In this document: positions 1-64,000 of the stretch, one piece after another | How the letters are laid out: every line of letters begins with the position of its first letter | Position numbering within the stretch: the stretch's first letter is position 1 | Position numbers and translations under genes: made by a program | The notes under the pieces: model-generated | What the model saw: the letters and a program-made list of their open reading frames with translations, nothing else | What the model was told of the DNA's origin: nothing | The model's database searches: none | IMG/VR virus record: IMGVR_UViG_3300009551_000002 | Span: 1 to 64,000 of that record | DNA length: 64,000 nucleotides | Source: a virus | Lineage: Duplodnaviria > Heunggongvirae > Uroviricota > Caudoviricetes | Direction: 5' to 3' (one strand)

Positions 1-6
1 ATCATC

Positions 7-1122
7 ATGGACGAGGCGGATGCGGCAGAGAGCGCGTTGAGCGAGTTCCTGTCGTTCTCTCTATCATCCAAGGAAGCGTTAGGAGACTCCGGCAAGAATC
101 GCGCGCCGCATTGGAATGATCCCTTACGCGCATGGATCGAATGGGCGAAAGAAGCCGTGAAGCCGATGCGATCAATGGTCGCGCAGGCTGAGAGAGACGC
201 CAAGGAATCCGACGATCGTCGTGTCCTCGAAAGATTCTTTCATCTGCGGAACCTGTTTAAGAAGTTGGCGACGCTCGCCGAAATACAGATTGAGGATTGG
301 GTATGCGAGCCTGCCAAGGACGGCATTCGGTTCGATCCAATCTGGCCGGGCAAGTTCGCCGAGAAGTATCTGTTTCGTGGCATCAAGCGCGTGATTCTCT
401 TTAGCGGCACGTTGAACCGCAAGGCGTTCGAGCTACTCGGTGTGCGCCAGGACCAGTACACGTTCTATGATTACGACTCACCGTTTCATCCGGCACGCAA
501 TCCGCTGATCCTCGCGCCGTTGGGGAACTTCCGCTATCCGATCGCACCGCAGTTAATGATACAGGCCATTGATTTCTTCGATAACCTCGTCGATCAACGC
601 AAGAACGTCAAAGGCATACTGCATACGATTTCGTTCGATCATCTGGAGCAGTTCATCGAGCGGTCACGGCACGTAAACTTGTTTATCTCGAACGACGTGA
701 AGTATGCTGGCGGAATGCGCCGGACGGAGAATGTGGTCGAGAGCTTCAAGGAAGCGACTGCTCCTGCCGTGTTAGCATCGCCGTCGATCACATCCGGCTG
801 GGATTTCCCCGATGATTTCTGCCGTTATCAATTCATATTAAAGGTGCCGTTCCCGACGACGCAGTCGACTGTTGCGAAGGCACGCAAAAAGCTCGATCCG
901 GAGTATCATGATAATCTCGCGATGACGTCGCTGATTCAAATGTGCAGTCGACCGTGCAGATCGGTATACGACTATAACGAGAACATCATTACTGATGTGA
1001 GGGTCGGATGGTTCCTGGCGAACAAGAAGCATCTTGCCGCCAAGTGGTTTTTGGGAGCGCGGGGTTCTGGGCGCTACCGGAGATTAAATGAAGGCGTAGT
1101 TCCAGAACCGATACGTGGATAA
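7..1122 (+). CDS. DinG/Rad3-family DNA helicase, C-terminal part (5' end outside the window)
   Basis: ORF runs off the window start; helicase C-terminal motifs (ILFSGTL, SGWDFPDD...PFP, arginine-finger-like region) as in DinG/XPD SF2 helicases. Confidence 0.55.
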   Translation: MDEADAAESALSEFLSFSLSSKEALGDSGKNRAPHWNDPLRAWIEWAKEAVKPMRSMVAQAERDAKESDDRRVLERFFHLRNLFKKLATLAEIQIEDWVCEPAKDGIRFDPIWPGKFAEKYLFRGIKRVILFSGTLNRKAFELLGVRQDQYTFYDYDSPFHPARNPLILAPLGNFRYPIAPQLMIQAIDFFDNLVDQRKNVKGILHTISFDHLEQFIERSRHVNLFISNDVKYAGGMRRTENVVESFKEATAPAVLASPSITSGWDFPDDFCRYQFILKVPFPTTQSTVAKARKKLDPEYHDNLAMTSLIQMCSRPCRSVYDYNENIITDVRVGWFLANKKHLAAKWFLGARGSGRYRRLNEGVVPEPIRG

Positions 1123-1232
1123 GAATTACGGTGAGTGCGATTGTGGTGATTTCCTTGACAAGAGCGATTAAATCACATACGATGGCTACTCATCCGGTTC
1201 AACAGATAAACTGAAAGGGAGATTAAAGCAAT

Positions 1233-2132
1233 ATGCCAGTTTCATTGCTACCAGAGGACGCTCTACAGGGGTTCGGAATTCAATCCGGACTCCATCGCGT
1301 CGTTTCAAGTGAATGGATGGTTCATCAATTCACGGACAAGACCGGCAAGTCGTATGAGCCGTTCGTTTGTTGGGCCATTGGTTATCAACCCATCGATGAG
1401 AAGGGTGCCGTCATCGGTGACACGCAGATCGATTACACGATCAGAGTCGGGCCGAAATTCGGCGAGACACTCGACAAGTCGAAGTTCGCGCCGGGCATTG
1501 CTCCCGGTCAACCGCTGCCATTGCGGGTTGGTTCCAAGGGTCCGTACCTGGAGCCGATCAGCGATCAGCAGGGATTGTATAAGAATTCCAAGCCGATCCT
1601 TTACATGGAATCGCTCGGCAAGGCTGCCTTCGATCTGAAGAAGCTGGCAGCGGCGCAGTTCAACGTCGGATTGCTGGTCGGCACCGAAGGCGATATCTAT
1701 GAATTGGTCTCCGTCAATGACGGCACCGACGAGGCGGGCAAGCAATTCAAACCCACCAAGATCCCGGCCTTCAAGTCCATTCGCAAGATGGGCTATGAAG
1801 TTCAGGGTGTTCCGCAGACCGGCGCGGCTGCTGCTGGCGGCAAAGCGAACGGCGCTGTCGCTGCTGCTCCGTCTGCCAATGGCACCGGCAACGCTCACGG
1901 ATTGGCAGTCAAGATCCTGACGGCAGTCATCGAGAAGAACCGCGAGAAGGGTGGTATGCCGCGCGCCGACGTCGTGCGGAACGTGCTGGCTATCGCCAGC
2001 AAGCTCGATCCTCGCCCTGCTCCCGAAGAGCGCGAGGCGGCCAAGGCGTTGCTGGGTTCCGATGCGTTCTACGGTGATACTGCAGTGGAGTTGCTGGCGG
2101 TTCTGGACGGCGAGACCGTACAGTTCGCCTAA
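1233..2132 (+). CDS. hypothetical protein in the replication/recombination module (possible ssDNA-binding or annealing protein)
   Basis: 299-aa ORF between helicase and exonuclease genes; low-complexity Ala/Gly linker; no recognisable motif. Confidence 0.5.
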   Translation: MPVSLLPEDALQGFGIQSGLHRVVSSEWMVHQFTDKTGKSYEPFVCWAIGYQPIDEKGAVIGDTQIDYTIRVGPKFGETLDKSKFAPGIAPGQPLPLRVGSKGPYLEPISDQQGLYKNSKPILYMESLGKAAFDLKKLAAAQFNVGLLVGTEGDIYELVSVNDGTDEAGKQFKPTKIPAFKSIRKMGYEVQGVPQTGAAAAGGKANGAVAAAPSANGTGNAHGLAVKILTAVIEKNREKGGMPRADVVRNVLAIASKLDPRPAPEEREAAKALLGSDAFYGDTAVELLAVLDGETVQFA

Positions 2133-2216
2133 TACAAGCTCGCCTGTGTTATCTGCACACGAGGTCGTCAGCACTACTACGACGTCGTTTTAATACAGGC
2201 TTGATGGCGCGGTTCG

Positions 2217-2936
2217 ATGTGGGTGGACCGCGCCATTCCTTTTTCTAATGCTCCAACTTGCGTGGGATTGGCAGAGAGTTTAATCTTTCTCATGCAATAT
2301 GTGAGCGTAATGCCAGACATTAGTCTGGAAGATATCAACCGAGCACTGTCACGCGCCATACCTGCCCGCCCCAATCATCGCTCGAAGGGCACGCACCTCA
2401 CAGATATCTTGCAGAGGATGAATCGTGAGAGTGGCCGCATGAAAGAGAAGATCGTATTTGGCAGGAACACTTACGCTCCACTGGACGAAGAGGATATGCC
2501 GATGTGCATGGCGCTTGGCATGATCTTTGAGACCGGCCTGATGCAACTCATGCCGTGGCTACAGAGAATCGGCGAGATCTCGAAGGACGGTATCGCGATG
2601 TCGCCGGATGCGGGTACGTATAACTGTCGCAGGCACCTGCTGTCGCCTGACAAAGATGTGCCGGTCGTGCTCGACGAGATCAAGCTGACGTGGAAGTCAG
2701 TGAACCGTGGGCTCGAAGAGCACTTCAATTATTTGCAGCAAACGAAGTCGTACTGTTATGGGTTGAATACAGTGTATTGCCGATTACACATCATGCACGT
2801 CAATGGGAGCTATAAGTTCGGCGACGATCCGCTCGGCGGCCCGCAGTACGTGCAGCACCACATCATGTACACCCCTTTTGAAATTCAGATGAATTGGGAA
2901 GAAGTTCAACGAAGGAAGAAGGAATACGGACTGTGA
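2217..2936 (+). CDS. PD-(D/E)XK exonuclease (YqaJ/lambda-exo/Cas4-like)
   Basis: Motif ...VVLDEIKLTWK... (D-x-E-I-K core of PD-(D/E)XK nucleases); sits beside a RecA-like ATPase; start ambiguous (2217, 2295 or 2313). Confidence 0.5.
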   Translation: MWVDRAIPFSNAPTCVGLAESLIFLMQYVSVMPDISLEDINRALSRAIPARPNHRSKGTHLTDILQRMNRESGRMKEKIVFGRNTYAPLDEEDMPMCMALGMIFETGLMQLMPWLQRIGEISKDGIAMSPDAGTYNCRRHLLSPDKDVPVVLDEIKLTWKSVNRGLEEHFNYLQQTKSYCYGLNTVYCRLHIMHVNGSYKFGDDPLGGPQYVQHHIMYTPFEIQMNWEEVQRRKKEYGL

Positions 2937-2989
2937 CTCAGCCAGCTAAACCCACAATCAAAGCTCAAGAAGGACCGACGCAATTCGAG

Positions 2990-3838
2990 ATGCTGACCGG
3001 AGAGATAGAGCCGCGCATGACAATGCTCGTTCATGGTCGGACGAAACACGGTAAGACCGAGTTAGCGTTGAAGTCACCGGGCGACGCCGGAGTCATCTCA
3101 CTCGACTCCAACTGCAAGGCAATCGCGGCGAAGTACAAGTTGGCGAATCCCAAGAAGCAAATCTTCTACAAGGAGTTCCTGCGGTCGCCGCTAAGCCAGA
3201 TCGACGACATCAACGAATTGAAAAAGCACTGGCAGAACGTGCGTAAGGCGTACTACGACATGCTGGACATCAAGACTGTCCGCACGGTTATCTGTGACAC
3301 CCACACGCAAATGTGGGAGGACTGCAAGCTGGCCTACGTGGGTAAAGAGAAGCCGGACGCGTCGAGTGAAGTCGATGCACAGGGCAAACCGACCGGCAAG
3401 CAGTTCGGCACGCAGAAGACCATTCCGCGTGACCTGGGTGAAGCCAAGCGCGACATGCGTGAGATGATCAACGCGTGTGAAGCTGCCGGGAAGAATCTGG
3501 TGCTGCTCTGCAAGGCCGACGATGAGTGGAAGGACGACCCCCAAGGGAAAGGATTCAAGACCGGTAAGGTGCGCCGCATCGGCATGCCCGGCATCGAATA
3601 TCTGAGTCAGTGTGAGGTCGAAGTGTTCCGGCACGAGACGCTCGGCACGTTCGTCGCGCGCATGCTGAGTTCGACGGCCAACGCCGATATCCGTGGACGG
3701 CAAGGATCAATGGTGTTCGTGCCGGGCAAAGGTGACATCTGGCAGCCGTCGCAGGACGAGTTTATCGATAGCGACATCACGTTTGGGATGATCGCGATCA
3801 GTGTGTATCCGAGTACCGAAATCGAGGCGTGGGAGTAA
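2990..3838 (+). CDS. RecA-like P-loop ATPase (Sak4-like recombination protein)
   Basis: Walker A-like HGRTKHGKTE near the N-terminus; size and context (next to exonuclease) match phage Sak4/RecA-like proteins; in-frame ATG at 2990 chosen to avoid overlap. Confidence 0.45.
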   Translation: MLTGEIEPRMTMLVHGRTKHGKTELALKSPGDAGVISLDSNCKAIAAKYKLANPKKQIFYKEFLRSPLSQIDDINELKKHWQNVRKAYYDMLDIKTVRTVICDTHTQMWEDCKLAYVGKEKPDASSEVDAQGKPTGKQFGTQKTIPRDLGEAKRDMREMINACEAAGKNLVLLCKADDEWKDDPQGKGFKTGKVRRIGMPGIEYLSQCEVEVFRHETLGTFVARMLSSTANADIRGRQGSMVFVPGKGDIWQPSQDEFIDSDITFGMIAISVYPSTEIEAWE

Positions 3839-4116
3839 TTCACGTGACAGGCGACGACATTGCTGCGCAGTTAAAGCAAGAGCAAGGCTACCTAGTGTAT
3901 GGAGCCTACACTAAGAAGGAAATCGGCGAGATCATTCCTCCGGAGAGGCACGGTGATCACTCGATTCCAGTTCGGATCGTGAAGGTGTCCACCGTAGCCG
4001 CGCTGGTCAAACAGACCAATCGCGTGCATGAAATCGCGCCTGAATTACAGAAGAGAAAAATCCAGTCCTCGGACGTGCGCTGGCCTTTTATTTACGAAGT
4101 AGAAGCGATCGATTAA
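3829..4116 (+). CDS. hypothetical protein
   Basis: 95-aa ORF overlapping the end of the upstream gene; no motif. Confidence 0.3.
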   Translation: MGVIHVTGDDIAAQLKQEQGYLVYGAYTKKEIGEIIPPERHGDHSIPVRIVKVSTVAALVKQTNRVHEIAPELQKRKIQSSDVRWPFIYEVEAID

Positions 4117-4129
4117 AACAGGAGAGACT

Positions 4130-4471
4130 ATGGAAGATAACAACGACAATGACCAGAAAATGAACGAAGTCATTGATGGGCTCAGGAATGGAGCCGAGTC
4201 CGAAGAAGCCGTAGCACAGGTTGCTGCTGCTGCCGCCGATGCGCCTGCACCGCAGGGACTCCCCGCGCCGCGATGCCCATTTTGTCAGGTGGCACTGTTT
4301 GCCGTGGACAAGTCTGGCGTGACCACTTACAACATTCAGATGGGCATGGAGAGGCTCCGGATCTTCACGTGCGCCAATTGCGATTGCGTACTGCCGATCC
4401 AGGTCATGGTGATCGATACGCCGCTAATCGCTGCGCCGAGCGCGCAAGGCGGCAGACTCGTTCGTCAATAG
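4130..4471 (+). CDS. hypothetical Zn-ribbon protein
   Basis: CPFC...CANC cysteine pairs; ends in TAG and is in frame with the downstream ERCC4 gene (9-nt gap). Confidence 0.45.
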   Translation: MEDNNDNDQKMNEVIDGLRNGAESEEAVAQVAAAAADAPAPQGLPAPRCPFCQVALFAVDKSGVTTYNIQMGMERLRIFTCANCDCVLPIQVMVIDTPLIAAPSAQGGRLVRQ

Positions 4472-4480
4472 TCGCTGAGC

Positions 4481-5329
4481 ATGAGCATTACCATCGATCC
4501 ACGCAGAGGGTCGGGAGAATTCGCGCGTCTATTCAGCGGATTCTCCATCCCCATTTACTTAGAAACGCTCGATAGCGCGGACTATGCGTTCAGTGGTAAC
4601 GGGCCGTCTGGTGATGTGTCCGTAGGTGTTGAGCGTAAGGCGCTTGCCGACTTCCTCACGTGCATGAACGACGAGAGGTTTACTGGATTTCAACTAGAGA
4701 AGTTGCTCAAGGATTACCACTACACTTTTGTAGTTATTGAGGGAGTGTACAGACCGACGATCGACGGCTTTATTGAAGTGTGCCAGCCGGTGAGGGATCG
4801 GTTCCGTAATGAGAGCGACAAGGTTATGACATGGCGTCCATTGTATGAGGGCTCGAAGGGGCGACGTACGCTCTACAGTCAACTCGAAGGCCACATCAAT
4901 ACGCTGAGACTCAAGGCAGGCACGCCGAACGCTGGGTTCCTGGTCATGAATACGACGGACGCGTTGCATACGACGTGGGTAGTGGCTAATCTGTACCGGT
5001 GGTTTAGTAAGCCATGGGCTGAACACCAGAGCCACATTGGATTCTACGATCCGGCGTCATTGTTCAGAGGGAAGTCATCGTTCGAGATGAGAGTTGCGAT
5101 GCAGTTGGATAAGGTGGGCGTGGATCGCGCCAACTCGATCGTGAAGGCATTTCCTGGCATGGACGGTATGGTATCGCCACTGGAACAGATGATGACTGCG
5201 ACTGAGAAGGACTGGGAGAGCGTGGATGGCATCGGTCCTACGGGGGCGAAGAACATCTACCGACAGTTACACGGACGGAACGAAGTAAAGGAACCGAAGA
5301 AGATTAGGAAGAAGAAAGGAGATTCGTAA
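4481..5329 (+). CDS. ERCC4-type (XPF/Mus81/Hef-like) nuclease with C-terminal helix-hairpin-helix
   Basis: ERCC4 signature ...SADYAFSG...VGVERKALADFLTC...; C-terminal GIGPTGAKNIYRQL HhH motif. Confidence 0.6.
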   Translation: MSITIDPRRGSGEFARLFSGFSIPIYLETLDSADYAFSGNGPSGDVSVGVERKALADFLTCMNDERFTGFQLEKLLKDYHYTFVVIEGVYRPTIDGFIEVCQPVRDRFRNESDKVMTWRPLYEGSKGRRTLYSQLEGHINTLRLKAGTPNAGFLVMNTTDALHTTWVVANLYRWFSKPWAEHQSHIGFYDPASLFRGKSSFEMRVAMQLDKVGVDRANSIVKAFPGMDGMVSPLEQMMTATEKDWESVDGIGPTGAKNIYRQLHGRNEVKEPKKIRKKKGDS

Positions 5330-5664
5330 TGGCGTGGTTTTATGCAACTTTGATCGACGACGGCTCGGCTGTTCTCATAAATATGGAGCACATCTGTTCC
5401 ATCAACGTGAATGTGAACGATATGGGCACGATGGATGAGAGCCGTGAATTCTTTTTAGACGTGCGTACCGTAGACGGGTGCTGCTATAAACTCGAAGATC
5501 CAGAGGCTTATGGGCACGCTCTCATGGAAATGCTGGCAGCTAGGTCGTCGTCGAAAGACAGTACCAGTGAGATCGGGATGATGACAAACTTCATCCGCGA
5601 ACGATATAAGACCTTCCGACAAGAATTACAACGAAAAGAATCGCAGCCTAAACAAGAAGAGTAG
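5329..5664 (+). CDS. hypothetical protein
   Basis: 111-aa ORF, tightly packed operon. Confidence 0.4.
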   Translation: MAWFYATLIDDGSAVLINMEHICSINVNVNDMGTMDESREFFLDVRTVDGCCYKLEDPEAYGHALMEMLAARSSSKDSTSEIGMMTNFIRERYKTFRQELQRKESQPKQEE

Positions 5665-5666
5665 CG

Positions 5667-6227
5667 ATGGCCGTAGAGCTTCCAGGTCGATGTGTCGGCG
5701 AGATCGGGTGCAAGGCACCGATCCTACGGATGAATCGTTGCCTGAAGCATCTACGTGAGTTCGAGCAGGAGACGCGCGATAGGCTTGGATTACCTCCAGT
5801 GAAGGAACAGCCGGTAGCGCCTCCTCCTATTGTTGCTCCGAGTACTCCAGCTAAGCGTACTGAACGTGCCGATATGGTCGAGCATCGCAAACTAGCAGCG
5901 GCTCCATTGCCTGCGAAGTATCTGACGCTCGAAGAAGTGGAGGCGCATCGCCGCACTGCTCCGCGTTGGATTTGGCTCTGGGATCTGCTCGAAAAGATGC
6001 CGGAAGACAAATGCGCATTGGAAGTCAATTTGCCGGATGGCATGGACATCACGCGATTTGCTAACATGATCCGTACAGCATTAAGTATGCAAAAGCGATT
6101 AAATGATGATCGCTGGAGCGTGCGGAAGACGATGAGCGCAGAAAGTGTGATCATCACCAAGGTCGGGACGTGGAAGGAATACGACGCTGAGCAGGCCGCG
6201 TTAAAAGAAGGGAAGAAGAATGGCTAA
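5667..6227 (+). CDS. hypothetical protein with N-terminal C-x2-C...CLKH zinc-ribbon-like motif
   Basis: CVGEIGC...RCLKHLRE; shares the motif with ORF 6817-7086. Confidence 0.45.
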   Translation: MAVELPGRCVGEIGCKAPILRMNRCLKHLREFEQETRDRLGLPPVKEQPVAPPPIVAPSTPAKRTERADMVEHRKLAAAPLPAKYLTLEEVEAHRRTAPRWIWLWDLLEKMPEDKCALEVNLPDGMDITRFANMIRTALSMQKRLNDDRWSVRKTMSAESVIITKVGTWKEYDAEQAALKEGKKNG

Positions 6228-6564
6228 GACGGAACTCGAACTCCTCAAGTATGACTGTGTCGATAGTCAGCACATGCTCTTCAAGCCTGGGTGCTTTGGG
6301 AATATTGCTGGACGGCGAGTCATGCTTTGCTTGGACTATGACATCGACAAGATAGTCACTACTGGCGTTCTCTTCGAGCGTGATAACGCTATTTGGGTAG
6401 ATGTCGGTTACCTCGCAGAAGAATTCAAGGGATGGGAAGCCTGCGTTTCCTTTACGGTTAAATATCCTTTGGAGGAGTCAGCTAACGGTGCTTTCGTCGA
6501 GATATCGAAGGCTCAGATCCATCATGTGCTCGGCTTCGTCAGGCCCGGCTTGAAGATCCATTGA
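6220..6564 (+). CDS. hypothetical protein
   Basis: 114-aa ORF, ATGA overlap with upstream gene. Confidence 0.45.
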   Translation: MAKTELELLKYDCVDSQHMLFKPGCFGNIAGRRVMLCLDYDIDKIVTTGVLFERDNAIWVDVGYLAEEFKGWEACVSFTVKYPLEESANGAFVEISKAQIHHVLGFVRPGLKIH

Positions 6565-6565
6565 T

Positions 6566-6820
6566 ATGCGTAAGTACCCGCCAGCGTCCGAATACCTACC
6601 CGCGCCTGAGGCTGTGCGTATCGCACGTGAGCGCACGCAGGACATCCTCAAGCTGTGGACGTTGAGCATCGACGTCTACAACTCAGGCGGTATAGCTGAC
6701 TTCGGCGTGCTGGTGCAGTCAGCGTACCTGCAAGGCGTTGAGGACGCTGGAGTCGCGCTAGGGATGCGCGGGCTGTTGGTGATGCCGCGCGTAGAAGGAA
6801 GCTACGAGGAAGAACGATGA
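6566..6820 (+). CDS. hypothetical protein
   Basis: 84-aa ORF. Confidence 0.35.
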   Translation: MRKYPPASEYLPAPEAVRIARERTQDILKLWTLSIDVYNSGGIADFGVLVQSAYLQGVEDAGVALGMRGLLVMPRVEGSYEEER

Positions 6821-7086
6821 GTCATCACTGTCACGCAATCGACTGCACCGTCGAAATCCCACCTAGGCTTCATATGTGCCTGAAACATTGGCGGATGGTG
6901 CCGAAGCTCGTGCAGGATCTCATCTGGGCACACTACCGGCCAGGGCAGGAGATCGACAAGAAGCCGACTCCCGAGTATCTGTACACCGCGTTCGTCTCGA
7001 TATCGTGCGTGGCTATGGCAGAAGGCAAGGATCTACCGGTGATGGATATAGCATTGATCAGAATAGTGGAGAATATGAAACCGTGA
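6817..7086 (+). CDS. hypothetical protein with C-x2-C...CLKH motif
   Basis: CHAIDCTVEIPPRLHMCLKHWRM; paralogous motif to ORF 5667. Confidence 0.4.
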   Translation: MSHHCHAIDCTVEIPPRLHMCLKHWRMVPKLVQDLIWAHYRPGQEIDKKPTPEYLYTAFVSISCVAMAEGKDLPVMDIALIRIVENMKP

Positions 7087-7112
7087 GCAACGCCACAATC
7101 ATTCGCCGTAAC

Positions 7113-7313
7113 ATGAGCTACGTGTTCGATAACTTCCGCAATAACGAAGATAACGTGCTCCTACACGGGATCGATATTGAGTTTATCGACGGTGCGTGGT
7201 GTCCGGTCGTCCCACACGGTAACGCGCTCACTGCTCTCGCTGTCGCGCGTCCAGACTGTTTTGAGTTTCGCTGGATAGCGCTCACTAAGAAGTGGCTCCC
7301 GATATATGAATGA
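7113..7313 (+). CDS. hypothetical small protein
   Basis: Internal ATG of track ORF 6876-7313; the upstream part of that ORF overlaps 6817-7086 in another frame. Confidence 0.3.
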   Translation: MSYVFDNFRNNEDNVLLHGIDIEFIDGAWCPVVPHGNALTALAVARPDCFEFRWIALTKKWLPIYE

Positions 7314-8838
7314 TCGCTGCGCTACCTGTACAGGTCGGTTTCATGTCATCCGTGGTGATGGCCCCGAACGATGCCGTGCCGCGATGTTCGGTCAGAATCC
7401 AGGCAAGCAGGAAGAGGCATCGGCAGAGCGCGGCGAGTACGGCAGAGTCTTCATCGGAGACGCGGGCAGGGAACTCAATGAACACTATCTCGCACTGGCC
7501 GGGCTCGTCCGATCTGAAGACGTGTTCGTATCGAATGTGATGAAGTGTCACACGGAGAACGACCGTAAGCCGTCGCCTCGCGAGATCGCCACGTGTGCTG
7601 CTCATCACATGCCTGGAGAGTTAATCGAGCGTGATCCCGACATCGTCGTCCTCATGGGATCGCCCGCGTGCTCGATCGTGCCGGAGATATGGCTAGAGGC
7701 GCATCATGGCTATCCACTGAAGGTGAATCTGTTTGGCACGCAGCGCTGGGTGGTGCCGATGTACCATCCGGCTGCTGGACTACACGACCCGTCGATGATG
7801 ACGGAACTCATGCAGGACTTCGAGCGGCTGAGAAAGATCGTCGGTGGCGACTACTCGGTGCCAATCGATGAGTATCCCAATCCAGAGTATCGCGATCTGA
7901 CCGGCGACCATGCAGCCATCGAAGCGATCCTGCGTAAAGGACTAGACGGCCTGCGGATACTGGCGCGTGATACCGAGTACTTGCAACTGAAGAAGTCGCC
8001 TATCAAGACTCCGTGGTGCTCGACGTTCACTATCGACCCAGGCACCGGGTACATGATTCGAGCTACAGATCGCGCTGGCTTACAGATCCTCGCGCGCTAC
8101 ATGCCGTACTATTACGGCAACTTGCACAATGCGCTGGCTGACCTGGACGTTGAGCAGGTCATGGGGCTGCCGGAAGCTGAGTTCGACGACACCATGCAGC
8201 TTGCCGCGCACCAGCAGGACCTTCCGCAGAAGCTCAAGGCGCTGGCATGGCGGCTCGCTGGGATGACGATGAAGGATTACGAAGACGTCGTCATGCCGTA
8301 TAGTCGGACGGCAGTCCTGGAGTGGTTGGAGGCTGCCTACGACGTTGCTGTGCTGACGCCGACGACCAAGACCAAATACACGAAGAAGAAACGCAAAGTG
8401 CCGAAGACAGAAAAGGCCATGCAGAAATTGTGGGCTGAAATCGGGGCCTTCAATCCGGAAGAAGGACCGGATGGTTACTTCTATTTCAAGATTGCGGAAC
8501 AGGAAGTGTGCGACAGTGATCTCACGAAGAAGATCCTCCACATTCACAAACACACGGCCAAGCCGGTCCCTGCGGATGCGGACAAACCTTACAATTGCTG
8601 GGAGGCTTGGCAGACTCAAGTCGTCGAGAAGCTCGGGCCGGAGATCGAGAACGAAGTCGTGAAGAGGATCGGGCCGATGCCGCAAGCGTCGATCCAGGAA
8701 GTGTTCACACGGAACCCTGAAGAGGCGATACGGTACGCGTGTAGAGACTCGGATTCGACCAGAAGGATCTTCCCTGTGTTGAAGGAGCGGTCGCATAAGT
8801 ATGACGGCAGGGTGATGCTAGGAGATATCGATCGATGA
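7306..8838 (+). CDS. Family A DNA polymerase, N-terminal fragment (UDG family-4-like domain + 3'-5' exonuclease domain + start of polymerase domain)
   Basis: UDG4-like motifs (GQNPG...FIGDAGREL...MKCHT...YHPAAGLH); Exo I (ARDTEY) and Exo III (YYYGNLHNALADLD); C-terminal RYACRDSDSTRRIF matches the PolA YAAxDA region; ends in a stop codon. Confidence 0.7.
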   Translation: MNDRCATCTGRFHVIRGDGPERCRAAMFGQNPGKQEEASAERGEYGRVFIGDAGRELNEHYLALAGLVRSEDVFVSNVMKCHTENDRKPSPREIATCAAHHMPGELIERDPDIVVLMGSPACSIVPEIWLEAHHGYPLKVNLFGTQRWVVPMYHPAAGLHDPSMMTELMQDFERLRKIVGGDYSVPIDEYPNPEYRDLTGDHAAIEAILRKGLDGLRILARDTEYLQLKKSPIKTPWCSTFTIDPGTGYMIRATDRAGLQILARYMPYYYGNLHNALADLDVEQVMGLPEAEFDDTMQLAAHQQDLPQKLKALAWRLAGMTMKDYEDVVMPYSRTAVLEWLEAAYDVAVLTPTTKTKYTKKKRKVPKTEKAMQKLWAEIGAFNPEEGPDGYFYFKIAEQEVCDSDLTKKILHIHKHTAKPVPADADKPYNCWEAWQTQVVEKLGPEIENEVVKRIGPMPQASIQEVFTRNPEEAIRYACRDSDSTRRIFPVLKERSHKYDGRVMLGDIDR

Positions 8839-8858
8839 TCGTGATATAGTCATAAATT

Positions 8859-9344
8859 ATGATGAATCCGGAACATCGAAAGAAAGCGATAGGGCTCACA
8901 CGTAAAACTGCGGACGAGCTAATTCGCAAGATATGCGCGACTGCCGAGAGGATCAATGCGGACAAGAACATGAGCCGTGTCATCGTTAAGCTCACTGTGT
9001 TCGGTAGCTATCTCTCCGATAAAGAAAAGCTAGGCGATTTGGATATTGCCGCCGAGTATGACTTTCGCTATCCTGACGCGAATGGGAATTATTCGGACAA
9101 GCAACGAGCATTGGACGATAAGATCCGAGAGAGCGATCCGCGTGATTACCCGGTGACGATCGTAGCGCGCGTGTGTTACCCGGAATTGCTGGTCTTGAAA
9201 ACACTAAAGGGGGGATCGAGAGCTATCAGTCTACACTCGCAGTCTGAATTAGACGCCATGATAGAGGAATTCCCGGAGACCAAACACAAAGTAATTTGGA
9301 CGCGTAATGAAGTTCCCGAACTCAGAACCGATAGCCCGAAGTGA
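8859..9344 (+). CDS. minimal nucleotidyltransferase (MNT / pol-beta superfamily)
   Basis: GS...D-h-D signature (TVFGSYLSDKEKLGDLDIAAEYDF); 161 aa; first gene of the insertion in the polymerase gene. Confidence 0.5.
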   Translation: MMNPEHRKKAIGLTRKTADELIRKICATAERINADKNMSRVIVKLTVFGSYLSDKEKLGDLDIAAEYDFRYPDANGNYSDKQRALDDKIRESDPRDYPVTIVARVCYPELLVLKTLKGGSRAISLHSQSELDAMIEEFPETKHKVIWTRNEVPELRTDSPK

Positions 9345-10041
9345 CGACGAGATCTCGTCTCATCGTGCGGCATTAAAGCTGACGGCGAGCGGTGCCCGTA
9401 GCTCACAAAAGATGGACCTGTTGTTATGGATGCGCGCACATCACCTATACAGTGCAGAATCGGCGATGACGATGCGAGAGATCGCCGCAGCGCGTGGAAT
9501 GTCGGACTTCTCGTCGATACACAAGCGCTTACCGGATCTACTAGAGGACGGTTATGTTACTAAATGTGGTATCCGTACGTGTCGCGTTACCGGTAATGAC
9601 GCACTCACTTGGGCGATTGGAGACATTGTGCCCGTGATCTCTATTTTCAAAGGCCAGTACTCGTTCCTATCTAACTTCTTCATCGAGCCTGACGGCACGC
9701 ACGTTGAAGGTGAGTACCAAGCACGCAAGGTATTGCCTATCGAACATGGCGTGGAGAATTTGAATCCGTCAAGGGCCAAGGCGTGGGGCAAGAAGATGCG
9801 TGGTAAAGAACGACCGGATTGGCACGAGGTCAATCTGAAGATCATGGAGGATCTGGTGATGGCGAAGTTCGTTGATCACGAGAACCTACGTGAGTTGCTG
9901 CTCGCGACTGGTGACGCAGAGATCGTCGAATCGAATACGTGGCACGATATTTTTTGGGGGCGCTGTGTCTGCCCCCAACATCATGGAGAAGGCCGCAACG
10001 AGCTTGGAATAATCCTTATGAAGGTACGTGCGTGGCTATGA
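9307..10041 (+). CDS. winged-HTH - NADAR (YbiA/DUF1768) domain fusion protein
   Basis: C-terminal NADAR motifs (FKGQYSFLSNFF...EYQARK...NLKIMEDLVMAKF...LLLATGDAEIVESNTWHDIFWG); N-terminal MarR/ArsR-like wHTH; start uncertain. Confidence 0.5.
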   Translation: MKFPNSEPIARSDDEISSHRAALKLTASGARSSQKMDLLLWMRAHHLYSAESAMTMREIAAARGMSDFSSIHKRLPDLLEDGYVTKCGIRTCRVTGNDALTWAIGDIVPVISIFKGQYSFLSNFFIEPDGTHVEGEYQARKVLPIEHGVENLNPSRAKAWGKKMRGKERPDWHEVNLKIMEDLVMAKFVDHENLRELLLATGDAEIVESNTWHDIFWGRCVCPQHHGEGRNELGIILMKVRAWL

Positions 10042-10499
10042 TCGTATACGTCATTAGGAATCAAGTTAACGGGAAAGTGTATGTGGGACAAACCACCCAG
10101 AGCCTAGAATCCAGATGGAGACATCATTGTTGGACGTCGACTCTTGTAGCCGCGAAGATGCCGATCTCCAGAGCGATAGCCAAGTACGGAAAGGAAAACT
10201 TCACTATCGCAGTTATACGAAGATGCCGCTCCCAACGATCTCTGGATTCTTCTGAGTTGAGTTTTGCTAAGAAGCTCCGCGCGTTCGTGCCGCATGGGTA
10301 TAATCTCAGGGCTGGTAACGGTCCTGGAAGTCTCAGCCCAAAAACTAAAGCAAAAATCAGTGCCGCGAATAAAGGGCGCAAACCGACTGCACAGGCAAGG
10401 CACAATATGTCATTGGGCCACTTAGGTCGCAGGAGGTCTCCGATCACGGACATGAAGCTAAGTGAGCGATACAAGGGCAGACCTGTTAGTCGACTCTGA
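10038..10499 (+). CDS. GIY-YIG homing endonuclease (catalytic part; frameshifted)
   Basis: MIVYVIRNQVNGKVYVGQTTQSLESRWRHH = GIY-YIG motif; NUMOD3-like GRKPT repeats; the reading frame continues in +1 after the stop. Confidence 0.6.
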   Translation: MIVYVIRNQVNGKVYVGQTTQSLESRWRHHCWTSTLVAAKMPISRAIAKYGKENFTIAVIRRCRSQRSLDSSELSFAKKLRAFVPHGYNLRAGNGPGSLSPKTKAKISAANKGRKPTAQARHNMSLGHLGRRRSPITDMKLSERYKGRPVSRL

Positions 10500-10500
10500 C

Positions 10501-10688
10501 CAATTGCAGCAGCGAAACGTCTCTCTAAGTTATGGCAAGTCGTATCGCCCTACGGTGAAGCTCACATCATTCGCGGACTAGCCAAGTTTTGTCGAGAGCA
10601 TGGACTTCTCCCCTCACAAATGTGTCTAGTAGCTCAAGGTGCTCGTAATCATCATCACGGCTGGCGCGTAAAGGAAATTCATGCGTAG
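10501..10688 (+). pseudogene. NUMOD1-like DNA-binding tail of the GIY-YIG endonuclease in the +1 frame
   Basis: Translates to ...SPYGEAHIIRGLAKFCREHGLLPSQMCLVAQGARNHHHGWRVKEIHA, typical of homing-endonuclease C-terminal NUMOD1; separated from the catalytic part by a +1 frameshift. Confidence 0.45.
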
Positions 10689-10709
10689 ATCGTTTCGGGG
10701 AGTTCGATA

Positions 10710-11267
10710 ATGGATCAAATCATTGCGTTAATCCGTCAGTTCATCAACATCTTCAAGATCTGGATGATCGTTATGCCATGGGAGCAAGCAGTACGCGTGC
10801 GCCTTGGTAAGCACACAGAGACACTTGAAGCTGGATGTCATCTCAAGTTGCCATTCGTCGATTCCTATTACGTGCAGAGCACACGTAAGCGCAACTCAGT
10901 GACCGGACGTCAGACTATCCTGATGAAGGATGGGATTCGCAACGCAATCGTCGCCACCATCGTGGGATATACGATCAGCGACGTACTCAAACTATACAGT
11001 ACTTTACATCACGCCGAGGACACGATCCGGAATATGGTCATGGCGGAAGTCGTCACTGTCATCTGCGAGCTTGATGATCTGTCCCCTTTGAGCATCGGAG
11101 AACGCGTTACTAAGAATATCAACTTTGAGCAGTACGGTCTGAGCAACGTCGAGGTTTGCGTGGCCGAGCTTTCGATCGCACGCACGTATAGGATCATGGG
11201 CGATTACGCACAGATGTTCCAGAACGGTACGGCGCTGCATACTGAGAGCGAGAATCCGAAGACATGA
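10710..11267 (+). CDS. SPFH/band-7 (prohibitin/stomatin-like) domain protein
   Basis: N-terminal TM helix then an SPFH-like core (PWEQAVRVRLGKHTETLEAGCHLKLPFVDSYY...). Confidence 0.45.
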   Translation: MDQIIALIRQFINIFKIWMIVMPWEQAVRVRLGKHTETLEAGCHLKLPFVDSYYVQSTRKRNSVTGRQTILMKDGIRNAIVATIVGYTISDVLKLYSTLHHAEDTIRNMVMAEVVTVICELDDLSPLSIGERVTKNINFEQYGLSNVEVCVAELSIARTYRIMGDYAQMFQNGTALHTESENPKT

Positions 11268-11503
11268 GGGCCAGTCCATTGCTCGCTAGATATCGTGCGC
11301 TGAAGAAACAGGAAGCGAAGCTCGCTGATAGCTGGGTGAAGTTCCACGCGGCTGCCAAAGCTGGTGGTTGTCAGCACGAGGTCGTAAACGATCATAAGAT
11401 CCATAACGACAACGGCTACGGTCGTTGGTGGACGACGTTCCAGAGGGTATGCGCCTTCTGCGAAGAGGTACTGGAAAGTCGGACTGAAAACGGCTGCTTA
11501 TGA
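11264..11503 (+). CDS. hypothetical protein
   Basis: 79-aa ORF with ATGA overlap. Confidence 0.35.
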   Translation: MRASPLLARYRALKKQEAKLADSWVKFHAAAKAGGCQHEVVNDHKIHNDNGYGRWWTTFQRVCAFCEEVLESRTENGCL

Positions 11504-11673
11504 GTGAAGACGACGCGCGCTACGTGATGAACATTGCCAAGGCGACTCTGTTCGGTGTATATAGTATGCTCTTGCAATTAAATTGTGCAGATAATCGCAT
11601 CGGTGCTTTGACGACCGAGAAGAACAACGCACTGTCGTTGATCGAGAAACAGTTTAACGAGCGCCCGCGATGA
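11500..11673 (+). CDS. hypothetical small protein
   Basis: 57-aa ORF not in the track; overlaps the start of the HNH gene. Confidence 0.25.
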   Translation: MSEDDARYVMNIAKATLFGVYSMLLQLNCADNRIGALTTEKNNALSLIEKQFNERPR

Positions 11674-12287
11674 TGGCTCCTTCCCGCCCGGCCATCTACA
11701 TGCCGGGCCAACCAGACCTGCTCCGTCGAATCAAAGTAGACGGTGTCTTCCTAACAGCCATCGTGATCGCGCGTATATGGTCACGGATAGAAATACGCGG
11801 CGCTGATGAGTGTTGGCCTTGGATAGCCGCAGGGTCACCAGGATATGGGGTGATTAGAGTCGGCAATAAGTTGCTAGTAGTTTCTCGGATCATGGCGCAT
11901 GCAGCTTATGGCAAACCTTCAAAGAAGAAACCATACGCGTGTCATACGTGTGACAACCCCCCATGCTGCAATCCGAAGCATTTGTTCTGGGGGTCGATGA
12001 AAGATAATTTGGACGACGCCAGCGCGAAGGGTAGGTGTGCTGTACAACGTCACCCAGAAATCATTCGCGGAGAACGCAACGGCAGCGCCAAATTAACTGA
12101 AGCACAAGTCGCTGACATATACACGAGCGGTGAGAGTAAGCGGCAAGCCGCTGATCGATTCAGAGTCAGCGTGAGCCTTGTAAAAGCAATCCGGCAAGGA
12201 AAGAATTGGCGACACGTCACAGTTTCACTGCGTCGCGGAAAAGTGGAGTGTCGAAATACATGGCCGTTCCGAAACGCCCACAGATAA
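11670..12287 (+). CDS. HNH homing endonuclease (HNH_3/AP2-like)
   Basis: CWPW...GYGVIRVGNKLLVVSRIMAHAAYG...CHTCDNPPCCNPKHLFWGSMKDN; 3' end overlaps the start of the polymerase C-fragment. Confidence 0.6.
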   Translation: MMAPSRPAIYMPGQPDLLRRIKVDGVFLTAIVIARIWSRIEIRGADECWPWIAAGSPGYGVIRVGNKLLVVSRIMAHAAYGKPSKKKPYACHTCDNPPCCNPKHLFWGSMKDNLDDASAKGRCAVQRHPEIIRGERNGSAKLTEAQVADIYTSGESKRQAADRFRVSVSLVKAIRQGKNWRHVTVSLRRGKVECRNTWPFRNAHR

Positions 12288-13621
12288 CGATGCCCGGCGA
12301 ACCGTGCCTGGAGAACGTCGCGAACATTGATCGTGGCGTCATCCCCTTCACACGCGCCTGCCAGAACAACGGCATGGTGCTCAATCGCGAGCACCTGTGG
12401 GAACTCTCTGAGTACCTCGATAAGGAAATCGCTCGACTAGGTAGAGAGATCACCGAGCATATCCCACAGTCAATGCTCGATGAGTTCACACAAGCATCAT
12501 TAGCGATCGATGATTTGAATCTCGACTCGCCTGATCAGATCGCCGCTCTCTTGTTCCGTCATCTGCGCGTTGGGCAAGGCGTCGAGTTAGAGATGACTCC
12601 TGGTGGAGACCGGATCTCCACAGGAAAGAAACAACTCGAACGGATCAAGAAGGATCACCCGGTCATCCCGCTGATCCTGCAACGGCGCGAATACACCAAA
12701 CTTCAAAACACGTATTGCGACACACTGCCGAACGAAGCCATTTACGTACCGTCGATCGATCGTTGGAAGTTCTACTACAACATCGGGCTGACGTTCACGT
12801 CGACGGGGCGCATGACAGTATCGCGCGTGCATCAGATTCCGATCCGGACAGAGCTAGGCCGCAAGATCCGACAGGCGTTCGAGCCAGAGCCGGGCATGGT
12901 GTTCATCTCCGCTGACTACGCGGGGCTAGAGCTACGCATTCTTGCACACTGCGCGCAAGAGCGGAACATGATCCGGATCTTCCGTGATCCGAAAGGCGAC
13001 ATCCATCAGGAGACAGTCGACGGGCTGAACATGCCGCCAACACTGGACGCTACGGCGCAGCGATTAGCGGCGAAGCGAGTCAACTTCGGCATCGTCTACG
13101 GGACGACGGATCTAGGGCTATGGCTGACGTTGCAATCTGACGGCGTGCCGTGTACGAGGGAACAGTGTGCTGGATTCCAGCTAGGATTCTTCGCCACCTA
13201 TCCTGACGTCGCGCCGTACATTTCAAGGATGCACTATCGCGCCCGGCGCTATGGATTCGCGTACAACATCTTCGGGAGAGTGTCGCCAGCGCCGGAGTTT
13301 CGGTCAGTACATAAGAGGATCGTCAGAGAAGGCGAACGAAGGATTCAGAACTACGTGATCCAGTCGACTGCGACGGACGTGTTCAAGATCGGCGCGGCAG
13401 AGGTCTATGACTTCTGTTTGGAAGTACAGGATGGATTGTTCGGGAAGCCGATGCGCTGCGAGCCGCTGCTGCCGTTTCACGATCAGATCCTACTACAGTG
13501 CGACAAGTCGATCGCGGTCGAGTGCGCTGAAGCGATCGGGCAAATCATGGGCAGTTGCGTACAATTGCGGATACCGTTGAAGGTGGATCATCCGATCCAG
13601 GAGGGTCACTGGAAGAAATGA
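12206..13621 (+). CDS. Family A DNA polymerase, C-terminal fragment (thumb/fingers/palm)
   Basis: Motif A ISADYAGLELRILAH, motif B RLAAKRVNFGIVYG, motif C HDQILLQ; the N-terminus aligns to the segment that follows the YAAxDA region in Klenow; true start may be 12251 or 12290. Confidence 0.75.
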   Translation: MATRHSFTASRKSGVSKYMAVPKRPQITMPGEPCLENVANIDRGVIPFTRACQNNGMVLNREHLWELSEYLDKEIARLGREITEHIPQSMLDEFTQASLAIDDLNLDSPDQIAALLFRHLRVGQGVELEMTPGGDRISTGKKQLERIKKDHPVIPLILQRREYTKLQNTYCDTLPNEAIYVPSIDRWKFYYNIGLTFTSTGRMTVSRVHQIPIRTELGRKIRQAFEPEPGMVFISADYAGLELRILAHCAQERNMIRIFRDPKGDIHQETVDGLNMPPTLDATAQRLAAKRVNFGIVYGTTDLGLWLTLQSDGVPCTREQCAGFQLGFFATYPDVAPYISRMHYRARRYGFAYNIFGRVSPAPEFRSVHKRIVREGERRIQNYVIQSTATDVFKIGAAEVYDFCLEVQDGLFGKPMRCEPLLPFHDQILLQCDKSIAVECAEAIGQIMGSCVQLRIPLKVDHPIQEGHWKK

Positions 13622-13635
13622 TATACTCCTAACTT

Positions 13636-14184
13636 ATGACGTACGAGAAGTACCTCAAAGAGAATTGCAAGTGGTGCGCGAACGGACCTGTCGTTTGGAT
13701 GCGTGTCTACACAGACGACGGCCCATGGCACCTGGACGAACTCGGCGACAAGGTAGAGCGCTGTACGGCGCTACCGCTGAAGGAATGGGCTGCGCAGAAC
13801 GCCGATGCTATACAGCAGGTCGACGACGTCCTCATCGTCAACTTCATCGCCGCCAAGGATAATAACTACAAACAGGCGCTCGCAGATCTCGTGACGCAAG
13901 AGATCCAGATGCACAATGACCCAGTGCTCATGCCGAAGATCACTGGGGTGGCGATGCGACACCGCGAGACCAAAGAAGTGGTATCGATGGCAATGCCAGC
14001 ACGACATCATCTGCTGATCCGCAGGCTGGTAGAAGAGGATGGCAGACCGGACTTCCCCAAGAATTGCCAGCACGGGTTCATTACCGAGAACGGGCAATTC
14101 CTGGACAATTATGAGGCGCGGATATACGCCATGAAAACCAAACAGATCGGCACCCGTGTTCTGACCAGCGAAGATCTCTGGTAA
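13636..14184 (+). CDS. hypothetical protein
   Basis: 182-aa ORF downstream of the polymerase. Confidence 0.5.
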   Translation: MTYEKYLKENCKWCANGPVVWMRVYTDDGPWHLDELGDKVERCTALPLKEWAAQNADAIQQVDDVLIVNFIAAKDNNYKQALADLVTQEIQMHNDPVLMPKITGVAMRHRETKEVVSMAMPARHHLLIRRLVEEDGRPDFPKNCQHGFITENGQFLDNYEARIYAMKTKQIGTRVLTSEDLW

Positions 14185-14325
14185 ACTCACAAATGCTGGC
14201 GTTTTCGTGGGCGTGCTGATGACACGATCCGCGACTGCGTTTCCAGACGTAGCACTACAGAGAGCGTCGCATATTCCTTTCGTGTGACTAAGTGGTGACT
14301 CGCCAGCAATAGTTCCTTACCACGT

Positions 14326-14360
14326 ATTGACAAACGCAGTACGTGGTGATATTCTCTCCT
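14326..14360 (+). promoter_or_regulatory. sigma70-like promoter candidate (TTGACA-17-TATTCT)
   Basis: TTGACA at 14326, 17-nt spacer, TATTCT; in a 330-bp intergenic gap upstream of the RHH gene. Confidence 0.35.
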
Positions 14361-14363
14361 TAG

Positions 14364-14522
14364 ATGAGTATTACGACGAGTACCTTTCGCCTGGATAATA
14401 CTAGTCGCAAGCTGCTGTCCAAATTCGCTAAACAGGACGGTACGAGCATGACGGATGTGATCCGGCGATTGCTGCGAGAGAGATCTGAAAAGGAAACGAA
14501 GGAACAGGACACCCACAAATGA
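14364..14522 (+). CDS. ribbon-helix-helix (CopG/Arc-like) DNA-binding protein
   Basis: 52-aa ORF absent from the track: MSITTSTFRLDNTSRKLLSKFAKQDGTSMTDVIRRLLRE...; ATGA overlap with the downstream gene. Confidence 0.45.
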   Translation: MSITTSTFRLDNTSRKLLSKFAKQDGTSMTDVIRRLLRERSEKETKEQDTHK

Positions 14523-15433
14523 AGAATGCTACCAAGAAAGCCGCAAGAGCCACGAAGTCCCTGCCGGTAAAGACTGCGGCTCCGAGAAAGACAGTCGCGA
14601 AGAAGCATGCTGCTGCGGAACCAACCGCTGCCGTGGCCGTGAAGAAGAAGCTCACGCCCGAAGAGGAAATCGCCAAGCGCGAACAGGAAGTCGCCAAGCG
14701 CGCGCTCAAGGTCACCGAGGAAGCTGAAGACATCGCGCGTGTCATCACGTCGCTGACGGTCGATGACGTGAACCGTGAGAAGGCTGCCGTCAATTTTCGC
14801 ACCGACGTCATCAAAGCCATGCTTCAGCAGGGACATGACCTGCTGGACGATATCGTGAAGGCTGCGAAGAATGCCTATGATGTCGCACGCGACAAGCGTG
14901 ATAAGGCGCTGGCCCCGTTCGAGGCTGCCGACAAGATGATCCGCGACGCGCTGACGATCTATTACACCAAGCAACGGGATCGGGCAGCATTGGCTCAGAA
15001 GAAAGCTGATGAAGAGCAGGCCGAACGCGAACGGCAGGCGATCTTGGCTCGCCAGGAGGAACGTGTTGCTCTCGAAGAACAGGTCATGGACGACATCGCC
15101 AAGCTCGACGAGAACGATCCGCAGTATCAGGATAAGGTCGACGCTCTGCAAGCACGCTTGGAGCCGCTGAATAAACCGGTCGAGATCGTGCCTCATGTGA
15201 AAGTGTCTGAGCCTGAGACGAGCGGGCGAATGGTTTTACAGGACAATTGGGGAGCACGGATCACGGACATTCACGCAGTCGTGCGTCAGGTCGTCGCTGG
15301 TGATTTGCCGTGGTCACTGATCGAGATTAGGCAACCGGAGGCGAACAAGCTCGCTAAACTCTACACAACCACGAAGCATTTTCCCGGCATCGTCTTTGAG
15401 AACAATCCGTATACTCGGGGTAGTGGGCGATGA
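14519..15433 (+). CDS. Lys/Ala-rich (histone H1-like N-terminus) coiled-coil protein
   Basis: N-terminus KKAARATKSLPVKTAAPRKTVAKKHAAA; central coiled-coil; co-transcribed with the RHH gene. Confidence 0.5.
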   Translation: MKNATKKAARATKSLPVKTAAPRKTVAKKHAAAEPTAAVAVKKKLTPEEEIAKREQEVAKRALKVTEEAEDIARVITSLTVDDVNREKAAVNFRTDVIKAMLQQGHDLLDDIVKAAKNAYDVARDKRDKALAPFEAADKMIRDALTIYYTKQRDRAALAQKKADEEQAERERQAILARQEERVALEEQVMDDIAKLDENDPQYQDKVDALQARLEPLNKPVEIVPHVKVSEPETSGRMVLQDNWGARITDIHAVVRQVVAGDLPWSLIEIRQPEANKLAKLYTTTKHFPGIVFENNPYTRGSGR

Positions 15434-15702
15434 AAGTCAAGACCCTTTGCACGCTAACGATATTCTCGTTTTTTGTGAGTATCGTCGCGTTCCTCATCGC
15501 GTATCGGCACCCTATGCCGAATTCGGTAGTGTGGTGGACTGGCGGCCTGATCGAATCAGTGCCGCCGACACCATCCACAGTTCCGTTCGGAGAATGGGTA
15601 TTGGCAGAGATCATTACGCCGCTGCTGGCTACCCTTATGGGAAGCTTTTTATTGTGGACTATTTCGTCGACTATTTGCAGTAAATTGCGAGGGGAGGATT
15701 AG
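15430..15702 (+). CDS. small membrane protein
   Basis: 90 aa, two predicted TM helices. Confidence 0.4.
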   Translation: MKVKTLCTLTIFSFFVSIVAFLIAYRHPMPNSVVWWTGGLIESVPPTPSTVPFGEWVLAEIITPLLATLMGSFLLWTISSTICSKLRGED

Positions 15703-15704
15703 AC

Positions 15705-17735
15705 ATGAGCGTAGAACAACAGACTGTCGCTTTCACTACCGTCCAGGCGGCGCTAGGGAAGCACTTCGCGGAGATGAGCAAGCATCGGCTGTTCACGACA
15801 GATGCCGATGGGCAGGCCATGTGGGATCTTTATCTCCGTAGCTTCCCACCTGGATCGAATCCGCTCTACAAGACGCGCACCGAACATGACTGTAGCTGCT
15901 GCCGTCACTTCATCAAGAACATCGGTGGCGGCGTCAACATCATCGACGGCAAAGTCGTCACGCTCTGGGATTTCAAGGTCGACGGGCCGTATCAGGACGT
16001 CGTCGATAACTTGGCTGCCTACGTGCGCGGCTGTGCGATCGAGAACGTGTACCTGCACTACGAGCGTGTCGTCGGCAACGCCAACAGTCGTCAGTTGCTC
16101 GAAGACAAGAGCGTGAAGACGTGGGATCACTTCTTCGTCAACCTGCCGAAAGAGGCAGTGATGAAGAAAGAACTCATCGGCCCGACGAAGGGCGAAGTCA
16201 CAGCTACGCATGACGTCTTTCTGCGAAGTCTGAAAGAGATCACTATCGACGCAGTAGAGACGACGCTGGATCTAATCGCTCAGAACTCTCTCTATCGCGG
16301 CGAAGAGCACAAGTTCGCCGTGATCGAGTTCCGAAAACTCCAGGCGCGATTCGCAGGACTACGGGAATCCGCACAGGACCTATTCGTGTGGAGCAACTGG
16401 GGTGACGTTCACGAGTCCGTGGCGCGTATCCGCAACACTGTCATTGGCACGCTGCTGGTCGATCTCTCCGAAGGCAAAGAGCTAGAGGACGCCGTCAAGT
16501 CCTACGAGCAGAAGGTTGCTCCGACGAATTACAAGCGGCCTACTGCACTGGTCACCAAAGCGATGATCGCGCAGGCGCAGAAGACGGTCGAAGAACTTGG
16601 CTTGACCACTGCTCTCGAACGCCGGTACGCCACCATTGACGACATCACGGTCAACAACATCCTGTTTGCGGATCGTGCGGCCAAGAAGGCGATGAACGTG
16701 TTCGATGAGATCGGAGCCAGCGTCGCCGTCGACGTCAAGAAGCTCGGCAAGGTCGAGGAAGTCACGATCAATGACTTCATCACGAAGATCCTACCCACAG
16801 CACAGTCGGTCGAGGCGCTATTCGAGAACCGGCATGCCGGGAATCTCGTGAGCCTCATCGCACCGGTCGATCCTACGGCCAGACAATTGTTCAAGTGGCC
16901 GAATGGATTCTCGTGGTCATACACGGGCGATCTCGCGGACTCGATCAAGGAGCGCGTCAAGGCGGCCGGTGGTAGTGTGACCGGAGACTTCCGCGCGTCG
17001 CTCGCTTGGTACAACTACGATGACCTGGACCTGCATCTGAAGGGGCCGGGCAGGATGCACATCTATTACGGTGATCGTCATTCAATGGTAGGCGGCGGTG
17101 AATTAGACGTCGACATGAATGCCGGTTCCGGCAGGACGAGGTCCGCAGTCGAGAACATCACGTTTCCAAGACGTGAACGTATGCCTGAAGGCGTATACAC
17201 TTTGTCCGTCCATCAGTACTGTCAACGGGAACTGAAAGACGTTGGCTTCGAGGTAGAGATGGAGTTCGACGGAGTCGTGTATCGGTTCGCGTCTTCAGAA
17301 GCGCTTCCTCAGGGAAGAAACTTCCCTGTATGTGACTTCACGTATAGTCGCAAGGACGGACTCACGGTCACGGCTGGAATGAATGTGAAGATGGCCTCGA
17401 AGACTCTATGGAGTCTGCCTACGCAGACGTTCCATAAGGTCCGCGTCGTCGCGCTGTCGCCAAATCAGTGGGATGGTCGCGAGATCGGCAACAAGCATTA
17501 CTTCTTCATGATGGAAGGATGCAAGAACGAAGGCACGGCTCGGGGATTCTTCAATGAGTTCCTGAGTGAGGCGCTGACGCCGCATCGCAAGGTGCTGGAA
17601 ATGGTGGGAGCGAAGATGCAGACCGCTGAGTCCGAACGGCAATTGAGCGGGATTGGGTTTAGTTCGACGCAGCGGAACTCTCTGCTGTGTAGGGTGACTG
17701 GATCGTTCAGCCGGGTAGTGAAGATTCTGTTCTAA
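15705..17735 (+). CDS. large hypothetical protein (676 aa)
   Basis: Strong RBS GGGGAGGA; N-terminal Cys cluster HDCSCCRHF; no family recognised. Confidence 0.55.
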   Translation: MSVEQQTVAFTTVQAALGKHFAEMSKHRLFTTDADGQAMWDLYLRSFPPGSNPLYKTRTEHDCSCCRHFIKNIGGGVNIIDGKVVTLWDFKVDGPYQDVVDNLAAYVRGCAIENVYLHYERVVGNANSRQLLEDKSVKTWDHFFVNLPKEAVMKKELIGPTKGEVTATHDVFLRSLKEITIDAVETTLDLIAQNSLYRGEEHKFAVIEFRKLQARFAGLRESAQDLFVWSNWGDVHESVARIRNTVIGTLLVDLSEGKELEDAVKSYEQKVAPTNYKRPTALVTKAMIAQAQKTVEELGLTTALERRYATIDDITVNNILFADRAAKKAMNVFDEIGASVAVDVKKLGKVEEVTINDFITKILPTAQSVEALFENRHAGNLVSLIAPVDPTARQLFKWPNGFSWSYTGDLADSIKERVKAAGGSVTGDFRASLAWYNYDDLDLHLKGPGRMHIYYGDRHSMVGGGELDVDMNAGSGRTRSAVENITFPRRERMPEGVYTLSVHQYCQRELKDVGFEVEMEFDGVVYRFASSEALPQGRNFPVCDFTYSRKDGLTVTAGMNVKMASKTLWSLPTQTFHKVRVVALSPNQWDGREIGNKHYFFMMEGCKNEGTARGFFNEFLSEALTPHRKVLEMVGAKMQTAESERQLSGIGFSSTQRNSLLCRVTGSFSRVVKILF

Positions 17736-17748
17736 GGAAGAGACAATA

Positions 17749-26032: not shown

Positions 26033-26477
26033 GTATATCTCGAATTCTCCTCCAGTGACGATCACCTTTCCGGCAATCTTTACATTGCCTAGCGAGTCCG
26101 TTCCAACGCGTCGAGTTTTTGTGAAACTTTTTAACAGACCTGAATCGTTTGCAATGACTGCACCACGATTTCCCAGGCGGTAGTGCGGTCCTAGCCCCAG
26201 TTAAATAATGAGGGCGATTACAACGTGCGTGGGAAAAAGCGACGTTCTCCTGATCCCAAAAAAGATCCGCTGATTTATCTTCCCAAGGGCGCTTATGTTC
26301 GACGGTGAACTGCTGGACACTCTCGATCCTAGAGCCACATCTGAAGCAGAGATCCATTTTGGCTGCTACGGCCAGTCTAAATAGAATCGCTTTCCGTAAT
26401 TGATGTAGCGCGGTTCCGTAGGACATTCCAAGTTGCTTTTTGATCTTTGCCGCTCTGTTTCTCCAATCATAGGCCAT
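26019..26477 (-). CDS. HNH homing endonuclease
   Basis: CFRCGSRIESVQQFTVEHKRPWEDKSADLFWDQENVAFSHARCNRPH; inserted in the tRNA array; 3' end overlaps tRNA-Leu(CAA) by 14 nt; start taken at the internal ATG 26477. Confidence 0.55.
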   Translation of the reverse strand: MAYDWRNRAAKIKKQLGMSYGTALHQLRKAILFRLAVAAKMDLCFRCGSRIESVQQFTVEHKRPWEDKSADLFWDQENVAFSHARCNRPHYLTGARTALPPGKSWCSHCKRFRSVKKFHKNSTRWNGLARQCKDCRKGDRHWRRIRDIRARG

Positions 26478-26525
26478 GCTTTTTATAGTAACACTGGTGG
26501 GCACCTTTAGGATGCCCACCAATTC

Positions 26526-26615
26526 TGGTGGGTGCCCTCGGATTTGAACCGAGACTGCCGCAAGGGCAAGAAGTTTTACAGACTCCCGCGCCGTAACCAT
26601 ATCCGACTGTCACCC
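26526..26615 (-). tRNA. tRNA-Tyr(GUA)
   Basis: Class II with long variable arm; anticodon loop CTGTAAA. Confidence 0.6.
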
Positions 26616-26621
26616 GTAATT

Positions 26622-26716
26622 TGGCAGAGGGCCTGGGAGTCGAACCCAGTTGCGCTCGAAGGATCTAACGCGTGTCGCATTAGCAGTGCGATGGCTTACC
26701 GTCCGCCTCGCCCTCT
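26622..26716 (-). tRNA. tRNA-Ser(GCU)
   Basis: Class II; anticodon stem TCGCA/TGCGA, loop CTGCTAA. Confidence 0.65.
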
Positions 26717-26717
26717 G

Positions 26718-26790
26718 TGGCACGAGTGGAAGGAATCGAACCCTCAATCGCAGTTTTGGAGGCTGCTACCGTCACCGTCCGGTCACTCGT
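26718..26790 (-). tRNA. tRNA-Trp(CCA)
   Basis: Anticodon loop CTCCAAA; T-loop TTCGATT. Confidence 0.55.
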
Positions 26791-26799
26791 GTATAAATA

Positions 26800-26887
26800 T
26801 GGCGGAAGGGAGGAGAGTCGAACTCCTATGCGCCGAAGCTGCGGCAGTTTTCGAGACTGCTGGGTTACCATTTACCCATCCCTTCCG
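26800..26887 (-). tRNA. tRNA-Ser(CGA)
   Basis: Class II; anticodon stem GCAGT/ACTGC, loop CTCGAAA. Confidence 0.65.
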
Positions 26888-26901
26888 TGATGTCAAAGAT
26901 C

Positions 26902-26984
26902 TGGTAGCCCCGGAGAGAATTGAACTCTCACGCCCGAAGGCACTGGTTTCTAAGACCAGCGTGTATGCATTCCACCACGGGGCC
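26902..26984 (-). tRNA. tRNA-Leu(UAG)
   Basis: Class II; anticodon stem CTGGT/ACCAG, loop CTTAGAA. Confidence 0.65.
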
Positions 26985-26985
26985 G

Positions 26986-27061
26986 TGGACTGCTCGGTGA
27001 GAATCGAACTCACGATTGGCGGGGTTGCAATCCGCTGCCTTACCGTCTTGGCTACGAGCAG
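26986..27061 (-). tRNA. tRNA-Cys(GCA)
   Basis: Anticodon loop TTGCAAC; discriminator U73 as expected for Cys. Confidence 0.6.
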
Positions 27062-27195
27062 AGAAAATTGTTAGAGAGATGAATATGAACAGAGTCGCAA
27101 ACCGGTACTAGACCAGTAGCGATAGCGCAGGCAGTATAAAGATAGTGCGCGGTTCATGAGATCAGTATACATAAGTGAAGATTGTTTTGCAATAA

Positions 27196-27228
27196 AAAAA
27201 GCCCCGCTCTAAGTGGCGGGGCTTCGTT
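27196..27228. terminator. bidirectional rho-independent terminator
   Basis: AAAAAAA-GCCCCGC-tctaagt-GCGGGGC-TTCGTTTT: GC hairpin flanked by A- and T-runs. Confidence 0.7.
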
Positions 27229-27429
27229 TTACATTGCCTTCTTACCGGGCTTCTGACGCTTCTTCCCAGTCTTGAACCGATTGCGCCCTTTCAGGCGATG
27301 GGCCTTGCCGTCTTTCTCATATCGGCAATGCAGCGTCCGGTTCTTTTCAAAGTTAGCTCTGGGCTCGCCCTGCTGCCGCCGAAGTATATCCAGGCGACGA
27401 CGGCGAGCACCTTTGCTGGCATTGACCAT
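27229..27429 (-). CDS. small highly basic protein (ribosomal-protein-like; bL32-like family tentative)
   Basis: 66 aa, strongly K/R-rich; RBS AAGGAG 6 nt upstream of ATG; followed directly by the terminator; sits at the head of the tRNA array. Confidence 0.4.
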   Translation of the reverse strand: MVNASKGARRRRLDILRRQQGEPRANFEKNRTLHCRYEKDGKAHRLKGRNRFKTGKKRQKPGKKAM

Positions 27430-27502
27430 GACTCGCTCCTTTCTAGGTAGCTGTCATGGTGTACTCCTTATGAATTGGCATAGCCTTACAGGATAGCAGA
27501 AT

Positions 27503-27578
27503 TGGCAGAGGAGGAAGGACTCGAACCTTCGATTGCTGCGTTCAGAGCGCAGTGCAGTTGCCGCTGTGCCACTCCCCT
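27503..27578 (-). tRNA. tRNA-Gln(CUG)
   Basis: Anticodon stem CTGCG/CGCAG, loop CTCTGAA. Confidence 0.6.
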
Positions 27579-27586
27579 ATAAAAAT

Positions 27587-27662
27587 TGGTTGCGGGCAGG
27601 GGAGTCGAACCCCTCCGTCTGCGTCTTCAGCGCAGCACAATCACCACGATTGTTTGCCCGCT
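27587..27662 (-). tRNA. tRNA-Phe(GAA)
   Basis: Anticodon stem CTGCG/CGCAG, loop CTGAAGA; A1-A72 mismatch. Confidence 0.55.
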
Positions 27663-27728
27663 ACATCGAGCCGCCGTCGTCGCTCAGTGTCAGTGGTGCG
27701 ACGATGTCTAGTTGCGACGACTCGAACT

Positions 27729-27805
27729 TGGCGAGGATAGTGGGACTCGAACCCACGATGACCACTTTGAGGGAGTGGTGGCTTAGCCAGCTTGCCCATA
27801 TCCTC
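27729..27805 (-). tRNA. tRNA-Glu(CUC) (C33 in anticodon loop)
   Basis: Anticodon stem CCACT/AGTGG, loop CCCTCAA with C33 rather than U33. Confidence 0.45.
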
Positions 27806-27810
27806 GAACT

Positions 27811-27885
27811 TGGCGCGTCTGATCGGAGTTGAACCGACATCGACCTGAGCGACAGTCAGGTGCTCTGCCATTAAGCTACAGACGC
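27811..27885 (-). tRNA. tRNA-Asp(GUC)
   Basis: Anticodon stem CCTGA/TCAGG, loop CTGTCGC. Confidence 0.65.
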
Positions 27886-27890
27886 GAACT

Positions 27891-27966
27891 TGGTACTCCC
27901 CAGGTGACTCGAACACCCATTCCTGGTTTCGTAGACCAGTGCCTTGTCCAGTTAGACGAAGGGAGC
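27891..27966 (-). tRNA. tRNA-Arg(ACG)
   Basis: Anticodon stem CTGGT/ACCAG, loop CTACGAA. Confidence 0.65.
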
Positions 27967-27967
27967 A

Positions 27968-28041
27968 TGGTAGCGTCGAGGAGAATTGAACTCCTATTTA
28001 CTGAGTGAAAATCAGCCGTCCTGCCGTTAGACGACGACGCC
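27968..28041 (-). tRNA. tRNA-Glu(UUC)
   Basis: Anticodon loop TTTTCAC. Confidence 0.6.
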
Positions 28042-28051
28042 TCAAAAACAT

Positions 28052-28126
28052 TGGTGGGACCGGAGAGAATTGAACTCTCGCCTATCAACTTAAAAGGTTG
28101 CTGCCTCGCCATTCGGCCACGGTCCC
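28052..28126 (-). tRNA. tRNA-Lys(UUU)
   Basis: Anticodon loop CTTTTAA. Confidence 0.55.
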
Positions 28127-28132
28127 TAAACT

Positions 28133-28208
28133 TGGTGGGTCGCGTGAGGATCGAACTCACCGCGTCCTGATTAAGAGTCAGGTCCATCACCATTGATGGT
28201 AGCGACCC
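28133..28208 (-). tRNA. tRNA-Lys(CUU)
   Basis: Anticodon stem CCTGA/TCAGG, loop CTCTTAA. Confidence 0.65.
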
Positions 28209-28215
28209 GAAAACT

Positions 28216-28290
28216 TGGTCCCTCTGCTTGGACTCGAACCAAGACCCTTCGGCTTATGAGGCCGCCGCGCCACCTTTGCGCCACAGAGGA
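28216..28290 (-). tRNA. tRNA-Met(CAU) (elongator Met or Ile2-type; not resolved)
   Basis: Anticodon loop CTCATAA; D-arm GCGC-AAAGGTG-GCGC. Confidence 0.55.
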
Positions 28291-28291
28291 A

Positions 28292-28366
28292 TGGAAGGGA
28301 GACAGGGACTCGAACCCTGGTAAGCAACCTCAAAAGATGCCGTCCTGGCCGCTGAACGATCTCCCT
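28292..28366 (-). tRNA. tRNA-Gln(UUG)
   Basis: Anticodon loop TTTTGAG; A1-U72. Confidence 0.55.
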
Positions 28367-28372
28367 AAGACT

Positions 28373-28448
28373 TGGAACTCCCGGAGCGAGTCGAACGCTC
28401 GTCTACTCTTTAGAAGAGAGTGGCCCTGTTCCGTTGGACGACGGGAGT
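28373..28448 (-). tRNA. tRNA-Arg(UCU)
   Basis: Anticodon stem ACTCT/AGAGT, loop CTTCTAA. Confidence 0.65.
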
Positions 28449-28450
28449 AC

Positions 28451-28524
28451 TGGTCTCTTCGGGACGAGTTGAACGTCCATCGATCGGTTATCAGCCGATT
28501 GCTCTACCGCTGAGCTACGAAGAG
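28451..28524 (-). tRNA. tRNA-Ile(GAU)
   Basis: Anticodon stem ATCGG/CCGAT, loop CTGATAA. Confidence 0.65.
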
Positions 28525-28528
28525 GAAA

Positions 28529-28602
28529 TGGTGCCCCGTGACCGAATCGAACAGTCATTACTGAGATGTAAGCTCAGCGCTCTACCATTGAGCTAACAGG
28601 GC
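28529..28602 (-). tRNA. tRNA-Val(UAC)
   Basis: Anticodon stem CTGAG/CTCAG, loop CTTACAT. Confidence 0.65.
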
Positions 28603-28603
28603 G

Positions 28604-28680
28604 TGGCTCCGGCGATAGGACTCGAACCTATGAATGACCTGATTAACAGTCAGGCGCTTTACCAACTTAGCTACACCGGA
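28604..28680 (-). tRNA. tRNA-Asn(GUU)
   Basis: Anticodon stem CCTGA/TCAGG, loop CTGTTAA. Confidence 0.65.
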
Positions 28681-28690
28681 ACAAAAGAAA

Positions 28691-28767
28691 TGGTCCGGGC
28701 TACTGGATTTCAACCAGTGGTCTCCTGTTCCCAAGACAGGCGGATTAGCAGGCTTTCCTAAGCCCGG
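28691..28767 (-). tRNA. tRNA-Pro(UGG) with unusual T-loop (G56) and D-loop lacking GG
   Basis: Anticodon stem CCTGT/ACAGG, loop CTTGGGA; T-loop TTGAAAT; D-loop AAGCCTGCTAA. Confidence 0.55.
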
Positions 28768-28809
28768 ATATTTACTACAATTACGACATATTCAGTTGTC
28801 AAAGAACTA

Positions 28810-28885
28810 TGGTCGAGCCGCGCAGGATCGAACTGCGATCTCAGCCTTCGGAGGACTGGGTCCTGTCCGTTTGAACGACGGCCCG
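28810..28885 (-). tRNA. tRNA-Arg(CCG)
   Basis: Anticodon stem CAGTC/GGCTG, loop CTCCGAA. Confidence 0.6.
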
Positions 28886-28889
28886 AAAT

Positions 28890-28965
28890 TGGAGTCGGCG
28901 TCGGAACTCGAATCCGAATTTGCAGTTTAGGAAACTGCCGCTCTGTCCAATTGAACTACGCCGAC
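28890..28965 (-). tRNA. tRNA-Arg(CCU)
   Basis: Anticodon stem GCAGT/ACTGC, loop TTCCTAA. Confidence 0.65.
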
Positions 28966-28966
28966 A

Positions 28967-29041
28967 TGGGGTGGCCGGAGGAGCTTGAATCCTCTTTCAC
29001 TGATCCACAGTCAGCGGCTTTACCGTATAAGCTACGGCCAC
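28967..29041 (-). tRNA. tRNA-His(GUG)
   Basis: Anticodon loop CTGTGGA; discriminator C73 typical of His; no encoded G-1. Confidence 0.6.
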
Positions 29042-29044
29042 AGT

Positions 29045-29120
29045 TGGTGGATCTCCGGGGAATCGAACCCCGATTTCTTCGGTGCAAACGAAGCTGCTTC
29101 CCGTTGGCAATGAGAGACCC
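29045..29120 (-). tRNA. tRNA-Ala(UGC)
   Basis: Anticodon stem CTTCG/CGAAG, loop TTTGCAC; G3-U70 alanine identity pair present. Confidence 0.6.
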
Positions 29121-29125
29121 GAAAT

Positions 29126-29187
29126 TGCACCCCACGCTCGGATTCTCACCGATGCACTGTCGACAACGCCTAGGCGCAGACGTGGGG
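29126..29187 (-). other. 62-nt tRNA-like remnant (7-bp acceptor-like stem, lacks one arm) containing two perfect palindromes
   Basis: CCCCACG...CGTGGGG acceptor-like stem ending T-GCA; internal CGCCTAGGCG and TGTCGACA palindromes; T-loop-like TGAGAAT is non-canonical. Confidence 0.25.
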
Positions 29188-29191
29188 AACT

Positions 29192-29266
29192 TGGAGCGAT
29201 CTATCGGACTCGAACCGATGTTGATGCGTTGGCAACGCAACGTCCTGGCCACTAGACGAAGACCGC
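29192..29266 (-). tRNA. tRNA-Gly(GCC)
   Basis: Anticodon loop TTGCCAA; discriminator U73. Confidence 0.55.
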
Positions 29267-29272
29267 GAAAAT

Positions 29273-29346
29273 TGGAGCGAGTAGTGAGAATCGAACTCAC
29301 GTCTGGAGTTTGGAAGACTCCGGCCCTGCCACTGGACGACACCCGC
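29273..29346 (-). tRNA. tRNA-Gly(UCC)
   Basis: Anticodon stem GGAGT/ACTCC, loop CTTCCAA; discriminator U73. Confidence 0.65.
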
Positions 29347-29351
29347 GAAAA

Positions 29352-29426
29352 TGGATCTGGCTCGGAGAATCGAACTCCGGTAGTCGGTTTACGATACCGA
29401 TGCTCTGCCGACTGAGCTAAGCCAGA
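29352..29426 (-). tRNA. tRNA-Thr(CGU)
   Basis: Anticodon stem TCGGT/ACCGA, loop ATCGTAA. Confidence 0.6.
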
Positions 29427-29427
29427 A

Positions 29428-29501
29428 TGGATCTGAGACTGGGACTTGAACCCAGGTCTGCGCCTTACCAAAGCGCCGTTCTGCCGCTGAACTATCCCAG
29501 A
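29428..29501 (-). tRNA. tRNA-Thr(GGU)
   Basis: Anticodon stem GCGCT/GGCGC, loop TTGGTAA. Confidence 0.65.
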
Positions 29502-29622
29502 GTGATATGGTTCCCGTGTTGCGCCGACCGGCTGTGGGAGATTTATGCCTGTCGGCTGGATTGGTCCGGTCGCGTCGCCTGTTCGGCAAACATGCGAATT
29601 CCAGTGACCTTATGATTAGTTT

Positions 29623-29693
29623 TGGGGCTCACGAACGGAGTCGAACCGTTGCCAGCATCCATACAAAGGGAGCCGCCCATCCGAGGCGTGAGC
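29623..29693 (-). other. truncated tRNA-like element (His-like acceptor with G-1/C73, canonical T-arm, too-short core)
   Basis: GCTCACG/CGTGAGC acceptor, C discriminator, CCA, T-arm AACGG-TTCGACT-CCGTT, but only 34 nt between acceptor and T-arm. Confidence 0.25.
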
Positions 29694-29882
29694 CTGGATG
29701 TGGTCCCTTCTATAGTCTGGAACGATCTAATCACGAAGCAAGGATATCAACAATAAAGATGAAATGCAATACCCTCAGTGGAGATTAAAGCGCGGCCCGG
29801 CGATACGTCTAGGAAGACCTGCTCCAACGTGTGACCTACCGCGCTCGGAAAGCATGAATTGTTGAAAGTGAACTGAACTATT

Positions 29883-30452
29883 TCATCCTATCAAATGCTC
29901 AGCTAATTGCAAGGCGAGTTCCTGTCGTCGTCGATTGCGAGCACGATTCGTATGGACATCGTAGACCGCGTTCTCGGCATCGATCTCGCAGGGGCGTGAA
30001 TCATGAGCGATGCGACGATTCCGTCCAGGCACATGACCATTAGCACTAGAGCTATTCATGAATCCTGTCCGGTACTGCCGAATGTGCGCCATCTCGTGGA
30101 TGCAGAGATCCACGAACCACTCGGCAGCTTCGAGAGCAAGCGTGTCGCGATCCTTGTAGTCAGAATGATCAGGCTTGACCCACGGGCGCTCTAGGACGCG
30201 CGGCAGGCTCGCCTCGATCCATCCTGTAGGGCACTGGAGGAGGCGCTTATCCTTGCTGGTAGTCGGCTTGCCGATCAGAGTCTTGCGATACGGCCTGCCA
30301 TTATAAGCCATGCCAGCGCCGTGGATTCGATGGCGTGTGTAGGTGAGCTTGACCGGCACGTCTCCTTTGATGTCGTTCGCACGTGCGGCGAAGTTGAGGA
30401 TGTCCTTCAGGAGAGCGTCGTCATATCGTGTGTGATTGTAGAGTCGTGTCAT
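29883..30452 (-). CDS. putative Zn-metallopeptidase (HExxH; SprT/WLM-like)
   Basis: DLCIHEMAHIRQY motif; 189 aa. Confidence 0.4.
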   Translation of the reverse strand: MTRLYNHTRYDDALLKDILNFAARANDIKGDVPVKLTYTRHRIHGAGMAYNGRPYRKTLIGKPTTSKDKRLLQCPTGWIEASLPRVLERPWVKPDHSDYKDRDTLALEAAEWFVDLCIHEMAHIRQYRTGFMNSSSANGHVPGRNRRIAHDSRPCEIDAENAVYDVHTNRARNRRRQELALQLAEHLIG

Positions 30453-30611
30453 ATGTAATTGGTGTCCTTTACTACTACCATTATACGGACGACACGAGAA
30501 ATTCCTCGATTTCTACTACATTGACGAATGAATAGAAAAGAGTTAAGTACAAAAAGTGACGACTTGCAATCAAGCTATCATTGATCGAAATGAATTGAGA
30601 TTGAGAAGAGA

Positions 30612-31034
30612 TCAACGACTTACGGGCGATGAGCGGCGAGTGAGTGTTGCAGGTAAAGCAGAAATAATTTCACTTTTCTTCTTCCGTCGATAAATGCGAA
30701 TGCGAAAGATACGGTAGGACTGAGCCGCAACCCAATTGCTGCTAACAGGCGAGTGAACGATTTTGAGATGATTCTGTGCTTGCTTGAGAGTGTCCCAGCC
30801 GTTGGTTCTGGCGATGGCGACGGCCTCCATACGACTGCGGGCGACGACGTAGACACGCTGCGTACGCCAGGGACTGGAGTCACGTTCGATGCGGATCGCA
30901 GCCTTGACCTGCTCTACGCGACGGAGAAGAGAGCTATGAAGCTTGGTGTAGCTGCCGGTCGTCTCACGAGAGAGGCGAACGCTCGCTGCTAGGTAGTCCA
31001 ATTCGTCGAGGAGTTCGTTCAGGTGGGAAGTCAT
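30612..31034 (-). CDS. hypothetical protein
   Basis: 140-aa ORF at the start of the long minus-strand array. Confidence 0.4.
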   Translation of the reverse strand: MTSHLNELLDELDYLAASVRLSRETTGSYTKLHSSLLRRVEQVKAAIRIERDSSPWRTQRVYVVARSRMEAVAIARTNGWDTLKQAQNHLKIVHSPVSSNWVAAQSYRIFRIRIYRRKKKSEIISALPATLTRRSSPVSR

Positions 31035-31254
31035 AATCGATAGAGAGCCTGCCCATGCGGAGTTTGAACAGTGGGAGATCCCGATTCACATACGGGCCAT
31101 TACTGGTACGATGATACGCCATGAACAGACGTGATCGAAACCACACGTACCAGCAGCCGGGACGATACCACTTCAGGTAAAACGGGCCGAGCTTTTTGCT
31201 ATAGGGCTCGGTCATAGATCCCACGGTGATAATACCGGGCCGCAACGAGTACAC
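30964..31254 (-). CDS. hypothetical Trp/Tyr-rich protein
   Basis: 96-aa ORF overlapping the neighbour by 70 nt. Confidence 0.25.
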   Translation of the reverse strand: MYSLRPGIITVGSMTEPYSKKLGPFYLKWYRPGCWYVWFRSRLFMAYHRTSNGPYVNRDLPLFKLRMGRLSIDYDFPPERTPRRIGLPSSERSPLS

Positions 31255-31363
31255 TCACAACCCATCGGATGATTAGGCTTCGCACACTTGCACTTGCCGA
31301 CCTGTTCTTTACAGGTCGCGCAGGTATCTTTAGGGTGCCCCGGATTCTCGTACTTCTTTTTGG

Positions 31364-31555
31364 TCATAGATGATAGAAGACGCCTCTACACGCGCGCACA
31401 GTATGTCCCATACCGGTCGAGTAAGCGTACGTTGGGTGGTCACGCAAAGGCTTATGACAGAGATCGCATGGAGCGTCGCCGCTCGCACGGAATACCTCGG
31501 CATCGTACGGCAGCACCGGACACTCCTTACGACAGAACTCGACGAGGCACTTCAT
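31364..31555 (-). CDS. hypothetical Cys-rich small protein
   Basis: 63 aa. Confidence 0.3.
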   Translation of the reverse strand: MKCLVEFCRKECPVLPYDAEVFRASGDAPCDLCHKPLRDHPTYAYSTGMGHTVRACRGVFYHL

Positions 31556-31842
31556 TTCGCATTCTTCGCTATCCAGGCTGCCGCGCGTTCATCGAGACGT
31601 TTCATGAGTTCGATGACGTCGGCTTCGTGATCGAGACAAAAGCACCAGTTTTGGTCGTATTTCATGACTGACCAGGGCTGCGAGTATTCGCCACAGTCTG
31701 GCCGGTACTCGGCGAAACAGTGTGTGCCCCAGAGCACATAGGAGAACTTCTTAGCTGGGGCAGCGGGAGCAGCGGGAGCAGGCGCAGCCACTGTCGGCAA
31801 CGTCGATGTCGGTGTCGGTTTCTTCGAGAATAACCAGAACAT
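31552..31842 (-). CDS. hypothetical protein
   Basis: 96 aa, Ala/Pro-rich N-terminus. Confidence 0.4.
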   Translation of the reverse strand: MFWLFSKKPTPTSTLPTVAAPAPAAPAAPAKKFSYVLWGTHCFAEYRPDCGEYSQPWSVMKYDQNWCFCLDHEADVIELMKRLDERAAAWIAKNAK

Positions 31843-32199
31843 TTATTTCTCCTTGCCGTAATGCAGATTAACTGATTGAACGATGCCTGCTCTCACCTGA
31901 CTGACCAGTAACGTCACAGAGTCTACATCGGAAAGGGAGAGGTTGATTGCGTCTCCAGGTTCTATGACGCAGCGGTCTTGGTCGAATTCAAACTTCCTAC
32001 CATCAATAGAAATTCCTGTTACTCGAATGATCGGACGTACGGCTAACGTCGCAGAGTCTACGTCTAGTCGAATCGTCGTCGGCTGCGGCTTCGGGATGCT
32101 GTACACCTTCCTGCCCGGCACCCAGAGCAGTCGTTCATGGTCCAGGACGAGCGCGGCTGCGGCGGCACTGAGGAAGGATCGGCGATTGATATTCATCAT
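31843..32199 (-). CDS. hypothetical protein
   Basis: 118 aa, adjacent stop/start. Confidence 0.45.
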   Translation of the reverse strand: MMNINRRSFLSAAAAALVLDHERLLWVPGRKVYSIPKPQPTTIRLDVDSATLAVRPIIRVTGISIDGRKFEFDQDRCVIEPGDAINLSLSDVDSVTLLVSQVRAGIVQSVNLHYGKEK

Positions 32200-32507
32200 C
32201 GCTCCGAAGAGGGAACCGAGAAAATGAACACGGCGTCGCCGGGCTCATTGAATCCAGGCTTGTCGTATTCGACTCTCCAGCCAGCGGCTCTGTATATGTC
32301 TTCTACGTCGAGGAGTTTGTCAGCGAAGATATGTTCTTTCGCAAAGCCAGCGTTAAACAATGCCGAGACGATGTCGCTCTGCTTGATACGTGCACTGCCA
32401 CTAGAGAAATTGAACGCGATCAGGCGATTGAAGATCTCAATCACCTTGTCAGGGATGACAGTGGCCTTGTGCGAAACGACCTCTGACGGTCGGATCGGAT
32501 TAGTCAC
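32196..32507 (-). CDS. hypothetical protein
   Basis: 103 aa, 4-nt overlap. Confidence 0.45.
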   Translation of the reverse strand: MTNPIRPSEVVSHKATVIPDKVIEIFNRLIAFNFSSGSARIKQSDIVSALFNAGFAKEHIFADKLLDVEDIYRAAGWRVEYDKPGFNEPGDAVFIFSVPSSER

Positions 32508-32749
32508 GGTAGTCGGTCCTCCTCAGAACGAAACTTGTCAAGCTCCGCGTCGACGAGAGCTTCATTGTAGATCCGCAAGCACTCTTGGCAGTTCGGCATC
32601 TCATTGGGGGCACGCATAAATCGTTTCTGCTTGCCGCCGCAGAAGGGAGGGTCTCCGATGTGAAGTATCCTTGTCATTTGTGAATCCCAAAAGTGCCAAT
32701 ATCGTTTTTCACCAAAAAATCGCCGGAGGGGATTTCGGACAAAAGAGTC

Positions 32750-33064
32750 TTAATCTACCGAGGACGATTTGTTGATGATTGCCATGCACTCCTTGGCCAG
32801 CTTAGCCGGTGGTTTATCCAGATCGTTATTGTCCAGGAACAGTGTCAACCAATTTCCATTCAGAGGGACGGCAAGTGCCAGACAAGGCACCCACTCTTTT
32901 TCACGCGAGTGGAGTATGGACCTGCTGTCAGCTACACCATTCCCCAGCACCCGGCGCTGCACAGCAGTAATATTTGGCTTCATGGGGCTCGGGGTAAGCT
33001 TGGCTTCAAGGACGGCCAAGAAAGCCATCAGACGCTTAGCGGTAGTGGGCTGTGATTTCGCCAT
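32750..33064 (-). CDS. hypothetical protein
   Basis: 104 aa. Confidence 0.4.
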   Translation of the reverse strand: MAKSQPTTAKRLMAFLAVLEAKLTPSPMKPNITAVQRRVLGNGVADSRSILHSREKEWVPCLALAVPLNGNWLTLFLDNNDLDKPPAKLAKECMAIINKSSSVD

Positions 33065-33221
33065 AGATCCTCCAGAGCAAAAATAAACCTAGACTGATAC
33101 GCATGATGTTCCACCAGAAATTGGATACCCCGCGCTTGCCGTAATAACATGAGCAGCAACCGTCGAATCGATCATTCGGATCGAAGAGGTAACGCCGGTC
33201 GCAGATACGGCAGCGTTTCAC
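33036..33221 (-). CDS. small Zn-ribbon protein
   Basis: CRICDRRY...CCSCYYGKRG cysteine pairs. Confidence 0.35.
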   Translation of the reverse strand: MKRCRICDRRYLFDPNDRFDGCCSCYYGKRGVSNFWWNIMRISLGLFLLWRIYGEITAHYR

Positions 33222-33472
33222 TGCCGGATCTCCAATCCGACATACTCGAAACGTGGGACGTGTTTGACAGTGCCAGGAATCAGAGAGTCAACCTGCACGA
33301 CGCCTAAGAACATGCTGGCCGGTCGGACGCGCATACGGAGGCCGGGAAGATGAGCGCCGGTCAATGAGACGTAGACGACCATTTCTTCGTTAGTCTCCGT
33401 GTGCGCGGCTAGACCGATGACCAAATAATAGCCGCCCTTGTAGTGCTTCCAGACACCAGCAGCGATCTTCAT
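33218..33472 (-). CDS. hypothetical protein
   Basis: 84 aa. Confidence 0.4.
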   Translation of the reverse strand: MKIAAGVWKHYKGGYYLVIGLAAHTETNEEMVVYVSLTGAHLPGLRMRVRPASMFLGVVQVDSLIPGTVKHVPRFEYVGLEIRQ

Positions 33473-33475
33473 AAG

Positions 33476-33772
33476 CTACCCCATCCTCTCGATCTTCTTC
33501 AATTCCTCAGCACCTACGCGGTCAGTCTCGAACTCACGGCCCATTTGAAAACCAGTCGCCCACGCAGACATGAGCACGGACGCTATCATTTCCTTTCCAT
33601 AGCCGTAGCGGTCGTATATCGTGTTGTAGAGTACGGTAAGGTTAGCAGCGAGGCCAGACTCTTTTATAGCGGAACCGATCGTTTCCTCATTAAGATGATA
33701 ATTCTCAGGGGCATCGATACCTTCGACTTTGCGTAAAAATGCAAGTAGTTCGTCTTTTGTCGGCGCGTACAT
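33476..33772 (-). CDS. hypothetical protein
   Basis: 98 aa. Confidence 0.45.
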   Translation of the reverse strand: MYAPTKDELLAFLRKVEGIDAPENYHLNEETIGSAIKESGLAANLTVLYNTIYDRYGYGKEMIASVLMSAWATGFQMGREFETDRVGAEELKKIERMG

Positions 33773-33773
33773 C

Positions 33774-34223
33774 CTATAATCCTAACTCCCGGTCGATCTT
33801 CTCAGCGGCGTGTTCTTTGCGGATATCGGCGAGCATCTGACGTTTCTCACGTTCGAGCTTGTCAAGGTCGATGTCGAAGTGCTCGGCGAGAAGCTTGGTG
33901 ATTGGCGTGTAGTCACCGACGTATTGGCCTTCGCGTAGATCGCACGTAGGCCATACGTGTTGGATGTCGTCATCGTCGTAGCAGGCGTCAGTATGCTCGT
34001 GCTCACGGCAAAGACGAATCCCCTTCTCGACTAGCCATTCGACGAAGTCACCGATGGCTTGGGACTTATCTTTGACGAGCGAGAGTCGTTCGTGTTCGGT
34101 GAGTTCGCGTGTTTCAGTGCGCGGTGTCATTTGGCTCCTTTCTGAACGCACACGATGTCTGCTTGCTCTCCCCACTCTTTGCTTGCTACTAGGACTCGTA
34201 TATCCATGCCAGCGTCGATACAC
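33774..34223 (-). CDS. hypothetical acidic protein
   Basis: 149 aa; start possibly internal. Confidence 0.4.
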   Translation of the reverse strand: MYRRWHGYTSPSSKQRVGRASRHRVRSERSQMTPRTETRELTEHERLSLVKDKSQAIGDFVEWLVEKGIRLCREHEHTDACYDDDDIQHVWPTCDLREGQYVGDYTPITKLLAEHFDIDLDKLEREKRQMLADIRKEHAAEKIDRELGL

Positions 34224-34315
34224 GCCTTTGCTTTTTGCGTTAGCTGATCACCGGACACGATCTTGACAGTGCAGCCTGCCGTCATCAAAACCAACATGAG
34301 GATGAGCATCTTCAT
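34127..34315 (-). CDS. small lipoprotein
   Basis: MKMLILMLVLMTAGCTVK lipobox. Confidence 0.4.
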   Translation of the reverse strand: MKMLILMLVLMTAGCTVKIVSGDQLTQKAKACIDAGMDIRVLVASKEWGEQADIVCVQKGAK

Positions 34316-34417
34316 TTAGCAGCTTCCTCCGCGCCGATCAGCGCCACAGCCAGGATCACGACGCCTTGATCTGATTCAGCTTCCATCGCTCGAATACGAT
34401 CATAGGCACCTTGGATC

Positions 34418-34711
34418 TTATCTTGCGTTTCTTTTGGCAGAGATGCGACGGTGCCGCGTAGCATCAGGAGTGTTTGTTCGTATTCGTTCACTAGATACCT
34501 TTCGTTTCAACTTAGCGATGTGTTTGTAGAATTTCACTCGGAGATCGTAGGTGTCGTCGGACCAGAGAGTCTTCGAGCCGACGTGGATCGCATACTGGTA
34601 TCGGGATGTTCCAGGCGCGTCCGGCATCCAGCGCGCGTACTTGCAGAAGGCGCGGAAGCGCGCGTTGCCGGTGAGCTTAATTGCTGTGCTGATTGGTAGT
34701 ATCGGACCCAC
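34418..34711 (-). CDS. hypothetical basic protein
   Basis: 97 aa. Confidence 0.35.
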   Translation of the reverse strand: MGPILPISTAIKLTGNARFRAFCKYARWMPDAPGTSRYQYAIHVGSKTLWSDDTYDLRVKFYKHIAKLKRKVSSERIRTNTPDATRHRRISAKRNAR

Positions 34712-34982
34712 TGTATCTCCCTCGTAAATGCTCTCTGAATATTTCCTTCGTCGCCTGGAGGTCCGTCTCCTTCATTTTGTCGACGATGATCTTCGTCATC
34801 TCTCGTCCACGTTTGCGCATCTCGACGGCTCTACGGTGCCGTTCCCATAGAGCGAGCACCAACGGGTGAGTGATGCAATACGGGGGGATGAGGATCAGAC
34901 CGGCAATGAAGCCGACGACGGCTCCGATAGCCATGTAGGCACCGGCAGCGAAGAACGTCAGTAGTTGAGTACCGTCGATCAT
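34677..34982 (-). CDS. membrane protein
   Basis: 101 aa with a TM segment. Confidence 0.4.
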   Translation of the reverse strand: MIDGTQLLTFFAAGAYMAIGAVVGFIAGLILIPPYCITHPLVLALWERHRRAVEMRKRGREMTKIIVDKMKETDLQATKEIFREHLRGRYSGSDTTNQHSN

Positions 34983-35130
34983 TCAGGCAACTCCTTAATC
35001 GAAATGAGTTCTATCTTGACCCCAATCGGGTTTGCCGATTTCAACACGGCATCGACGATTTCCTGTTTGGTGAGATGACGTATTCGTTCACCGTCGTCCA
35101 TGATTTCCAACACGACCAAATAAGTCTTCG

Positions 35131-35466
35131 TCACGCTGAGACCTCTTCGAGCGCCAGCTTCGCCGTGACTTCACGCTCTTGCCGGTCGAGACTGTCGAGG
35201 ATTCGCTTGAACTTCAGAGCATACTCTTCGCGGTCGGCTTGTTCATACGCTATCTTGATCGCCATGCTGCCGGTCACCTTGCCGGAGAGTTTGATGGGCG
35301 CGGCGAACGAGTTGTACATGACGAGAGTCCGCGCACGGTGAGTGCGGATTGCTTCGAGTCGTTCGAGATTAGTCATTTGAATGGTCCCCATCCTTTCGAT
35401 TGACTGTAGGCTCCCCATGCCGCCGAGAGTACCCATACCGGAGCGATGCACGCGAAGTAATTCCAA
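35131..35466 (-). CDS. hypothetical protein
   Basis: 111 aa. Confidence 0.45.
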   Translation of the reverse strand: MELLRVHRSGMGTLGGMGSLQSIERMGTIQMTNLERLEAIRTHRARTLVMYNSFAAPIKLSGKVTGSMAIKIAYEQADREEYALKFKRILDSLDRQEREVTAKLALEEVSA

Positions 35467-35545
35467 TGCTTGGCGTTAGACACCCAGAATGCGCCTACCG
35501 ACAACACCAAACACAGCGTCAGGCCGAGATAGAAATTCAAACGAT

Positions 35546-35815
35546 TCATGTGTCGATTCCCTTCCGTTGACGATACTCGTTCATACTGATAGCCCCACTC
35601 AGAAGAAGCTTACGATCTCTCCGGTCTCGATAGAGTTCTCTAATTATCTTACCAATAGTGACTAAACCGGGTACGCAGAGAAGTATCCATGCAAACAACC
35701 ACGCGTACAATGGTTGCCACATGTAGCGATGAGAGAGCGACCACCATGGAATAGGATTAGTCATCCGGGAAGTCTCTCTGCGGTGCCAGCGCTTCCGATG
35801 CCGGGCGCACGTCAC
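35546..35815 (-). CDS. membrane protein
   Basis: 89 aa with a TM segment. Confidence 0.35.
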   Translation of the reverse strand: MTCARHRKRWHRRETSRMTNPIPWWSLSHRYMWQPLYAWLFAWILLCVPGLVTIGKIIRELYRDRRDRKLLLSGAISMNEYRQRKGIDT

Positions 35816-36335
35816 GGCCAGTCACAGCACCAATGCGGAGATGCTTCAGATCAGGGAAGCACCAGAGTGAATAATAATTCGATGGATCGAGCAGACGAGA
35901 TTCGGCAGGATATAGCTCGAATGCCTCACACTCGATACCGGCCAGTTGATTCTTGATCGCCTGCATGTCGCGCCAGTCATGGCGAGCGGTGCCATCGTGA
36001 GACGAGATGCCAAGTTGGATCATGCGGCCTTTCGGCACTTTGAAGACTTGCTCGTGAGTCCAGTAACGGACGGCAACTTGGTAGACGTCGTTGACCCAGA
36101 GTTCGTCGTAGTCCTTAGCGCCTTGAGTCTCGCGCCAGTCGGTCCAGTTAGGCTGCGACTTGCCTTCGAGCGGCATCAGGGGGTGGAGATGAGTGCTGAC
36201 TTCCTTGGCGGCTTCAGGATGAGCAGCGCGCCAGTATTCGATTAGCTTCTTAGTATTATCTCGGAAGTCGATTTCTTCGTACTCACCGATGCGGCGAAGG
36301 ACTTCGGCGTTCTTTTGTTCGAGTGTGAGATTCAT
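35757..36335 (-). CDS. hypothetical protein
   Basis: 192-aa ORF with an ordinary amino-acid composition. Confidence 0.5.
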   Translation of the reverse strand: MNLTLEQKNAEVLRRIGEYEEIDFRDNTKKLIEYWRAAHPEAAKEVSTHLHPLMPLEGKSQPNWTDWRETQGAKDYDELWVNDVYQVAVRYWTHEQVFKVPKGRMIQLGISSHDGTARHDWRDMQAIKNQLAGIECEAFELYPAESRLLDPSNYYSLWCFPDLKHLRIGAVTGRDVRPASEALAPQRDFPDD

Positions 36336-36538
36336 TTGGTTTCTAAGACTCCTTTAGGTAGCACGTGCCGCTCTAACTCAAATATCCATTCAGGGTCAAC
36401 CGGCAACCCAGCCTCTACGTAGCGCGACATCGCCCCCAATAGATCGAGAGTGCGACGCTGTACCCAGATACGTTCCGGCATGATACCGATGGGAGGTTTC
36501 GGAGATTTCGGACAATGCGGGCATTCCTGTTCGTTCAC
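36332..36538 (-). CDS. hypothetical small protein
   Basis: 68 aa, CPHC motif. Confidence 0.35.
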   Translation of the reverse strand: MNEQECPHCPKSPKPPIGIMPERIWVQRRTLDLLGAMSRYVEAGLPVDPEWIFELERHVLPKGVLETK

Positions 36539-36828
36539 GGGCGCTCCTCAAAATTTTCGAGACGTGCTTCGAGTTCCGCGATACGATCCTGGAGCTTACG
36601 CTTATCGCCCGCCAACGACGCCGCGAATCGTCCCCACCATCCGGCAGCCTGGACGTACTCCGGGTTCTGCGCGATGCCGTCGACGGCCTCACGGAGACGT
36701 TCGTTCTGCACAGCGAGACGACTATTCTCAGTCCGGAGCGCGTCGACTAGTTCGAGTTCGAGCTTCGTCATCACGATGTCTTCTTTGCGATCAATTTCGA
36801 CAGAGCATCGTCCAGCAGACGGATGCAC
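36535..36828 (-). CDS. coiled-coil protein
   Basis: 97-aa ORF, heptad-rich; real start may be the internal MTKLELE. Confidence 0.4.
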   Translation of the reverse strand: MHPSAGRCSVEIDRKEDIVMTKLELELVDALRTENSRLAVQNERLREAVDGIAQNPEYVQAAGWWGRFAASLAGDKRKLQDRIAELEARLENFEERP

Positions 36829-36959
36829 TTATTGAGCGCCTGCCGCTCACGACGAGGAGCGTGATAATTCTTATGAAGCTCCTTACGATCCTTACAGAGC
36901 GTACGCAGAAGCTCAAGATCATACTCCGTGAAGACTTCCTTCTCGAACGATATTTCCAT
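36771..36959 (-). CDS. hypothetical small protein
   Basis: 62 aa. Confidence 0.35.
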   Translation of the reverse strand: MEISFEKEVFTEYDLELLRTLCKDRKELHKNYHAPRRERQALNKCIRLLDDALSKLIAKKTS

Positions 36960-37129
36960 CAGTTGATCTCCGATTCTACGACCTTGCGTATGACTTCGAG
37001 TTGCGGCCCAAAATGACTAGGCTCGCCCTTGATCCATTTGAGCAAGTCGACGAACATACTTATCTTGAAGGCTTCATCGGTCAGACCTAACCGCTTAGCG
37101 CCATCTTTGGCGCATAGCAGCATATCCAT
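36959..37129 (-). CDS. hypothetical small protein
   Basis: Internal start MDMLLCAK of track ORF 36959-37393; the remainder overlaps the next gene. Confidence 0.3.
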   Translation of the reverse strand: MDMLLCAKDGAKRLGLTDEAFKISMFVDLLKWIKGEPSHFGPQLEVIRKVVESEIN

Positions 37130-37155
37130 CGCTTGTGTGATTTCTAGTTCCGTTC

Positions 37156-37659
37156 TCACGATATCTCCATAAACTTCGGTGCTTCGTCGCGACCTAATAC
37201 ACAGTGGCATTTGATGAACACGCGACCGTGATTCGGACCTTCCTTCTTCACCTTGAATACTTTCATCGGCTGCTTGCAGTGTGGGCAGTCCTCGATGGCC
37301 AGCGCCATCTTGTAGAGCTTCTTCAACGTGTCGATCAAGCGCTTCTGCCAGCCCGGCGTACGGGTGATGTACTTCGAGATCTTGCTCCCCCACGCCGGAA
37401 ACCCAGGCTCGTGCGCGACGATCCAGCAGCGGATTGAATCCCCGCCTGTTTCAGCAGACCAACCGTTAGAGCGTACCGACGAGCGTACCATGACACCAAA
37501 TCGCGGTTTACCTACAATAGGGACAATATAGGAATATTCACCGTGAAGCAAACCGAGCGGCTTCCAAAGTCGCATATTAGAGCCCTCGCGTGCGATAGGG
37601 AGCGCCGCCTCGAACTGCTCGCGACTGAAAGTGTCTATTGGCATGATTTTTAGATGCAA
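37156..37659 (-). CDS. protein with C-terminal GRF/topoisomerase-type zinc ribbon
   Basis: CPHCKQPMKVFKVKKEGPNHGRVFIKC at the C-terminus. Confidence 0.45.
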   Translation of the reverse strand: MHLKIMPIDTFSREQFEAALPIAREGSNMRLWKPLGLLHGEYSYIVPIVGKPRFGVMVRSSVRSNGWSAETGGDSIRCWIVAHEPGFPAWGSKISKYITRTPGWQKRLIDTLKKLYKMALAIEDCPHCKQPMKVFKVKKEGPNHGRVFIKCHCVLGRDEAPKFMEIS

Positions 37660-37681
37660 TCAAAAGCGGTTTGGTTTCAGG
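37651..37681. repeat. 31-bp palindromic intergenic motif copy
   Basis: TTAGATGCAATCAAAAGCGGTTTGGTTTCAG. Confidence 0.6.
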
Positions 37682-38096
37682 ATCTAGGTGCGAGAAGTGC
37701 TGCCAATTCTTCCGCCGTGAACTTATCGGTTCCTTTCCTGCCGGTGCAGCGGAAACTGACAGACGAGCATCCGGCACCGTTCCAATCGTCGACCACTTTT
37801 AGCCCCATAGCGATCAATCGATCCTTCAGTAAACCGATGTCAGCGTGACTAAAATCGTTTCCAAGCGAACGATTGACTACGATGACGTCATTCGGTAGAC
37901 CGCCGCACCATCCGTGCGAATACGCCCACGGCTCTCCTAGCTGCGTAAGCGAGACGCCGGTATCCGTCACCTTGCCTCCAGTGCTATCGACCGCAGAGGC
38001 AATGGCCAAGCTTCTAGCCTGACTAGAATCCTCAGCTTCCACTTCTACGGCATAGCGACGAGTCACGGAGACCTTCGCCGAGTATTTTATCTTCAC
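37677..38096 (-). CDS. hypothetical protein
   Basis: 139 aa. Confidence 0.45.
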   Translation of the reverse strand: MKIKYSAKVSVTRRYAVEVEAEDSSQARSLAIASAVDSTGGKVTDTGVSLTQLGEPWAYSHGWCGGLPNDVIVVNRSLGNDFSHADIGLLKDRLIAMGLKVVDDWNGAGCSSVSFRCTGRKGTDKFTAEELAALLAPRS

Positions 38097-38299
38097 CTGT
38101 TTCTTAACCTCCTCGCTACCTGTTCTGCGTGCTTAGGGCAGAGTTGCTGTTTCTTGTGCAGACGCCACCCCCACCGATATAGCTCCCATTGACACTGATC
38201 GTGCGTCGGCAAAATAACAGTCATTCCCGCTTCGCAGCCGGGATGATCACATTTGACGTGGACCTTACAATTGCCCTCGAAATTTGATTCTTCATACAT
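38093..38299 (-). CDS. small Zn-finger protein
   Basis: CKVHVKCDHPGC...CPKH. Confidence 0.4.
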   Translation of the reverse strand: MYEESNFEGNCKVHVKCDHPGCEAGMTVILPTHDQCQWELYRWGWRLHKKQQLCPKHAEQVARRLRNR

Positions 38300-38321
38300 T
38301 TACGTCTATACTTATCCTTCC

Positions 38322-38531
38322 ATGGCCGGACGATCACCAGGACGCCCCAAAAAAGACTGCAAGCGGATGAGCATGAAACTGGCAACCGATGCTGCTGAAT
38401 TGCTAGAGGAATACTGCAAGCTCAACCGATTCGACGCTACCTTCGCCATCGAGAGCCTATTACGGCTCCACGTGCCGATACTGCTGGAACGGATGGAACG
38501 GAAGAAAGCAGCGGCGCATAAGACGTCATAG
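38322..38531 (+). CDS. ribbon-helix-helix-like regulator (opposite strand island)
   Basis: GRPKK...MSMKLATDAAELLEEYCKLNRFDATFAIESLL resembles an RHH; the only plus-strand gene inside the minus array. Confidence 0.35.
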   Translation: MAGRSPGRPKKDCKRMSMKLATDAAELLEEYCKLNRFDATFAIESLLRLHVPILLERMERKKAAAHKTS

Positions 38532-38819
38532 CTCAGCCTCCAATGTGACTACAGTTTTGCTCGTGTAGGTGCCTTTTACGTGCATCCCACGGATATTCGT
38601 TCTCCCTTTGAAGAAATACCGTTCTAGCTCGTGTTTGAATTCGTCTTCGTTCAGGTACGCTTCGTATGTGATGAAACGCTCAGTGCTCTCCGGGTAGCCG
38701 TGGCCGGGATTCGTTCGTGAGCGCTCGTCTCCGGGGATGTGGACGCTAGTGCTACCGATGATCGCCCAATGCTCACCTTTAGGGATCTCGTCAGGCGAAG
38801 TTACAAAGATTGCTGCCAT
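38526..38819 (-). CDS. hypothetical protein
   Basis: 97 aa. Confidence 0.45.
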   Translation of the reverse strand: MAAIFVTSPDEIPKGEHWAIIGSTSVHIPGDERSRTNPGHGYPESTERFITYEAYLNEDEFKHELERYFFKGRTNIRGMHVKGTYTSKTVVTLEAEL

Positions 38820-38821
38820 TT

Positions 38822-39022
38822 TTAGTACTCCTTGTGAAGGTCCCCCTGCTCAAAAACGTGCATGACGCCGCTATACTTTCCGGTAATCTCCAATTTCCAC
38901 CAACCGTACCACTCGAAGAGAATCTGAATCACTTCCACCCCCGTAAAACCAGAGCGTTTGACAGCGGCTAGGAGATCTTCACGGCGTTCTGCGGAATTCT
39001 TGGTTGTTCGTCTGCCTGCCAT
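38822..39022 (-). CDS. hypothetical small protein
   Basis: 66 aa. Confidence 0.4.
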   Translation of the reverse strand: MAGRRTTKNSAERREDLLAAVKRSGFTGVEVIQILFEWYGWWKLEITGKYSGVMHVFEQGDLHKEY

Positions 39023-39026
39023 TCGA

Positions 39027-39251
39027 TTACTCCTTGTAGATCGGTGTCACGCTTTCCTCAGTCGGTCCCACCCTCGTGCATTTGATTCCTTCATACCGGC
39101 ACCAGATTTCCAGGTCGCCTACTTTCTTTTGCTGGTCATACAACCCAAGACGCATTAGATACTCGCGAGCCGGGCGACTCAGGTCTATTTGATTCGTCTT
39201 CGCCGACATCCGGCGAATCCTGACCCTAACGGGACCGTTTCTTCGCGGCAC
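39027..39251 (-). CDS. hypothetical small protein
   Basis: 74 aa. Confidence 0.4.
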   Translation of the reverse strand: MPRRNGPVRVRIRRMSAKTNQIDLSRPAREYLMRLGLYDQQKKVGDLEIWCRYEGIKCTRVGPTEESVTPIYKE

Positions 39252-39254
39252 GTT

Positions 39255-39440
39255 TTAGTCCTTTACCTTATCTAGTCGCATGAGCCGCCAACCAAAGATC
39301 CTGATTATGGCCTTACGGTATCCAAAGCGCTCACTGAAGACTGGCTCGCTCCACGGTGTTAAGATCTGGTAACCAGCACCATTTAAGCTGCCGGTACGCC
39401 ACCAGATGCATTCTCGTTCGATGCTTAGAACCAGCTTCAT
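39255..39440 (-). CDS. hypothetical small protein
   Basis: 61 aa. Confidence 0.35.
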   Translation of the reverse strand: MKLVLSIERECIWWRTGSLNGAGYQILTPWSEPVFSERFGYRKAIIRIFGWRLMRLDKVKD

Positions 39441-39649
39441 CGTTTCTTTGCCAGCTTTGCCTTTGCCGCGATCCGAGCCGCTTTCCGGCGCTCACTACGA
39501 AGTACAGTACACTTCCGGCATTCGAGGGTAGGACTCTTGCCACGAGGCTTACGGCAGGTCACGCAATTGCCGCTATTTCTCCGGCGATGATAATGCTTGA
39601 GTTGCCGACTCATCGACGTGTTGGTAAATTTGTCTTCGATGTGTTTCAT
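39437..39649 (-). CDS. small basic Zn-ribbon protein
   Basis: CVTCRK...CRKC; K/R-rich tail. Confidence 0.4.
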   Translation of the reverse strand: MKHIEDKFTNTSMSRQLKHYHRRRNSGNCVTCRKPRGKSPTLECRKCTVLRSERRKAARIAAKAKLAKKR

Positions 39650-39978
39650 TTGGGGAGTTCTCCCTCCAAGTATTCGATCAGATGCTTGGCGTATGCCTTC
39701 ACGTAGTCGTGACCGTCGAAATTGAAGACGTAATGACGGTCGAAGCCTTTAGTGTCGGCATAGGCTTTCTTGAAGCGTTCGAGCTTCTCACGATCCCAAT
39801 TCACGAGATGGTTTTCATTGCTCATTTTGATAGCTTCAGCGTCCAAATATAAAAACACACGATGCCCAGAACGAACGTGATGATGTGAAGCCATAAAATG
39901 GCCTATACCTGCCGCCGCGTTCCCCATCGAGAGGCCGAGGGCCACGATAGAATACAGTAGCCAACGATGTCGGATCAT
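39646..39978 (-). CDS. hypothetical protein
   Basis: 110 aa, N-terminal TM. Confidence 0.45.
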   Translation of the reverse strand: MIRHRWLLYSIVALGLSMGNAAAGIGHFMASHHHVRSGHRVFLYLDAEAIKMSNENHLVNWDREKLERFKKAYADTKGFDRHYVFNFDGHDYVKAYAKHLIEYLEGELPK

Positions 39979-40229
39979 TGTCCTTTACGCTCCTTCCAGC
40001 GCTCTTCGAGCAGCTTCAGAGTTAGCATCTTCGTCTCTTCGGATGGGATCTCGTGGCCCCTCTTAGGCTTGCGGCCCGTCGCCTGGATGGCCTGTATCCA
40101 GGTTTCGTCTTTGATATTGACGCCGGGCTCCCAACCGGCAGCCATCAGCTTGTCGGCAAGATCGCCAGCTTTCTTGACGCGAGCGGCAAAGGCGTAATCG
40201 ATTGGCTCGGTAGGGTCGATAGGAGGCAT
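39975..40229 (-). CDS. hypothetical protein
   Basis: 84 aa. Confidence 0.45.
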   Translation of the reverse strand: MPPIDPTEPIDYAFAARVKKAGDLADKLMAAGWEPGVNIKDETWIQAIQATGRKPKRGHEIPSEETKMLTLKLLEERWKERKGQ

Positions 40230-40253
40230 GTGATATTATCTCTTTCTGTAAGA

Positions 40254-40284
40254 TTAGATGCAATCCGAAGCGGTTAGGTTTCAG
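40254..40284. repeat. 31-bp palindromic intergenic motif copy
   Basis: TTAGATGCAATCCGAAGCGGTTAGGTTTCAG. Confidence 0.6.
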
Positions 40285-40542
40285 TTAGTCTTGTACAAAG
40301 GCACGGCAACGTCGATTCTTACATGCGCCTGCATCGAGCGGTTCACTGCATACGATGCAGGTAGCGACGCTCCTATTCGATCCTTTGAGTGCGTCTTCGA
40401 TGTCCTTTACGTCGACTAAAAAGTGATGCAAGAGCGCTCCACCGGCCCACGGCTTAGGACCGGCGACGCGAATGTCGTTGATGTAAACGGACGGTCCTTC
40501 TATGCCGCCGACGATGTCGATGTAGACCTGAGGATTAGGCAT
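40285..40542 (-). CDS. hypothetical Cys-containing protein
   Basis: 85 aa. Confidence 0.4.
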   Translation of the reverse strand: MPNPQVYIDIVGGIEGPSVYINDIRVAGPKPWAGGALLHHFLVDVKDIEDALKGSNRSVATCIVCSEPLDAGACKNRRCRAFVQD

Positions 40543-40870
40543 CGAGATTAGTCCTCGTCCCTATAGACGCTTTCGGATTCGCCGTCACCTGGAGATACGC
40601 CTTACTGCCTTCGAGTTTGCGTAGAGTCAGTGTCACGTAAGGTTCACCGCTCGGGAAGCGTAAGGCCACGCACGGTCGATCCAATTTGAGCCAATCTTCG
40701 ACGGTGCCCTTATCGACAATCGACATAGAGAATTGGGCCGCTCTCTCACAAAGGCCGATCAGACGAATGGAGGTATTAAAGTCGATGAGTACACGGCTCT
40801 GATTGATCGTGAAGTCCCAGAAGCAATCCGGATTCGGTGGCGGCACGTGGCCGATGTCGACGCTATCCAT
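40535..40870 (-). CDS. hypothetical protein
   Basis: 111 aa. Confidence 0.45.
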   Translation of the reverse strand: MDSVDIGHVPPPNPDCFWDFTINQSRVLIDFNTSIRLIGLCERAAQFSMSIVDKGTVEDWLKLDRPCVALRFPSGEPYVTLTLRKLEGSKAYLQVTANPKASIGTRTNLDA

Positions 40871-41045
40871 TTCTCACCATGGCTTGCGCGTAATGCGTCC
40901 ATAAATACTCGACCGGGGAACCTTCAGTAACGACTTGCTGGGCAAAGACGCCGCCTTCGCACTTCCAACCAGTCGCTAAAGCAGACCTCACCTGAGTCGT
41001 AAAAGCAACTTTGTCGTCAGCCTCGACGACGATGTAGTCCATCAT
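40863..41045 (-). CDS. hypothetical small protein
   Basis: 60 aa. Confidence 0.35.
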   Translation of the reverse strand: MMDYIVVEADDKVAFTTQVRSALATGWKCEGGVFAQQVVTEGSPVEYLWTHYAQAMVRNG

Positions 41046-41434
41046 ATTTCGTTCTCCTTTGCGAGTCTTTCATTCTCCTTTGCAGCGCGTTCGGCGAACT
41101 CTTCAGCGTCTGCTATGAACTTGTCACGCTTCTCGGCGATGACGGCCATCGGCACGGTCGTATAGCAGCGCTGACAGACCATGAGTTCGTCCTTCTTGAG
41201 ATCCGGGAACTTCTCGCTCGCGACAGCGACGGCGTCGTCGGCATCGGGACCCATGATTTCCGCCATTTGCAGGCCGAAGAACTGTGCTATTCCCATGACG
41301 CGCTGCGTAGCTCTAGGATTGAGTACAGCGCGATCCACAGTCACCAGATAGAACATCGCGTACCGGGTGCCGTCTTTGCTTTGCAGCAAGCCTTCGTTGC
41401 AGTAATCGCATGGTCGTAATTCAGAGAGTTTCAT
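41042..41434 (-). CDS. hypothetical protein (Cys pairs)
   Basis: 130 aa; CDYC...CQRC. Confidence 0.45.
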   Translation of the reverse strand: MKLSELRPCDYCNEGLLQSKDGTRYAMFYLVTVDRAVLNPRATQRVMGIAQFFGLQMAEIMGPDADDAVAVASEKFPDLKKDELMVCQRCYTTVPMAVIAEKRDKFIADAEEFAERAAKENERLAKENEI

Positions 41435-41622
41435 TTGGTCCTCTGTTTCCTTGTCTGCCAGCGCCTCTCGATCAGCGCACGGAGCCGAGCCTGGACTTTC
41501 TTACCCTCCGCACGTTCTACTGGATCATCGGTCCATTCACCGTCCAGATGATCGGCAGCTTCTTCTAGGGCCTGCCCGTAGGCTTCCCATCGCTTATCCT
41601 TCGTCGGCTTCGACATTAGCAC
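41431..41622 (-). CDS. hypothetical small protein
   Basis: 63 aa. Confidence 0.35.
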   Translation of the reverse strand: MLMSKPTKDKRWEAYGQALEEAADHLDGEWTDDPVERAEGKKVQARLRALIERRWQTRKQRTK

Positions 41623-41953
41623 CGCCTACCGCGATCCTGACCTGCCGTTCACGCACCGGATACATCTCCTTGTACGTCGCGACGAATCGCCCGCAGCATT
41701 CGACCACGAGCCATTGGAACGTCTCAGCCTTGAGCAACGCCACGGCTACCCAGTAGCAGGCCGTGCGCCCGGTGAATGTGACGATCAGGCCGTAGACGAT
41801 AGGGATACTGCCGTACCCAAGGATCTTAAAGAACGGCCAGTCGAGCGCCATGATCTTCGGCCAGAAGATCGACAGCGGAATCGTGGATAGGAGCAGGAGC
41901 GCGACGCCTGCTGTGAGTGTGATGACGCGGATTGGTCTAGGCATTAGAACCAT
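41594..41953 (-). CDS. membrane protein
   Basis: 119 aa with several TM helices. Confidence 0.4.
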   Translation of the reverse strand: MVLMPRPIRVITLTAGVALLLLSTIPLSIFWPKIMALDWPFFKILGYGSIPIVYGLIVTFTGRTACYWVAVALLKAETFQWLVVECCGRFVATYKEMYPVRERQVRIAVGGANVEADEG

Positions 41954-42112
41954 CCCAGTTCTGATACGCTTCGTGATTGTCGGAATCGTGACGCGCGAAG
42001 CATATCTTGCAGCACGTGAACGGTTTCCGTTCTACCTTATTGTGCATGACCGACGCTGACCATAGGCCGACGATAAAGCCGACGATGCCCGCGCCTATTA
42101 GACCGAGTGCTG

Positions 42113-44020
42113 TCATAATTTCTCTTTCAGAAGTTCCGCAGGTTTCTCAAAACGCTCTTCAGTATTGAGAGCATCTTCGATCTCCGCTTGATATTCTTTC
42201 GTGATGATCGCCCCAGCACCCCCATAGATCTCAGGGATGCCGCCGACGAACGTGATATGCTTCTTAGCCCTAGTAACGGCCACGTAAGCAATGTTGTGCT
42301 CCTGCTCGATCTCCCACTCCTGCGTCGCCATCGGATGCGGCAACAATTCCGGCGCGAGCACGAACACGTTGTCAGCTTCGAGCCCTTTGGTACGATGTAC
42401 AGTACCCAGGATGACGGCATGCTTGGGCGCACCGTCCGCTTCAAAGTCCGCGAAGATCTCACGGATCTTGCTGATGACCTGGGAAGTGAGATCGACGCCG
42501 TCCATTAGCTCACGCAGAGTCTCATAGCGGTCGGTCAATGCGCCAATCAGCGCCTCAGAGTTCTTACGACCATGCAGCCGCGCCGTCTCCTTGCGGTAGT
42601 AGGAATTCAATTCCTTACCGAGTTCGAGAGTAGTCTCGGGGCTACCCAGTTTCTTGATGAGCGCTTCGAGACCAGCGCCGATGTCACGGCCACGAACGAC
42701 AGCTTTAACGCCACGTTGGATCAGTTCGTAGCAGATTGGAATCAGGTGACGATTCACACGGCAGAGAACGAGATCGCCGGGCTGCATGGCGTCGACGGCC
42801 TTGTCCTTGCTTAATTGTTCGTAGGTGCCTTCGATAGCGTCGTCCATGGCGGCAATAACGTCGTCGCCTACGATACGCTTAGCCATCTCGACGTGACTCT
42901 TCGGGCAGCGCCGGGTGACGGTGAGAGGCAATACCTGACAGCCGCGAGGATCGGCGAATAGCATGTCCTCGATGCGGGAAATCGCGCCGGTATCGGCCCC
43001 CCGGAAGCCGTAAATGCTCTGCCAACGGTCCCCAATAGCCATGATGCGACCCTTCGGGCACGCGATCTTGACGAGAGCTTGCTGTGCGCGGTCAGTATCC
43101 TGCGCTTCGTCGACGATGAGGATATCGAACAGGTCCGCTTTGAGATTCAGCACGACTGGTAGCCATGTCATGTCGTCGAAGTCGACGTGTTGAGGGTCGG
43201 CCATGTCCCACAGGATGAGCTTGGGGACGAGACCGAGAGCGAAGTCTTCAATTTTTTCGTCATAGTCGACATTGTGATAGTCGGCTAGATCGATGAGTTG
43301 CTGGCGATCCTGGCCGTCGTAGAGATAGTGCTTGCAGAGACGGACTAGCTGAGAGGCGAGTCGGCACGCCGCGTACCATTGGTCGTCGTCGGCAGTACCT
43401 TTGTCGGTCTTGGCGAGTTGGTCGATGAGACCGTCGAGCTTGTTTTCTTCGAGTTTGACTGTACCGTAATGATTGCGGAGGATCGACAGACCGAGCGAAT
43501 GGTAGGTCATCGCCTTGGCCGAGGCGTCCTTCTCTTTGATGAGACGGAGGACGCCCTGCTGAGCAGACGACGACTTGCCGCTGCCAGCACTCGCGTTGAT
43601 GAGCAAGTGGGATTCGTCGTTGAGCATGGCATCCCAGATGACATCCTGTTCAGGCGAGCCGACAAAGAACTCTTTGCCGGTCATGAGCTTGGTCTGCATC
43701 TCAGCAGCAATGTGCTTGTTGAACGCGATGATGCCGATGCGCGGGCCATTGCCGCCGATGGGCATATTCTTGGTGAAGGGCGAGCCGGTCGCTTTGGGAC
43801 GCTGATTGTATGTCGGCTCGTCGGATCGCGACGTGCCACGGTAGCCCATGCCGCCGCTACCAGGACGGCGAACGAACTTCTGTTTCTTGTCAGCAGGCGT
43901 ACACTCTTCGTGTGAAGTGACACGAGGGGTAACCGTGCTGTCGAGATCGATCATGTCGCCCTCGGAGATTGGGCGACGGCAGTAAGCGCACTTTCCGGGG
44001 AATTTGGCCGGGAATGACAT
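42113..44020 (-). CDS. UvrD/PcrA-like SF1 DNA helicase with N-terminal zinc ribbon
   Basis: Walker A NASAGSGKSS; motif II LIVDEAQD; motif VI-like VTRAKKHITFVG; N-terminal C-x2-C. Confidence 0.7.
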   Translation of the reverse strand: MSFPAKFPGKCAYCRRPISEGDMIDLDSTVTPRVTSHEECTPADKKQKFVRRPGSGGMGYRGTSRSDEPTYNQRPKATGSPFTKNMPIGGNGPRIGIIAFNKHIAAEMQTKLMTGKEFFVGSPEQDVIWDAMLNDESHLLINASAGSGKSSSAQQGVLRLIKEKDASAKAMTYHSLGLSILRNHYGTVKLEENKLDGLIDQLAKTDKGTADDDQWYAACRLASQLVRLCKHYLYDGQDRQQLIDLADYHNVDYDEKIEDFALGLVPKLILWDMADPQHVDFDDMTWLPVVLNLKADLFDILIVDEAQDTDRAQQALVKIACPKGRIMAIGDRWQSIYGFRGADTGAISRIEDMLFADPRGCQVLPLTVTRRCPKSHVEMAKRIVGDDVIAAMDDAIEGTYEQLSKDKAVDAMQPGDLVLCRVNRHLIPICYELIQRGVKAVVRGRDIGAGLEALIKKLGSPETTLELGKELNSYYRKETARLHGRKNSEALIGALTDRYETLRELMDGVDLTSQVISKIREIFADFEADGAPKHAVILGTVHRTKGLEADNVFVLAPELLPHPMATQEWEIEQEHNIAYVAVTRAKKHITFVGGIPEIYGGAGAIITKEYQAEIEDALNTEERFEKPAELLKEKL

Positions 44021-44040
44021 ATATTCTTCTTTCGTTAATT

Positions 44041-44070
44041 TAGATGATAACCGAAGCGCTTTGGTTACAA
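44041..44070. repeat. palindromic intergenic motif copy (variant)
   Basis: TTAGATGATAACCGAAGCGCTTTGGTTACA. Confidence 0.5.
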
Positions 44071-44196
44071 ATTATTTGCCGCGTTCTTTTTCCTTAGCCT
44101 TCCGGCACGCCTCACAGTACTTCTTGTTAGGCGGGCCTTCGATGTCCGCTTCGCATCGACGGCATTTGCCTTTGCGGTTGACCTCGGGTAAGAACT

Positions 44197-44571
44197 TCAT
44201 CGCTCCTCGATACATTTTTTAGACTCCCGGCCCCAAAAGTCGAATCGATCCGTTTTCAAGTGATGGTTCAGAAACTCGCCGACGCTCGCGAATACCTTAG
44301 TGATATTCTTAGGCAGCGTCAATATTGAACGGTCGCGCGGAGACTTGCAGATATGCGTACGGAAAATAGCACTCCCTGCGCACTGTGGGCCGATCTTCGT
44401 ATGACACTCGACCTTGCCATCGTCGCGCACGATCTCGATCCACTGCTCAGCCGTGAATGATCCTAGCCACCCCGGCAATGCCGTCCGAGCGAACGGGCAG
44501 TCACTACACGGTGATTTGTGCTGGACCTTGGATGGCTTGGCTTGGTCGCCGGTTATGAGTTGGCCTTTCAC
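44197..44571 (-). CDS. hypothetical Cys-rich protein
   Basis: 124 aa. Confidence 0.45.
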   Translation of the reverse strand: MKGQLITGDQAKPSKVQHKSPCSDCPFARTALPGWLGSFTAEQWIEIVRDDGKVECHTKIGPQCAGSAIFRTHICKSPRDRSILTLPKNITKVFASVGEFLNHHLKTDRFDFWGRESKKCIEER

Positions 44572-45071
44572 TTACCCTTCCTTTCGAGGATCTTCAGGAC
44601 CTCTTCCCATTTCCACCATGCGGTCATCGCGCCGTAGACTGTAGTGAGCGCCATGACATCGTGTAGCGTCCGGAGATCGAACGACACGCCGAAGTAGTCG
44701 TCACACTTTTGCCTGCCGCCGCCCCAGGTCGGATCGACAACCGTACCGTCAACCTTGACACACCACGCGTGATCGACCGGGGTGACGCCGGTCGCGACGC
44801 CTTCGACGTAGGTCAGGTTTAGATCCGACATCGCTAAGTTGTACGCGTTCACGTGACACTGCTTGAGAGGATTACGGCCACGCCACCCCTTAACGTCAGG
44901 TGCCGTCTGATTCGTGTACTGCTTGCCGTGTTGAAGAATATAGGCGTAAGGAGACATGACGCGCTCGCCGACGTTGCCGTCGTTCGCGCGTACCTTCTCG
45001 ATCATCTCCATATACCGGCGAGCCTCACCGCGAGCTTCGCCGACAGTTGCCGTTCCGATCACGTCAGTCAT
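44568..45071 (-). CDS. hypothetical protein
   Basis: 167 aa. Confidence 0.5.
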   Translation of the reverse strand: MTDVIGTATVGEARGEARRYMEMIEKVRANDGNVGERVMSPYAYILQHGKQYTNQTAPDVKGWRGRNPLKQCHVNAYNLAMSDLNLTYVEGVATGVTPVDHAWCVKVDGTVVDPTWGGGRQKCDDYFGVSFDLRTLHDVMALTTVYGAMTAWWKWEEVLKILERKGK

Positions 45072-45073
45072 GC

Positions 45074-45334
45074 TTACGCTTGCGCCTCGCGTTCGGCCTT
45101 CTCGATTGCCTTGCGCCGAGCACGGGCATTTCGCTTCCTGGCTACCGTTGCCTTCTTGGCATTGACGAGGATCGCCGCCAGCTTCTTCTTGTTCATCACT
45201 GAGCCGCCCTTGCGCCCCAAGGCCACGGCAGCGGCATTCTTGCCGTCCGCAGTCGTGACCTCAGACACTTGGTCGACCGGATCGATTACTGGAGTAGTCT
45301 TTGCTTTTGTCATAGTCCCTTTCGTACGGTTCAT
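45074..45334 (-). CDS. KGG-repeat (stress-protein-like) small protein
   Basis: AVALGRKGGSV motif. Confidence 0.35.
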   Translation of the reverse strand: MNRTKGTMTKAKTTPVIDPVDQVSEVTTADGKNAAAVALGRKGGSVMNKKKLAAILVNAKKATVARKRNARARRKAIEKAEREAQA

Positions 45335-45699
45335 GCGGCCATGGATGTAGCACGGCCAGCAGGCTTACGTAACGCCTTCGCTGCGCGTTCTTTGCGCATG
45401 CGCTCCTGATAGGCGAAGTAGCCAGCACGCCGCCGCGCCTCACCCTCAGGAGACAGCTTGCGTTTGGCGAATCCCTTCTTCTTGGTCTTCTTCGGCTTAA
45501 AAGGCTTAGTCAGAGTAGACTTCTTCACGCCGGTTTTCTCGTCGCCCTTTTTGAGAGCATTCTTGACGCCGGGCGGGCGGCCTAGTCGTTTGCCGAAAGT
45601 CACGCCCACATAGGCGAGCACGGTATCGATGGCCGCGATGGTGCGGTCCATCTCCTCGCGTGCCGCGATGAGCTTGTTGCGATGCTTGATCAGGTTCAC
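45331..45699 (-). CDS. basic hypothetical protein
   Basis: 122 aa; K-rich C-terminal half. Confidence 0.45.
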   Translation of the reverse strand: MNLIKHRNKLIAAREEMDRTIAAIDTVLAYVGVTFGKRLGRPPGVKNALKKGDEKTGVKKSTLTKPFKPKKTKKKGFAKRKLSPEGEARRRAGYFAYQERMRKERAAKALRKPAGRATSMAA

Positions 45700-46040
45700 G
45701 CGGCCCTTCCATTCTTCAACCGCAGCATCACGCGAACATAATCGGTGATGTCGTTCGAGACCGAGCGTCTGGCAATCTTGCCGCGATGATATAGCTCGAC
45801 GGCTCGCTCACCGGCAGGCGTCGCCACGAGGTACGGGTTACTAGCTGGGCCTGCGGTTTGGATCAGTTCACGGCGGTACAGGTTGCGTACAGGGCCATTA
45901 TTGATGTCCTGCAATCGATTCACGCCGATCCTGATGTTATGCAGGACGATGTCCCGCATGATGGGATACTGCAATGGCGTCAAGCGCAGATAGAATGTCT
46001 TGACGCGTTCCGGGGAGGTAGTCTTATTCGTATTGCTCAC
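45696..46040 (-). CDS. hypothetical protein (possible wHTH)
   Basis: 114 aa. Confidence 0.45.
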   Translation of the reverse strand: MSNTNKTTSPERVKTFYLRLTPLQYPIMRDIVLHNIRIGVNRLQDINNGPVRNLYRRELIQTAGPASNPYLVATPAGERAVELYHRGKIARRSVSNDITDYVRVMLRLKNGRAA

Positions 46041-46256
46041 GTGTATGTTAAGTGTCCTTTCCTTTTTTCCAAATCAGAGACCGACTGCTGAGAAATCCGC
46101 GTTCGTCATGATGACCCGTTCGTCATCGGAAGCGAACTCAATCGTTGGGACGCGGGAATCGTCCTTAATGTCCAAGATGACTTCTTTGACTCCGAAGTCC
46201 AGGAGCATTTCGACGATCTTGAGTTTTAAGTCTTTGGCCATAATTTCCTCTCTTTT

Positions 46257-46901
46257 TTATAGTTCGAGTGCCGCCCTCATCGCGGCGAATCCCAGCGGGT
46301 CGAATTCTTTCAGGACCTCGGGGTGAATGACGTATGCCGACATGGTTTCGGCGAACCATTCTTCTGGACTCGTGCCCGCGTACTTGGACACGAAACGCTG
46401 AGACCCATAGGCCGATTGCGCCGCCTCAGACATGAACCGGCACAGTGAATTACTCTCACGCACGACGTATGCGTCGATCATGTGCGAGACCTCGTGAATC
46501 AGCGTGGCCGTGTCTAACTGCGATATCGGCACGGTGAAAGATATCTGCGGAACGACGACGGCTCGCCACATATTCGAGTGCCGGGCGGCCATGGCTTGTA
46601 TGCGGGTGTCGTGCTTATATCCCGCATTGATCCCCACGATATTCTTGTAGCCATTGTAGAAGCCTCCGCACGAGACTTGATCGTCACTGGCTCTTAGGTC
46701 ATCTGGAACGATCAGACTATTGGCTACGACCACGTCGAATAGAGCGCGATGACTATCTGTGAAAGTAAGTGTCTGTAGCGGATTCGCTTGCAGTACCCTG
46801 CTGAGTGCCGGATAGGAATCGAGACCGCTTACTGCACGTTTCGCGTCATCGATGATTGCCGGATCGCAAATGAAATTGCGCGTAATCTGTTCTGGTGTCA
46901 A
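46257..46901 (-). CDS. putative Zn-metalloprotease (HExxH...E)
   Basis: TLIHEVSHMID and downstream EEWFAETMSAY glutamate. Confidence 0.45.
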   Translation of the reverse strand: MTPEQITRNFICDPAIIDDAKRAVSGLDSYPALSRVLQANPLQTLTFTDSHRALFDVVVANSLIVPDDLRASDDQVSCGGFYNGYKNIVGINAGYKHDTRIQAMAARHSNMWRAVVVPQISFTVPISQLDTATLIHEVSHMIDAYVVRESNSLCRFMSEAAQSAYGSQRFVSKYAGTSPEEWFAETMSAYVIHPEVLKEFDPLGFAAMRAALEL

Positions 46902-47017
46902 TGTGTCGTCCTTGTAGTTCTTGTGTCCTGTACATTTGATGTAATCCTGACCGGTTTGGATACCGATTTTTTACTACTTTGTAACTATACCACAGACTGA
47001 AAGCGCTTAGGCAAGTG

Positions 47018-47287
47018 CTATACGGTTGCCGTCAACGCCTTCTTTTTCGCACGTCGCTCACGTGATCCGGACGCCTTACGCGCGAGTGCTTCTGCTCTAC
47101 AAAACGGACAATGCTTCGGAGTATCGCCGCGTTGCTTGAATAGCCTTTCATCCGTTCGTGTGCCCGGCCACGTGTGCGCGATCATGACAGTCACACCAGC
47201 GCGTATCGCGGCCTTAACCAGACGTGATCCTTGACCGGCCAAATGACGTTCGAGCCGCCGCTCAGGCGGAAGCGATGTCCATCCCAC
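47018..47287 (-). CDS. hypothetical basic protein
   Basis: 89 aa, CPFC. Confidence 0.35.
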   Translation of the reverse strand: MGWTSLPPERRLERHLAGQGSRLVKAAIRAGVTVMIAHTWPGTRTDERLFKQRGDTPKHCPFCRAEALARKASGSRERRAKKKALTATV

Positions 47288-47344
47288 GTAATGCCGACTA
47301 TGATGGAACGGTTGTCGAAATGCAGTAGGTATATAGTGCCGGTT

Positions 47345-47635
47345 TCATTTTGCACGATGCCTTATCTTGAAGCGATTCCAAATTGTGCGCAAACGACCAC
47401 GTATGCCGAATGATTTTCGTATTCCGTCCAGGTCTGGATACTCATAGGGCCTTTCGCGAGATGCCTTAGACCAAGGTGAGAATCCACCCTTGCGCATCCA
47501 TTGGTCGAGCGCGAGCACTAGCTCAGCCAAACGCTCAGTGTCCGCGTAGACGTCGCCGCCGTGCGGATAGTCAGGGTCGTTCGCGATCCGGTTCGCGATG
47601 GATAGTTGCTCTTGCAGATTAGCGATTGGGTCCAT
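47345..47635 (-). CDS. hypothetical protein
   Basis: 96 aa. Confidence 0.45.
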   Translation of the reverse strand: MDPIANLQEQLSIANRIANDPDYPHGGDVYADTERLAELVLALDQWMRKGGFSPWSKASRERPYEYPDLDGIRKSFGIRGRLRTIWNRFKIRHRAK

Positions 47636-48026
47636 TAAGTTGCTCCTCTTGTTCCGCTAAGATCTTTAGTCCGATCTCTAACGCGCGTGCATTCCGGTCC
47701 TTGTCGGCATGCTCACGTAAGGCACGCTCTGCGTCTTTCAATATCGCTTTCATCTTCTTGATACGCGCGACTAATAGCCCCTTTCGAGCGAGCCCCTGAA
47801 AGGTATGAAACCTGATCGCGTCGGTGTTGCACGTCTTGCAGTAGGCCGTTGGCAATCCGGCCTGCGGTCCCTTCTTGCGCGTGTGGAACTCGCCTATGGG
47901 CCTATCGGATTCGCACCACGGGCACCATCGAGTCTCACGGTTCGCGGTACGCTCTTTAATCATCTGAGTAATAGGTCCAGTTCTTCGGCATAGCCCTGCT
48001 CCGGACACTTCCGCGTGTGGAAGCAA
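47619..48026 (-). CDS. hypothetical protein with Zn ribbon
   Basis: CPWC...CKTC. Confidence 0.45.
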   Translation of the reverse strand: MLPHAEVSGAGLCRRTGPITQMIKERTANRETRWCPWCESDRPIGEFHTRKKGPQAGLPTAYCKTCNTDAIRFHTFQGLARKGLLVARIKKMKAILKDAERALREHADKDRNARALEIGLKILAEQEEQLNGPNR

Positions 48027-48148
48027 TGCTGCAAATGCTGCTCGACTAAGAACAGCAGTAAGGCCGCGCGTTTGGCCTTCGCCGGATCGCTTAGTATCTC
48101 TTGCGCGCGTTGTTCCCAGACTTCAGACATAAGCCTCATCCATTCCAA
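47960..48148 (-). CDS. hypothetical small protein
   Basis: 62 aa. Confidence 0.3.
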   Translation of the reverse strand: MEWMRLMSEVWEQRAQEILSDPAKAKRAALLLFLVEQHLQHCFHTRKCPEQGYAEELDLLLR

Positions 48149-48585
48149 TCCTTCAACGACACGTTCTTAGCAGGCGCGTAGATCACCGCCTCTTGCGTCG
48201 AGTGATCCAGTTCGTACCACGCGCCGTTACCTGCCTTCGCGACCGCCGCGCGGATACGCCGGGTCGAGCCATCGGTGACCTTGAGACTCAGCCCTTGACT
48301 ACCCATACGAACGCCAATGTGGAAGCGCTTCACTTCCTTGCCGGTGATGACCTCGATGTCGTTCGGATCGGTGATGATCCGAGACGGCGTTTCTTCGAGC
48401 TTCCAATGCGGCTTAGGCGTAGGGTTGCCCTCACGATCCAGCGCCGGGCTAGACATCGAGAGACCAGGATCGCTCAGGTCGACGCTACGCCATACCGCGA
48501 CGCCGCCGCGTGATGCGATCCACTCCTTGAACTTCGCCGCGTGTTCCGGCGCTACCGTGTGCTTTTCGAGTTTGGTTTCAGTCAT
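48136..48585 (-). CDS. hypothetical protein
   Basis: 149 aa. Confidence 0.5.
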   Translation of the reverse strand: MTETKLEKHTVAPEHAAKFKEWIASRGGVAVWRSVDLSDPGLSMSSPALDREGNPTPKPHWKLEETPSRIITDPNDIEVITGKEVKRFHIGVRMGSQGLSLKVTDGSTRRIRAAVAKAGNGAWYELDHSTQEAVIYAPAKNVSLKDWNG

Positions 48586-48933
48586 TTAGAAATTGATGTC
48601 CTGACCGGGATACGTGAATCCCAATGCCTTGCGAATCCTCTTCGCCAGCTTGTTCGACGTCTTCACGGCAGCCTTATGGCCTTGATCGCCGCAGCCGTAG
48701 CCGTAGCGTTCATCCAAGTAGCCGCGTAGGCGTACTGCGCGTTCGATGACCGCGTCCAGATGCCGGATGACCTCGTGTTGAGCTTGCGGTTTCAGTTCGC
48801 CCACACTGCTCCAATGCGTCATTGGCTCATCGAGGAAAAATTGTGCCGTGCGCTTAGCGTCATCGCGTGGACTTTTATCGGTTGTCGGGTTCGTCGTCTG
48901 TGTCATCGTCGTTATCCTCGTCGTCGTCATCAT
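48586..48933 (-). CDS. hypothetical protein
   Basis: 115 aa. Confidence 0.45.
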   Translation of the reverse strand: MMTTTRITTMTQTTNPTTDKSPRDDAKRTAQFFLDEPMTHWSSVGELKPQAQHEVIRHLDAVIERAVRLRGYLDERYGYGCGDQGHKAAVKTSNKLAKRIRKALGFTYPGQDINF

Positions 48934-49255
48934 CGTCGCGTGCCTTCACGTCGCCGCCATACCGGCCTGTTTCTAAGTCGTCCAGCACTTCGCCGATGGC
49001 GTTCCATAGCGCGTCTGTGTCGCATTCAGCGTGGATCGATTCCAGTTCGGCATCGTCGAGCGATTCGCGATCCCGTAATGCACTCATCAGCGAATGCAGC
49101 ACGCATCCAGCAGACTCGTCGCTGATTGGGCGCGTACAGTTCGGGCAGGTCTTGACGGGCGCGTCGGTCTCATTTTTCCAAGCGTTCTGCGCTCTCTGTA
49201 GGGCACCAGAACAGTCTGATATAAGAGGTTCGGCGTCGCTCATAAAACCTCCCAC
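48875..49255 (-). CDS. hypothetical protein with poly-Asp C-terminal tail
   Basis: ARDDDDDDEDNDDDTDDEPDNR tail. Confidence 0.45.
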   Translation of the reverse strand: MGGFMSDAEPLISDCSGALQRAQNAWKNETDAPVKTCPNCTRPISDESAGCVLHSLMSALRDRESLDDAELESIHAECDTDALWNAIGEVLDDLETGRYGGDVKARDDDDDDEDNDDDTDDEPDNR

Positions 49256-49491
49256 TCACGCATCGACACCATGTCTCGGATCTCAAGCGTAGGCTTGCCG
49301 TCGCGGCCTACACCGTCACTTATCAAAGCAGTGTCGCCGTATGCGACCAGGACCGTATCATCCAGCGGTCCATCGAACCGGACCTTAATCCGCTTGCCGT
49401 CCGGTGACGACTCCATAATCGTGCCGTCGAACTTGACCGGCGAGCCCTTGATGCGGAGCTTGATGCGTTGTTCTCGTTTGTTCGTGTTCAT
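49240..49491 (-). CDS. hypothetical protein
   Basis: 83 aa. Confidence 0.45.
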   Translation of the reverse strand: MNTNKREQRIKLRIKGSPVKFDGTIMESSPDGKRIKVRFDGPLDDTVLVAYGDTALISDGVGRDGKPTLEIRDMVSMREWEVL

Positions 49492-49497
49492 ATCAGA

Positions 49498-49528
49498 TTA
49501 GATGTTATCCAAAGCGGTTAGGTTTCAC
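49498..49528. repeat. 31-bp palindromic intergenic motif copy
   Basis: TTAGATGTTATCCAAAGCGGTTAGGTTTCAC. Confidence 0.6.
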
Positions 49529-49529
49529 T

Positions 49530-49547
49530 AAAAAGCATGCTTTTTTT
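49530..49547. terminator. A/T palindrome hairpin (weak bidirectional terminator-like)
   Basis: AAAAAGCATGCTTTTTTT perfect palindrome just after a stop codon. Confidence 0.3.
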
Positions 49548-49559
49548 AGGGATGGGCCT

Positions 49560-49901
49560 TTAGAAACTCTCGATCCATTCCTGATCGATCTTACGCGCGA
49601 TCTCGCTCACGCGTTCGTGCAGGTCGGGATGCGCCCATATCGTCGCGTATCCAGGTCGGACGTGTAGTTCATGTGCGATGCTGGCCGCATGGAGCGCTTC
49701 CGATATCTTGTACAGCGTCTCGCGGTAAGGCGTGAAACAATACTTCACGGCATTCCGCGCCGTGTAGTCGATACGTGGCTCACGTCGCGTTTCGACCTCG
49801 CGACCGTCGCCGTGTAATTGCTGCCCGCCCGGTCCCTCGTATGTTCCGCCGCGCCCGCTCATGCTTGAACCTCCTCTAGCTCCCCACGCCGCGCTACCCA
49901 A
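49560..49901 (-). CDS. hypothetical protein
   Basis: 113 aa. Confidence 0.45.
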   Translation of the reverse strand: MGSAAWGARGGSSMSGRGGTYEGPGGQQLHGDGREVETRREPRIDYTARNAVKYCFTPYRETLYKISEALHAASIAHELHVRPGYATIWAHPDLHERVSEIARKIDQEWIESF

Positions 49902-50194
49902 TCGCGGCTCAAGTCGTTCTCAGGTCCTACCGGCGTATCGAGAACGATGTCGTAGATAGCCCGGTTCGACGAGTCGAAGCGTACTTGACGAATCTCCCCA
50001 TAGCCTACGTCGATCACGTGGACCCGCACACGTTCCGCCGTACCGTCACGCGATACCAGCACCTTGTTACCATTGGCGACCGCGACGGCCATCCATCCCC
50101 CATCGGTGTACGCGGTCTCTACCGCGCCGCGCACCCTACGGTAAGCGTGCGCCGCCTCTACTACGTCAAATACAGTTATCTTTTGTGTTGTCAT
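49859..50194 (-). CDS. hypothetical protein
   Basis: 111 aa. Confidence 0.45.
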   Translation of the reverse strand: MTTQKITVFDVVEAAHAYRRVRGAVETAYTDGGWMAVAVANGNKVLVSRDGTAERVRVHVIDVGYGEIRQVRFDSSNRAIYDIVLDTPVGPENDLSRDWVARRGELEEVQA

Positions 50195-50295
50195 TGTCCT
50201 TTACCTTGAATAGAACGCGATGAGGAGCAACGCGCCGCCGATGACGATGAGTAGCCACGCGCGGACGGTACGCCAGAAAAATGGATCGGCGCGCC

Positions 50296-50670
50296 TCATT
50301 TGATCCCCAATCGAACCAACATCGATTCGAGCCACCCGAGCACGCGCACGTTTTTCCACTCCGAGATGCCAGTAAGCGCATTGACGCTAGGGCCATCGAT
50401 CCACAATGACCGTAGGCCGCGCACGTCGCCACGAACTAGCGTGACATCCCAATAAGGGTCTAGCCATTCGTCGCTCCAGTGCAAGATATCGTGTTCGTTC
50501 GTCCGATCTACTCGAACGATAATCGGATCGGTCATTAAGTCCTCGGAGTCGTCGCGGTCATTGTAGCCGCTAACCCAAGTGACTTCGAGCAAACGACCTC
50601 GATGCGCGCGATAAAACTCTAGCGCCTCACGTTCGAGAATGGCGCGGCGTTCTGTGCTGATCGCGTTCAT
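50296..50670 (-). CDS. hypothetical protein
   Basis: 124 aa. Confidence 0.45.
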   Translation of the reverse strand: MNAISTERRAILEREALEFYRAHRGRLLEVTWVSGYNDRDDSEDLMTDPIIVRVDRTNEHDILHWSDEWLDPYWDVTLVRGDVRGLRSLWIDGPSVNALTGISEWKNVRVLGWLESMLVRLGIK

Positions 50671-51110
50671 AACAGGTCCCGCTCAATCTGCCGGATATCC
50701 TTTTTACCCGCCGTCCATTCGAGCAGCGCGTCAATCAATGGATTGATCCACGAATCACGATGAAGGCGCGTCGACTCCTTAATCGCTGCTGTTAGTTCGT
50801 CGGTTGTGAACGGCATCGCGAAAGGAAAGTCCATATAGAACTTACCCGGTACTTTGAAGGACGAAAATCCTGCCGATTCGTAGTTAGCTTTGCTTCGGAT
50901 CTCACGGAGGATACGCGCCAGTGTCGAACTCCGCGACGACTCACGCCGCCCCTGCTCAGCTTCTAAGCCGTTCAGGTAGTTGTGCCCCTCCTGCTCACGG
51001 TCGAGTAGTTTGACCGCCGCGTCCAGGTTGTTCAAGACGTAATCGCGGTTACTCTCGAAGTAACCATCGTCGTCAAGATCCAATGGCCGTCTGGGTTTGA
51101 TCTCAATCAT
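50667..51110 (-). CDS. hypothetical protein
   Basis: 147 aa. Confidence 0.45.
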   Translation of the reverse strand: MIEIKPRRPLDLDDDGYFESNRDYVLNNLDAAVKLLDREQEGHNYLNGLEAEQGRRESSRSSTLARILREIRSKANYESAGFSSFKVPGKFYMDFPFAMPFTTDELTAAIKESTRLHRDSWINPLIDALLEWTAGKKDIRQIERDLL

Positions 51111-52630
51111 GCGTTCTCCTGACCGGTCACGCTTAGCGCGTCATTCGTCTGCGGGTCCGGCAACGGATTGACCATCAGTTCAGGCGCGTCAATGCCGTAG
51201 TCGCCACGCGCGACACCTGCTGGGTCCGATGCTGACTCGGACTCGATCCAGTCCTCAGCCTCTTTAAGCGTGTTGAAACGTGCGACGACACGCGGGTCTA
51301 TTCCAGGTGGCGCATAAGTGACCGCGACGGGCGGATTGTTGGGGAGTGCTTCTAACACTCCCGCAAACCGTTCAATCTCTGCTTTGTTGAATAAATGGCA
51401 GCCTGCTCTAAGGTTGCCTTGCGTGTCTATCGAGTCGATAGCATAATGGCCTAGGTGGATCGTGTGCCCGTTGCGATGATACTCACGGCCATTCTGGACG
51501 TATGCCAGCACTACCGGGAGTGCCTTTTTGACGTGCTCTAATGGCACACGCGCGCCTTGTGAGGTCTGGACCTCGTTATCCTTGACGCGTAGGTAGGACG
51601 TGCCCGTCATGTATTGGCTAGGCAGTGAAACGCTTTCACCGGCAAGCCATAACGGTAGCCGCTCCTCGAACGTCTTGCGTTCGTTCTCTTGCTGTCTCGC
51701 CCAGCGCGTGTCACGCGTCGCCCGGCCTTTAAGACGCGCCGCTGCTACAGTCGCGTCATGCGCTACCATAACATCGTTCAGGTAGTCCAGGTCTGCCGGG
51801 ATTTCGACGGCAGGACCGTACCCAAAAAAGTCACCGATGGAATTGACCGCATACACTTTGGTACGCAATTTGGTATACAGTTTGGCCAGCGTGCCGGGAT
51901 TGCGGCTAATCGATCCAAACTCTTTCGCGACCTCATGCGCCTTCGCTACCTTTTTATAGAGTCGGTCGCGCTTCTCAGCCGTGGAAACGTCCCACGTCTT
52001 GATAGAGTCGAGGATATCGAGCATAATACGCGCTTCAGTCTTGCTAAGGCCAGACTGAATCGTCGTCCCTGCATTGACGCCGTTGCGTACCGCCAGCGTC
52101 CAATAGCCGTTGTCGCGCCAGTTGGTATTGCCTTTGTGCGCGACGACGTTACGACCGGCGACCGCATCGACCTCAGACGCCTCTTTATCGCGTCCCACAA
52201 GCGCGTTGAATTTGACCTTGGACGTCTTAACCTTGTACTCGTAGCGATTGTCTGGCCGCGTCCCTTGCAGTCTTTTAATCAGCGCTTCGACGTCTTTACG
52301 CTGGGAGTCGTAGGCGTTCTTTGGATCGCGCCCGCTATCGCGCGATAGATCTTCGACGTAGAACACGGGTACGCCGTCCGGGATCGACCGCCGCACATAG
52401 TTGATGTGCTTCGCCGTCGTGTTAGACCACTTTTGATTCGTGAACAGTACCGCCGCTTCGCCCTTGTCATTCGTGACGTGACGGGCAATCGGGAAATGAC
52501 TGCCATACGAGTAGATCGTATCGCCGCGAAAGTAGAAGTTACCGCCAGGGTTGCGCGCGTCGTCTTGCGTCTTGTGCGCCCATAAGTGGGCTATCTCGTC
52601 GGTCGGAAAAACATGCTTTGTTCTAGCCAT
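51107..52630 (-). CDS. large hypothetical protein (507 aa)
   Basis: Long ORF of ordinary composition; no family recognised. Confidence 0.55.
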   Translation of the reverse strand: MARTKHVFPTDEIAHLWAHKTQDDARNPGGNFYFRGDTIYSYGSHFPIARHVTNDKGEAAVLFTNQKWSNTTAKHINYVRRSIPDGVPVFYVEDLSRDSGRDPKNAYDSQRKDVEALIKRLQGTRPDNRYEYKVKTSKVKFNALVGRDKEASEVDAVAGRNVVAHKGNTNWRDNGYWTLAVRNGVNAGTTIQSGLSKTEARIMLDILDSIKTWDVSTAEKRDRLYKKVAKAHEVAKEFGSISRNPGTLAKLYTKLRTKVYAVNSIGDFFGYGPAVEIPADLDYLNDVMVAHDATVAAARLKGRATRDTRWARQQENERKTFEERLPLWLAGESVSLPSQYMTGTSYLRVKDNEVQTSQGARVPLEHVKKALPVVLAYVQNGREYHRNGHTIHLGHYAIDSIDTQGNLRAGCHLFNKAEIERFAGVLEALPNNPPVAVTYAPPGIDPRVVARFNTLKEAEDWIESESASDPAGVARGDYGIDAPELMVNPLPDPQTNDALSVTGQENA

Positions 52631-52655
52631 TCTGTGTTCGTGTCCTTTATGTCTG

Positions 52656-52686
52656 TTAGATGATATCCAAAGCGCTTAGGATTCAT
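52656..52686. repeat. 31-bp palindromic intergenic motif copy
   Basis: TTAGATGATATCCAAAGCGCTTAGGATTCAT. Confidence 0.6.
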
Positions 52687-52882
52687 CCTTTTTTAATTCG
52701 TGTTTGTAGATCTCGCGCCATCCCGAGAACGCTCTATGCTCTAGCGTCCACGTGTCTAGCTTTAGGATCGCCATTTCACGGATGGCCCTAGCGCGTGCTG
52801 CGTTGCCGGGTTGAGACCGGAAACGAAAGACCTCTTTACCGTCTGAGTCGAGCGCGCGATAGAGCGGATTAGAGACTCTCAT
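52676..52882 (-). CDS. hypothetical small protein
   Basis: 68 aa. Confidence 0.4.
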   Translation of the reverse strand: MRVSNPLYRALDSDGKEVFRFRSQPGNAARARAIREMAILKLDTWTLEHRAFSGWREIYKHELKKDES

Positions 52883-53088
52883 TTCGAGACCTCCGCAGCT
52901 TCGACTGCTGCGCGTAACTTATTAACGTGCTCCGGTTTTATGTTCGCCATTGTCGGATTACATCCCACGATCCGCACGCGGTCTGCGTCGGTGATCCCTA
53001 CCGCATATCCGCGTCGGGCTAACTCGAAGATCGTCACAAAGTTCTTAGATGCTTCTAGCGCCTTCCGTTGTTTCTGTGTCATACTCAT
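52879..53088 (-). CDS. hypothetical small protein
   Basis: 69 aa. Confidence 0.4.
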   Translation of the reverse strand: MSMTQKQRKALEASKNFVTIFELARRGYAVGITDADRVRIVGCNPTMANIKPEHVNKLRAAVEAAEVSK

Positions 53089-53118
53089 TGGATGCTATCC
53101 AAATCGGTTTGGTTACAA
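53088..53118. repeat. 31-bp palindromic intergenic motif copy
   Basis: TTGGATGCTATCCAAATCGGTTTGGTTACAA. Confidence 0.55.
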
Positions 53119-53166
53119 TTATTTTATCGTGCAGAAAATGCAATGTAAGAAACGATTGCCGTGCTT

Positions 53167-53529
53167 TCATACGCGCTCTTTACAGACGTGCGGCTCATCA
53201 GCGCCGCACCATGCGCACACTTCAGGCTCACCCGCCGCGATAGCTTTAACTGCATCGTGCGCGTTGCCGTTGCCACTCCACACGGTATCGCGTCGCCCAT
53301 AGCGGTTCAGGTCCACCAGCTTGTCTGTAAACAATGCGACAATCGGATGTTCGTTTACCCAGTTCGTACCTTTACCGAGTCGCCGCGCTTCCGGCCATAG
53401 GACCGTATGAACGATTTCCTTAAACGACGCGAGCACGCCCGATAGGTTGCATGCGTCTTGGCAATCGAGCGCTGTCTGTGCCGCTTGTTGTAGTGTCATT
53501 GGGTATATCCTCCGTGGTGATTCAGTCAT
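53167..53529 (-). CDS. hypothetical protein
   Basis: 120 aa. Confidence 0.45.
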   Translation of the reverse strand: MTESPRRIYPMTLQQAAQTALDCQDACNLSGVLASFKEIVHTVLWPEARRLGKGTNWVNEHPIVALFTDKLVDLNRYGRRDTVWSGNGNAHDAVKAIAAGEPEVCAWCGADEPHVCKERV

Positions 53530-53642
53530 CGGTTATGGCCCTCGTGCTGGACTCCCGCGCGGGTATGGCGCTACGTCCAGCGGCCACCATTTCGAGTGGC
53601 ATGGTTAGTCCTTTCCAAGTCCAGCACGCGGACCACTCCGCG

Positions 53643-54062
53643 TTATAAATCCTTTTTACGTGCCACGTCTGAAACCGTACACACGTATTCTACGCCATTT
53701 TCTCTACAAAGTAGAGAGATAGGGCCCTTGCGCGATCCATTCTCGTGACGGGTGATAAATGGCAGTCGCCCCATCATTTCAAGCTGTTCGACAATCCTAT
53801 CCTCGAAGTGATTGCCGTAGCCGTACTCGTAGCCGATCTCAGCCGCGATTTCGCCATTGATGAACGCCTTGGCACTAAAGTAGGTATTGCCATAGCGCCT
53901 ATCGAACCATCGGCGACCGATCACAGTGAGAGACCGCACGCGCGGTATAACGACGTGCGCGTCTGACTTGCCGGGAAACATCGTCGCCAATACGCCGCAT
54001 TGGATGCAATTACCGTCCGGCCATACACGCGGGTGCTTGCACTGTTCGTTTGTCATAGTCAT
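53643..54062 (-). CDS. hypothetical protein
   Basis: 139 aa; N-terminal C-x...C-x2-C. Confidence 0.45.
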   Translation of the reverse strand: MTMTNEQCKHPRVWPDGNCIQCGVLATMFPGKSDAHVVIPRVRSLTVIGRRWFDRRYGNTYFSAKAFINGEIAAEIGYEYGYGNHFEDRIVEQLEMMGRLPFITRHENGSRKGPISLLCRENGVEYVCTVSDVARKKDL

Positions 54063-54091
54063 TTGATGCGATCCAAAGCGATTAGGATTCA
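54061..54091. repeat. 31-bp palindromic intergenic motif copy
   Basis: TTTGATGCGATCCAAAGCGATTAGGATTCAG. Confidence 0.6.
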
Positions 54092-54676
54092 GGCTAATGT
54101 CTCCTCAGCCGCGATGTCTTCGCCTACGCCATTGATCGGGCACGGTTCGTCTGGTACGTTGCTAATCGCCTCAGACCGCGCGTAGTCGAGTCCGTAGAAT
54201 CCCCAGCAGGAATCGATGTCTTTACCGTCCGCGTCCGTGATCTCGAACCCCCAAACGTCACCGCTTAGGTATTGGTTCCAGGTCTCAATGTGGACCTTGG
54301 CGTAATGCTCCGCGCTCCAGTTCTTTTTCGTCTCACGTGTTCTGTACCGCCATTCACTCTTAGCCAGGAATAGCGTGCCGATTCTGCCGGAGTCCCACGG
54401 ATCGGCAAATTGACCGCCACGTCCTAGACTCAGCGCGACGCCAGAATGAATGTACGCGTATACCGGGAACGCCCAGTATTTGCGCTTCATTTCCGGATCG
54501 TCGTCTAATTCGGGCGCGCTCTTGCCGTCGTGTAAGCGCTCAAAGTAACGATTCTTAGTCGTCACCAGGATAATGCCGTCGTCGCCAAACTCATCGGGCG
54601 CGGTTGCGTCGTGATCGGCGATCAACTTGACTGTATAGCCGTTGTGTTTGAAATTCTCAGCGATATATTCTTGCAT
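54089..54676 (-). CDS. hypothetical protein
   Basis: 195 aa. Confidence 0.5.
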   Translation of the reverse strand: MQEYIAENFKHNGYTVKLIADHDATAPDEFGDDGIILVTTKNRYFERLHDGKSAPELDDDPEMKRKYWAFPVYAYIHSGVALSLGRGGQFADPWDSGRIGTLFLAKSEWRYRTRETKKNWSAEHYAKVHIETWNQYLSGDVWGFEITDADGKDIDSCWGFYGLDYARSEAISNVPDEPCPINGVGEDIAAEETLA

Positions 54677-54895
54677 TGTGTAGATTGCCCTTCATTGGAA
54701 CCACTCGCGCGCCGCGATTCGCCGATATAATTGACCGTCGCGACATTCGGGCGCGCTCTAGTGGTGCCTAGTAGGTCACTCTTTAACTCCTATAAAGTCA
54801 CTTGCGGTTACATAATCCCCCCTTTCGTTTCCCTGGAGCGCATTGCGGGCGCGTCCTCGCGGACATCGTTTCTCCCACAGACTCCAGGCCATGAC

Positions 54896-55114
54896 TTACT
54901 CCGTCAAAAGATCGGCCAGATTCGGGTATATGACCGCGATATCTGCCGGGACTTCCACGTGCCAACCGTTAGCAGTATGAACCGTCGTCAGAATGACATT
55001 TGATCCATGCCGCCGTAGGTAATTGGTCCCACGCCGCGCGTACTCACGCGCGTCTGCTTTGCCGTGCCGTGGGAAACTCACTGTTTTCTGTTCGTCCATA
55101 CTGATTAGATGCAA
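54896..55114 (-). CDS. hypothetical small protein
   Basis: 72 aa. Confidence 0.4.
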   Translation of the reverse strand: MHLISMDEQKTVSFPRHGKADAREYARRGTNYLRRHGSNVILTTVHTANGWHVEVPADIAVIYPNLADLLTE

Positions 55115-55135
55115 ACCAAAGCGCTTAGGATGCAG
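55105..55135. repeat. 31-bp palindromic intergenic motif copy
   Basis: TTAGATGCAAACCAAAGCGCTTAGGATGCAG. Confidence 0.6.
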
Positions 55136-55550
55136 CTATTACGACGTCGCCGTTCTCGATCTTATCGGCCAGTTCGTTAGCGCCTTTGAGTAACGACTCC
55201 GTGACCTCATTAGCCAGATAGTCGCTAATCACGTCATAGCCGTCATTGCCCAGCACAAAATATACCCATCCAATGCTCACGATGGACTTGTCGCTTTGCG
55301 GTTGCCAGACCGCGCGCCGCGCAGGTTCCCCCGTCAAGGGACCGTCTCCCTCATGGATGAATACGTGCGCGTCGTCGCCTGCCATTGCTTCGTCGATGAT
55401 CTTCTGTTCGTCGCGCGATCCTAGCAGCATTTCATCTACGTCGTAACCGCGCTCTAGTGAGACCGATAGACGGTTGCCCGCTGCCAGCGCGTCTTTCACA
55501 AAACGCGTGATGATGGCCTTCTCTACTGCTTGTCTGAGTTTGACTGACAT
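55125..55550 (-). CDS. hypothetical protein
   Basis: 141 aa. Confidence 0.45.
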   Translation of the reverse strand: MSVKLRQAVEKAIITRFVKDALAAGNRLSVSLERGYDVDEMLLGSRDEQKIIDEAMAGDDAHVFIHEGDGPLTGEPARRAVWQPQSDKSIVSIGWVYFVLGNDGYDVISDYLANEVTESLLKGANELADKIENGDVVIAAS

Positions 55551-55560
55551 TTATTTTCTC

Positions 55561-55806
55561 CTAAACCTTGACGACTTCGACGCGTACCGCATGCGTTTTG
55601 TTGATTGCCCACTTTGCCCACTGCCAGACGCGCTTGCCGTCGAAGTCCGCGTATGGCGTCTTATCGGTGACCTCGCATCCTTCGATCCATTGCATTGCCG
55701 GATAGTTGTCGTTACCCGGCAGACCTTGACGCGTGGTCAGATAGAACGCGCGTGGCGTACCGTTCTGACGGTCCTTGAAGTGTCCGACGATTCGATAGCG
55801 CTTCAC
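55561..55806 (-). CDS. hypothetical protein
   Basis: 81 aa. Confidence 0.4.
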   Translation of the reverse strand: MKRYRIVGHFKDRQNGTPRAFYLTTRQGLPGNDNYPAMQWIEGCEVTDKTPYADFDGKRVWQWAKWAINKTHAVRVEVVKV

Positions 55807-56030
55807 CGCTGACCGTCCCTCGCGTCTTTGATAGCCTTCGACGCACGTATCAGGTCATCGTCCGCGACGAATAGCACATACGCATCGGATAACAGGTGCT
55901 CGAAACGAAACGAGATGCCAGCTTCGATCAGCACGTCCGCGTCGTTTTGGCAGCGTCCTTTTGTCGTGTTGCTCACTATGCTGTTTTTGTTCATGCTCAT
56001 TTGATGCGCTCCAAAGCGCTTTGGTTTCAA
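55803..56030 (-). CDS. hypothetical small protein
   Basis: 75-aa track ORF; N-terminus overlaps the motif copy, so the real start is probably the internal MSMNKNS. Confidence 0.35.
   Translation of the reverse strand: MKPKRFGAHQMSMNKNSIVSNTTKGRCQNDADVLIEAGISFRFEHLLSDAYVLFVADDDLIRASKAIKDARDGQR
56000..56030. repeat. 31-bp palindromic intergenic motif copy
   Basis: TTTGATGCGCTCCAAAGCGCTTTGGTTTCAA. Confidence 0.6.
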
Positions 56031-56032
56031 CT

Positions 56033-56311
56033 TTATTCTGGTAACCTCGACGCTGGATTGTCGCGCACGTTGGCTCTATTGGCATGCGCCGCCTGCTGTA
56101 GCGCTTTGATAGCGCGCGCACGGTCGTAGTACGTGCCGTCCAATAGATGGACGAAACCACCGTCTGGCAGTCGCCGGACTAGCCTGTATATCTTGTCGCC
56201 AGCAAATCCGCGATCATGTTCCAAGGCATACGGCAGCACGCCGATGTCCTCGTAATTTTTCTTGCCACGTTTGAACGGCAATACCCATTTTTGGTTCATA
56301 CAATCCCCCAC
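56033..56311 (-). CDS. hypothetical protein
   Basis: 92 aa. Confidence 0.45.
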   Translation of the reverse strand: MGDCMNQKWVLPFKRGKKNYEDIGVLPYALEHDRGFAGDKIYRLVRRLPDGGFVHLLDGTYYDRARAIKALQQAAHANRANVRDNPASRLPE

Positions 56312-56871
56312 ACTTCAGTGAGTTTGCGCGCGGATTTCACGTATAGCGTGACGTTACCGCGTTCGTTCACATGGACGACGCCGCCGCGAAACCATTTGGG
56401 AACCTCAGACGTATCGGACACTTTAATGTCCGGCATAAACGCGCCAGACTTGAATTCCTGTTCGTCCAGTTCGTCTACTGGCGTAACATCGTCGTCCCAC
56501 GACTCACTGAGCCAGAATCCATAGTCCGCTCCATCGCCAGGGTGCGCGCCAAAGTAGAAGTATGGCGCGGCATACGATTGCAGCGCGTCTTCTAGCGCCG
56601 CTACATCGTCGGAAGCGTCGTCAGTGTCGAAGTAGTTTTCCAGTTCGTCCATGCGCGCCGTAATGTCGCGCACCAGTGCCGCATGCGCCTTGCGCGTCGC
56701 GCGATCCTGCTTAGGACCATACTTCAGTTCGTGCTCAAGCTGAGAGAGAAACGCCGGGATCAAATCCTCAGGTCTCATGGTGCCGCTGGAGACTGAGCCG
56801 ATTGAGTAGCGTGGTTTACGTTTTTTCGTTGCCATGTTTGTTAGATGCTTTCCAAAGCGCTTTGGATTCAC
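56296..56871 (-). CDS. hypothetical acidic protein
   Basis: 191-aa track ORF; real start probably the internal MATKKRKP at 56834, downstream of the motif. Confidence 0.45.
   Translation of the reverse strand: MNPKRFGKHLTNMATKKRKPRYSIGSVSSGTMRPEDLIPAFLSQLEHELKYGPKQDRATRKAHAALVRDITARMDELENYFDTDDASDDVAALEDALQSYAAPYFYFGAHPGDGADYGFWLSESWDDDVTPVDELDEQEFKSGAFMPDIKVSDTSEVPKWFRGGVVHVNERGNVTLYVKSARKLTEVWGIV
56841..56871. repeat. 31-bp palindromic intergenic motif copy
   Basis: TTAGATGCTTTCCAAAGCGCTTTGGATTCAC. Confidence 0.6.
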
Positions 56872-57249
56872 TTAATACGCTTTATCTGTCCCGATCCAAA
56901 AATGGTTGCCCTGTTCAATCTCGGACGCGTCTGCATCTGGGAACTGTGCGCGCCATGCGTCGAACTTGGCATAATACTTGCCCTTGTACAGCATGCGGTA
57001 CTCCAGGTATTGATAGATGCTCATGTCTGCGGGGCCATGAAAGAGATGTTCCGCCAGCTTGCGGACAGCATGTCGCCGATACTGCGGGAGTGATTTCATT
57101 TCCGGACTGTCATAGACCACGCGTTTGAGAAACGCGAAAGTATCAGCGGATGTCCGTTTGAATTGGACCGCTTCTCTGTAGACCTCGCGCACGCGGTCTA
57201 ATAGCGCGCGTTCGTTTTCGTATTGTTTATCCTGTCTGCTACGTTTCAT
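56872..57249 (-). CDS. hypothetical protein
   Basis: 125 aa; motif copy 6 nt upstream of its ATG. Confidence 0.45.
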   Translation of the reverse strand: MKRSRQDKQYENERALLDRVREVYREAVQFKRTSADTFAFLKRVVYDSPEMKSLPQYRRHAVRKLAEHLFHGPADMSIYQYLEYRMLYKGKYYAKFDAWRAQFPDADASEIEQGNHFWIGTDKAY

Positions 57250-57255
57250 GTTCTA

Positions 57256-57286
57256 TTGGATGCGATCCAAAGCGCTTTGGTTTCAG
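57256..57286. repeat. 31-bp palindromic intergenic motif copy
   Basis: TTGGATGCGATCCAAAGCGCTTTGGTTTCAG. Confidence 0.6.
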
Positions 57287-57633
57287 TTTTTCTTGGCGAA
57301 CGCGTCGCGCATGTTCCGGCGAAAGTCACTCACGAGCACGCGCGACGCTTCACGCTGTAACTTCGCATGGAAGTATCGACCTCGTGAACCATTCGCGTTC
57401 TTAGGTTTCCTGTAGTGGCACGTGTTCGCCCATTCGAGTAGACGCGTTACCTTGCTGCCGTCCAGCGTGTGGAAGTTAGCGCCAGTTTCGATCCCACAGT
57501 CTGCCAGGATCTTACGCGCGTTAATAGTCGGTTGCTCCGATGCGAAGTCATGGCGACCGAGTCGTTGGCCGATGTGATTAGGCATAGATCGCACCATCGT
57601 CACCGATATACAGACTGACCTCACCGTACGCAT
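57283..57633 (-). CDS. hypothetical protein
   Basis: 116 aa. Confidence 0.45.
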   Translation of the reverse strand: MRTVRSVCISVTMVRSMPNHIGQRLGRHDFASEQPTINARKILADCGIETGANFHTLDGSKVTRLLEWANTCHYRKPKNANGSRGRYFHAKLQREASRVLVSDFRRNMRDAFAKKN

Positions 57634-57958
57634 GCGCCTTCTCTGTCAACTCACGCCCGATCTTGCCTTGTGGCGTCGCATCGTTCCAACGGTCCCAGAA
57701 TCCAGCGCCGTGACGATTCCGCGTTAGCCAGAAGTCATGTCCAGCGCGCGCGGTGGTTTCGCCAGCTTCGCTATACCAGCGCTCCAACAGGTCCGCGTTT
57801 GCCTGCTCGAAATCCTCGCAGTCCTTGACCATTTGCGCGCGCGCGTCCGCTGATAGTTCGTGTTCGCCGCTGTCTAGTGGTCTGCCGTCGCCATCGGTCG
57901 AACTCCATAGCGCACACTCGATGTACGATTTCGTGAATGTTTCTGTCATTGTGTCCAA
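57578..57958 (-). CDS. hypothetical protein
   Basis: 126 aa; first gene of the minus-strand array. Confidence 0.45.
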   Translation of the reverse strand: MDTMTETFTKSYIECALWSSTDGDGRPLDSGEHELSADARAQMVKDCEDFEQANADLLERWYSEAGETTARAGHDFWLTRNRHGAGFWDRWNDATPQGKIGRELTEKAHAYGEVSLYIGDDGAIYA

Positions 57959-58211
57959 TCCTAACCGCTTTGGTTATGTCTAGTACAATCGTATAGACGC
58001 TTCATAACGTGCTTACGATTCAACTATTTTATCTCACTGATTCCACGCGCGTTAGAGTATCGTACATACTTATAGTTTCGGCGTGCTTACGCCAAACTAC
58101 CCTTATCTATATGACCTATAAAGACTTACGAGTTACCTAGAAAAACTGCCGTTTTATCCTTTGTATGTACGATATACCGGACCCGTCACCGGCTCACTAC
58201 CAGCGCGTTAT

Positions 58212-58241
58212 TTGCACGCTGCTCTAACTGTATGCTATATA
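58212..58241 (+). promoter_or_regulatory. sigma70-like promoter candidate (TTGCAC-18-TATATA) for gene 58278
   Basis: Lies in a lower-GC 320-bp divergent intergenic region; RBS AAGAGG before ATG 58278. Confidence 0.3.
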
Positions 58242-58277
58242 TGGATCGTCTTTTGCTAAGAGGTTGAAAACATTATC

Positions 58278-58592
58278 ATGACTCCTTCAACGCGTTTACG
58301 GCCTTCTGACGAACTCTCTTCCGTACCGTTCACTCGCGAGAGTAGGGACATGTTGCGAGCACTGGCCGTACGCTTTCATGACCTCGCCAGACCATTACCT
58401 GAACACGCCATTGTCGAAGTAGCTTTACGACGCCTTTATAGCGAATACTGCTTATTTGACAGTGAGGTACAACCGACAGACGTGACCTCTACGCGCCTCA
58501 TCAAACGGAATTCACTTCAGGTCTTGCAAGCCCGCTACCGCGAGTACATGAACCTTGAAACTATCGTGATTCGCAAGCGTCGCACGGCCTAA
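58278..58592 (+). CDS. hypothetical protein
   Basis: 104 aa with RBS. Confidence 0.45.
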   Translation: MTPSTRLRPSDELSSVPFTRESRDMLRALAVRFHDLARPLPEHAIVEVALRRLYSEYCLFDSEVQPTDVTSTRLIKRNSLQVLQARYREYMNLETIVIRKRRTA

Positions 58593-58613
58593 GGCAGTCG
58601 TCACCTTAGTCCA

Positions 58614-58642
58614 GGATGGGCCTTTTAGGGATGGGCCTTTAA
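58614..58642. repeat. tandem direct repeat GGATGGGCCTTTTA x2 (also at 49549-49562)
   Basis: GGATGGGCCTTTTAGGGATGGGCCTTTAA. Confidence 0.5.
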
Positions 58643-58985
58643 TTCCGTATGATCGCTTCTGCTAAGTGTTCTTGTTATGTGATACATGCGCGCGTGCGCG
58701 CACTGTAAGAACAGGCAGGTACTCATAGTACCGTACGTACGTTACCATCCTAAGCGCTTAGGATCGTTTGGGTATCGTATGTATCGGATGATCGGTAAGT
58801 TAAGCGATCACGTCGAAGGCGATGCGCCTGCACGTCGCGACCGTCTCTATTTGATGCAATTGTGAGGATATCGGACGCGTGCTAACGCTTCCGGTCGCAT
58901 GTAAAGGACACTAGGCGAGTACAGGACATCGTAAGCGCTTAGGATGCGCGTGGAGCGCACGCGCACGCGTCGCACACCAAATGGA

Positions 58986-59017
58986 AATGGCCATGGGAAC
59001 GTAATCCCATGGCCATT
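58986..59017. repeat. perfect 13-bp inverted repeat with 6-nt spacer
   Basis: AATGGCCATGGGA-acgtaa-TCCCATGGCCATT in a non-coding stretch that also holds alternating GC tracts (GCGCGCGTGCGCGC) and a TACGTACGTA palindrome. Confidence 0.55.
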
Positions 59018-59042
59018 GATGGAACGCGCGTTTATAGCGCGT

Positions 59043-59372
59043 TTATGCGTGTATTGGAGTTTGTTCTACAAATGCGACATTAGCCGGATCTTCAGTCAGC
59101 ATGACCGCTGATTGGTCGAAGATTCCGGCAAGCTTGGAAGCTTCAGCGCGTATGGTGACCTCAGGCGCATTGGTCATGACATCAACCGATAACGATGGTT
59201 CGCTGATAAGCGCACCGTCATGCATCCATCCGCCCATGGCATCATGCGCGGTATATCCGCCGAACGTCTCCGCGATATCAGTCAACGCGCGTTGACGTTT
59301 TGCGGATAGGTCAGTGATTGGACGGTTGGACGCGTCAAGCCCTTGGCCGATAGTGAACGTGACGTGATTCAT
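59043..59372 (-). CDS. hypothetical protein
   Basis: 109 aa. Confidence 0.4.
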   Translation of the reverse strand: MNHVTFTIGQGLDASNRPITDLSAKRQRALTDIAETFGGYTAHDAMGGWMHDGALISEPSLSVDVMTNAPEVTIRAEASKLAGIFDQSAVMLTEDPANVAFVEQTPIHA

Positions 59373-59917
59373 TGATTGTAACCTCCGACTAGTGGGAAGG
59401 ATTCCTGCAAGGTCGCTGCGAGTGGTCGCGCGTCGCGCGCATCGTTCGTGATGATGGATTCAACGTAGGTATCACCAAAGGGATAGATACGCACTGCGAC
59501 GCGCGTAACTGAGCCGATGCGCGTATGGAGTTCGTCAAGGTAGTGGCGTGCGACAGACCGCGCGAGTAGCTCGCACGATATCGTCACCGGGCCAAGTGAG
59601 GCGAAGTAGGTACGGAAGTCTAGGTTATCGAGTAGAAACCCGTTCGAGTCTAGCGCGTCAGACGTATAGTCGATATCGACCATGTAACGAAGCTTGCAGC
59701 GTTCGTCATTGATGCCACAGTGTTTCGTTCCAGGTACGACATTGATGGTGAAATCGTCCGAGGAATGCTGGTGGTAAGTGTAGGTCATATCGCCACACCT
59801 AACGCGTGCAGGATCGACAGACAGAAGACGATACAGAAGATCGTCGCGACGATGATACTGGTAATCCATGACATGACTAACGATTCTCCTTCCGGTATTC
59901 ATTGAACGCGTACCCAA
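59369..59917 (-). CDS. T-fold protein resembling 6-pyruvoyl-tetrahydropterin synthase/QueD (catalytic Cys-His-Gly-His motif not conserved)
   Basis: GFLLDNLDFRTYFASL and ISCELLARSVARHYLDEL parallel QueD GWIIDFAELKAAF and TSEVLAKWIWDQV; CxxxHGH is replaced by CGINDER. Confidence 0.3.
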   Translation of the reverse strand: MGTRSMNTGRRIVSHVMDYQYHRRDDLLYRLLSVDPARVRCGDMTYTYHQHSSDDFTINVVPGTKHCGINDERCKLRYMVDIDYTSDALDSNGFLLDNLDFRTYFASLGPVTISCELLARSVARHYLDELHTRIGSVTRVAVRIYPFGDTYVESIITNDARDARPLAATLQESFPLVGGYNQ

Positions 59918-60095
59918 AGCCGGATACCAGCAGCGCTACTAACAGGTGTGCAAAGTGAGTCATGGCTATATCTCCTCCGCGACGCCAACGAACATAATCG
60001 CGATATCCGCGATTACCCAAAGTATGGAGACGATCGTCAAGACTACTAGGTGGGTCTCGTATGCGGTCCCAGCACACGTCGCGAGTTCGCACCAT
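59877..60095 (-). CDS. small membrane protein
   Basis: C-terminal TM helix. Confidence 0.3.
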   Translation of the reverse strand: MVRTRDVCWDRIRDPPSSLDDRLHTLGNRGYRDYVRWRRGGDIAMTHFAHLLVALLVSGFGYAFNEYRKENR

Positions 60096-60195
60096 AACCG
60101 AGACCGTTTAGTAATCTTGACGACCTTGGCAGCATGACGAACGTGCAATGGTGCCGTGTGCAAGGGTGCCGTGTGGTGTTGTTTCGCGCGTGCCA

Positions 60196-60381
60196 TTAGT
60201 TGACCTCCTCATTGTTCATGTTGGTAGCAGGCGCATCATTGAGAGGTAGCGCGTTCGTGCTGTACTCGCAATTGCAGAGTAGGTCTACCAGTGATGTCAG
60301 CAGGTTTATCAGGTGTTGTCTCATATTCGTGGTTCCTTTCGTCGTACGGGAATAGACTACAGATAGACAGACGCAATCCAA
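60196..60381 (-). CDS. hypothetical small protein
   Basis: 61 aa. Confidence 0.3.
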   Translation of the reverse strand: MDCVCLSVVYSRTTKGTTNMRQHLINLLTSLVDLLCNCEYSTNALPLNDAPATNMNNEEVN

Positions 60382-60397
60382 AGCGCTTTGGTTGCAT
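60370..60397. repeat. palindromic intergenic motif copy (core)
   Basis: GACGCAATCCAAAGCGCTTTGGTTGCAT. Confidence 0.55.
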
Positions 60398-60653
60398 ATT
60401 AATTCATTAAAGTTAATTCATACTTGTACACTTACCTCGGCGCGACCGGTCGCCGTCCCATATACCCCTGCAATTGTGATGTAATTCCCGAGCACGTTTC
60501 GTGCCATTCCAGACCCACTCGGTTAAAAATAGGATGTTTTGACCGAGACCGGCGCTAGGACTCTCACTCGCAATTTTGAAAATATAAACGGTACATACGA
60601 AATGCGAAGAAATGGGCTCTCGATTTTTTCACAAAATATGAAAATATCAAATC

Positions 60654-61190
60654 GTGCTCACGATATCGATGACGATGCTGGCCGTGACGGTGGCGGTGGT
60701 AGCTCGTGCGTTCGCTGGGATGCTTGTATATAGGGCCTCGTACTCATGGCGCTTCGCGCCACTCGTACTCGGCCCATCAATTATTACTTCTCTTCTCTTA
60801 TACTGTTGCTGTATGGCAGCTAAGTGGTATTCCGAATACGTTCGGACAGAACACTGGGAGAGACTACGGAAGCTCACTTATGCAGCCGCAGGCTACGCTT
60901 GCTCCAATCCATGGTGTCGCGCGAGAGGTCAGCTAGTTTGTCATCACCTTACTTACGAACGTCTCGGGCATGAACGATTAAGCGATTTGAGTGCGCTGTG
61001 TTCGACCTGTCACGATGCCGCGCACAGGACGAGACGACCACCGTACATGATAGAAATCATTTCCAGACCGCAGCCGCCAGTCATAGTGGCGATGATTTTG
61101 CGGCAAGAACTCATGACTTTACGGCAAAAGCGTCGGCCTCAAGGATGGGGCATCGCGCGGCGTAGTCGTCGGTCTTTGCGTTGGGTATGA
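60654..61190 (+). CDS. HNH endonuclease-domain protein (N-terminal hydrophobic segment)
   Basis: CSNPWCRARGQLVCHHLTYERLGHERLSDLSALCSTCHDAAH; start may be an internal Met. Confidence 0.5.
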   Translation: MLTISMTMLAVTVAVVARAFAGMLVYRASYSWRFAPLVLGPSIITSLLLYCCCMAAKWYSEYVRTEHWERLRKLTYAAAGYACSNPWCRARGQLVCHHLTYERLGHERLSDLSALCSTCHDAAHRTRRPPYMIEIISRPQPPVIVAMILRQELMTLRQKRRPQGWGIARRSRRSLRWV

Positions 61191-61203
61191 TATCTTCATA
61201 ATT

Positions 61204-61566
61204 ATGGGAGAAGTCAAAGTAGTCGCCTGCAATTACGCCGTCAATACCAAAACTGCCAGGAAAGGCTCGCTCTGTTACGTGCTCCTCTCCAATCCAGGTT
61301 CAGGCAATGACCGGATCTTCATCCTCAACAGATCACGCGGCAAACGATGGATTGAGCGTTGGGAGCGCATCGATCGACTGACAAATTTCAGAATGAAAAT
61401 CGTCGTCGCCGCCAGTTCTATCTATGATCGGGTGAAGAATCATGCCTACCAGGAGCCCGGCCCGTTCCAGTCTGCGGAGATCCGCGAGCGCATCGCTCGA
61501 TTGATCGATATGAGGCCCAGAGTAGGCTCCTATGGGTTCGAGCAGAAAGGAGTGGCGCGATTGTGA
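61204..61566 (+). CDS. hypothetical protein
   Basis: 120 aa. Confidence 0.45.
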   Translation: MGEVKVVACNYAVNTKTARKGSLCYVLLSNPGSGNDRIFILNRSRGKRWIERWERIDRLTNFRMKIVVAASSIYDRVKNHAYQEPGPFQSAEIRERIARLIDMRPRVGSYGFEQKGVARL

Positions 61567-61639
61567 GCTATCTCACTAAACTGGCGTTCCTGCTGGTGTT
61601 CGTCGTGCAATTTCTGGTAGCTTACATCGAGGCCCATAA

Positions 61640-64000: not shown

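Follow-up and report, generated by a model that had tools for sequence, protein, structure and literature searches.

The window, as we call the whole stretch of 64,000 nucleotides analysed here (IMG/VR record IMGVR_UViG_3300009551_000002, Caudoviricetes), encodes a family A DNA polymerase in two genes with a cluster of other genes between them. How did the enzyme come to be in pieces, and does it act as one chain or two? The first-pass annotation proposed that a 3.4-kb insertion had split the gene. We consider it likely that this is a native two-subunit enzyme of old fission, whose gap was colonised later and whose polymerase gene received an HNH endonuclease gene in its 5' end. The features of the locus are given below, and related loci are numbered L001 and so on.

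7306-8838, + strand: gene of polymerase subunit 1, 510 aa, with a family-4 UDG-like domain and a 3'-5' exonuclease domain.
8859-9344, + strand: possible Pol-beta-fold (MNT-like) nucleotidyltransferase, 161 aa.
9307-10041, + strand: NADAR-domain protein, with NADAR at aa 110-244 (Pfam NADAR, 84.6 bits) and a variable N-terminal module.
10038-10499, + strand: GIY-YIG homing endonuclease gene, catalytic domain and NUMOD3, with a premature TGA.
10500-10688, + strand: C-terminal domain of the GIY-YIG protein past the TGA, 62 codons, in frame, ~80% identical to L005.
10710-11267, + strand: SPFH/Band_7 protein, 185 aa (Pfam Band_7, 47.4 bits).
11264-11503, + strand: small ORF with no assigned function, 79 aa, with conserved counterparts in L012 and L014 but none in L005.
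11500-11673, + strand: small ORF with no assigned function, 57 aa, with no homologue in related loci.
11670-12287, + strand: HNH (His-Me finger) homing endonuclease gene, 205 aa (PHROG 59, E 1.5e-25).
11670-11720, + strand: putative displaced original polymerase 5' end, MMAPSRPAIYMPGQPDL, the first 17 HNH codons, fused in frame.
12260-13621, + strand: gene of polymerase subunit 2, family A polymerase domain, 453 aa.
12260-12310, + strand: putative replacement copy of the polymerase 5' end, MAVPKRPQITMPGEPCL, the first ~17 codons of subunit 2.

Both polymerase ORFs match the PHROG 17 'DNA polymerase' profile, the upstream one over positions 514-830 and the downstream one over 847-1223, which makes them successive segments of a single polymerase profile. 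The upstream product begins with a UDG-like domain (~aa 1-180; Pfam UDG, 57.8 bits against a cut-off of 24.3, residues 17-168), in which motif A reads GQNPG and the four Cys are retained, and carries the exonuclease motifs ExoI (DTE, aa 222-224), ExoII (NALAD) and ExoIII (YACRD, aa 477). A Pfam search of this protein did not detect an exonuclease domain; the assignment comes from the motifs, from PHROG 17 and from homology to L020, where the separate exonuclease piece matches DNA_pol_A_exo1. The downstream product matches Pfam DNA_pol_A at 236 bits (cut-off 34.3) and has polymerase motifs A (DYAGLELR), B (KRVNFGIVYG) and C (HDQ). Its start is the ATG at 12260, which has GGAG upstream at 12246 and agrees with the starts in all relatives. 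The earlier reading of 12206-13621 as the resumed polymerase thus stands for the segment, and the start that it implied, TTG 12206, is replaced.

The upstream ORF had been said to stop exactly at the polymerase boundary, and its TGA (8836-8838) does so, lying ~30 residues past ExoIII and ~25 before the first helix of the polymerase domain. The proposed alignment to unsplit PolAs gives the same answer: the fused UDG-PolA homologues that we recovered (L001, PMBT14 gp45 and MW202455) are continuous across the break column and place it in the exonuclease-polymerase linker. Judged by these landmarks, the break position is the boundary between the two domains.

Relatives with polymerases of 55-74% identity (L006, L007 and L008) have the same two genes with no insert. 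The UDG-exonuclease gene (1327-2871) and polymerase gene (2927-4282) of L006 are separated by a 55-nt gap, those of L007 (8469-10004 and 10001-11335) overlap at ATGA, and in L008 and L009 the stop lies at 9999 and the start at 10001, a 1-nt spacer in L008. The break column is identical in the window, L007 and L010 and stays the same in relatives as distant as one of 39% polymerase identity, with only ~19+10 (~29) extra residues at the junction in the split forms. Homologues of either half are nearly all stand-alone: 140 of the 150 best N-half cluster representatives are stand-alone proteins of <600 aa, and the close polymerase homologues are all either polymerase-only proteins of 412-505 aa or intein-bearing. 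Our survey of IMG/VR yielded 12 split loci, five adjacent and seven with 0.5-2.4 kb between the halves. In a neighbour-joining tree computed without bootstrap or other support values, the split forms make up one clade among the fused UDG-PolAs, and adjacent and gapped states are interspersed within it. On these comparisons, the two-gene split is old and common to a large group of related phages.

The material between the halves had been counted as five genes. The endonucleases and cargo are confirmed, and two extra ORFs (11264-11503 and 11500-11673) bring the number to seven. The product of 8859-9344, which had been called an MNT nucleotidyltransferase, is hinted to be one by a Pfam NTP_transf_2 match below cut-off (E=0.052), by the best Foldseek match in the PDB for an AF2 model of pLDDT 71 (MNT antitoxin 7ae2_B, E=0.033, TM 0.35) and by a GS...DxD motif that is invariant in four homologues. 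The gene has no tblastn match in loci L001-L013 and, among the loci fetched, occurs only in the window genome. The next gene had been described as a wHTH-NADAR fusion. Its NADAR domain is secure (66% identical to L005 and 79% to L012), and its N-terminal 110 aa, which are unrelated to those of the L005 counterpart, may be a winged helix (LexA_DNA_bind, a weak match at E=0.015). By analogy with published work (PMC11825919, PMC11543638), the protein is a candidate counter-defence enzyme that would reverse DNA ADP-ribosylation. The SPFH gene was correctly identified; it is also present in L005, L012 and L014, is ~79% identical to L005 and L012, and has a dN/dS of 0.11-0.15. Promoter and terminator scans returned nothing above chance, and co-transcription of the polymerase genes is our assumption from gene packing.

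The insert of L005 consists of NADAR, GIY-YIG and SPFH only, and that of L012 of NADAR, SPFH and small ORFs without GIY-YIG. Because the content differs piece by piece among the window, L005, L012 and L014, the insert reads as a mosaic of at least four pieces gained or lost separately, not as one element. This bears directly on the idea of one large, cargo-carrying mobile insertion that recently split a continuous polymerase gene. The halves are indeed consecutive in PHROG 17, two endonuclease genes lie between them and distant relatives have fused UDG-exo-pol genes, all of which would suit such an event. With the same stop and start 0-55 nt apart in relatives of 55-74% identity, a split column shared so widely and an insert that varies piecewise, we consider it very unlikely and do not retain that claim.

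The GIY-YIG endonuclease is present as first annotated (Pfam, 39.4 bits; NCBIfam TIGR01453, 70.6 bits, cut-off 56.05). Its start codon, ATG 10038, overlaps the NADAR stop in an ATGA, and at 10497-10499 an in-frame TGA, in place of the Gly of the L005 orthologue, truncates the gene. The 62 codons beyond the TGA have a dN/dS of 0.12 against L005, which implies either a recent stop or readthrough. In L012 the gene is absent, and the NADAR stop adjoins the SPFH start. The displaced 3' end of the NADAR gene is kept downstream of GIY-YIG in L005.

The HNH gene overlaps the start of the polymerase gene by 28 nt at its 3' end, as the first-pass annotation had noticed. Its product falls below the cut-off of Pfam HNH_3; it has the conserved motif residues of its family, and 713 homologues show invariant C/H/N residues. 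The stub formed by its first codons (11670-11720) is 80% identical in nucleotides to the polymerase start of L006 (2927-2974; blastn E 7.7e-7), and it is from this similarity, over only ~51 nt, that we infer which 5' end is the original and which the copy. The same stub heads the HNH protein of L014 (P0122), and other HNH homologues are without it. L019 has a 44%-identical HNH homologue in the same position. Compared with L014, L012 lacks 776 nt and has lost the HNH gene; the flanks on either side are 99.7-100% identical, and the junction shows AGG microhomology. A parallel scar, like the displaced NADAR end of L005, is seen in L006, where an HNH gene stands directly after the polymerase gene and the final 40 polymerase codons, displaced, lie beyond it.

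Are the two products ever made into a single chain? Candidate routes would be splicing of a group I or II intron, the action of a (split) intein, and frameshifting or bypass at the ribosome. The covariance-model search for introns that had been suggested gave no Rfam match at E<=1 over 8500-12700, and neither half has a Pfam intein domain, in keeping with the earlier statement that the flanks lack intein motifs. Known split inteins have well over 100 residues when their two halves are added up, far above the ~29 extra residues at this junction. An intron cannot fit in relatives whose genes overlap, abut or are spaced by 55 nt, every polymerase gene starts with a Met of its own that aligns with the others, and reading frames and spacings vary between relatives, which argues against programmed frameshifting. 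Although the GIY-YIG protein belongs to an NCBIfam family named 'group I intron endonuclease', inteins are common in the polymerase family (P0005, P0007, P0013, P0050, P0051, P0241) and fractured genes with split inteins and an endonuclease are known (PMC2677866), we regard rejoining as extremely improbable.

Both halves are free of frameshifts and internal stops and are under purifying selection, with a dN/dS of ~0.09 against L005: 0.095 for the N-half overall, dropping to 0.008 over its last 72 codons, and 0.086 for the polymerase half, which gives 0.066 against L012. The C-terminal tail of subunit 1, RSHKYDGRVMLGDIDR, is found specifically in split forms. Given this selection, and with no intron and no intein, the enzyme is most likely a native two-subunit polymerase, and the earlier view that it works as two polypeptides is borne out at the level of gene structure. 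It might be objected that the halves, or one of them, are remnants in decay and that another polymerase replicates the genome, as motif C is HDQ and not the usual HDE, UDG motif A is GQNPG and not GEAPG, and endonucleases are known to damage genes. HDQ is, however, invariant in seven aligned split-clade sequences and so is a fixed trait, not decay; we assume that a polymerase with HDQ has ordinary catalytic competence. The Exo motifs and polymerase motifs A and B are conserved, and tblastn found no second family A polymerase in the window. Together with the selection on both halves, this makes decay extremely improbable. An assembly artefact is excluded: more than ten assemblies made independently show this gene order, and pieces of the insert are found again, at 99-100% protein identity, on separate JGI contigs (P0121, P0391).

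The history that we favour starts from the wider family of the split clade, the UDG-PolAs, in which the same three domains lie in one chain. Fission in the exonuclease-polymerase linker would have happened once, long before the window genome, in the ancestor of a large clade of uncultured phages, leaving the UDG-like domain and proofreading exonuclease on subunit 1 and the polymerase domain on subunit 2. The two products presumably reassemble non-covalently, as split exonuclease/polymerase PolAs have been modelled to do (PMC10201439), and the short, strongly conserved, split-specific tails at the junction probably aid this. The junction of two co-transcribed essential genes would then have become a hotspot for gene accumulation, the old spacer now holding ~2.8 kb of genes (MNT-like, NADAR, GIY-YIG, SPFH and two small ORFs). 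The HNH gene appears to have entered the polymerase gene ~17 codons in, taking the original start codon for its own translation, and the duplication suggests that the polymerase is now initiated from another copy of its 5' end, which has diverged and overlaps the 3' end of the HNH gene. The endonuclease genes seem to stand at different stages of a cycle of gain, decay and loss, since HNH appears intact here and is deleted in L012, and GIY-YIG has a nonsense codon here and is absent from L012.

A related proposal, which concerns the origin of the fission and is compatible with a native two-subunit enzyme, is that an HNH insertion at the domain boundary made the ancient split and that the HNH gene was later lost where the genes abut. 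The three-piece enzyme of L020 has a 34%-identical HNH of the same family between separate UDG and exonuclease genes, in the window, in L014 and in the distant L019 a same-family HNH gene directly precedes the polymerase gene, and L012 shows loss by clean deletion; an endonuclease insertion that yielded a functional genes-in-pieces enzyme has also been published (Friedrich 2007, as cited in PMC2988022). Against this, the adjacent forms carry no endonuclease trace, stop and start mutations in the linker are equally possible, and gp43 of T4-related phages shows that endonucleases can enter genes already split (PMC2988022). We therefore treat an HNH origin as possible but on the unlikely side.

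The first-pass annotation considered the arrangement unusual, a view weakened by published LUZ24-like (PMC3890496) and T7-like cyanophage (PMC10201439) cases; exonuclease/polymerase fission in PolAs and endonuclease islands by polymerase genes have both been published already. The UDG-PolAs of phage N4-like cluster 17, SPO1 and others share the order family-4 UDG, exonuclease, polymerase (PMC10201439), but are single chains of 800-930 aa, whereas the window clade has its polymerase domain on a separate polypeptide. Gene fission between exonuclease and polymerase is described for T7-like cyanophage PolAs of the S-SBP1 group (Czernecki et al. 2023, PMC10201439), where the split likewise falls in the linker between domains and modelling leaves the complex preserved, with the new termini exposed to solvent. 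That subfamily has no UDG, and its fission is described as recent, with neighbouring genes; the window has a UDG-like domain on the N-subunit, an old and widespread fission, and a gap filled with endonuclease and cargo genes. The LUZ24-like Pseudomonas phages, which are cultured and viable, are reported to have a 'DNA polymerase part I' (exonuclease) and 'part II' (PolA), split at the same boundary with ~2.1 kb and about ten small ORFs between; in the rows of the published table compared here none of these is annotated as an endonuclease, the account describes no UDG domain, and the likeness to the window is one of gene layout (PMC3890496).

Endonucleases also recur at polymerase genes elsewhere. 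The HNH enzymes I-HmuI and I-BasI of SPO1, SP82 and Bastille are reported to target phage UDG-PolA genes, but from within self-splicing group I introns and with a single-chain product (PMC10580990, PMC2988022); the window shows no detectable intron, and its gene is genuinely divided. In the homing endonuclease islands around essential genes described by Barth et al. (2023, PMC10448857), endonuclease genes likewise gather at DNA polymerase genes, and their content changes readily between relatives and marks the boundaries of recombination; a term search of that text found no mention of duplicated gene ends or of a split polymerase junction as a landing site. In T4-related phages, genes-in-pieces with free-standing homing endonucleases (nrdA/mobE of Aeh1; gp43 as 43A/43B in phages 25 and 44RR) likewise place an endonuclease gene between two genes for one essential replication enzyme, and the two subunits purify together and show activity; the review raises the possibility that a seg endonuclease entered an already-split gene (PMC2988022). 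Those enzymes are of other kinds (family B polymerase, ribonucleotide reductase), and the gap there holds one endonuclease gene without cargo (PMC2988022), whereas the window has a family A enzyme, two endonucleases alongside five further ORFs, and a duplicated gene start to which an endonuclease is fused.

Two genuine polymerase ORFs are present in the window, as the first-pass annotation proposed, one at 7306-8838 (the N-half) and one ending at 13621 (the C-half). On the PHROG 17 'DNA polymerase' profile, the N-half matches positions 514-830 and the C-half positions 847-1223; because these stretches are successive, the two ORFs are consecutive pieces of a single polymerase architecture. Five genes had been counted in the gap between them, whereas we count seven ORFs.

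Polymerase halves and ORFs of the gap (window coordinates)
7306-8838: N-half, 510 aa, stop TGA at 8836-8838; Pfam UDG and PHROG 17
8859-9344: MNT-like nucleotidyltransferase (weak assignment)
9307-10041: NADAR, 84.6 bits (Pfam cut-off 35.1)
10038-10499: GIY-YIG, Pfam 39.4 bits (against 22.6), TIGR01453 70.6 bits (against 56.05)
10710-11267: SPFH/Band_7, 47.4 bits
11264-11503: 79-aa ORF, kept in the related loci L012 and L014
11500-11673: 57-aa ORF, no homologue in related loci
11670-12287: HNH, PHROG 59, E 1.5e-25
12260-13621: polymerase half (C-half), Pfam DNA_pol_A and PHROG 17

A family A polymerase was recognized by a Pfam DNA_pol_A match above the gathering score and by motifs A (DYSQIELR-like), B (RxxAKxxNFGxxYG) and C (HDE). 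The C-half matches DNA_pol_A at 236 bits (cut-off 34.3), matches positions 487-880 of the NCBIfam PolI profile, and aligns with Taq and Klenow (E 1e-49 to 1e-45) from just past the exo/pol boundary to the C-terminus. Its motifs A and B are DYAGLELR and KRVNFGIVYG; motif C (window 13460-13500) is HDQ rather than the canonical HDE, and is invariant across seven aligned split-clade sequences. The fused homologue in locus L001 has HDS. The gene had been thought to start at TTG 12206, but all relatives start at the position of ATG 12260, which has GGAG upstream at 12246, and we have moved the start accordingly.

For the exonuclease we looked for ExoI DxE, ExoII NxxxD, ExoIII YxxxD and a domain-model match. 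The N-half motifs DTE, NALAD and YACRD line up with those of fused PolAs; Pfam DNA_pol_A_exo1 does not match the window N-half, and does match the homologous separate exonuclease piece of locus L020 (E 4.7e-9). A family 4 UDG was judged by a domain-model match, motif A GE(A/G)PG, motif B HPx and four Fe-S cysteines. The N-half scores above the Pfam UDG cut-off (57.8 bits against 24.3) and below that of NCBIfam TIGR00758 (83 bits against 125), with motif A GQNPG, motif B HPAAG and Cys residues present. GQNPG (window 7390-7405) occurs in the window's subclade and in L001, and the canonical GEAPG in L017, L019, L021 and MW202455. Judging by its motifs, the UDG-like glycosylase of the window may be altered or inactive.

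The first-pass annotation attributed the split to one 3.4-kb, cargo-carrying insertion. The relatives point instead to an insert that settled in a pre-existing break. When the polymerase half was searched against 5.8 billion proteins, the matches were almost exclusively stand-alone pol-domain proteins of ~412-505 aa, at 92% to ~32% identity; the few homologues of ~750 aa are likewise pol-only, their extra length coming with inteins. An exhaustive HMMER search with the N-half gave 343 cluster representatives at E<=1e-30, and 140 among the best 150 of these are shorter than 600 aa. In the relatives L006, L007 and L008/L009, the two polymerase genes overlap or lie no more than 55 nt apart.

Related loci, with polymerase identity to the window and arrangement of the split
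L012, 92%: NADAR, SPFH and three small ORFs in the gap
L005, 86%: NADAR, GIY-YIG and SPFH in the gap
L006, 74%: UDG-exo gene, 55 nt, pol gene
L007, 60%: ATGA overlap of the two genes
L008/L009, 55%: two genes 1 nt apart
L010/L011, 39%: three small ORFs in the gap

Alignment to unsplit PolAs, which had been suggested as a check, was run with fused homologues from L001 (912 aa), PMBT14 gp45 (834 aa) and MW202455 (804 aa), and places the break at one shared column in the window, L007 and L010. Compared with the fused forms, the split forms are longer by only ~19 residues where the N-half ends and ~10 where the polymerase begins. A single-protein IMG/VR scan with the polymerase half found nothing, so an alignment-based scan was required; among the 80 loci then surveyed, 12 are split (5 adjacent, 2 with ~0.5 kb and 5 with a 1.8-2.4 kb gap) and about two dozen encode fused UDG-exo-pol ORFs. 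In a neighbor-joining tree of polymerase domains, built without bootstrap, the split forms make up one clade among fused forms, in which adjacent and gapped arrangements are mixed. The halves thus form a two-gene exo/pol PolA, each with its own stop or start at the exo/pol linker, kept in relatives and under selection. Taken together, the relatives' arrangements, the shared break, its prevalence and the tree indicate that the fission most likely occurred once, long ago. Since then, the gap has repeatedly gained and lost genes. In a megablast comparison with 50,697 phage records the region had no match, and tblastn gave only relatives at <=33% identity, which leaves no cultured relative for comparison. 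In the related locus L004, the ORF upstream of pol is a putative metallopeptidase instead of the UDG-exo gene, on a contig that ends 2.7 kb upstream. The related locus L020 carries the polymerase in three genes (5130-9425).

Polymerase region of L020
5130-5741: UDG
6224-6700: HNH
6691-7422: exonuclease, followed by two small ORFs
7983-9425: polymerase

The covariance-model search that had been recommended was run with Rfam over both strands of 8500-12700 and gave no intron match at E<=1. The overlapping or abutting genes of relatives leave no space for an intron, and the variation of gene spacing and reading frames among them is evidence against frameshifting; relatives without the insert keep both the N-half stop and the separate polymerase start. 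Neither half contains a Pfam intein domain. The N- and C-intein halves of split inteins total well over 100 residues, and the extra residues at the junction are far too few to supply them. A 'fractured gene' with a split intein (PMC2677866) was the type of arrangement used for comparison in this test. The absence of an intron or intein that would rejoin the halves is therefore upheld, and so is the view that the polymerase works as two polypeptides.

Inteins do occur in relatives (P0005, P0007, P0013, P0050, P0051, P0241), away from the break and at three different sites: in polymerase motif B (NFGI/C...N/CYG), upstream of motif A, and before the UDG Fe-S Cys (NVMK/C...HN/CHTEN). The last is found, with a LAGLIDADG-like block, in P0241, which is 87% identical to the window N-half.

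Two further ideas were considered. Stop-codon recoding, suggested by a tRNA with a CUA anticodon (amber suppressor; labelled 'Pyl' by ARAGORN) at 25021-25096, was rejected: the N-half and GIY-YIG stops are TGA, not TAG, and taking TAG as a sense codon gives no selective lengthening of genes. The stops of 31 long ORFs are TAA (15), TGA (15) and TAG (1/31). About 30 tRNA genes form an array at 24880-29501 (- strand), and odd calls with a four-base anticodon were made at two places, 19428-19505 (+) and 24880-24953 (-). A link to Z-genomes and DpoZ was considered because L007 (1-236) and L008 (14534-15757) have an adenylosuccinate-synthetase-like gene (PF00709), possibly PurZ-like, in the replication module; DpoZ models score far below PolI models, and tblastn found no counterpart of this gene within the 64-kb window.

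Both halves are under equal purifying selection, with dN/dS against L005 of 0.095 for the N-half and 0.086 for the polymerase half. The last 72 codons of the N-half encode a protein identical to that of L005 (dN/dS 0.008) despite 49% synonymous difference. This divergence (pS 0.49) rules out recent co-conversion as the source of the 100% identity and argues for selection rather than recent exchange. The conserved tail could dock to the polymerase subunit. Published analogues exist: in T7-like cyanophages with an exo/pol fission, the AlphaFold complex superposes on an unsplit polymerase (PMC10201439), and in T4-related phages the split gp43 subunits co-purify and are active (PMC2988022). From these analogues and the junction tails, we infer that the two gene products come together as a working enzyme, most likely of two subunits, one chain carrying the UDG-like domain and proofreading exonuclease and the second carrying out synthesis.

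The insert has a mosaic composition. By DNA and protein comparison, the window, L005 and L012 have the NADAR domain and the SPFH gene in common; the 110 N-terminal residues of the window NADAR protein bear no relation to those of L005. Only the window, L012 and L014 have the 79-aa ORF, and neither the MNT-like nor the 57-aa ORF has a match among the related loci. The proposed MNT nucleotidyltransferase at 8859-9344 stands as an ORF, but its assignment, judged by an NTP_transf_2 or Polbeta model match, a GS...DxD motif and a Pol-beta fold, is weakly supported: the Pfam match falls below the cut-off (E=0.052, 14.4 bits against 21), the motif is invariant in four sequences, and the top Foldseek matches are all Pol-beta-fold, at E>=0.03 and TM<=0.35. 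The NADAR protein scores under the cut-offs of the NCBIfam NADAR models. As a phage anti-DarT1 protein it would be a DNA ADP-ribosyl-guanine hydrolase that undoes the DarT1 modification. Phage orphan antitoxins neutralise DarT1 (PMC11825919, PMC11543638) and, by analogy, the NADAR gene is plausibly a counter-defence (anti-DarT) gene. A search of 8600-12600 for direct and inverted repeats gave only chance-like, short two-copy families, with no terminal repeats at the ends of the insert; a diverged 51-nt duplication escaped this search and came to light through blastn against L006. Promoter and terminator scans did no better than on shuffled sequence. A second SPFH/Band_7 gene (17749-18531, 260 aa, 64.5 bits) lies a few kb downstream of the gap copy, and the two share no similarity by tblastn at E<=0.01.

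The domain match of the GIY-YIG endonuclease was confirmed. We assessed it as a free-standing endonuclease by its domain and DNA-binding modules, presence/absence polymorphism and an intact ORF. In the window and L005, the gene has NADAR on one side and SPFH on the other; L012 lacks it, and there the NADAR stop abuts the SPFH start. The window ORF is not intact: an in-frame TGA (10497-10499), where L005 has GGA, cuts off a 62-codon C-terminal domain. These 62 codons are still in frame with dN/dS 0.12, which suggests that the stop is recent or leaky. In L005, the displaced NADAR end (LMRVREWIR and stop) persists between GIY-YIG and SPFH.

The HNH gene does overlap the polymerase restart with its 3' end, as first noted, and its 5' end is probably of polymerase origin. 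Its first 51 nt (11670-11720, MMAPSRPAIYMPGQPDL) are 80% identical to the L006 polymerase start, MMAPRPAIYMPGEPNL (blastn E 7.7e-7), and homologous to the polymerase start that the window itself has at 12260, MAVPKRPQITMPGEPCL. P0122 of L014, the nearest HNH homologue, is found at the corresponding position and starts with MTAPSRPAILMPGQP; the polymerase-start segment is lacking in more distant homologues. The invariant C/H/N residues of the family are kept, while Pfam HNH_3 scores below its cut-off (17.5 bits against 24.8). The gene is present at this site in the window and L014, deleted in L012 and absent in L005. A catalytic motif, its own ORF and this polymorphism mark it, at the sequence level, as a free-standing HNH homing endonuclease. 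It would have arrived with a donor polymerase 5' end, one junction probably formed by homologous recombination within the polymerase gene and the other by an illegitimate in-frame join ~17 codons into the recipient gene. As a result of this join, the old polymerase start would now serve for translation of the HNH protein, and translation of the polymerase would begin at a new copy overlapping the HNH 3' end. L012 equals L014 minus 776 nt (L014 1119-1894 against L012 1572/1573): the stub and most of the HNH gene are gone, leaving the upstream ORF fused to the HNH tail, with flanks of 99.7-100% identity and AGG microhomology at the junction. Separate sequencing runs, with accession numbers next to each other, yielded the two contigs.

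L006 has an unrelated HNH gene immediately after the polymerase stop and, behind it, a displaced copy of the last 40 polymerase codons (L006 4283-5082). This copy is 90% identical to the window polymerase end, and the polymerase end in use in L006 is similar to that of L004, a different lineage. The L006 and L005 scars support a pattern of gene-end duplication at endonuclease genes, now seen three times: HNH at the polymerase 5' end (window, L014), HNH at the polymerase 3' end (L006) and GIY-YIG at the NADAR 3' end (L005). A general rule for this phage clade, which we hold at low confidence, would be that endonucleases enter essential genes near their ends and bring or leave a second copy of the displaced end, which keeps the gene whole and hands its expression signals to the endonuclease. 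Were this general, the junction of the split polymerase would be a shuttle driven by endonucleases, passing nearby counter-defence cargo (NADAR, for example) from phage to phage by co-conversion. In a limited literature search, we found no published description of the HNH capture of a polymerase start or of recurring gene-end duplications.

Homologous HNH genes also lie at the polymerase of other loci. In the distant L019, a 44%-identical HNH is immediately upstream of the polymerase gene, and in L020, with its three-piece enzyme, a 34%-identical HNH still separates the stand-alone UDG and exo genes. The latter keeps open the idea that such an endonuclease made the ancient exo/pol fission itself, which we consider rather unlikely.

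Exo/pol splits in PolAs are already known, for example in S-SBP1-like cyanophages (PMC10201439), and the window represents an independent fission inside the group of phage polymerases with UDG, exo and pol domains (UDG-PolAs). The genomes of LUZ24-like phages have long carried annotations of a 'DNA polymerase part I' and 'part II' ~2.1 kb apart with about ten small ORFs between (PMC3890496), and the polymerases of OM43 phages are split, with a small ORF inserted (PMC10580990). Compared with known split PolAs, the window gap is unusually well populated with genes. Clusters of endonuclease genes beside polymerase genes have been described as unstable 'HEG islands' (PMC10448857), and for T4-related gp43 an endonuclease invading an already split gene was raised as a possibility (PMC2988022).

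The locus does not overturn current understanding. The clade, with hundreds of 50%-identity clusters, adds an abundant, uncultured group to the few family A polymerases with separate exo and pol subunits, and a fission in UDG-PolAs is useful for studying how proofreading and synthesis are coupled across subunits and the role of the UDG-like domain. The locus also shows, as a clear natural series, how endonuclease genes are gained, decay and are lost, leaving scars in the form of duplicated gene ends, and a likely anti-DarT (NADAR) gene in such an endonuclease-rich hotspot would bear on the spread of phage accessory genes.

Elsewhere in the window, a glycosyltransferase-sulfotransferase fusion (20259-22040; Sulfotransfer_4, 127 bits) and an APS kinase (23029-23583, 206 bits) suggest that the phage may carry sulfation genes. 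No structural genes were recognized among the ORFs scanned in 29500-64000. This region has very few long ORFs; a UvrD-like helicase lies at 42113-44020 (-) and a 507-aa ORF at 51107-52630 (-).

Follow-up and report, generated by a model that had tools for sequence, protein, structure and literature searches.

The GIY-YIG homing endonuclease gene at positions 10038-10688 of the window (the whole 64,000-nt stretch of phage DNA analyzed here) is interrupted by an in-frame opal codon, and no frameshift is involved. The stop codon is probably the product of a real and very recent G-to-T nonsense mutation, private to this contig, that converted Gly154 (GGA) into TGA. The intact form of the gene encodes a 216-aa free-standing GIY-YIG homing endonuclease in which four linker helices connect an I-TevI-like nuclease domain to a C-terminal module of the I-HmuI type. 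We regard the locus as a disrupted homing endonuclease gene (or one with a base error) of an ordinary, well-known kind, and the span should be annotated as one disrupted gene with an internal stop, not as two genes or as a recoding site.

An initial annotation of this DNA, made from the sequence alone, had described a catalytic GIY-YIG/NUMOD3 part that ends in TGA, followed by a DNA-binding tail in the +1 frame. Re-translation confirmed its coordinates for the gene and the tail peptide that it quoted (...SPYGEAHIIRGLAKFCREHGLL...GWRVKEIHA), which is encoded by the next 186 nt (10500-10685) and followed by a TAG at 10686-10688; the extent and end of the catalytic part were likewise borne out by Pfam and by the ORF, which starts with the ATG at 10038. 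The tail, however, lies in frame 0. When positions 10038-10700 are translated in one frame, the product reads MIVYVIRN...RPVSRL, a stop, PIAAAKRLSKLWQVVSPYGEAHIIRGLAKFCREHGLLPSQMCLVAQGARNHHHGWRVKEIHA and a second stop, so that the catalytic part and the tail share a frame with a single internal stop at codon 154 (10500-10038 = 462 = 154 x 3). Translation of all three frames revealed many stops across the junction in the other two. The region corresponds exactly to the span of the intact 651-nt gene in relatives. At its 5′ end, the start codon shares bases with the TGA that ends the upstream NADAR gene (ATGA), and the tail is without an in-frame start codon of its own. The features discussed here are collected in Table 1.

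Table 1. Coordinates of the endonuclease gene, its neighbors, the private differences of the window and the NADAR-endonuclease pairs (window numbering, except for rows that name another contig)
Feature	Position	Strand	Basis or remark
ORF with family-4 UDG-like domain	7306-8838		Domain match; C-terminal 3′-5′ exonuclease-like region by eye only
NADAR-domain gene, directly upstream	9307-10041	+	NADAR E 1.2e-23
Truncated ORF, 153 aa: GIY-YIG nuclease and three linker helices	10038-10499	+	Pfam, PDB profile, model
In-frame opal codon TGA, codon 154	10497-10499	+	Translation and relatives
Same-frame continuation, 62 codons and TAG: fourth linker helix and DNA-binding module in the intact allele	10500-10688	+	
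Second putative homing endonuclease, HNH/His-Me	11670-12287		Weak Pfam matches
Family-A polymerase-domain ORF	12260-13621		Domain match
Private difference, Pro to Thr	2079		
Private difference, synonymous	2084		
Private difference, synonymous	3478		
Private difference, nonsense	10497		
NADAR-endonuclease pair, window group	9307-10041 and 10038-10688		
NADAR-endonuclease pair, L001	1640-3036		
NADAR-endonuclease pair, L002	4870-6004		
NADAR-endonuclease pair, L046/L099/L100	3189-4385 (L099)		
NADAR-endonuclease pair, L101	3167-4263		
NADAR-endonuclease pair, L102	3001-4048		
NADAR-endonuclease pair, L103	3001-4086		

The nature of the interruption is apparent from its close relatives. Protein searches returned the truncated 153-aa product (P0002), encoded on a 119,411-bp JGI contig, and a full-length 216-aa homologue with 72% identity (P0001). 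The 90% cluster of P0002 contains a second member, P0121, which is 216 aa long and identical to the window product except for Gly154. Using a cluster look-up and an exact-protein look-up, we found P0121 encoded on eight near-identical contigs from eight different assemblies (JGI 3300005338, 3300013296, 3300026023 and 3300006881; ENA ERZ27252281, ERZ27252459 and ERZ27252219; Logan SRR6056499). Their gapless alignments to the window span 2.5-20.7 kb at 99.84-99.98% identity; within the 651-nt gene, every one of them differs from the window at one base, having a G where the window has a T at 10497. The frame is thus continuous in the window, where the TGA interrupts it, and open over all 216 codons in 8/8 of these relatives, each with GGA (Gly) at codon 154. 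The exact look-up of P0002 gave one contig on record and no further place, and the TGA allele was seen in that one contig only. Between positions 38 and 20688 of the window, only four positions differ from every contig that covers the site (Table 1).

A syntenic orthologue at 72% amino acid identity (L001; gene order UDG/exo, NADAR, GIY-YIG, Band_7, PolA) also has a glycine codon, GGG, at position 154. Comparison of the tail between the window and this orthologue yielded an omega of ~0.12; 26 of the 43 differences fall at third codon positions, and the tail has neither indels nor additional stops. This pattern argues that the tail was translated and under purifying selection until very recently. 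In the homologue alignment, the stop column holds Gly in the nearest group and Cys in the second group; it is a variable linker column, occupied by G, C, V, N, A or K. Beyond these relatives, a megablast of positions 9000-14000 against 50,697 phage records gave no match, and scans of IMG/VR and JGI metagenome contigs recovered distant relatives only (≤55% identity in the best segment). As for the phage itself, it is present in at least nine assemblies from JGI, ENA and SRA samples (window 38-20688 against L091-L098, with the identities given above), several of which we take to be rhizosphere or soil metagenomes, and two contigs of ~119 kb are on record (119,411 and 119,375 bp). The phage population is widespread and nearly clonal.

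The domain composition of the protein was examined by profile searches and structure prediction. The truncated ORF matches Pfam GIY-YIG (PF01541; E 6e-10, 39.7 bits against a cut-off of 22.6) and NUMOD3 (PF07460; 21.9 bits against a cut-off of 20.4), and these N-terminal 153 residues also match PHROG homing-endonuclease families. The nuclease domain covers approximately residues 1-95 and has all of the residues that are invariant in 36 homologues (Y4, Y15, G17, R26, H30, E73 and N89). A profile of 17 homologues matches the I-TevI catalytic domain (1MK0, E 8e-8) and, in its positions 142-212, residues 100-170 of I-HmuI (1U3E, E 2.6e-5). An AlphaFold model of the intact allele, with a mean pLDDT of 90.3, predicts four short NUMOD3-like linker helices (101-111, 118-129, 135-145 and 153-162) and a C-terminal beta-beta-alpha-alpha-beta DNA-binding module of the I-HmuI type (165-214). 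In Foldseek comparisons, the first domain superimposes on 1MK0 with a TM of 0.82 and an rmsd of 1.6, and the C-terminal part matches 1U3E with E 2e-4. The tail matches PHROG 2081, an HNH endonuclease family (E 6.7e-10), and has as its best Pfam match the I-HmuI NUMOD-like family PF22083, at 17.3 bits and below the cut-off of 27. It had previously been described as a textbook NUMOD1 tail, a label that we abandon: Pfam NUMOD1 (PF07453) gave no match at E ≤ 1 to either the tail or the fused protein. The kinship of the tail to endonuclease DNA-binding modules is nonetheless real, as documented by PHROG 2081, the 1U3E profile and Foldseek. In the window allele, the TGA separates the nuclease from this C-terminal DNA-binding domain; in the eight sister contigs, the two are parts of one polypeptide. 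A search of positions 7000-14000 with Rfam (E ≤ 1) detected no group I intron and no recoding or SECIS element, and we therefore regard the gene as free-standing.

These observations provide the basis for a simple model. The G-to-T change at 10497 would turn Gly154 into an opal stop in one contig, and translation would then end at 10499, leaving a protein of 153 aa that retains the nuclease domain and the first three linker helices. Such a product would break off just inside the fourth linker helix and would lack the whole C-terminal module. In the intact enzyme, the C-terminal module and the linker are predicted to anchor on an extended site, where the tethered GIY-YIG domain would nick both strands; the truncated enzyme would be unable to find and cut this target, and the allele would represent a freshly inactivated gene whose decay has just begun. 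In I-BmoI, DNA binding by the isolated GIY-YIG domain is weak, and it is the C-terminal domain that contributes most of the binding energy (PMC3664794). If I-BmoI and I-TevI are a guide, the missing domain would account for most of the DNA-binding energy, so the 153-aa product should not cut its target and is probably disabled and unable to home. Excerpts from two accounts of the homing-endonuclease life cycle describe a decay phase, with the defunct T4 I-TevIII as an example (PMC5009752, PMC2790892). Every sampled genome carries the gene and there are no empty sites, a situation in which loss-of-function mutations are to be expected. The previous suggestion of a decaying homing endonuclease is thus retained in modified form, as a single very recent nonsense substitution. 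The locus would capture homing-endonuclease decay at its onset, as a lone nonsense SNP with the gene otherwise unchanged, within a near-clonal soil/rhizosphere phage population.

The main rival to this explanation is a sequencing or assembly artefact, under which position 10497 would really be a G and the gene would be unbroken in the window as well. We assign this a real but minor share of the probability. Although nine assemblies sample this almost clonal population, only this contig has the T; elsewhere in the gene its identity to the intact allele is 100%, and G-to-T is a common artefact that is typical of oxidative damage. However, the contig is long (119,411 bp), which we take as a sign of good coverage, and consensus errors would then be rare. 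Furthermore, the same 20 kb contain three more private differences, which look like real divergence, and other contigs carry private SNPs at similar density. The mix of two synonymous, one missense and one nonsense private difference resembles real strain variation. On balance we favor, with moderate confidence, a biological origin of the change over an error.

Leaky or programmed readthrough of the UGA, for example through near-cognate decoding by a tRNA-Trp(CCA), would allow a little full-length enzyme to be made and would render the allele attenuated rather than dead; we consider this improbable. The TGA is followed by C (CTC TGA CCA), a weak termination context and the leakiest known in E. 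coli, and this C is the sole feature of the site that favors leakiness. Readthrough would also be compatible with the variable linker column at codon 154, where a substituted residue may be tolerated, with the presence of a phage-encoded tRNA-Trp(CCA) (26718-26790; its D-arm is atypical) and with the perfectly intact tail, although a recent mutation explains the intactness of the tail equally well. In contrast, the in-frame stop is missing from 8/8 near-identical contigs and from the 72% orthologue, and is therefore not a conserved, selected feature. The RNA around the junction (10470-10570) is predicted to be no more stable than shuffled sequence (z-score +0.31), and neither this fold nor the Rfam search of 7000-14000 revealed a SECIS element or readthrough hairpin. 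None of the 33 tRNAs predicted by ARAGORN has a UCA anticodon, so that no suppressor tRNA for UGA was found. Finally, same-frame open stretches that flank a stop are no commoner for TGA than for TAA (10 versus 11). A more specific version, in which UGA-C near-cognate decoding makes the opal allele an attenuated endonuclease with a trickle of full-length enzyme, seems to us slightly more improbable still; if true, it would lower nuclease toxicity at a stage when the gene is already present in all genomes of the population.

A reassigned code throughout the genome, in which TGA would mean Gly (code 25) or Trp (code 4), is very improbable. In its favor, the closest homologues have Gly opposite the TGA, and Gly is the meaning of the codon in code 25. 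Against this, standard-code ORFs tile the window at ~90% density, and TGA is the commonest stop, ending 71 of the 134 greedy-called ORFs, many of them in ATGA overlaps; the NADAR gene directly upstream is itself among the genes that stop on TGA. A tRNA with a UCA anticodon is lacking among those predicted, the near-identical genomes have GGA at this codon, and the same-frame census revealed no conserved in-frame TGAs in core genes. The GC content of the window (54%) is also unlike that of known code 25 lineages. At this GC content, the lengthening of ORFs on reading TGA as a sense codon is uninformative. Global recoding of TGA or of TAG was rejected, since ORF tiling, stop usage and the census of same-frame ORF pairs were all ordinary.

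A +1 frameshift joining the nuclease part to the tail, either programmed or caused by a sequencing indel, can be dismissed, as the proposal rests on a miscounted frame and no point supports it: the tail reads in frame 0, stops crowd the +1 and +2 frames across the junction, programmed frameshifting is excluded because the frame never changes, an indel is excluded by the gapless alignment to eight intact copies that differ by one substitution, and the junction (GTT AGT CGA CTC TGA CCA ATT) contains no slippery heptamer of the X XXY YYZ type and no homopolymer run. Relatives share no shift-prone site either, their codon 154 being open (GGA or GGG). A connection of frameshifting to the unusual tRNAs of this phage had also been proposed and is not supported, given that the ARAGORN anticodons of these tRNAs (ATTA, AATA and CTA) are unable to read UGA; the four-base anticodons ATTA and AATA would, as we read them, pair with UAAU and UAUU, both of which are absent from the junction. 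A false lead is thereby removed, as the locus involves no frameshift, no recoding and no tie to the unusual tRNAs.

The preferred reading, a nonsense mutation in a formerly intact endonuclease gene, can be set against several known enzymes. I-TevI, from phage T4, and I-BmoI, from Bacillus mojavensis, resemble the window gene in their N-terminal GIY-YIG nuclease domain, for which the 1MK0 comparisons above are the evidence, and in a flexible linker that carries helices of the NUMOD3 type. These enzymes are anchored by a DNA-binding module at the C-terminus (PMC3664794), as is predicted here. Unlike intron-encoded I-TevI and I-BmoI, however, the window gene is free-standing, with an ATG that overlaps the upstream stop, its linker is made up of four helical repeats, and the window allele is truncated at codon 154. 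The C-terminal module is I-HmuI-like, whereas I-TevI has a zinc finger and a helix-turn-helix, and identity to I-TevI is ~23-24% and confined to the catalytic domain. The part of I-HmuI (Bacillus phage SPO1) that is matched by approximately residues 142-212, including the untranslated tail, comprises its C-terminal NUMOD3 helix and its helix-turn-helix DNA-binding part; scored by itself, the window tail falls below the curated cut-off of the I-HmuI-type family, as given above. The catalytic domains of the two enzymes differ, that of I-HmuI being HNH and that of the window gene GIY-YIG.

A parallel for the lesion is T4 I-TevIII, an endonuclease gene that is disabled in one strain and intact in a close relative (RB3). 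I-TevIII is intron-encoded and of the HNH type, and its T4 copy is a deletion derivative, whereas the lesion in the window is a single nonsense substitution in a gene that otherwise retains 100% identity to a functional allele. Excerpts from published descriptions report I-TevIII as truncated in T4 and intact in RB3 and assign this state to the decay phase of the homing cycle (PMC2790892, PMC1865063, PMC5009752). In its location, the window gene is like the free-standing Seg and Mob enzymes of T4, being inserted between genes and abutting a conserved gene, here NADAR. The adjacency to NADAR persists in unrelated genomes, whichever the orientation, and NADAR is a candidate target only.

This adjacency has more value for follow-up than the stop codon itself. 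In seven independent contexts (Table 1), a homologue from the endonuclease clade (45-72% identity) lies directly against the 3′ end of a NADAR gene, with L104 as the one exception. In four of the contexts, the endonuclease is co-directional with NADAR, and in three it is encoded on the other strand, so that the two genes converge at the NADAR stop. The conserved adjacency suggests that the homing target is at the NADAR 3′ end. The NADAR genes concerned end 10-20 codons past a conserved WG...G.N.LG..LM..R motif, which is a plausible target of the free-standing endonuclease. We know of no described link between NADAR and such endonucleases. Based on this association, we speculate that the endonuclease clade may spread a candidate counter-defence gene, since NADAR could act in the removal of ADP-ribosylation from DNA, between unrelated phages. 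The apparently split DNA polymerase that surrounds the locus was set aside as a homing target, because homologues elsewhere travel with NADAR and not with PolA.

The endonuclease gene sits in a 3.4-kb stretch between the UDG-like ORF and the family-A polymerase-domain ORF, which appear to be the two halves of a split family-A DNA polymerase. Seven ORFs lie between the halves, including NADAR, Band_7, small ORFs and two homing endonuclease genes, the second of which is the putative HNH/His-Me enzyme in Table 1. The same split is found in L001, where only three genes (NADAR, GIY-YIG and Band_7) lie between the halves.

Several observations concern the tRNA genes of the phage. The two tRNA-like genes at 19428-19505 (+) and 24880-24953 (-) score above the Rfam tRNA threshold (56.8 and 49.2 bits) and have abnormal anticodon loops, one with the 8-nt loop CAUUACAU and the other with GAAUAA or an expanded loop. 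ARAGORN gives their anticodons as 'atta' and 'aata'; they cannot decode UGA and are unrelated to the endonuclease stop. The tRNA at 25021-25096 (-) has the anticodon CUA of an amber suppressor and is labeled tRNA-Pyl by ARAGORN; its anticodon loop is a normal 7-nt loop (CUCUAAC), and its Rfam tRNA score is the best of the array (68.4 bits). Despite this CUA tRNA, TAG is still the stop of ~24 of the 134 greedy-called ORFs. At 4103-5329 (+), the genes 4130-4471 and 4481-5329 share a frame and are separated by the TAG at 4469-4471 and three codons; given the amber-suppressor tRNA, they are a candidate TAG readthrough fusion, or else a coincidence, for which the chance is 1 in 3. The dense array of ~31 tRNA genes at 24880-29501 (-) covers most amino acids and is unusually complete for a phage genome of ~119 kb.

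Follow-up and report, generated by a model that had tools for sequence, protein, structure and literature searches.

In phage P1 (the C1 operators) and in Streptomyces phage phiC31 (conserved inverted repeats), the sites of one regulator are distributed over many early units and overlap conserved promoters; both are temperate phages with known repressors. In actinobacteriophages of Cluster K, the start-associated sequences include the ribosome-binding site. These sequences are tightly linked to translation starts, the stoperators of Cluster A are asymmetric sites of a monomeric repressor, and Cluster O carries 17-bp dyad repeats that are symmetric and unoriented, often lie within genes, and have no tie to promoters (PMC4351075). 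The mRNAs of Cluster O are predicted to be leaderless, with the start codon's first base as +1 (PMC4351075). Published promoters of ECF sigma factors combine the -35 element tgaAAC with CGTC or CGTA at -10 over a spacer of 14-17 bp, whose sequence modulates recognition (PMC5758882). A precedent for promoter reading by a phage sigma is provided by gp47 of Salmonella phage 7-11, with its eight promoters GTAAtg-16-aCTA and starts 6-9 bp downstream; the gp36 promoter of phiEco32 is tAATGTAtA, and in the phiEco32 and 7-11 phages the promoter changed along with sigma divergence (PMC8948821).

The DNA analyzed here, referred to as the window, is a stretch of 64,000 nucleotides from a large uncultured soil phage. 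Its 31-base repeats on the minus strand are confirmed as a real, over-represented signal. With two or fewer mismatches, the palindrome CCAAAGCGCTTTGG occurs 14 times in the window versus 0.17 expected from shuffles. A weight matrix built on the full 31-mer, for which the top shuffled-sequence score is about 12 bits, yields 11 strong copies (42-48 bits) and two weaker ones, at 60366-60396 (32 bits) and 46934-46964 (25 bits); it also returns dyad-only sites at 57948, 58737, and 58918. Together with three or four palindrome-only sites, the copies span 37.6-60.4 kb. Every motif copy is in the minus orientation, and the matrix scan found none elsewhere in the window. An isolated dyad-like site was observed at 25672.

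The motif is asymmetric and consists of two parts, TGAAWC-N17-C(A/G)TCTAAT, its spacer being occupied by an imperfect 18-bp dyad, ATCCWAAGCGCTTWGGAT. The pattern TGNAWC-N17-CRTCNW has 13 matches compared with 1.4 expected; of these, 12 fall on the minus strand within the block, and the dyad is present in 11 of the 12. For comparison we used four related lineages of uncultured phages (L018, L019, L037, and L040); their syntenic proteins share about 30-86% identity with those of the window. In what follows, lineage A is the window, B is L018, and F is L040. The -35 element has AAC in only about two-thirds of the copies and ATC in the remainder. For the -10 element, lineages A, B, E, and F have CATC where the canonical sequence is CGTC; the latter occurs in lineage C and three copies of the window. 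The sites of the block are as follows, motif copies being regarded as putative promoter-operators.

60366-60396, minus strand: opening copy of the block, TGCAAC-N17-CGTCTG, whose 14-bp dyad is perfect; a leader of about 50 nt with a Shine-Dalgarno sequence (SD), then a 42-aa ORF (60196-60324)
58927-58946, no strand: stand-alone palindrome of 20 bp, CATCGTAAGCGCTTAGGATG, with a single mismatch; the next palindrome is 181 bp away
58745-58764, no strand: stand-alone perfect 20-bp palindrome, CATCCTAAGCGCTTAGGATG
57992-58022, minus strand: dyad-less outer elements TGAATC-N17-CGTCTATA, conserved, though with other spacer sequences, in B (L018 6466) and F (L040 9757)
57956-57975, no strand: dyad-only site CCAAAGCGGTTAGG, downstream of the dyad-less putative promoter 57992-58022 and just ahead of an ATG at about 57950
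57255-57285, minus strand: copy TGAAACCAAAGCGCTTTGGATCGCATCCAAT; ATG of a 125-aa gene at 57249, 7 nt past CATCCA, without SD; the motif's own TGA is the stop of the upstream ORF
56840-56870, minus strand: copy; 179-aa gene with ATG at 56835, 6 nt past CATCTA
55999-56029, minus strand: copy; 63-aa gene with ATG at 55994, 6 nt past CATCAA
55104-55134, minus strand: copy, TGCATC variant; ATG at 55099, 6 nt past CATCTA; the TAA stop of the upstream ORF falls within the dyad (CCTAAG)
54061-54091, minus strand: copy; ATG at 54056, 6 nt past CATCAA; the motif's TGA ends the upstream 195-aa ORF
53087-53117, minus strand: copy, TGTAAC variant; ATG at 53082, 6 nt past CATCCA
52655-52685, minus strand: copy; 26-nt leader with AAAGGAC, then a 507-aa gene (51107-52630); orthologous position in lineages B, C, E, and F
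49497-49527, minus strand: copy, preceded by the palindrome AAAAAGCATGCTTTTT; ATG at 49491, 7 nt past CATCTA
46984-47014, minus strand: sigma-70-like promoter sequence TTGCCT-N19-TGG-TATAGT with the AAGCGCTT core right after the -35 element; conserved in B, E, and F
46934-46964, minus strand: degenerate copy GGTATCCAAACCGGTCAGGATTACATCAAAT, in tandem behind the sigma-70-like promoter; orthologues in B, E, and F (GGAATC...CATCNAAT)
44039-44069, minus strand: copy; 20-nt leader, then a UvrD-like helicase gene (42113-44020); orthologous position in lineage B
40253-40283, minus strand: copy; 25-nt leader, then an 84-aa gene
37649-37679, minus strand: copy; 162-aa gene with ATG at 37644, 6 nt past CATCTA; the motif's own TGA is the stop of the upstream ORF

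An earlier note on this DNA had counted at least 12 minus-strand copies, and the 11 strong copies plus the weaker one at 60366-60396 bear this out, with coordinates that were right to 1-4 nt (each copy extends 30 nt from its first position). Its list lacked the degenerate copy 46934-46964 and the dyad-less element 57992-58022. The 14-bp palindrome it described as perfect is so in only four copies (at 56011, 56852, 57267, and 60378), the others having one or two mismatches, and the sites at 58747 and 58926 that it took for degenerate half-sites are actually the best palindromes, 58745-58764 being perfect over 20 bp and 58927-58946 one base off.

The copies are closely associated with gene starts, as the note had observed. 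Eight of the 11 strong copies are followed by an ATG 6-7 nt past CATCTA, the other three by one at 20-26 nt. In eight of the 11, the stop codon of the preceding ORF is within the motif or at most 6 nt from its 5' end, and the gap between that stop and the ATG is wholly taken up by the motif. Two contexts can be observed across lineages: an ATG at 6-7 nt without SD (eight copies in A, three in B, four in E, and one in F), or an ATG at 16-29 nt with AGGAG or AGGAC, the class to which every copy of lineage C belongs. Other genes have a clear SD in front of them. The start codons are confirmed by orthologous N-termini that begin at the Met after the motif (MATKKRK, MTTKRK, and MTKRKR), the first of which, from the 179-aa gene, is conserved in lineages B and F, and by the gene of lineage F that has no such promoter and is joined to the previous gene by TAATG.

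The outer elements and their 17-nt spacing are kept in all four relatives. The dyad core moves by 1 nt in some copies (TGAAAC-CAT-AAGCGCTT versus TGAAAC-CT-AAGCGCTT), and in the orthologous set 57992, L018 6466, and L040 9757 the dyad is replaced altogether with the spacing intact. Fixed spacing of the outer elements with a shifted or absent dyad, together with the two downstream contexts, is the behavior of a promoter. The dyad also occurs by itself: perfect 20-bp dyads stand alone, and the core lies over sigma-70-type promoters, overlapping the first promoter (TTGACR-N16-TATGAT or TAGGAT) in lineages B, C, and F, and falling within TTGCMT-N19-TATAGT in lineages A, B, E, and F. These observations point to the dyad as a module of its own, separable from the promoter and probably serving as an operator for a dimeric regulator.

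A natural explanation, to which we assign a probability of about 0.6, is that the cassette is a phage sigma-dependent promoter with a built-in operator, leaderless in most cases and likely read by a phage sigma. Each copy would be a compact unit controlling transcription of the small genes that make up the leftward block. Within the unit, TGAAWC (-35-like) and C(A/G)TCTA (-10-like), exactly 17 nt apart, would form a promoter of the ECF-sigma type. Transcription would start 6-7 nt past CATCTA; because this predicted start coincides with the A of the ATG, the mRNAs from eight of the 11 strong copies would be leaderless, and the remaining copies would give leaders of 16-29 nt with an SD. The 18-20-bp spacer dyad would be bound by a putative dimeric phage regulator that covers the -35 element and the spacer, so that the promoters are shut off jointly. 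The two proposals of the earlier note, a phage-specific promoter and an operator for a single phage regulator, are thus combined: the former is the best-supported reading, with outer elements and spacing kept in relatives, and the latter fits the embedded dyad. Two proteins of the window are candidates for these roles.

62221-63075, plus strand: putative sigma-70-family (ECF/FliA-like) protein of 284 aa in a divergent operon, candidate promoter reader together with the host core RNA polymerase
58278-58592, plus strand: conserved 104-aa protein, antisense within the block among the dyad sites, a candidate dyad-binding factor by position only

A sigma-like protein, as named in the earlier note, is present. 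An ECF-sized sigma-like gene occupies the same slot beside DUF6527/BubE in all four checkable lineages (A, B, E, and F), and its products have a region-2-like N-terminus in common. The protein of lineage B matches TIGR02937 with 61 bits (cutoff 42.9) and Sigma70_r2; those of A, E, and F give sub-threshold matches to several sigma models, the window protein being under curated cut-offs (27 vs 42.9 bits). The nearest structural neighbors of its model are sigma factors, with weak scores and a low-confidence pLDDT of 66. Ahead of the operon that encodes it, no promoter of the sigma-70 type could be recognized. The ribbon-helix-helix label given earlier to the 104-aa protein was not confirmed, no DNA-binding fold being detected in it, and a PadR-like gene has no dyad nearby.

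A doubtful but serious alternative keeps the same architecture and changes the reader, which would be an ECF-type sigma of the host that infection induces, or the host primary sigma with a dyad-binding activator, leaving the phage sigma-like protein to serve other genes. The sigma-like proteins are about 27% identical between A and B and 27-39% across lineages, compared with 50-86% for neighboring A and B proteins, yet the promoter is nearly constant, unlike in the phiEco32 and 7-11 phages; this weakens the link between sigma and promoter and leaves room for a host sigma. Contrary to ECF autoregulation, the 31-mer matrix finds no motif copy in the window ahead of the sigma gene. Moreover, lineages A and E open the block with a promoter that is already of the motif type, which requires an early supply of the reading factor. 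However, the sigma-like gene accompanies the motif in four of four testable lineages, and phage reliance on a stress-gated host sigma would be unusual. As for the primary sigma, CATCTA does not have the T at the last position of its -10 hexamer, and a dyad over the -35 element and spacer is a poor site for a classical activator.

It is unlikely that the copies form only an operator array, with a repressor or activator binding them, TGAAAC and CATCTAAT serving as extended contacts, and transcription beginning elsewhere. The dyad symmetry, the perfect stand-alone palindromes, and the dyad within sigma-70-type promoters are in line with such an array, which would resemble the dispersed operators of other phages (PMC4351075). 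Nevertheless, the motif has a marked asymmetry and a strict orientation, the 17-nt spacing survives a shift or absence of the dyad, the constant 6-7-nt distance to the ATG would be unexplained, and eight genes would be left without SD, translational coupling, or promoter.

Still less probable is that the copies are primarily recombination boundaries of mobile promoter-gene cassettes, in the manner proposed for the promoter-stem-loop elements of T4-type phages, with a secondary regulatory role. The gene content between copies is indeed mosaic: after the f10 gene, lineages A and F have a copy with an f16 gene and B has a copy with an unrelated f29 gene, a pair also found in lineage E but upstream of f10, and one and the same 29-mer, TGAAACCATAAGCGCTTAGGATACATCTA, stands ahead of three different genes in B, E, and F. 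But orthologous copies are retained before the 507-aa gene and the helicase gene in up to five lineages, and the scenario presupposes promoter reading and does not exclude a promoter.

It is scarcely credible that the motif acts as a hairpin in RNA or single-stranded DNA, be it as a terminator, a processing site, a translational operator, or an N4-type promoter used by a virion polymerase. The palindrome could pair as a 5-pair stem, and folding of the stand-alone perfect site surpasses that of shuffles (z = -2.0). Of seven promoter copies, however, six do not outdo their shuffles, and the structure differs from copy to copy. Many of 36 copies have uncompensated mismatches at arm positions 5 and 6, and neither an Rfam match nor a T-run after the palindrome was found. 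The N4-like promoter suggested earlier would need a hairpin centered near -11, and the dyad center is about 25 nt upstream of the ATG. The T7-type promoter, also suggested, does not fit either: it is a continuous asymmetric site read by a single-subunit polymerase; here the signal has -35-like and -10-like halves around a 17-nt spacer of replaceable sequence, as in 57992-58022 and its orthologues. In the approximately 78 kb examined of the 119-kb contig, a sigma-like gene was called and no RNA polymerase gene.

Compared with the known systems, the window phage shares with actinobacteriophage Clusters O, A, and K a short conserved motif in many copies along small leftward genes, and differs in that its dyad is inside a directional putative promoter whose distance from the ATG is variable in relatives. 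As in P1 and phiC31, the putative sites of one regulator are embedded in many promoters, but no integrase or immunity repressor was seen in the same 78 kb, and the dyad binder is only a candidate. With ECF promoters such as those of Bacillus subtilis sigma W, X, M, and V, the motif shares the -35 elements TGAAAC, TGTAAC, and TGCAAC, strong adherence to the consensus, a spacer at the upper end of the 14-17-bp range, and CGTC in lineage C and three window copies; it differs in having mostly CATC, ATC instead of AAC in one-third of copies, a dyad rather than a T-tract as the conserved spacer, and no autoregulatory copy ahead of the sigma gene. The promoters of 7-11 and phiEco32 serve middle or late genes and have no conserved spacer dyad, their link to sigma is proven in vitro whereas ours is inferred, and leaderless starts go unmentioned for them (PMC8948821). 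Compared by description, these phages and ours have in common a phage-encoded, highly diverged sigma-70-family protein and a set of six to eight or more near-identical phage promoters, which in 7-11 are likewise two-part.

The palindrome CCAAAGCGCTTTGG occurs 14 times in the window with at most two mismatches, against 0.17 occurrences expected. Aligned in the minus-strand reading, its copies form a 31-nt unit, TGAAWCC-WAASCGCTTTGG-ATnGCATCTAAT, in which -35-like and -10-like outer elements enclose a dyad. These units are probably promoters with an embedded operator; judging from their sequence, we give this reading a probability of about 0.6. A weight matrix derived from the aligned copies was scanned over both strands of the window and over shuffled sequence. 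It scored 11 copies at 42-48 bits, the shuffled-sequence maximum being approximately 12 bits, and found no comparable copies at other window positions or on the opposite strand. Motif copies are also absent from the 5.5 kb preceding the window and the 8 kb following it. The coordinates in the earlier note hold to within a few bases, and its 14-bp palindrome is indeed repeated in the motif copies, but is perfect in four of them only.

Motif copies and related sites in the window
37649-57285, minus strand: range of the 11 strong copies, 42-48 bits
46934-46964, minus strand: weaker copy, 25 bits
60366-60396, minus strand: weaker copy, 32 bits
57992-58022: copy of the outer elements without the dyad
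57948, 58737 and 58918: dyad-only sites found by the weight matrix

A separate palindrome, AAAAAGCATGCTTTTT, lies directly upstream of one motif copy (49528-49548) and is kept in two further lineages (L018 about 7440, L037 about 9490); its role may be that of a weak terminator or a further binding site.

The window lies within a 119-kb contig (ena:ERZ27252311:k141_4886077, 119,375 bp) from a rhizosphere soil metagenome, with near-identical contigs in several samples. It belongs to a large phage whose plus strand carries the DNA replication genes. On the minus strand, a 35-kb block of small genes without known function terminates in a tRNA array, and near 60.4-60.7 kb there is a divergent junction; source and independent gene calls agree on the layout. 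The array comprises approximately 31 tRNA genes at 24880-29501 on the minus strand, forming the distal end of the leftward block, with two or three extra odd tRNA-like calls at 19428, 24880 and 25021. An isolated dyad-like site without the -10 part, GAATCCTAAGCGCTTTAG on the minus strand (25672-25685), lies at the boundary of the plus-strand block with the end of the leftward one. The DNA polymerase is split over two genes, 7306-8838 and 12206-13621, one with a UDG-like and the other with a PolA domain, and between them lie NADAR, GIY-YIG endonuclease and Band_7 genes. The region 15705-23583 is a possible module for modifying DNA or nucleotides. It encodes a 676-aa DUF8224 protein with 51% identity to phiCbK-like phages and about 49% identity to a group of Salmonella phages of ~160 kb. 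After it come a glycosyltransferase-sulfotransferase fusion (20259-22040) and an APS-kinase-like protein (23029-23583). The conserved 109-aa protein of the first operon (59043-59372) faintly resembles the S-adenosylmethionine lyase family (E = 0.09) and DUF3574; an early anti-restriction role would fit, the match being too weak to rely on.

No close relative was found among cultured phages, and a near-identity DNA search against them gave no match. Exact-pattern scans of IMG/VR yielded 0 matches and then one chance-like match, JGI metagenomes the same phage and chance hits, and GTDB genomes 0 matches; locus searches guided by proteins gave no result in either IMG/VR or GTDB, and a literature search on the motif sequence returned no relevant paper. 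Relatives were obtained solely via a large protein database and contig look-ups, four lineages being reached through homologues of the 507-aa protein and of the 104-aa protein. Synteny between them and the window, hereafter lineage A, is clear.

Related lineages and their contigs
Lineage B (L018): with motif
Lineage C (L019): with motif
Lineage E (L037/L038): with motif
Lineage F (L040): with motif
Lineage D (L020/L021): fifth lineage, without motif

The more distant lineage D has a different palindrome, CCGCAACCGTTGCGG, instead of the motif. It precedes by 16 nt a TAGAAT -10 element that stands before the homologous 460-aa gene, and more copies occur in a 2.7-kb non-coding stretch; these lineage D features lie at L020 1-2700, 7290-7419 and 12193-12256 and in L021. 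A similar 31-mer, TGTATCCWAACGGCTTAAGATATCRTCAAAC/GAC followed by a T-run, is present in two JGI contigs (Ga0049107) of 44-46% GC, at L030 4-34 and L035 7457-7487, and could represent a related signal of an unrelated phage.

Lineages B, C, E and F contain 4 to 9 copies each, oriented like the small genes, and the comparison provides five features that speak for a promoter. (i) The spacing from TGNAWC to CRTC is exactly 17 nt in 12 window copies and 16-17 nt in the relatives (16 nt in one dyad-bearing copy), and it stays at 17 nt where the AAGCGCTT core has shifted one base rightward (TGAAAC-CAT-AAGCGCTT). (ii) The spacer can be replaced: in the orthologous set 57992-58022, L018 6466 and L040 9757, TGAATC-N17-CGTCTATA is constant, and the three spacers are all different and all non-palindromic. 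(iii) Sequence downstream is not conserved: the ATG follows after 6-7 nt, or there is a leader of 16-29 nt carrying AGGAG or AGGAC; in lineage C a leader follows every copy, the distance to the ATG being always 16-23 nt. (iv) Copies precede the same genes across lineages, namely the 507-aa gene (51107-52630) in five and the UvrD-like helicase gene (42113-44020) in two. (v) The outer-element pattern alone has 13 hits in the window, compared with 1.4 expected. A transcription start 6-7 nt past CATCTA would account for all five.

Most window genes are preceded by a clear Shine-Dalgarno sequence. At eight of the 11 strong copies the ATG lies 6-7 nt past CATCTA and has none, an arrangement found at 16 copies across four lineages. 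The A of the ATG at these eight is at 57249, 56835, 55994, 55099, 54056, 53082, 49491 and 37644. The stop codon of the upstream ORF is the motif TGA itself, falls in the dyad CCTAAG, or lies no more than 6 nt upstream in eight of the 11, so the motif occupies the whole intergenic gap. Orthologues in other lineages begin at the same methionine (MATKKRK / MTTKRK / MTKRKR, and MKTDKLW / MTTEKLW), and in a lineage lacking the motif before one such gene, that gene is fused to the preceding one via an overlapping TAATG. As read from these alignments, the start codons behind the motif copies are genuine. If transcription starts 6-7 nt past CATCTA, eight window genes would be expressed from leaderless mRNAs. 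Such abundant predicted leaderless starts hint at a host that translates these mRNAs well, e.g., an actinobacterium, and the pattern could assist host assignment.

The dyad behaves as a separate module. An 18-bp imperfect version is present in 11 of 12 promoters, where pairs 1, 3, 4, 7 and 9 are almost invariant and pairs 2, 5, 6 and 8 vary with uncompensated changes. More symmetrical versions are found as well.

Perfect or nearly perfect dyad sites
58745-58764, window: perfect 20-bp palindrome CATCCTAAGCGCTTAGGATG, outside promoter context
58927-58946, window: 20-bp palindrome with one mismatch, outside promoter context
L018 4172-4191, lineage B: perfect 20-bp site
Sequences of perfect versions outside promoter context in relatives: lineage B, AATCATAAGCGCTTATGATT; lineage C, GACCATAA-CGGC-TTATGGTC

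At the head of the block in lineages B, C and F stands a near-consensus primary-sigma promoter (TTGACR-N16-TATGAT or TAGGAT) whose spacer and -10 element are overlapped by the dyad core; a TTGCMT-N19-TATAGT promoter of A, B, E and F carries the core behind its -35 element. Many copies of a 14-20-bp dyad, including high-affinity-like perfect ones, match a repressor-operator array. The simplest account of all these sites would be one dimeric protein that binds every dyad and blocks promoters of both classes, and for this reason we favour a repressor acting in coordinated shut-off.

By position only, a candidate for the dyad-binding protein is the conserved 104-aa protein (58278-58592, plus strand), since its gene runs antisense in an interval flanked by dyad sites, with a TTGCAC-N18-TATATA promoter of its own. 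A ribbon-helix-helix fold for it could not be confirmed: Pfam, PHROG and PDB sequence searches and Foldseek returned nothing, hhalign against Arc, Mnt and CopG gave a probability of 0.07%, and neither a helix-turn-helix nor another DNA-binding fold was supported by Pfam, PDB, Foldseek or profile comparison. Its AlphaFold model is of low confidence (pLDDT 60), with an extended N-terminus and three helices. A genuine PadR-family gene (40 bits; window-equivalent 64976-65389), also considered as the source of the dyad binder, is conserved in A, E and F, and no dyad lies near it. The antisense gene is flanked by gene-poor stretches (58593-59042 and 57976-58277) with GC-rich palindromes (GCGCGCACGCGCGC) and a conserved GCATCAAATAGAGACGG; at 58614-58640 the direct repeat GGATGGGCCTTT occurs twice and is conserved in L018 at about 5850-5890.

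Ordinary TTGACA-N17-TAnnAT promoters are also present in the phage, which indicates that the host uses canonical primary-sigma promoters and that the motif represents a second class. Reading the motif itself as a primary-sigma promoter, nTGAAA ... TCTAAT, was rejected, as it would require a 20-bp spacer and a -10 hexamer without A at the second position; a generic scan for sigma-70 promoters and terminators did not rise above chance. Published ECF-sigma promoters have tgaAAC at -35 and CGTC or CGTA at -10, separated by spacers of 14-17 bp whose sequence modulates recognition (PMC5758882). The motif has the same two-part architecture with a fixed spacing in this range. Among 36 copies the -35 element ends in AAC in 24 and ATC in 12, and lineage C and the window copies 57992 and 60366 have CGTC as the -10 element, the other copies CATC. 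TGAAAC, TGTAAC or TGCAAC followed 17 nt on by CGTC or CATC resembles ECF promoters, whereas ATC in one third of the copies and CATC in most depart from them.

An ECF-type promoter is expected to have a cognate sigma of group 4 of the sigma-70 family, with regions 2 and 4 only, and a transcription start a few nt past its -10 element. A sigma-like gene adjoins the DUF6527/BubE gene in the divergent operon in every checkable lineage (A, B, E and F), and the genes in this slot are very different from one another.

Sigma-like proteins, with the coordinates of the slot
Lineage A, window 61640-63075: 284 aa (62221-63075, plus strand), region-4 hit of 27 bits, below cut-off
Lineage B, L018 1769-3107: 341 aa, TIGR02937 at 61 bits, Sigma70_r2, hits to FliA and WhiG structures
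Lineage E, L037 13258-14045: 157 aa, several sigma models, below cut-off (33 bits)
Lineage F, L040 12785-13575: 165 aa, several sigma models, below cut-off (18 bits)

The cut-off of TIGR02937, the sigma-70/ECF superfamily model, is 42.9 bits, and it is passed by the lineage B protein and not by those of A, E and F. All four proteins can be aligned and have a region-2-like N-terminal block in common. The structural model of the window protein is of modest confidence, and its nearest solved structures are sigma factors with non-significant scores; tblastn with the sigma-like proteins against cultured phages gave no match. The two long forms have a repeated C-terminal PE-x-RS-x2-A-x-RVW motif in common, and one contains a second helix-turn-helix. 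Co-occurrence and the promoter type suggest, tentatively and at somewhat less than even odds, that the phage sigma-like protein reads the motif promoters. The link is weakened by the sigma-like proteins being 27-39% identical while the promoter is unchanged. In phages phiEco32 and 7-11, a diverged sigma is accompanied by a new promoter consensus (PMC8948821).

Gene content between motif copies is mosaic among lineages, and unrelated genes of B, E and F stand behind one and the same promoter variant. Promoter-gene cassettes acting as units of exchange would fit these data; this is compatible with the promoter-operator reading and does not replace it. A more ambitious combination, which we regard as unlikely, would make the spacer dyad a third promoter element, read by a minimal sigma or a bound partner, tie translation to each gene's own promoter, and turn the cassettes into recombination joints of early genes. 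Its second component would follow from read-through transcripts, in which the ATG would have no ribosome-binding site, so that a small gene would need its own promoter to be translated.

Several other readings of the motif were rejected. MerR-type promoters also carry a dyad operator in the spacer, which there is over-long at 19-20 bp; here it is 17 nt, and no MerR-family protein was detected. The start-associated sequences of Cluster K mycobacteriophages include a ribosome-binding site and keep a constant distance of 3-8 bp to the start codon; the motif contains no Shine-Dalgarno sequence, and its distance to the ATG is 6-7 nt or 16-29 nt. The earlier note had likened the motif to T7-type promoters, which are continuous asymmetric elements of ~23 bp across the start, used by a phage single-subunit RNA polymerase. 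This comparison fails, as the middle of the motif is replaceable with the outer elements retained (57992 and its orthologues) and conservation ends at CATCTAAT. The likeness to N4-type promoters, with a stable 5-7-bp hairpin ~11 nt upstream of the start and a giant virion RNA polymerase, fares no better: the dyad is centred ~25 nt from the ATG, its arms carry uncompensated mismatches, and in six of seven promoter copies folding does not exceed that of shuffled sequence, with no consistent structure. Among the genes called in ~78 kb of the 119-kb contig there is no RNA polymerase gene, single-subunit or virion. A known RNA family is dismissed by an empty Rfam scan of 30-64 kb.

In summary, these data provide a regulatory map, open to testing, of a large-soil-phage clade that is known from metagenomes alone and has no match in IMG/VR or among cultured-phage records. 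The map comprises approximately a dozen transcription units with predicted starts and one candidate each for a phage sigma factor and a global operator. If true, the union of sigma promoter, operator and leaderless start would tie translation of a gene to its own promoter. Taken singly, the components have precedents: phage sigmas with conserved promoters, operators repeated at many promoters of a phage, and leaderless mRNAs in phages (PMC4351075, PMC8948821). What appears to be new in this uncultured clade is the fusion of promoter, operator and leaderless start in one 31-bp unit that fills the intergenic gap.

Follow-up and report, generated by a model that had tools for sequence, protein, structure and literature searches.

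Gene layout and divergent promoters

The window, a 64,000-nt stretch of the ~119-kb contig of an uncultured phage with 33 tRNA genes, was analysed around positions 57959-60650, where gene blocks of opposite strand meet. The region was compared with six related phage loci (L213, L217, L221 and L222 among them), giving seven loci with the window. The sequence-only reading had described the 2.7-kb span as a strand-switch region with repeat-rich non-coding DNA. Only part of the span is non-coding, the gap at 58593-59042 included; it also contains a 104-aa gene (58278-58592, plus strand) and five small genes of 109, 139, 29, 76 and 42 aa (59043-60324, minus strand), so that ~1.6 kb of it is genes. 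The five genes make up a leftward mini-operon with synteny in the relatives. The conserved 104-aa gene is the lone rightward gene of the region. Its product received no family assignment; a low-confidence structure model (pLDDT 60) shows two helices, preceded by a short segment at the N-terminus and followed by a long helix at the C-terminus. This protein is a candidate regulator, as is a PadR-family protein; both are kept in all relatives.

The 319 bp at 57959-58277 have a GC content of 41.4%, compared with 54.0% window-wide, in agreement with the low-GC promoter-like stretch described earlier; it does not directly adjoin the non-coding gap, as had been stated, since the 104-aa gene lies between. 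Two conserved divergent promoters are predicted within it. The leftward head promoter, P-L (57993-58022, minus strand), consists of TGAATC (58022 to 58017), 19 nt and TCTAT (57997 to 57993), belongs to the cassette class described below, and was nearly invariant in alignments of 5-6 related phages. The predicted sigma-70-type promoter of the 104-aa gene (58212-58240, plus strand) consists of TTGCAC, 17 nt and CTATAT, and its TATGCTATATATGGATCGT and TTGC elements hardly vary among six phages. The promoter agrees with the S. meliloti (rhizobial) consensus CTTGAC-N17-CTATAT (PMC2873474).

A second motif, TATCGT(R)(Y)(R)TAC, occurs six times against 1.4 expected, with all copies within 58058-60602. 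Copies of TATCGTACATAC at 58058-58069 (plus strand) and 58163-58174 (minus strand) form a perfect 12-bp inverted pair, the latter ~38 bp upstream of the -35 element of the rightward promoter. A third copy, TATCGTATGTAT, was located at 58773-58784 (plus strand). The relatives carry TATCGTGTGTAC at the positions of the 58058 and 58773 copies.

Upstream of the mini-operon, the head element (60367-60396, minus strand) comprises TGCAAC, a palindrome (60376-60393) and TCTGT, followed by a leader carrying GAAAGGAA and the ATG at 60324. In the relatives the palindrome at this position lies inside a sigma-70-type promoter, TTGAC(A/G)-N16-TA(A/G)GAT. The second divergent intergenic region (60398-60653) has 41.8% GC; a conserved non-coding block at 60472-60660, with two TGAAAATAT...CGT(A/G)C units, presumably holds the promoters of the rightward block.

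Terminators and the gene-free gap

The 450-bp gap was confirmed to lack a called gene, and is equally gene-free in five related phages, at 385-509 bp; no conserved ORF or reading frame was found in it in the window or the relatives. Both of its ends carry terminator-like elements. Where the 104-aa gene ends, just past its stop codon, lies a tandem GGATGGGCCTTT(TA) repeat (58614-58648, plus strand) whose two GGCC cores can form a 5-bp stem, with TTTAATT behind it. The earlier listing of this repeat was borne out, with copies at 58614, 58629 and 49550 (three matches against 0.17 expected), and the GG(A/G)TGG(T)GCCTTT repeat with its T-run is retained in relatives. At the opposite end, the perfect 13-bp inverted repeat noted previously (58986-58998 and 59005-59017, 6-nt loop), followed by TCCATTTGG, is the predicted intrinsic terminator of the mini-operon (58975-59017, minus strand). 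Six phages each have a 12-13 bp GC-rich stem of their own, with a T-rich tail, at this site, and four of nine aligned pairs keep pairing via changes on both sides.

From sequence, the gap is conserved non-coding DNA with two putative operators and an invariant orphan -10-like box. From left to right it contains an alternating-CG tract, TGCGCGCGTGCGCGCAC (58687-58703; the tract GCGCGCGTGCGCGC named in the earlier reading was found at 58688-58701), of a kind retained in relatives, and then GGTAC-N5-GTACC and CGTACGTACG palindromes (58718-58741), of which relatives retain GTAC-N3-5-GTAC. A palindrome TACGTACGTA had been given for the gap and is absent; the actual one is CGTACGTACG (58732-58741), part of the second motif, which is confined to the hub. 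A perfect 18-bp putative operator, ATCCTAAGCGCTTAGGAT, follows at 58747-58764 without promoter flanks, and another, ATCGTAAGCGCTTAGGAT, 181 bp away at 58928-58945, a site at which L213 carries two copies in tandem. Between the two lies the orphan box CATCAAAT (ATTTGATG on the plus strand; 58849-58856, minus strand). This is the best-conserved string of the gap, ATT(T/A/C)GATG in all seven sequences. In L217, L221 and L222 a GAATC 19-20 nt upstream of the box completes a leftward promoter, whereas the window has no such -35. A right CG-rich tract (58946-58976) folds locally into a hairpin, and folding of the gap is strong (z-scores of -4.8 and -6.2).

Palindromes and promoter-operator cassettes

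The palindrome has the form (AT)CC(A/T)AAGCGCTT(A/T)GG(AT), 14-18 bp. Its 14-mer core matched 18 times in the window (0.07 expected) and the full 18-mer 11 times (0.02 expected). The hub accounts for four copies, located downstream of P-L, at the mini-operon head and, as two isolated sites, in the gap. The first of these, the putative operator O-L (ATCCTAACCGCTTTGGTT, 57958-57975), sits between P-L and the ATG of the first gene (57950), is kept in relatives, and supplies with its right half the Shine-Dalgarno sequence of that gene (TTAGGAT, minus strand). The motif had been read as half-sites continuing to 60.4 kb; the extent was correct (last copy 60376-60393) and the sites are complete palindromes. 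The clustering that had been seen at the hub is not specific to it, as almost all copies lie at 37.6-60.4 kb, spread over 23 kb at gene starts. The rightward blocks, followed as far as 73.6 kb, have none.

Of the 18 copies, 11 sit in a 30-nt cassette just upstream of minus-strand genes. The cassette, TG(A/C/T)AAC-palindrome-CATC(T/A/C)AA, is 30-31 nt long on the coding strand and recurs in related phages of only 65-80% DNA identity. The ATG lies 6 nt past the box for the cassettes at 57256-57285 (gene 56872-57249) and 49498-49527 (gene 49240-49491), and 5 nt past it for those at 56841-56870 (gene 56296-56835), 56000-56029, 55105-55134 (starting an uncalled 67-aa ORF, 54896-55099), 54062-54091 (gene 53643-54062/54056), 53088-53117 and 37650-37679 (ATG at 37644). 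Leaders are present in the remaining three: 25 nt with AAAGGA for 52656-52685 (507-aa gene, 51107-52630), 19 nt with GAAAGAAG for 44040-44069 (UvrD-type helicase gene, 42113-44020) and 24 nt with GAAAGAG for 40254-40283 (gene 39975-40229). All eleven are on the minus strand.

A census across the seven loci gave 51 palindromes, 24 of them in full cassettes, all on the coding strand. The cassette always occupies the interval from one gene's stop codon to the start codon that follows. The distance from the -35 to CATC was 18 nt in 23 cassettes and 17 nt in one. The ATGs that follow cassettes match the starts of called genes, that of the UvrD-type helicase among them. In 16 of the 24 the ATG follows the box by 5-6 nt without a Shine-Dalgarno sequence; the other eight have leaders of 17-28 nt, mostly with AGGAG or AAAGGA. 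This division between a fixed ATG without, and leaders with, a Shine-Dalgarno sequence matches the prediction for a transcription start and not that for a processing site.

The cassette is probably a promoter of the ECF-sigma type whose spacer houses an operator and whose mRNAs would be leaderless. AAC is the motif expected in the -35 of ECF promoters, given as tgaAAC for B. subtilis ECF sigmas, and their spacer optimum is quoted as 14-17 nt (PMC5758882); the distance from TGAAAC to TCTAA here, about 19 nt with the dyad centred near -24/-25, exceeds that optimum by 2-5 nt and counts against the ECF reading. Moreover, the bipartite pattern without a palindrome was not above chance, P-L being the sole exception, which means that the three elements could form a single site for something else. 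The palindrome itself is probably the binding site of a dimeric regulator. It lies in sigma-70-type promoter spacers at the relatives' mini-operon heads, and two canonical promoters of an unrelated viral contig (L081) contain the same 18-mer; such a spacer is the usual operator position.

A sigma-like protein and the proposed circuit

A 284-aa protein encoded just to the right of the region (62221-63075, plus strand) is a candidate divergent sigma-70-family (ECF-like) factor. NCBIfam matches to sigma70-ECF or SigE families had E-values of 2.9e-6 (window), 5.5e-7 (L217) and 3.3e-8 (L213), each below the curated cut-off. A PDB profile search returned sigma factors in 14 of 15 matches; sigma factors also dominated the Foldseek list, in which none was significant (E > 0.3). 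Homologues in other phages lie between the terminase and portal genes, a placement that would also accommodate another DNA-binding role.

Taken together, we consider it probable that this region acts as the phage's hub for the control of transcription, with the palindrome serving there and in the promoter-like cassettes. Four units would converge on it: the leftward block from P-L (58022-57993), the 104-aa gene, the mini-operon (60324-59043) and the rightward block from 60654. The sigma-like protein, made from the rightward block, would steer host core polymerase to the cassettes at a TG(A/C/T)AAC -35 and a TC(T/A/C)AA -10 separated by ~19 nt, and transcription would start 5-6 nt past the box, in most copies exactly at the ATG. 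A dimeric regulator would bind the palindrome at the hub and in cassette spacers and gate the cassette promoters, while the 13-bp hairpin and the GGCC repeat would act as convergent terminators insulating the gap. The start sites, the cassette-reading sigma, the palindrome-binding protein and its mode (repression or activation) we infer from sequence. The switch between transcription programmes put forward in the sequence-only reading agrees with the divergent promoters, the two terminators, the operators heading leftward units and the nearby sigma-like gene, as judged against the six related loci. Overall, its features were partly confirmed and its interpretation is partly supported.

Alternative explanations and related systems

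It is possible, though unlikely, that a LacI-family sugar repressor of the host, of the ThuR/AglR type, uses the palindromes as its operators. LacI sites are palindromes of even length centred on CG, and the window consensus ATCCAAAGCGCTTTGGAT agrees with the ThuR motif in the literature, natcnAAAnCGnTTTngatt, and is near that of AglR, both from Alphaproteobacteria (PMC4052901). About 80 bacterial genomes, for the most part from Rhizobiales and Rhodobacterales, contain the exact 18-mer, in promoter regions adjoining LacI-family regulators (23 loci), sugar-binding proteins and amylosucrase. The 18-mers of L081, the fit of the hub promoter to the rhizobial consensus and the absence of a LacI-type HTH from 74 kb of phage point the same way. 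The remaining ~45 kb of the contig could, however, encode a regulator, and the phage has its own candidates in the 104-aa and PadR-family proteins. Here at least 18 copies occur in one phage, within promoter spacers, and the relatives favour a TAAG/CTTA variant, CCTAAGCGCTTAGG, that is rare in bacterial genomes (2-3 of 84 matches).

A replication origin at the hub, especially in the gap and perhaps transcription-primed from the orphan box, seems rather improbable. It would then resemble T4 oriF and oriG, which combine a middle promoter with a downstream unwinding element. The earlier suggestion of an origin fits the cumulative GC-skew minimum at about 58.55 kb; moreover, whole-gene skew tracked position and not orientation in eight of ten discordant genes, although this test is partly circular, its boundaries being derived from the skew curve itself, and third-codon-position skew had no clean switch. 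The gap is conserved in size and non-coding in six phages, fenced by convergent terminators, and holds CG-alternating tracts, a strong fold and an invariant promoter-like box with no gene downstream. The fold is, however, largely due to the operators, terminator and CG tracts, and the 41% GC stretches are explained by conserved promoters. DnaA boxes are absent from the region and below chance in the window, iteron arrays were sought there and not found, and the palindromes do not cluster. No initiator gene is adjacent, the DNA polymerase and helicases lying at 0-14 kb and 42-44 kb.

That the palindrome binds a MerR-kind activator, which would twist the over-long spacer to align the -35 and -10, is a doubtful proposition. 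CueR provides an activator logic at a 19-bp spacer (PMC5758882), and the non-optimal ~19-nt spacer with its dyad near -24/-25 is compatible with it. The palindrome also follows P-L, stands by itself in the gap and occupies sigma-70-type spacers of 16-18 nt, however, positions better suited to a repressor, and the proteins scanned included no detected member of the MerR family.

We regard as quite unlikely a role at the RNA level, in which hairpin and downstream box would serve mRNA processing, stabilisation or translation initiation on one long leftward transcript. The constant coding-strand placement between stop and start codons, the Shine-Dalgarno sequence provided by O-L and an arm complementarity of 300 cells against 284 in shuffles would suit it. 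Yet 26% of arm cells are non-complementary, and the usable stem has only 5-7 bp, against the near-perfect 12-13 bp of the terminators; copies without flanks lie in non-coding DNA and in promoter spacers of other units and another phage; the ATG spacing is that predicted for a transcription start; and no Rfam family matched. The packaging (pac or cos) site also proposed earlier is highly improbable: the one point in its favour is the unspecific grouping of repeats and inverted repeats within non-coding sequence, whereas no terminase gene is present in the window or the next 9.6 kb to its right, every repeat has a more specific, conservation-backed explanation (terminator, operator or promoter), and contigs from several samples continue through the region.

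The preferred reading, a sigma- and operator-controlled hub, has partial parallels. Salmonella phage 7-11 (gp47) and coliphage phiEco32 (gp36) likewise have a divergent sigma-70-family/ECF-like sigma and early genes on host sigma-70 promoters, and in them, too, one temporal or strand block of genes is preceded by recurring copies of a conserved promoter motif. The sigma here is a candidate with weak homology; further differences lie in the promoters: those of 7-11 are bipartite, GTAAtg-(16)-aCTA (PMC8948821), whereas the consensus here, TGAAAC ... TCTAA, has a longer spacer (~19 nt) occupied by the 18-bp palindrome, and most transcripts would be leaderless. Bacterial ECF promoters (B. subtilis sigma-W, -X, -M and -V; E. 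coli sigma-E) likewise have AAC in the -35 (tgaAAC) and a -10 that is short and specific to the group (PMC5758882), but not the longer spacer with its conserved dyad.

Like the stoperators of Cluster A mycobacteriophages, the palindromes are many copies of a short (here putative) protein-binding site along one transcription direction, in short intergenic gaps and additional to the main early promoter sites. Stoperators (L5 gp71 sites) are 13-bp, asymmetric and oriented, and block elongation in the lysogen; the sites here are symmetric and within promoter-like cassettes, and the phage sequence examined showed no integrase and no immunity repressor. The -10 of sigma-E/AlgU-type promoters is TCnAA-like. 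The start-associated sequences of Cluster K mycobacteriophages, which include a ribosome-binding site, and the promoter-stem-loop (PeSL) cassettes of T4-type phages, which join a sigma-70 early promoter to a terminator-like hairpin, are also short conserved modules that recur immediately before many small genes; their sequences and architecture differ from those here, where most copies have no ribosome-binding site. As in those systems, the cassettes may also serve as recombination points for gene shuffling. Were the binder a host repressor of the ThuR/AglR type, about a dozen phage promoters would be tied to carbohydrate sensing by the host, or the repressor would be titrated by accumulating phage genomes.

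Source contig, gene layout and related phages

The window belongs to a 119,375-bp metagenomic contig (ENA ERZ27252311, k141_4886077), and near-identical copies of the phage were present in other samples. Contigs carrying exact window proteins were all of the same phage at 99.99% identity and therefore provided no strain diversity. A 39-bp in-frame insertion/deletion at 49028-49066 was the sole difference between the window and L097, a JGI fragment of the same phage. Genes run rightward over 1-24.8 kb and from 60.65 kb onward, and leftward over 29.9-57.95 kb in between. Phage-like genes in the window encode a family A DNA polymerase, a UvrD-type helicase and a uracil-DNA glycosylase domain, and to the right of the window the same phage encodes ThyX, a GH25 lysozyme and a peptide deformylase. 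Two unusual fusions were observed: a 510-aa protein with a uracil-DNA-glycosylase-superfamily domain at its N-terminus (7306-8838) and a 593-aa glycosyltransferase-sulfotransferase protein (20259-22040). The 33 tRNA genes comprise a minus-strand array of 32 (24880-29501) and one gene on the plus strand (19428-19505). One tRNA has a CUA anticodon of the amber-suppressor type (25021-25096, labelled Pyl by ARAGORN) and two were called with odd four-base anticodons (19428-19505 and 24880-24953); together these could reflect stop-codon reassignment in part of the genome.

Megablast of the strand-switch region (57959-60650) gave no match among known phages and no close cultured phage. PHROGs assigned the leftward block almost exclusively to families of unknown function, and a protein search with the helicase returned relatives at ∼35% identity as its sole matches. 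A search of IMG/VR with a neighboring 126-aa protein gave 80 loci, in which synteny was limited to two genes and the palindromic motif described below was absent; the same search with the 104-aa protein encoded at 58278-58592 gave no matches. Scanning metagenomes with the extended motif gave 43 matches, with L097 the only one not attributable to chance. Homologues of the 104-aa protein at 58-76% identity were found on contigs L213-L222, which share about 65-80% DNA identity with the window. These contigs have a common local order of leftward block, rightward gene of 102-112 aa, gene-free gap of 385-509 bp, leftward 109-aa gene with its followers, and a rightward block with BubE-, PadR-, ThyX- and DUF87-type genes.

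Candidate promoters, cassettes and a sigma-like protein

Conserved candidate promoters, terminators and operators were seen across 57959-60650 by comparison with these relatives, and the region is most likely a transcription control hub, one of the roles proposed for it in the sequence-only reading; the functional steps are all deduced from sequence. The low-GC stretch described in that reading was confirmed at 57959-58277 (41.4% GC vs 54.0% for the window). The 450-bp gene-free stretch said to follow it is present at 58593-59042, but is separated from it by the conserved 104-aa gene (58278-58592, plus strand). Nor is the region non-coding throughout, as 59043-60324 is occupied by five small leftward genes (the mini-operon). 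A 15-nt tandem repeat, GTGCAAGGGTGCCGT, is present in 2.2 copies at 60143-60175 within the small gene 59966-60196.

The 104-aa gene is preceded on the plus strand by a putative sigma-70-type promoter (TTGCAC 58212-58217, 17 nt, CTATAT 58235-58240) containing the string TATGCTATATATGGATCGT, which is essentially invariant across the compared phages. The promoter agrees with the consensus of Sinorhizobium meliloti, CTTGAC-N17-CTATAT (PMC2873474), a hint of a host among the Alphaproteobacteria. On the minus strand, the leftward block is headed by the candidate promoter P-L (TGAATC 58022 to 58017, 19 nt, TCTAT 57997 to 57993), a nearly invariant block in the compared phages. Downstream of P-L, at 57958-57975, a palindromic candidate operator directly precedes the first leftward gene; the Shine-Dalgarno sequence serving that gene's ATG at 57950 is formed by the right half of this palindrome. 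A non-coding block at 60472-60660, 72-88% identical among relatives and exceeding the adjoining genes in conservation, carries two units of TGAAAATAT..AA.CGT(A/G)C (three in the relative L217) and probably holds promoters of the rightward block or of the mini-operon. A generic sigma-70 promoter scan was uninformative, giving fewer matches than shuffled sequence and missing the conserved promoters.

A second motif, TATCGTRYRTAC, with the pattern TATCGT(R)(Y)(R)TAC, was found six times (1.4 expected), always within 58058-60602, and takes the form TATCGTGTGTAC in relatives. Two copies constitute a perfect 12-bp inverted pair, each ∼35-40 bp upstream of a divergent promoter, and the motif probably binds another, hub-specific regulator.

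The palindrome (AT)CC(A/T)AAGCGCTT(A/T)GG(AT) gave 11 matches as an 18-mer (0.02 expected) and 18 as its 14-mer core (0.07 expected); the copies formerly described as half-sites are complete palindromes. With one or two exceptions, the copies fall at 37.6-60.4 kb, in the leftward block and the hub, and none was found in the rightward blocks out to 73.6 kb. Eleven window copies are embedded in a 30-31-nt block on the minus (coding) strand, TGaAa-CCaAAgCGCTTtGG-ATnG-CATCtAAt, in which the palindrome stands between a -35-like element and a -10-like box (the cassette). Most cassette copies lie outside 57959-60650. Within it, besides the one downstream of P-L, copies of the palindrome lacking promoter flanks were located in the gap at 58747-58764 and 58928-58945, and a further copy at the mini-operon head at 60376-60393. 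In relatives the cassette consists of TGAAAC or TGCAAC followed by C(A/C)TAAGCGCTTAGG and AT(A)CATCTAAC.

A census over seven loci gave 51 palindromes, 24 of them in full cassettes, all on the coding strand and all with a -35 element of the form TG(A/C/T)AAC or TGAAT(C). TGAAA and CATC(T/A/C)AA were 18 nt apart in 23 of these cassettes and 17 nt apart in one. An ATG was positioned 5-6 nt past TCnAA with no Shine-Dalgarno sequence in 16 cassettes and 17-28 nt past the box in eight, most of the latter leaders containing AGGAG, AAAGGA or similar. The cassette ATGs agree with the starts called for genes, the helicase gene and that of a 507-aa protein among them. A short fixed distance to the ATG with no ribosome-binding site, and longer leaders with one, are expected if the box is a -10 element from which transcription starts at a set position; the short-distance cassettes would give leaderless mRNAs. 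A role as stop codon of the preceding gene was rejected as the explanation for the conserved TGA of TGAAAC, which has that role in some copies while the real stop is elsewhere in several others. A second stretch with no called gene, of 448 bp, was noted at 54677-55124, with a full cassette at 55134-55105 followed by an uncalled 67-aa ORF (54896-55099); small leaderless genes seem to have been missed there by gene callers.

Promoters of ECF sigma factors possess a conserved AAC motif within the -35 element and spacers of 14-17 nt, and several Bacillus subtilis ECF sigmas use tgaAAC (PMC5758882). The cassettes have an AAC-type -35 element (TGAATC in P-L) and a short -10 element at a fixed distance, but ∼19 nt separate TGAAAC from TCTAA vs the 14-17 nt of ECF promoters. 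The TCnAA box is similar to the sigma-E/AlgU type.

Across the phage family, a divergent sigma-like protein is encoded rightward of the hub, at a distance of 2-4 kb. The window protein (62221-63075, plus strand, 284 aa) matched the sigma70-ECF model TIGR02937 in sigma-4 only (E 2.9e-6; 27 bits vs a cut-off of 42.9). The 165-aa homologue of L217 aligned to positions 33-157 of the 162 in a SigE-family model, spanning sigma-2 to sigma-4 (E 5.5e-7, below cut-off), and the 157-aa homologue of L213 gave a sigma match at E 3.3e-8, below threshold. Matches to Pfam Sigma70_r4 were weak (21-22 bits vs a cut-off of 24.1). When a profile of these three proteins was searched against the PDB, 14 of 15 matches were sigma factors (E 1e-3 to 0.7). 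The AlphaFold model of the 284-aa protein had a pLDDT of 66 and its Foldseek list comprised mostly sigma factors, all with E-values > 0.3. More distant homologues, 45-55% identical, lie between lambda-type large terminase and portal genes on contigs L223 (4299-5210) and L224 (7811-8395); no cassettes were found in the DNA of these contigs that was examined. The 62221-63075 protein is a probable divergent ECF-like sigma factor, graded no higher because the matches fall below formal thresholds and homologues adjoin terminase and portal genes. The closest precedent for a phage sigma factor with its own promoters is that of phage 7-11, which uses bipartite promoters GTAAtg-(16)-aCTA upstream of late genes (PMC8948821).

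Predicted terminators, the gene-free gap and replication

The perfect 13-bp inverted repeat noted in the sequence-only reading was found at 58986-59017 and is a predicted intrinsic terminator of the mini-operon (58975-59017, minus strand), positioned directly after the stop codon of the 109-aa gene. In six phages the minus strand has its own GC-rich stem of 12-13 bp followed by a T-rich tail such as TTTCGTTTG, and 4 of 9 aligned pairs keep pairing despite changes on both sides. The tandem repeat GGATGGGCCTTT was recovered at 58614, 58629 and 49550 (3 matches vs 0.17 expected), as was the alternating-CG tract; the palindrome given as "TACGTACGTA" was misread, the sequence at 58732-58741 being CGTACGTACG. 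In relatives GGATGGGCCTTT is represented by GG(A/G)TGG(T)GCCTTT and a T-run, and its two GGCC cores can pair as a weak terminator-like hairpin past the 104-aa gene. The 49.5-kb copy of GGATGGGCCTTT shares a 19-nt exact repeat, TTTTAGGGATGGGCCTTTA, with that at 58.6 kb (49544-49562 and 58623-58641). The two stand 9 kb apart, each immediately 3′ of a stop codon, and have opposite orientations relative to the gene. On the minus strand an A/T-rich palindrome, AAAAAGCATGCTTTTT, and then a cassette come after the 49.5-kb copy. At gathering thresholds Rfam returned tRNAs alone, and nothing credible was found in 57.8-60.8 kb at E ≤ 1.

The gap at 58593-59042 is conserved among relatives in size and components. 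Besides the end terminators it has CG-alternating tracts, a GTAC palindrome and, on each side, one or two operators; its invariant ATT(T/A/C)GATG is the CATCnAAT box of the cassette on the minus strand. In L217, L221 and L222 a GAATC 19-20 nt upstream of this box completes a candidate leftward promoter with no gene downstream; the box in the window gap is without the GAATC -35 element. Folding of the gap is strong (z-scores −4.8 and −6.2), mostly due to its inverted elements. A hidden small protein was rejected, as matches were distributed over several frames of both strands with no ORF position kept. Possible roles of the gap are those of a regulatory spacer, of a locus giving rise to a small antisense RNA directed against the 104-aa gene, and of an origin primed by transcription.

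A replication origin in the gap is considered unlikely. The GC-skew plot advised in the sequence-only reading has its cumulative minimum at about 58.55 kb, and whole-gene skew tracks position over orientation in 8 of 10 discordant genes, a partly circular count with boundaries taken from the skew curve. However, third-position skew makes no clean switch, neither DnaA boxes nor iteron arrays were found in the region, and the palindromes are dispersed at gene starts. Repeat content alone is insufficient here for an origin or pac label, and a packaging site, also proposed earlier, is improbable given that no terminase was found in the 74 kb examined.

The palindrome as a putative operator

A putative operator for a dimeric DNA-binding protein explains all placements of the palindrome: in the gap, downstream of P-L and within promoter spacers. 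At the mini-operon heads of relatives the palindrome is located inside a sigma-70-type promoter, TTGAC(A/G)-N16-TA(A/G)GAT. The same 18-bp palindrome was observed twice on L081 (IMGVR_UViG_3300036832_000509, 8195-8232 and 8782-8815), an unrelated viral contig and the only one in IMG/VR with that exact sequence; both copies are in the spacers of canonical TTGCAT-N17/18-TATAAT promoters upstream of small zinc-ribbon-like genes. A hairpin was judged unlikely, with 26% of arm cells non-complementary and a usable stem of 5-7 bp; the somewhat raised arm agreement (300 complementary cells vs 284 in shuffles) is also expected if the palindrome is a symmetric dimer site, its two half-sites changing in concert from phage to phage.

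Bacterial genomes, one per species, were scanned for the operator, giving 84 loci, nearly all with the exact 18-mer ATCCAAAGCGCTTTGGAT. Members of the Rhizobiales and Rhodobacterales account for most of these loci, which are in promoter regions and frequently ∼29 nt past TTGACA. Flanking genes encode LacI-family regulators (23 loci), and also sugar-binding proteins and amylosucrase. LacI sites take the form of even-length palindromes centred on CG, and the motifs of ThuR and AglR are natcnAAAnCGnTTTngatt and nnntcAAAGCGCTTTgannn, respectively (PMC4052901). The phage palindrome, at 18 bp with a GCGC centre, has the symmetry of a LacI-type operator (even, 16-22 nt, central CG), and the window consensus is the sequence adjoining bacterial LacI-family genes and fits the ThuR motif. 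A T-variant, ATCCTAAGCGCTTAGGAT, was noted with identical 40-nt flanks on L170 (2283-2300) and L198 (6308-6325), MAG contigs whose assigned phyla are unrelated (Smithella and Verrucomicrobia), pointing to a mobile element common to both or to an artefact of binning.

No LacI-type HTH was found in six-frame translations of the window, L082 and L081 (best E 3.2), and no LacI-type domain in the 74 kb of phage examined. Use of a host ThuR/AglR-type operator in about a dozen phage promoters, for carbohydrate gating or repressor titration, is a doubtful proposition despite the identity of sequence with bacterial sites. Related phages mostly have CCTAAGCGCTTAGG (TAAG instead of AAAG), a form rare in bacteria, which counts against a simple host-repressor reading. 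Candidates for a regulator of the phage's own are the 104-aa protein and a PadR-family protein conserved in all relatives. The 104-aa protein had no sequence match in Pfam, PHROG, NCBIfam or the PDB, and its model (pLDDT 60) was too poor for a fold search. The PadR-family gene (L211 11553-11966, equivalent to window coordinate 64976-65389) is a lone minus-strand gene within the rightward block, with no palindrome upstream.

Phage sigma factors that have promoters of their own are a known kind of system, as are operators present in many copies; the predicted combination of an ECF-like promoter, a spacer operator, leaderless starts and an operator sequence common to a bacterial sugar regulon is a new form of these. 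For annotation, the cassette pinpoints the starts of small genes that are missed or mis-started by gene callers. If the transcription control hub has been read correctly, one short cassette repeated before many genes would compactly unite an alternative-sigma promoter with an operator and with a leaderless start, giving a new promoter class for phage-encoded sigmas and a natural case of operator-in-spacer control beyond model phages. Were the operator that of the host, its position in the spacers of sigma-specific leaderless promoters and at leftward operon heads would make a 20-kb block sugar-gated; alternatively, multiplying phage genomes would titrate the repressor and turn on host sugar uptake. 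The presence of the same operator within promoters of the unrelated L081 suggests that the strategy could recur. From the identity of the operator with that of the sugar regulon, a virulent phage may sense host nutrition through a host repressor, for which there are, to our knowledge, few precedents.
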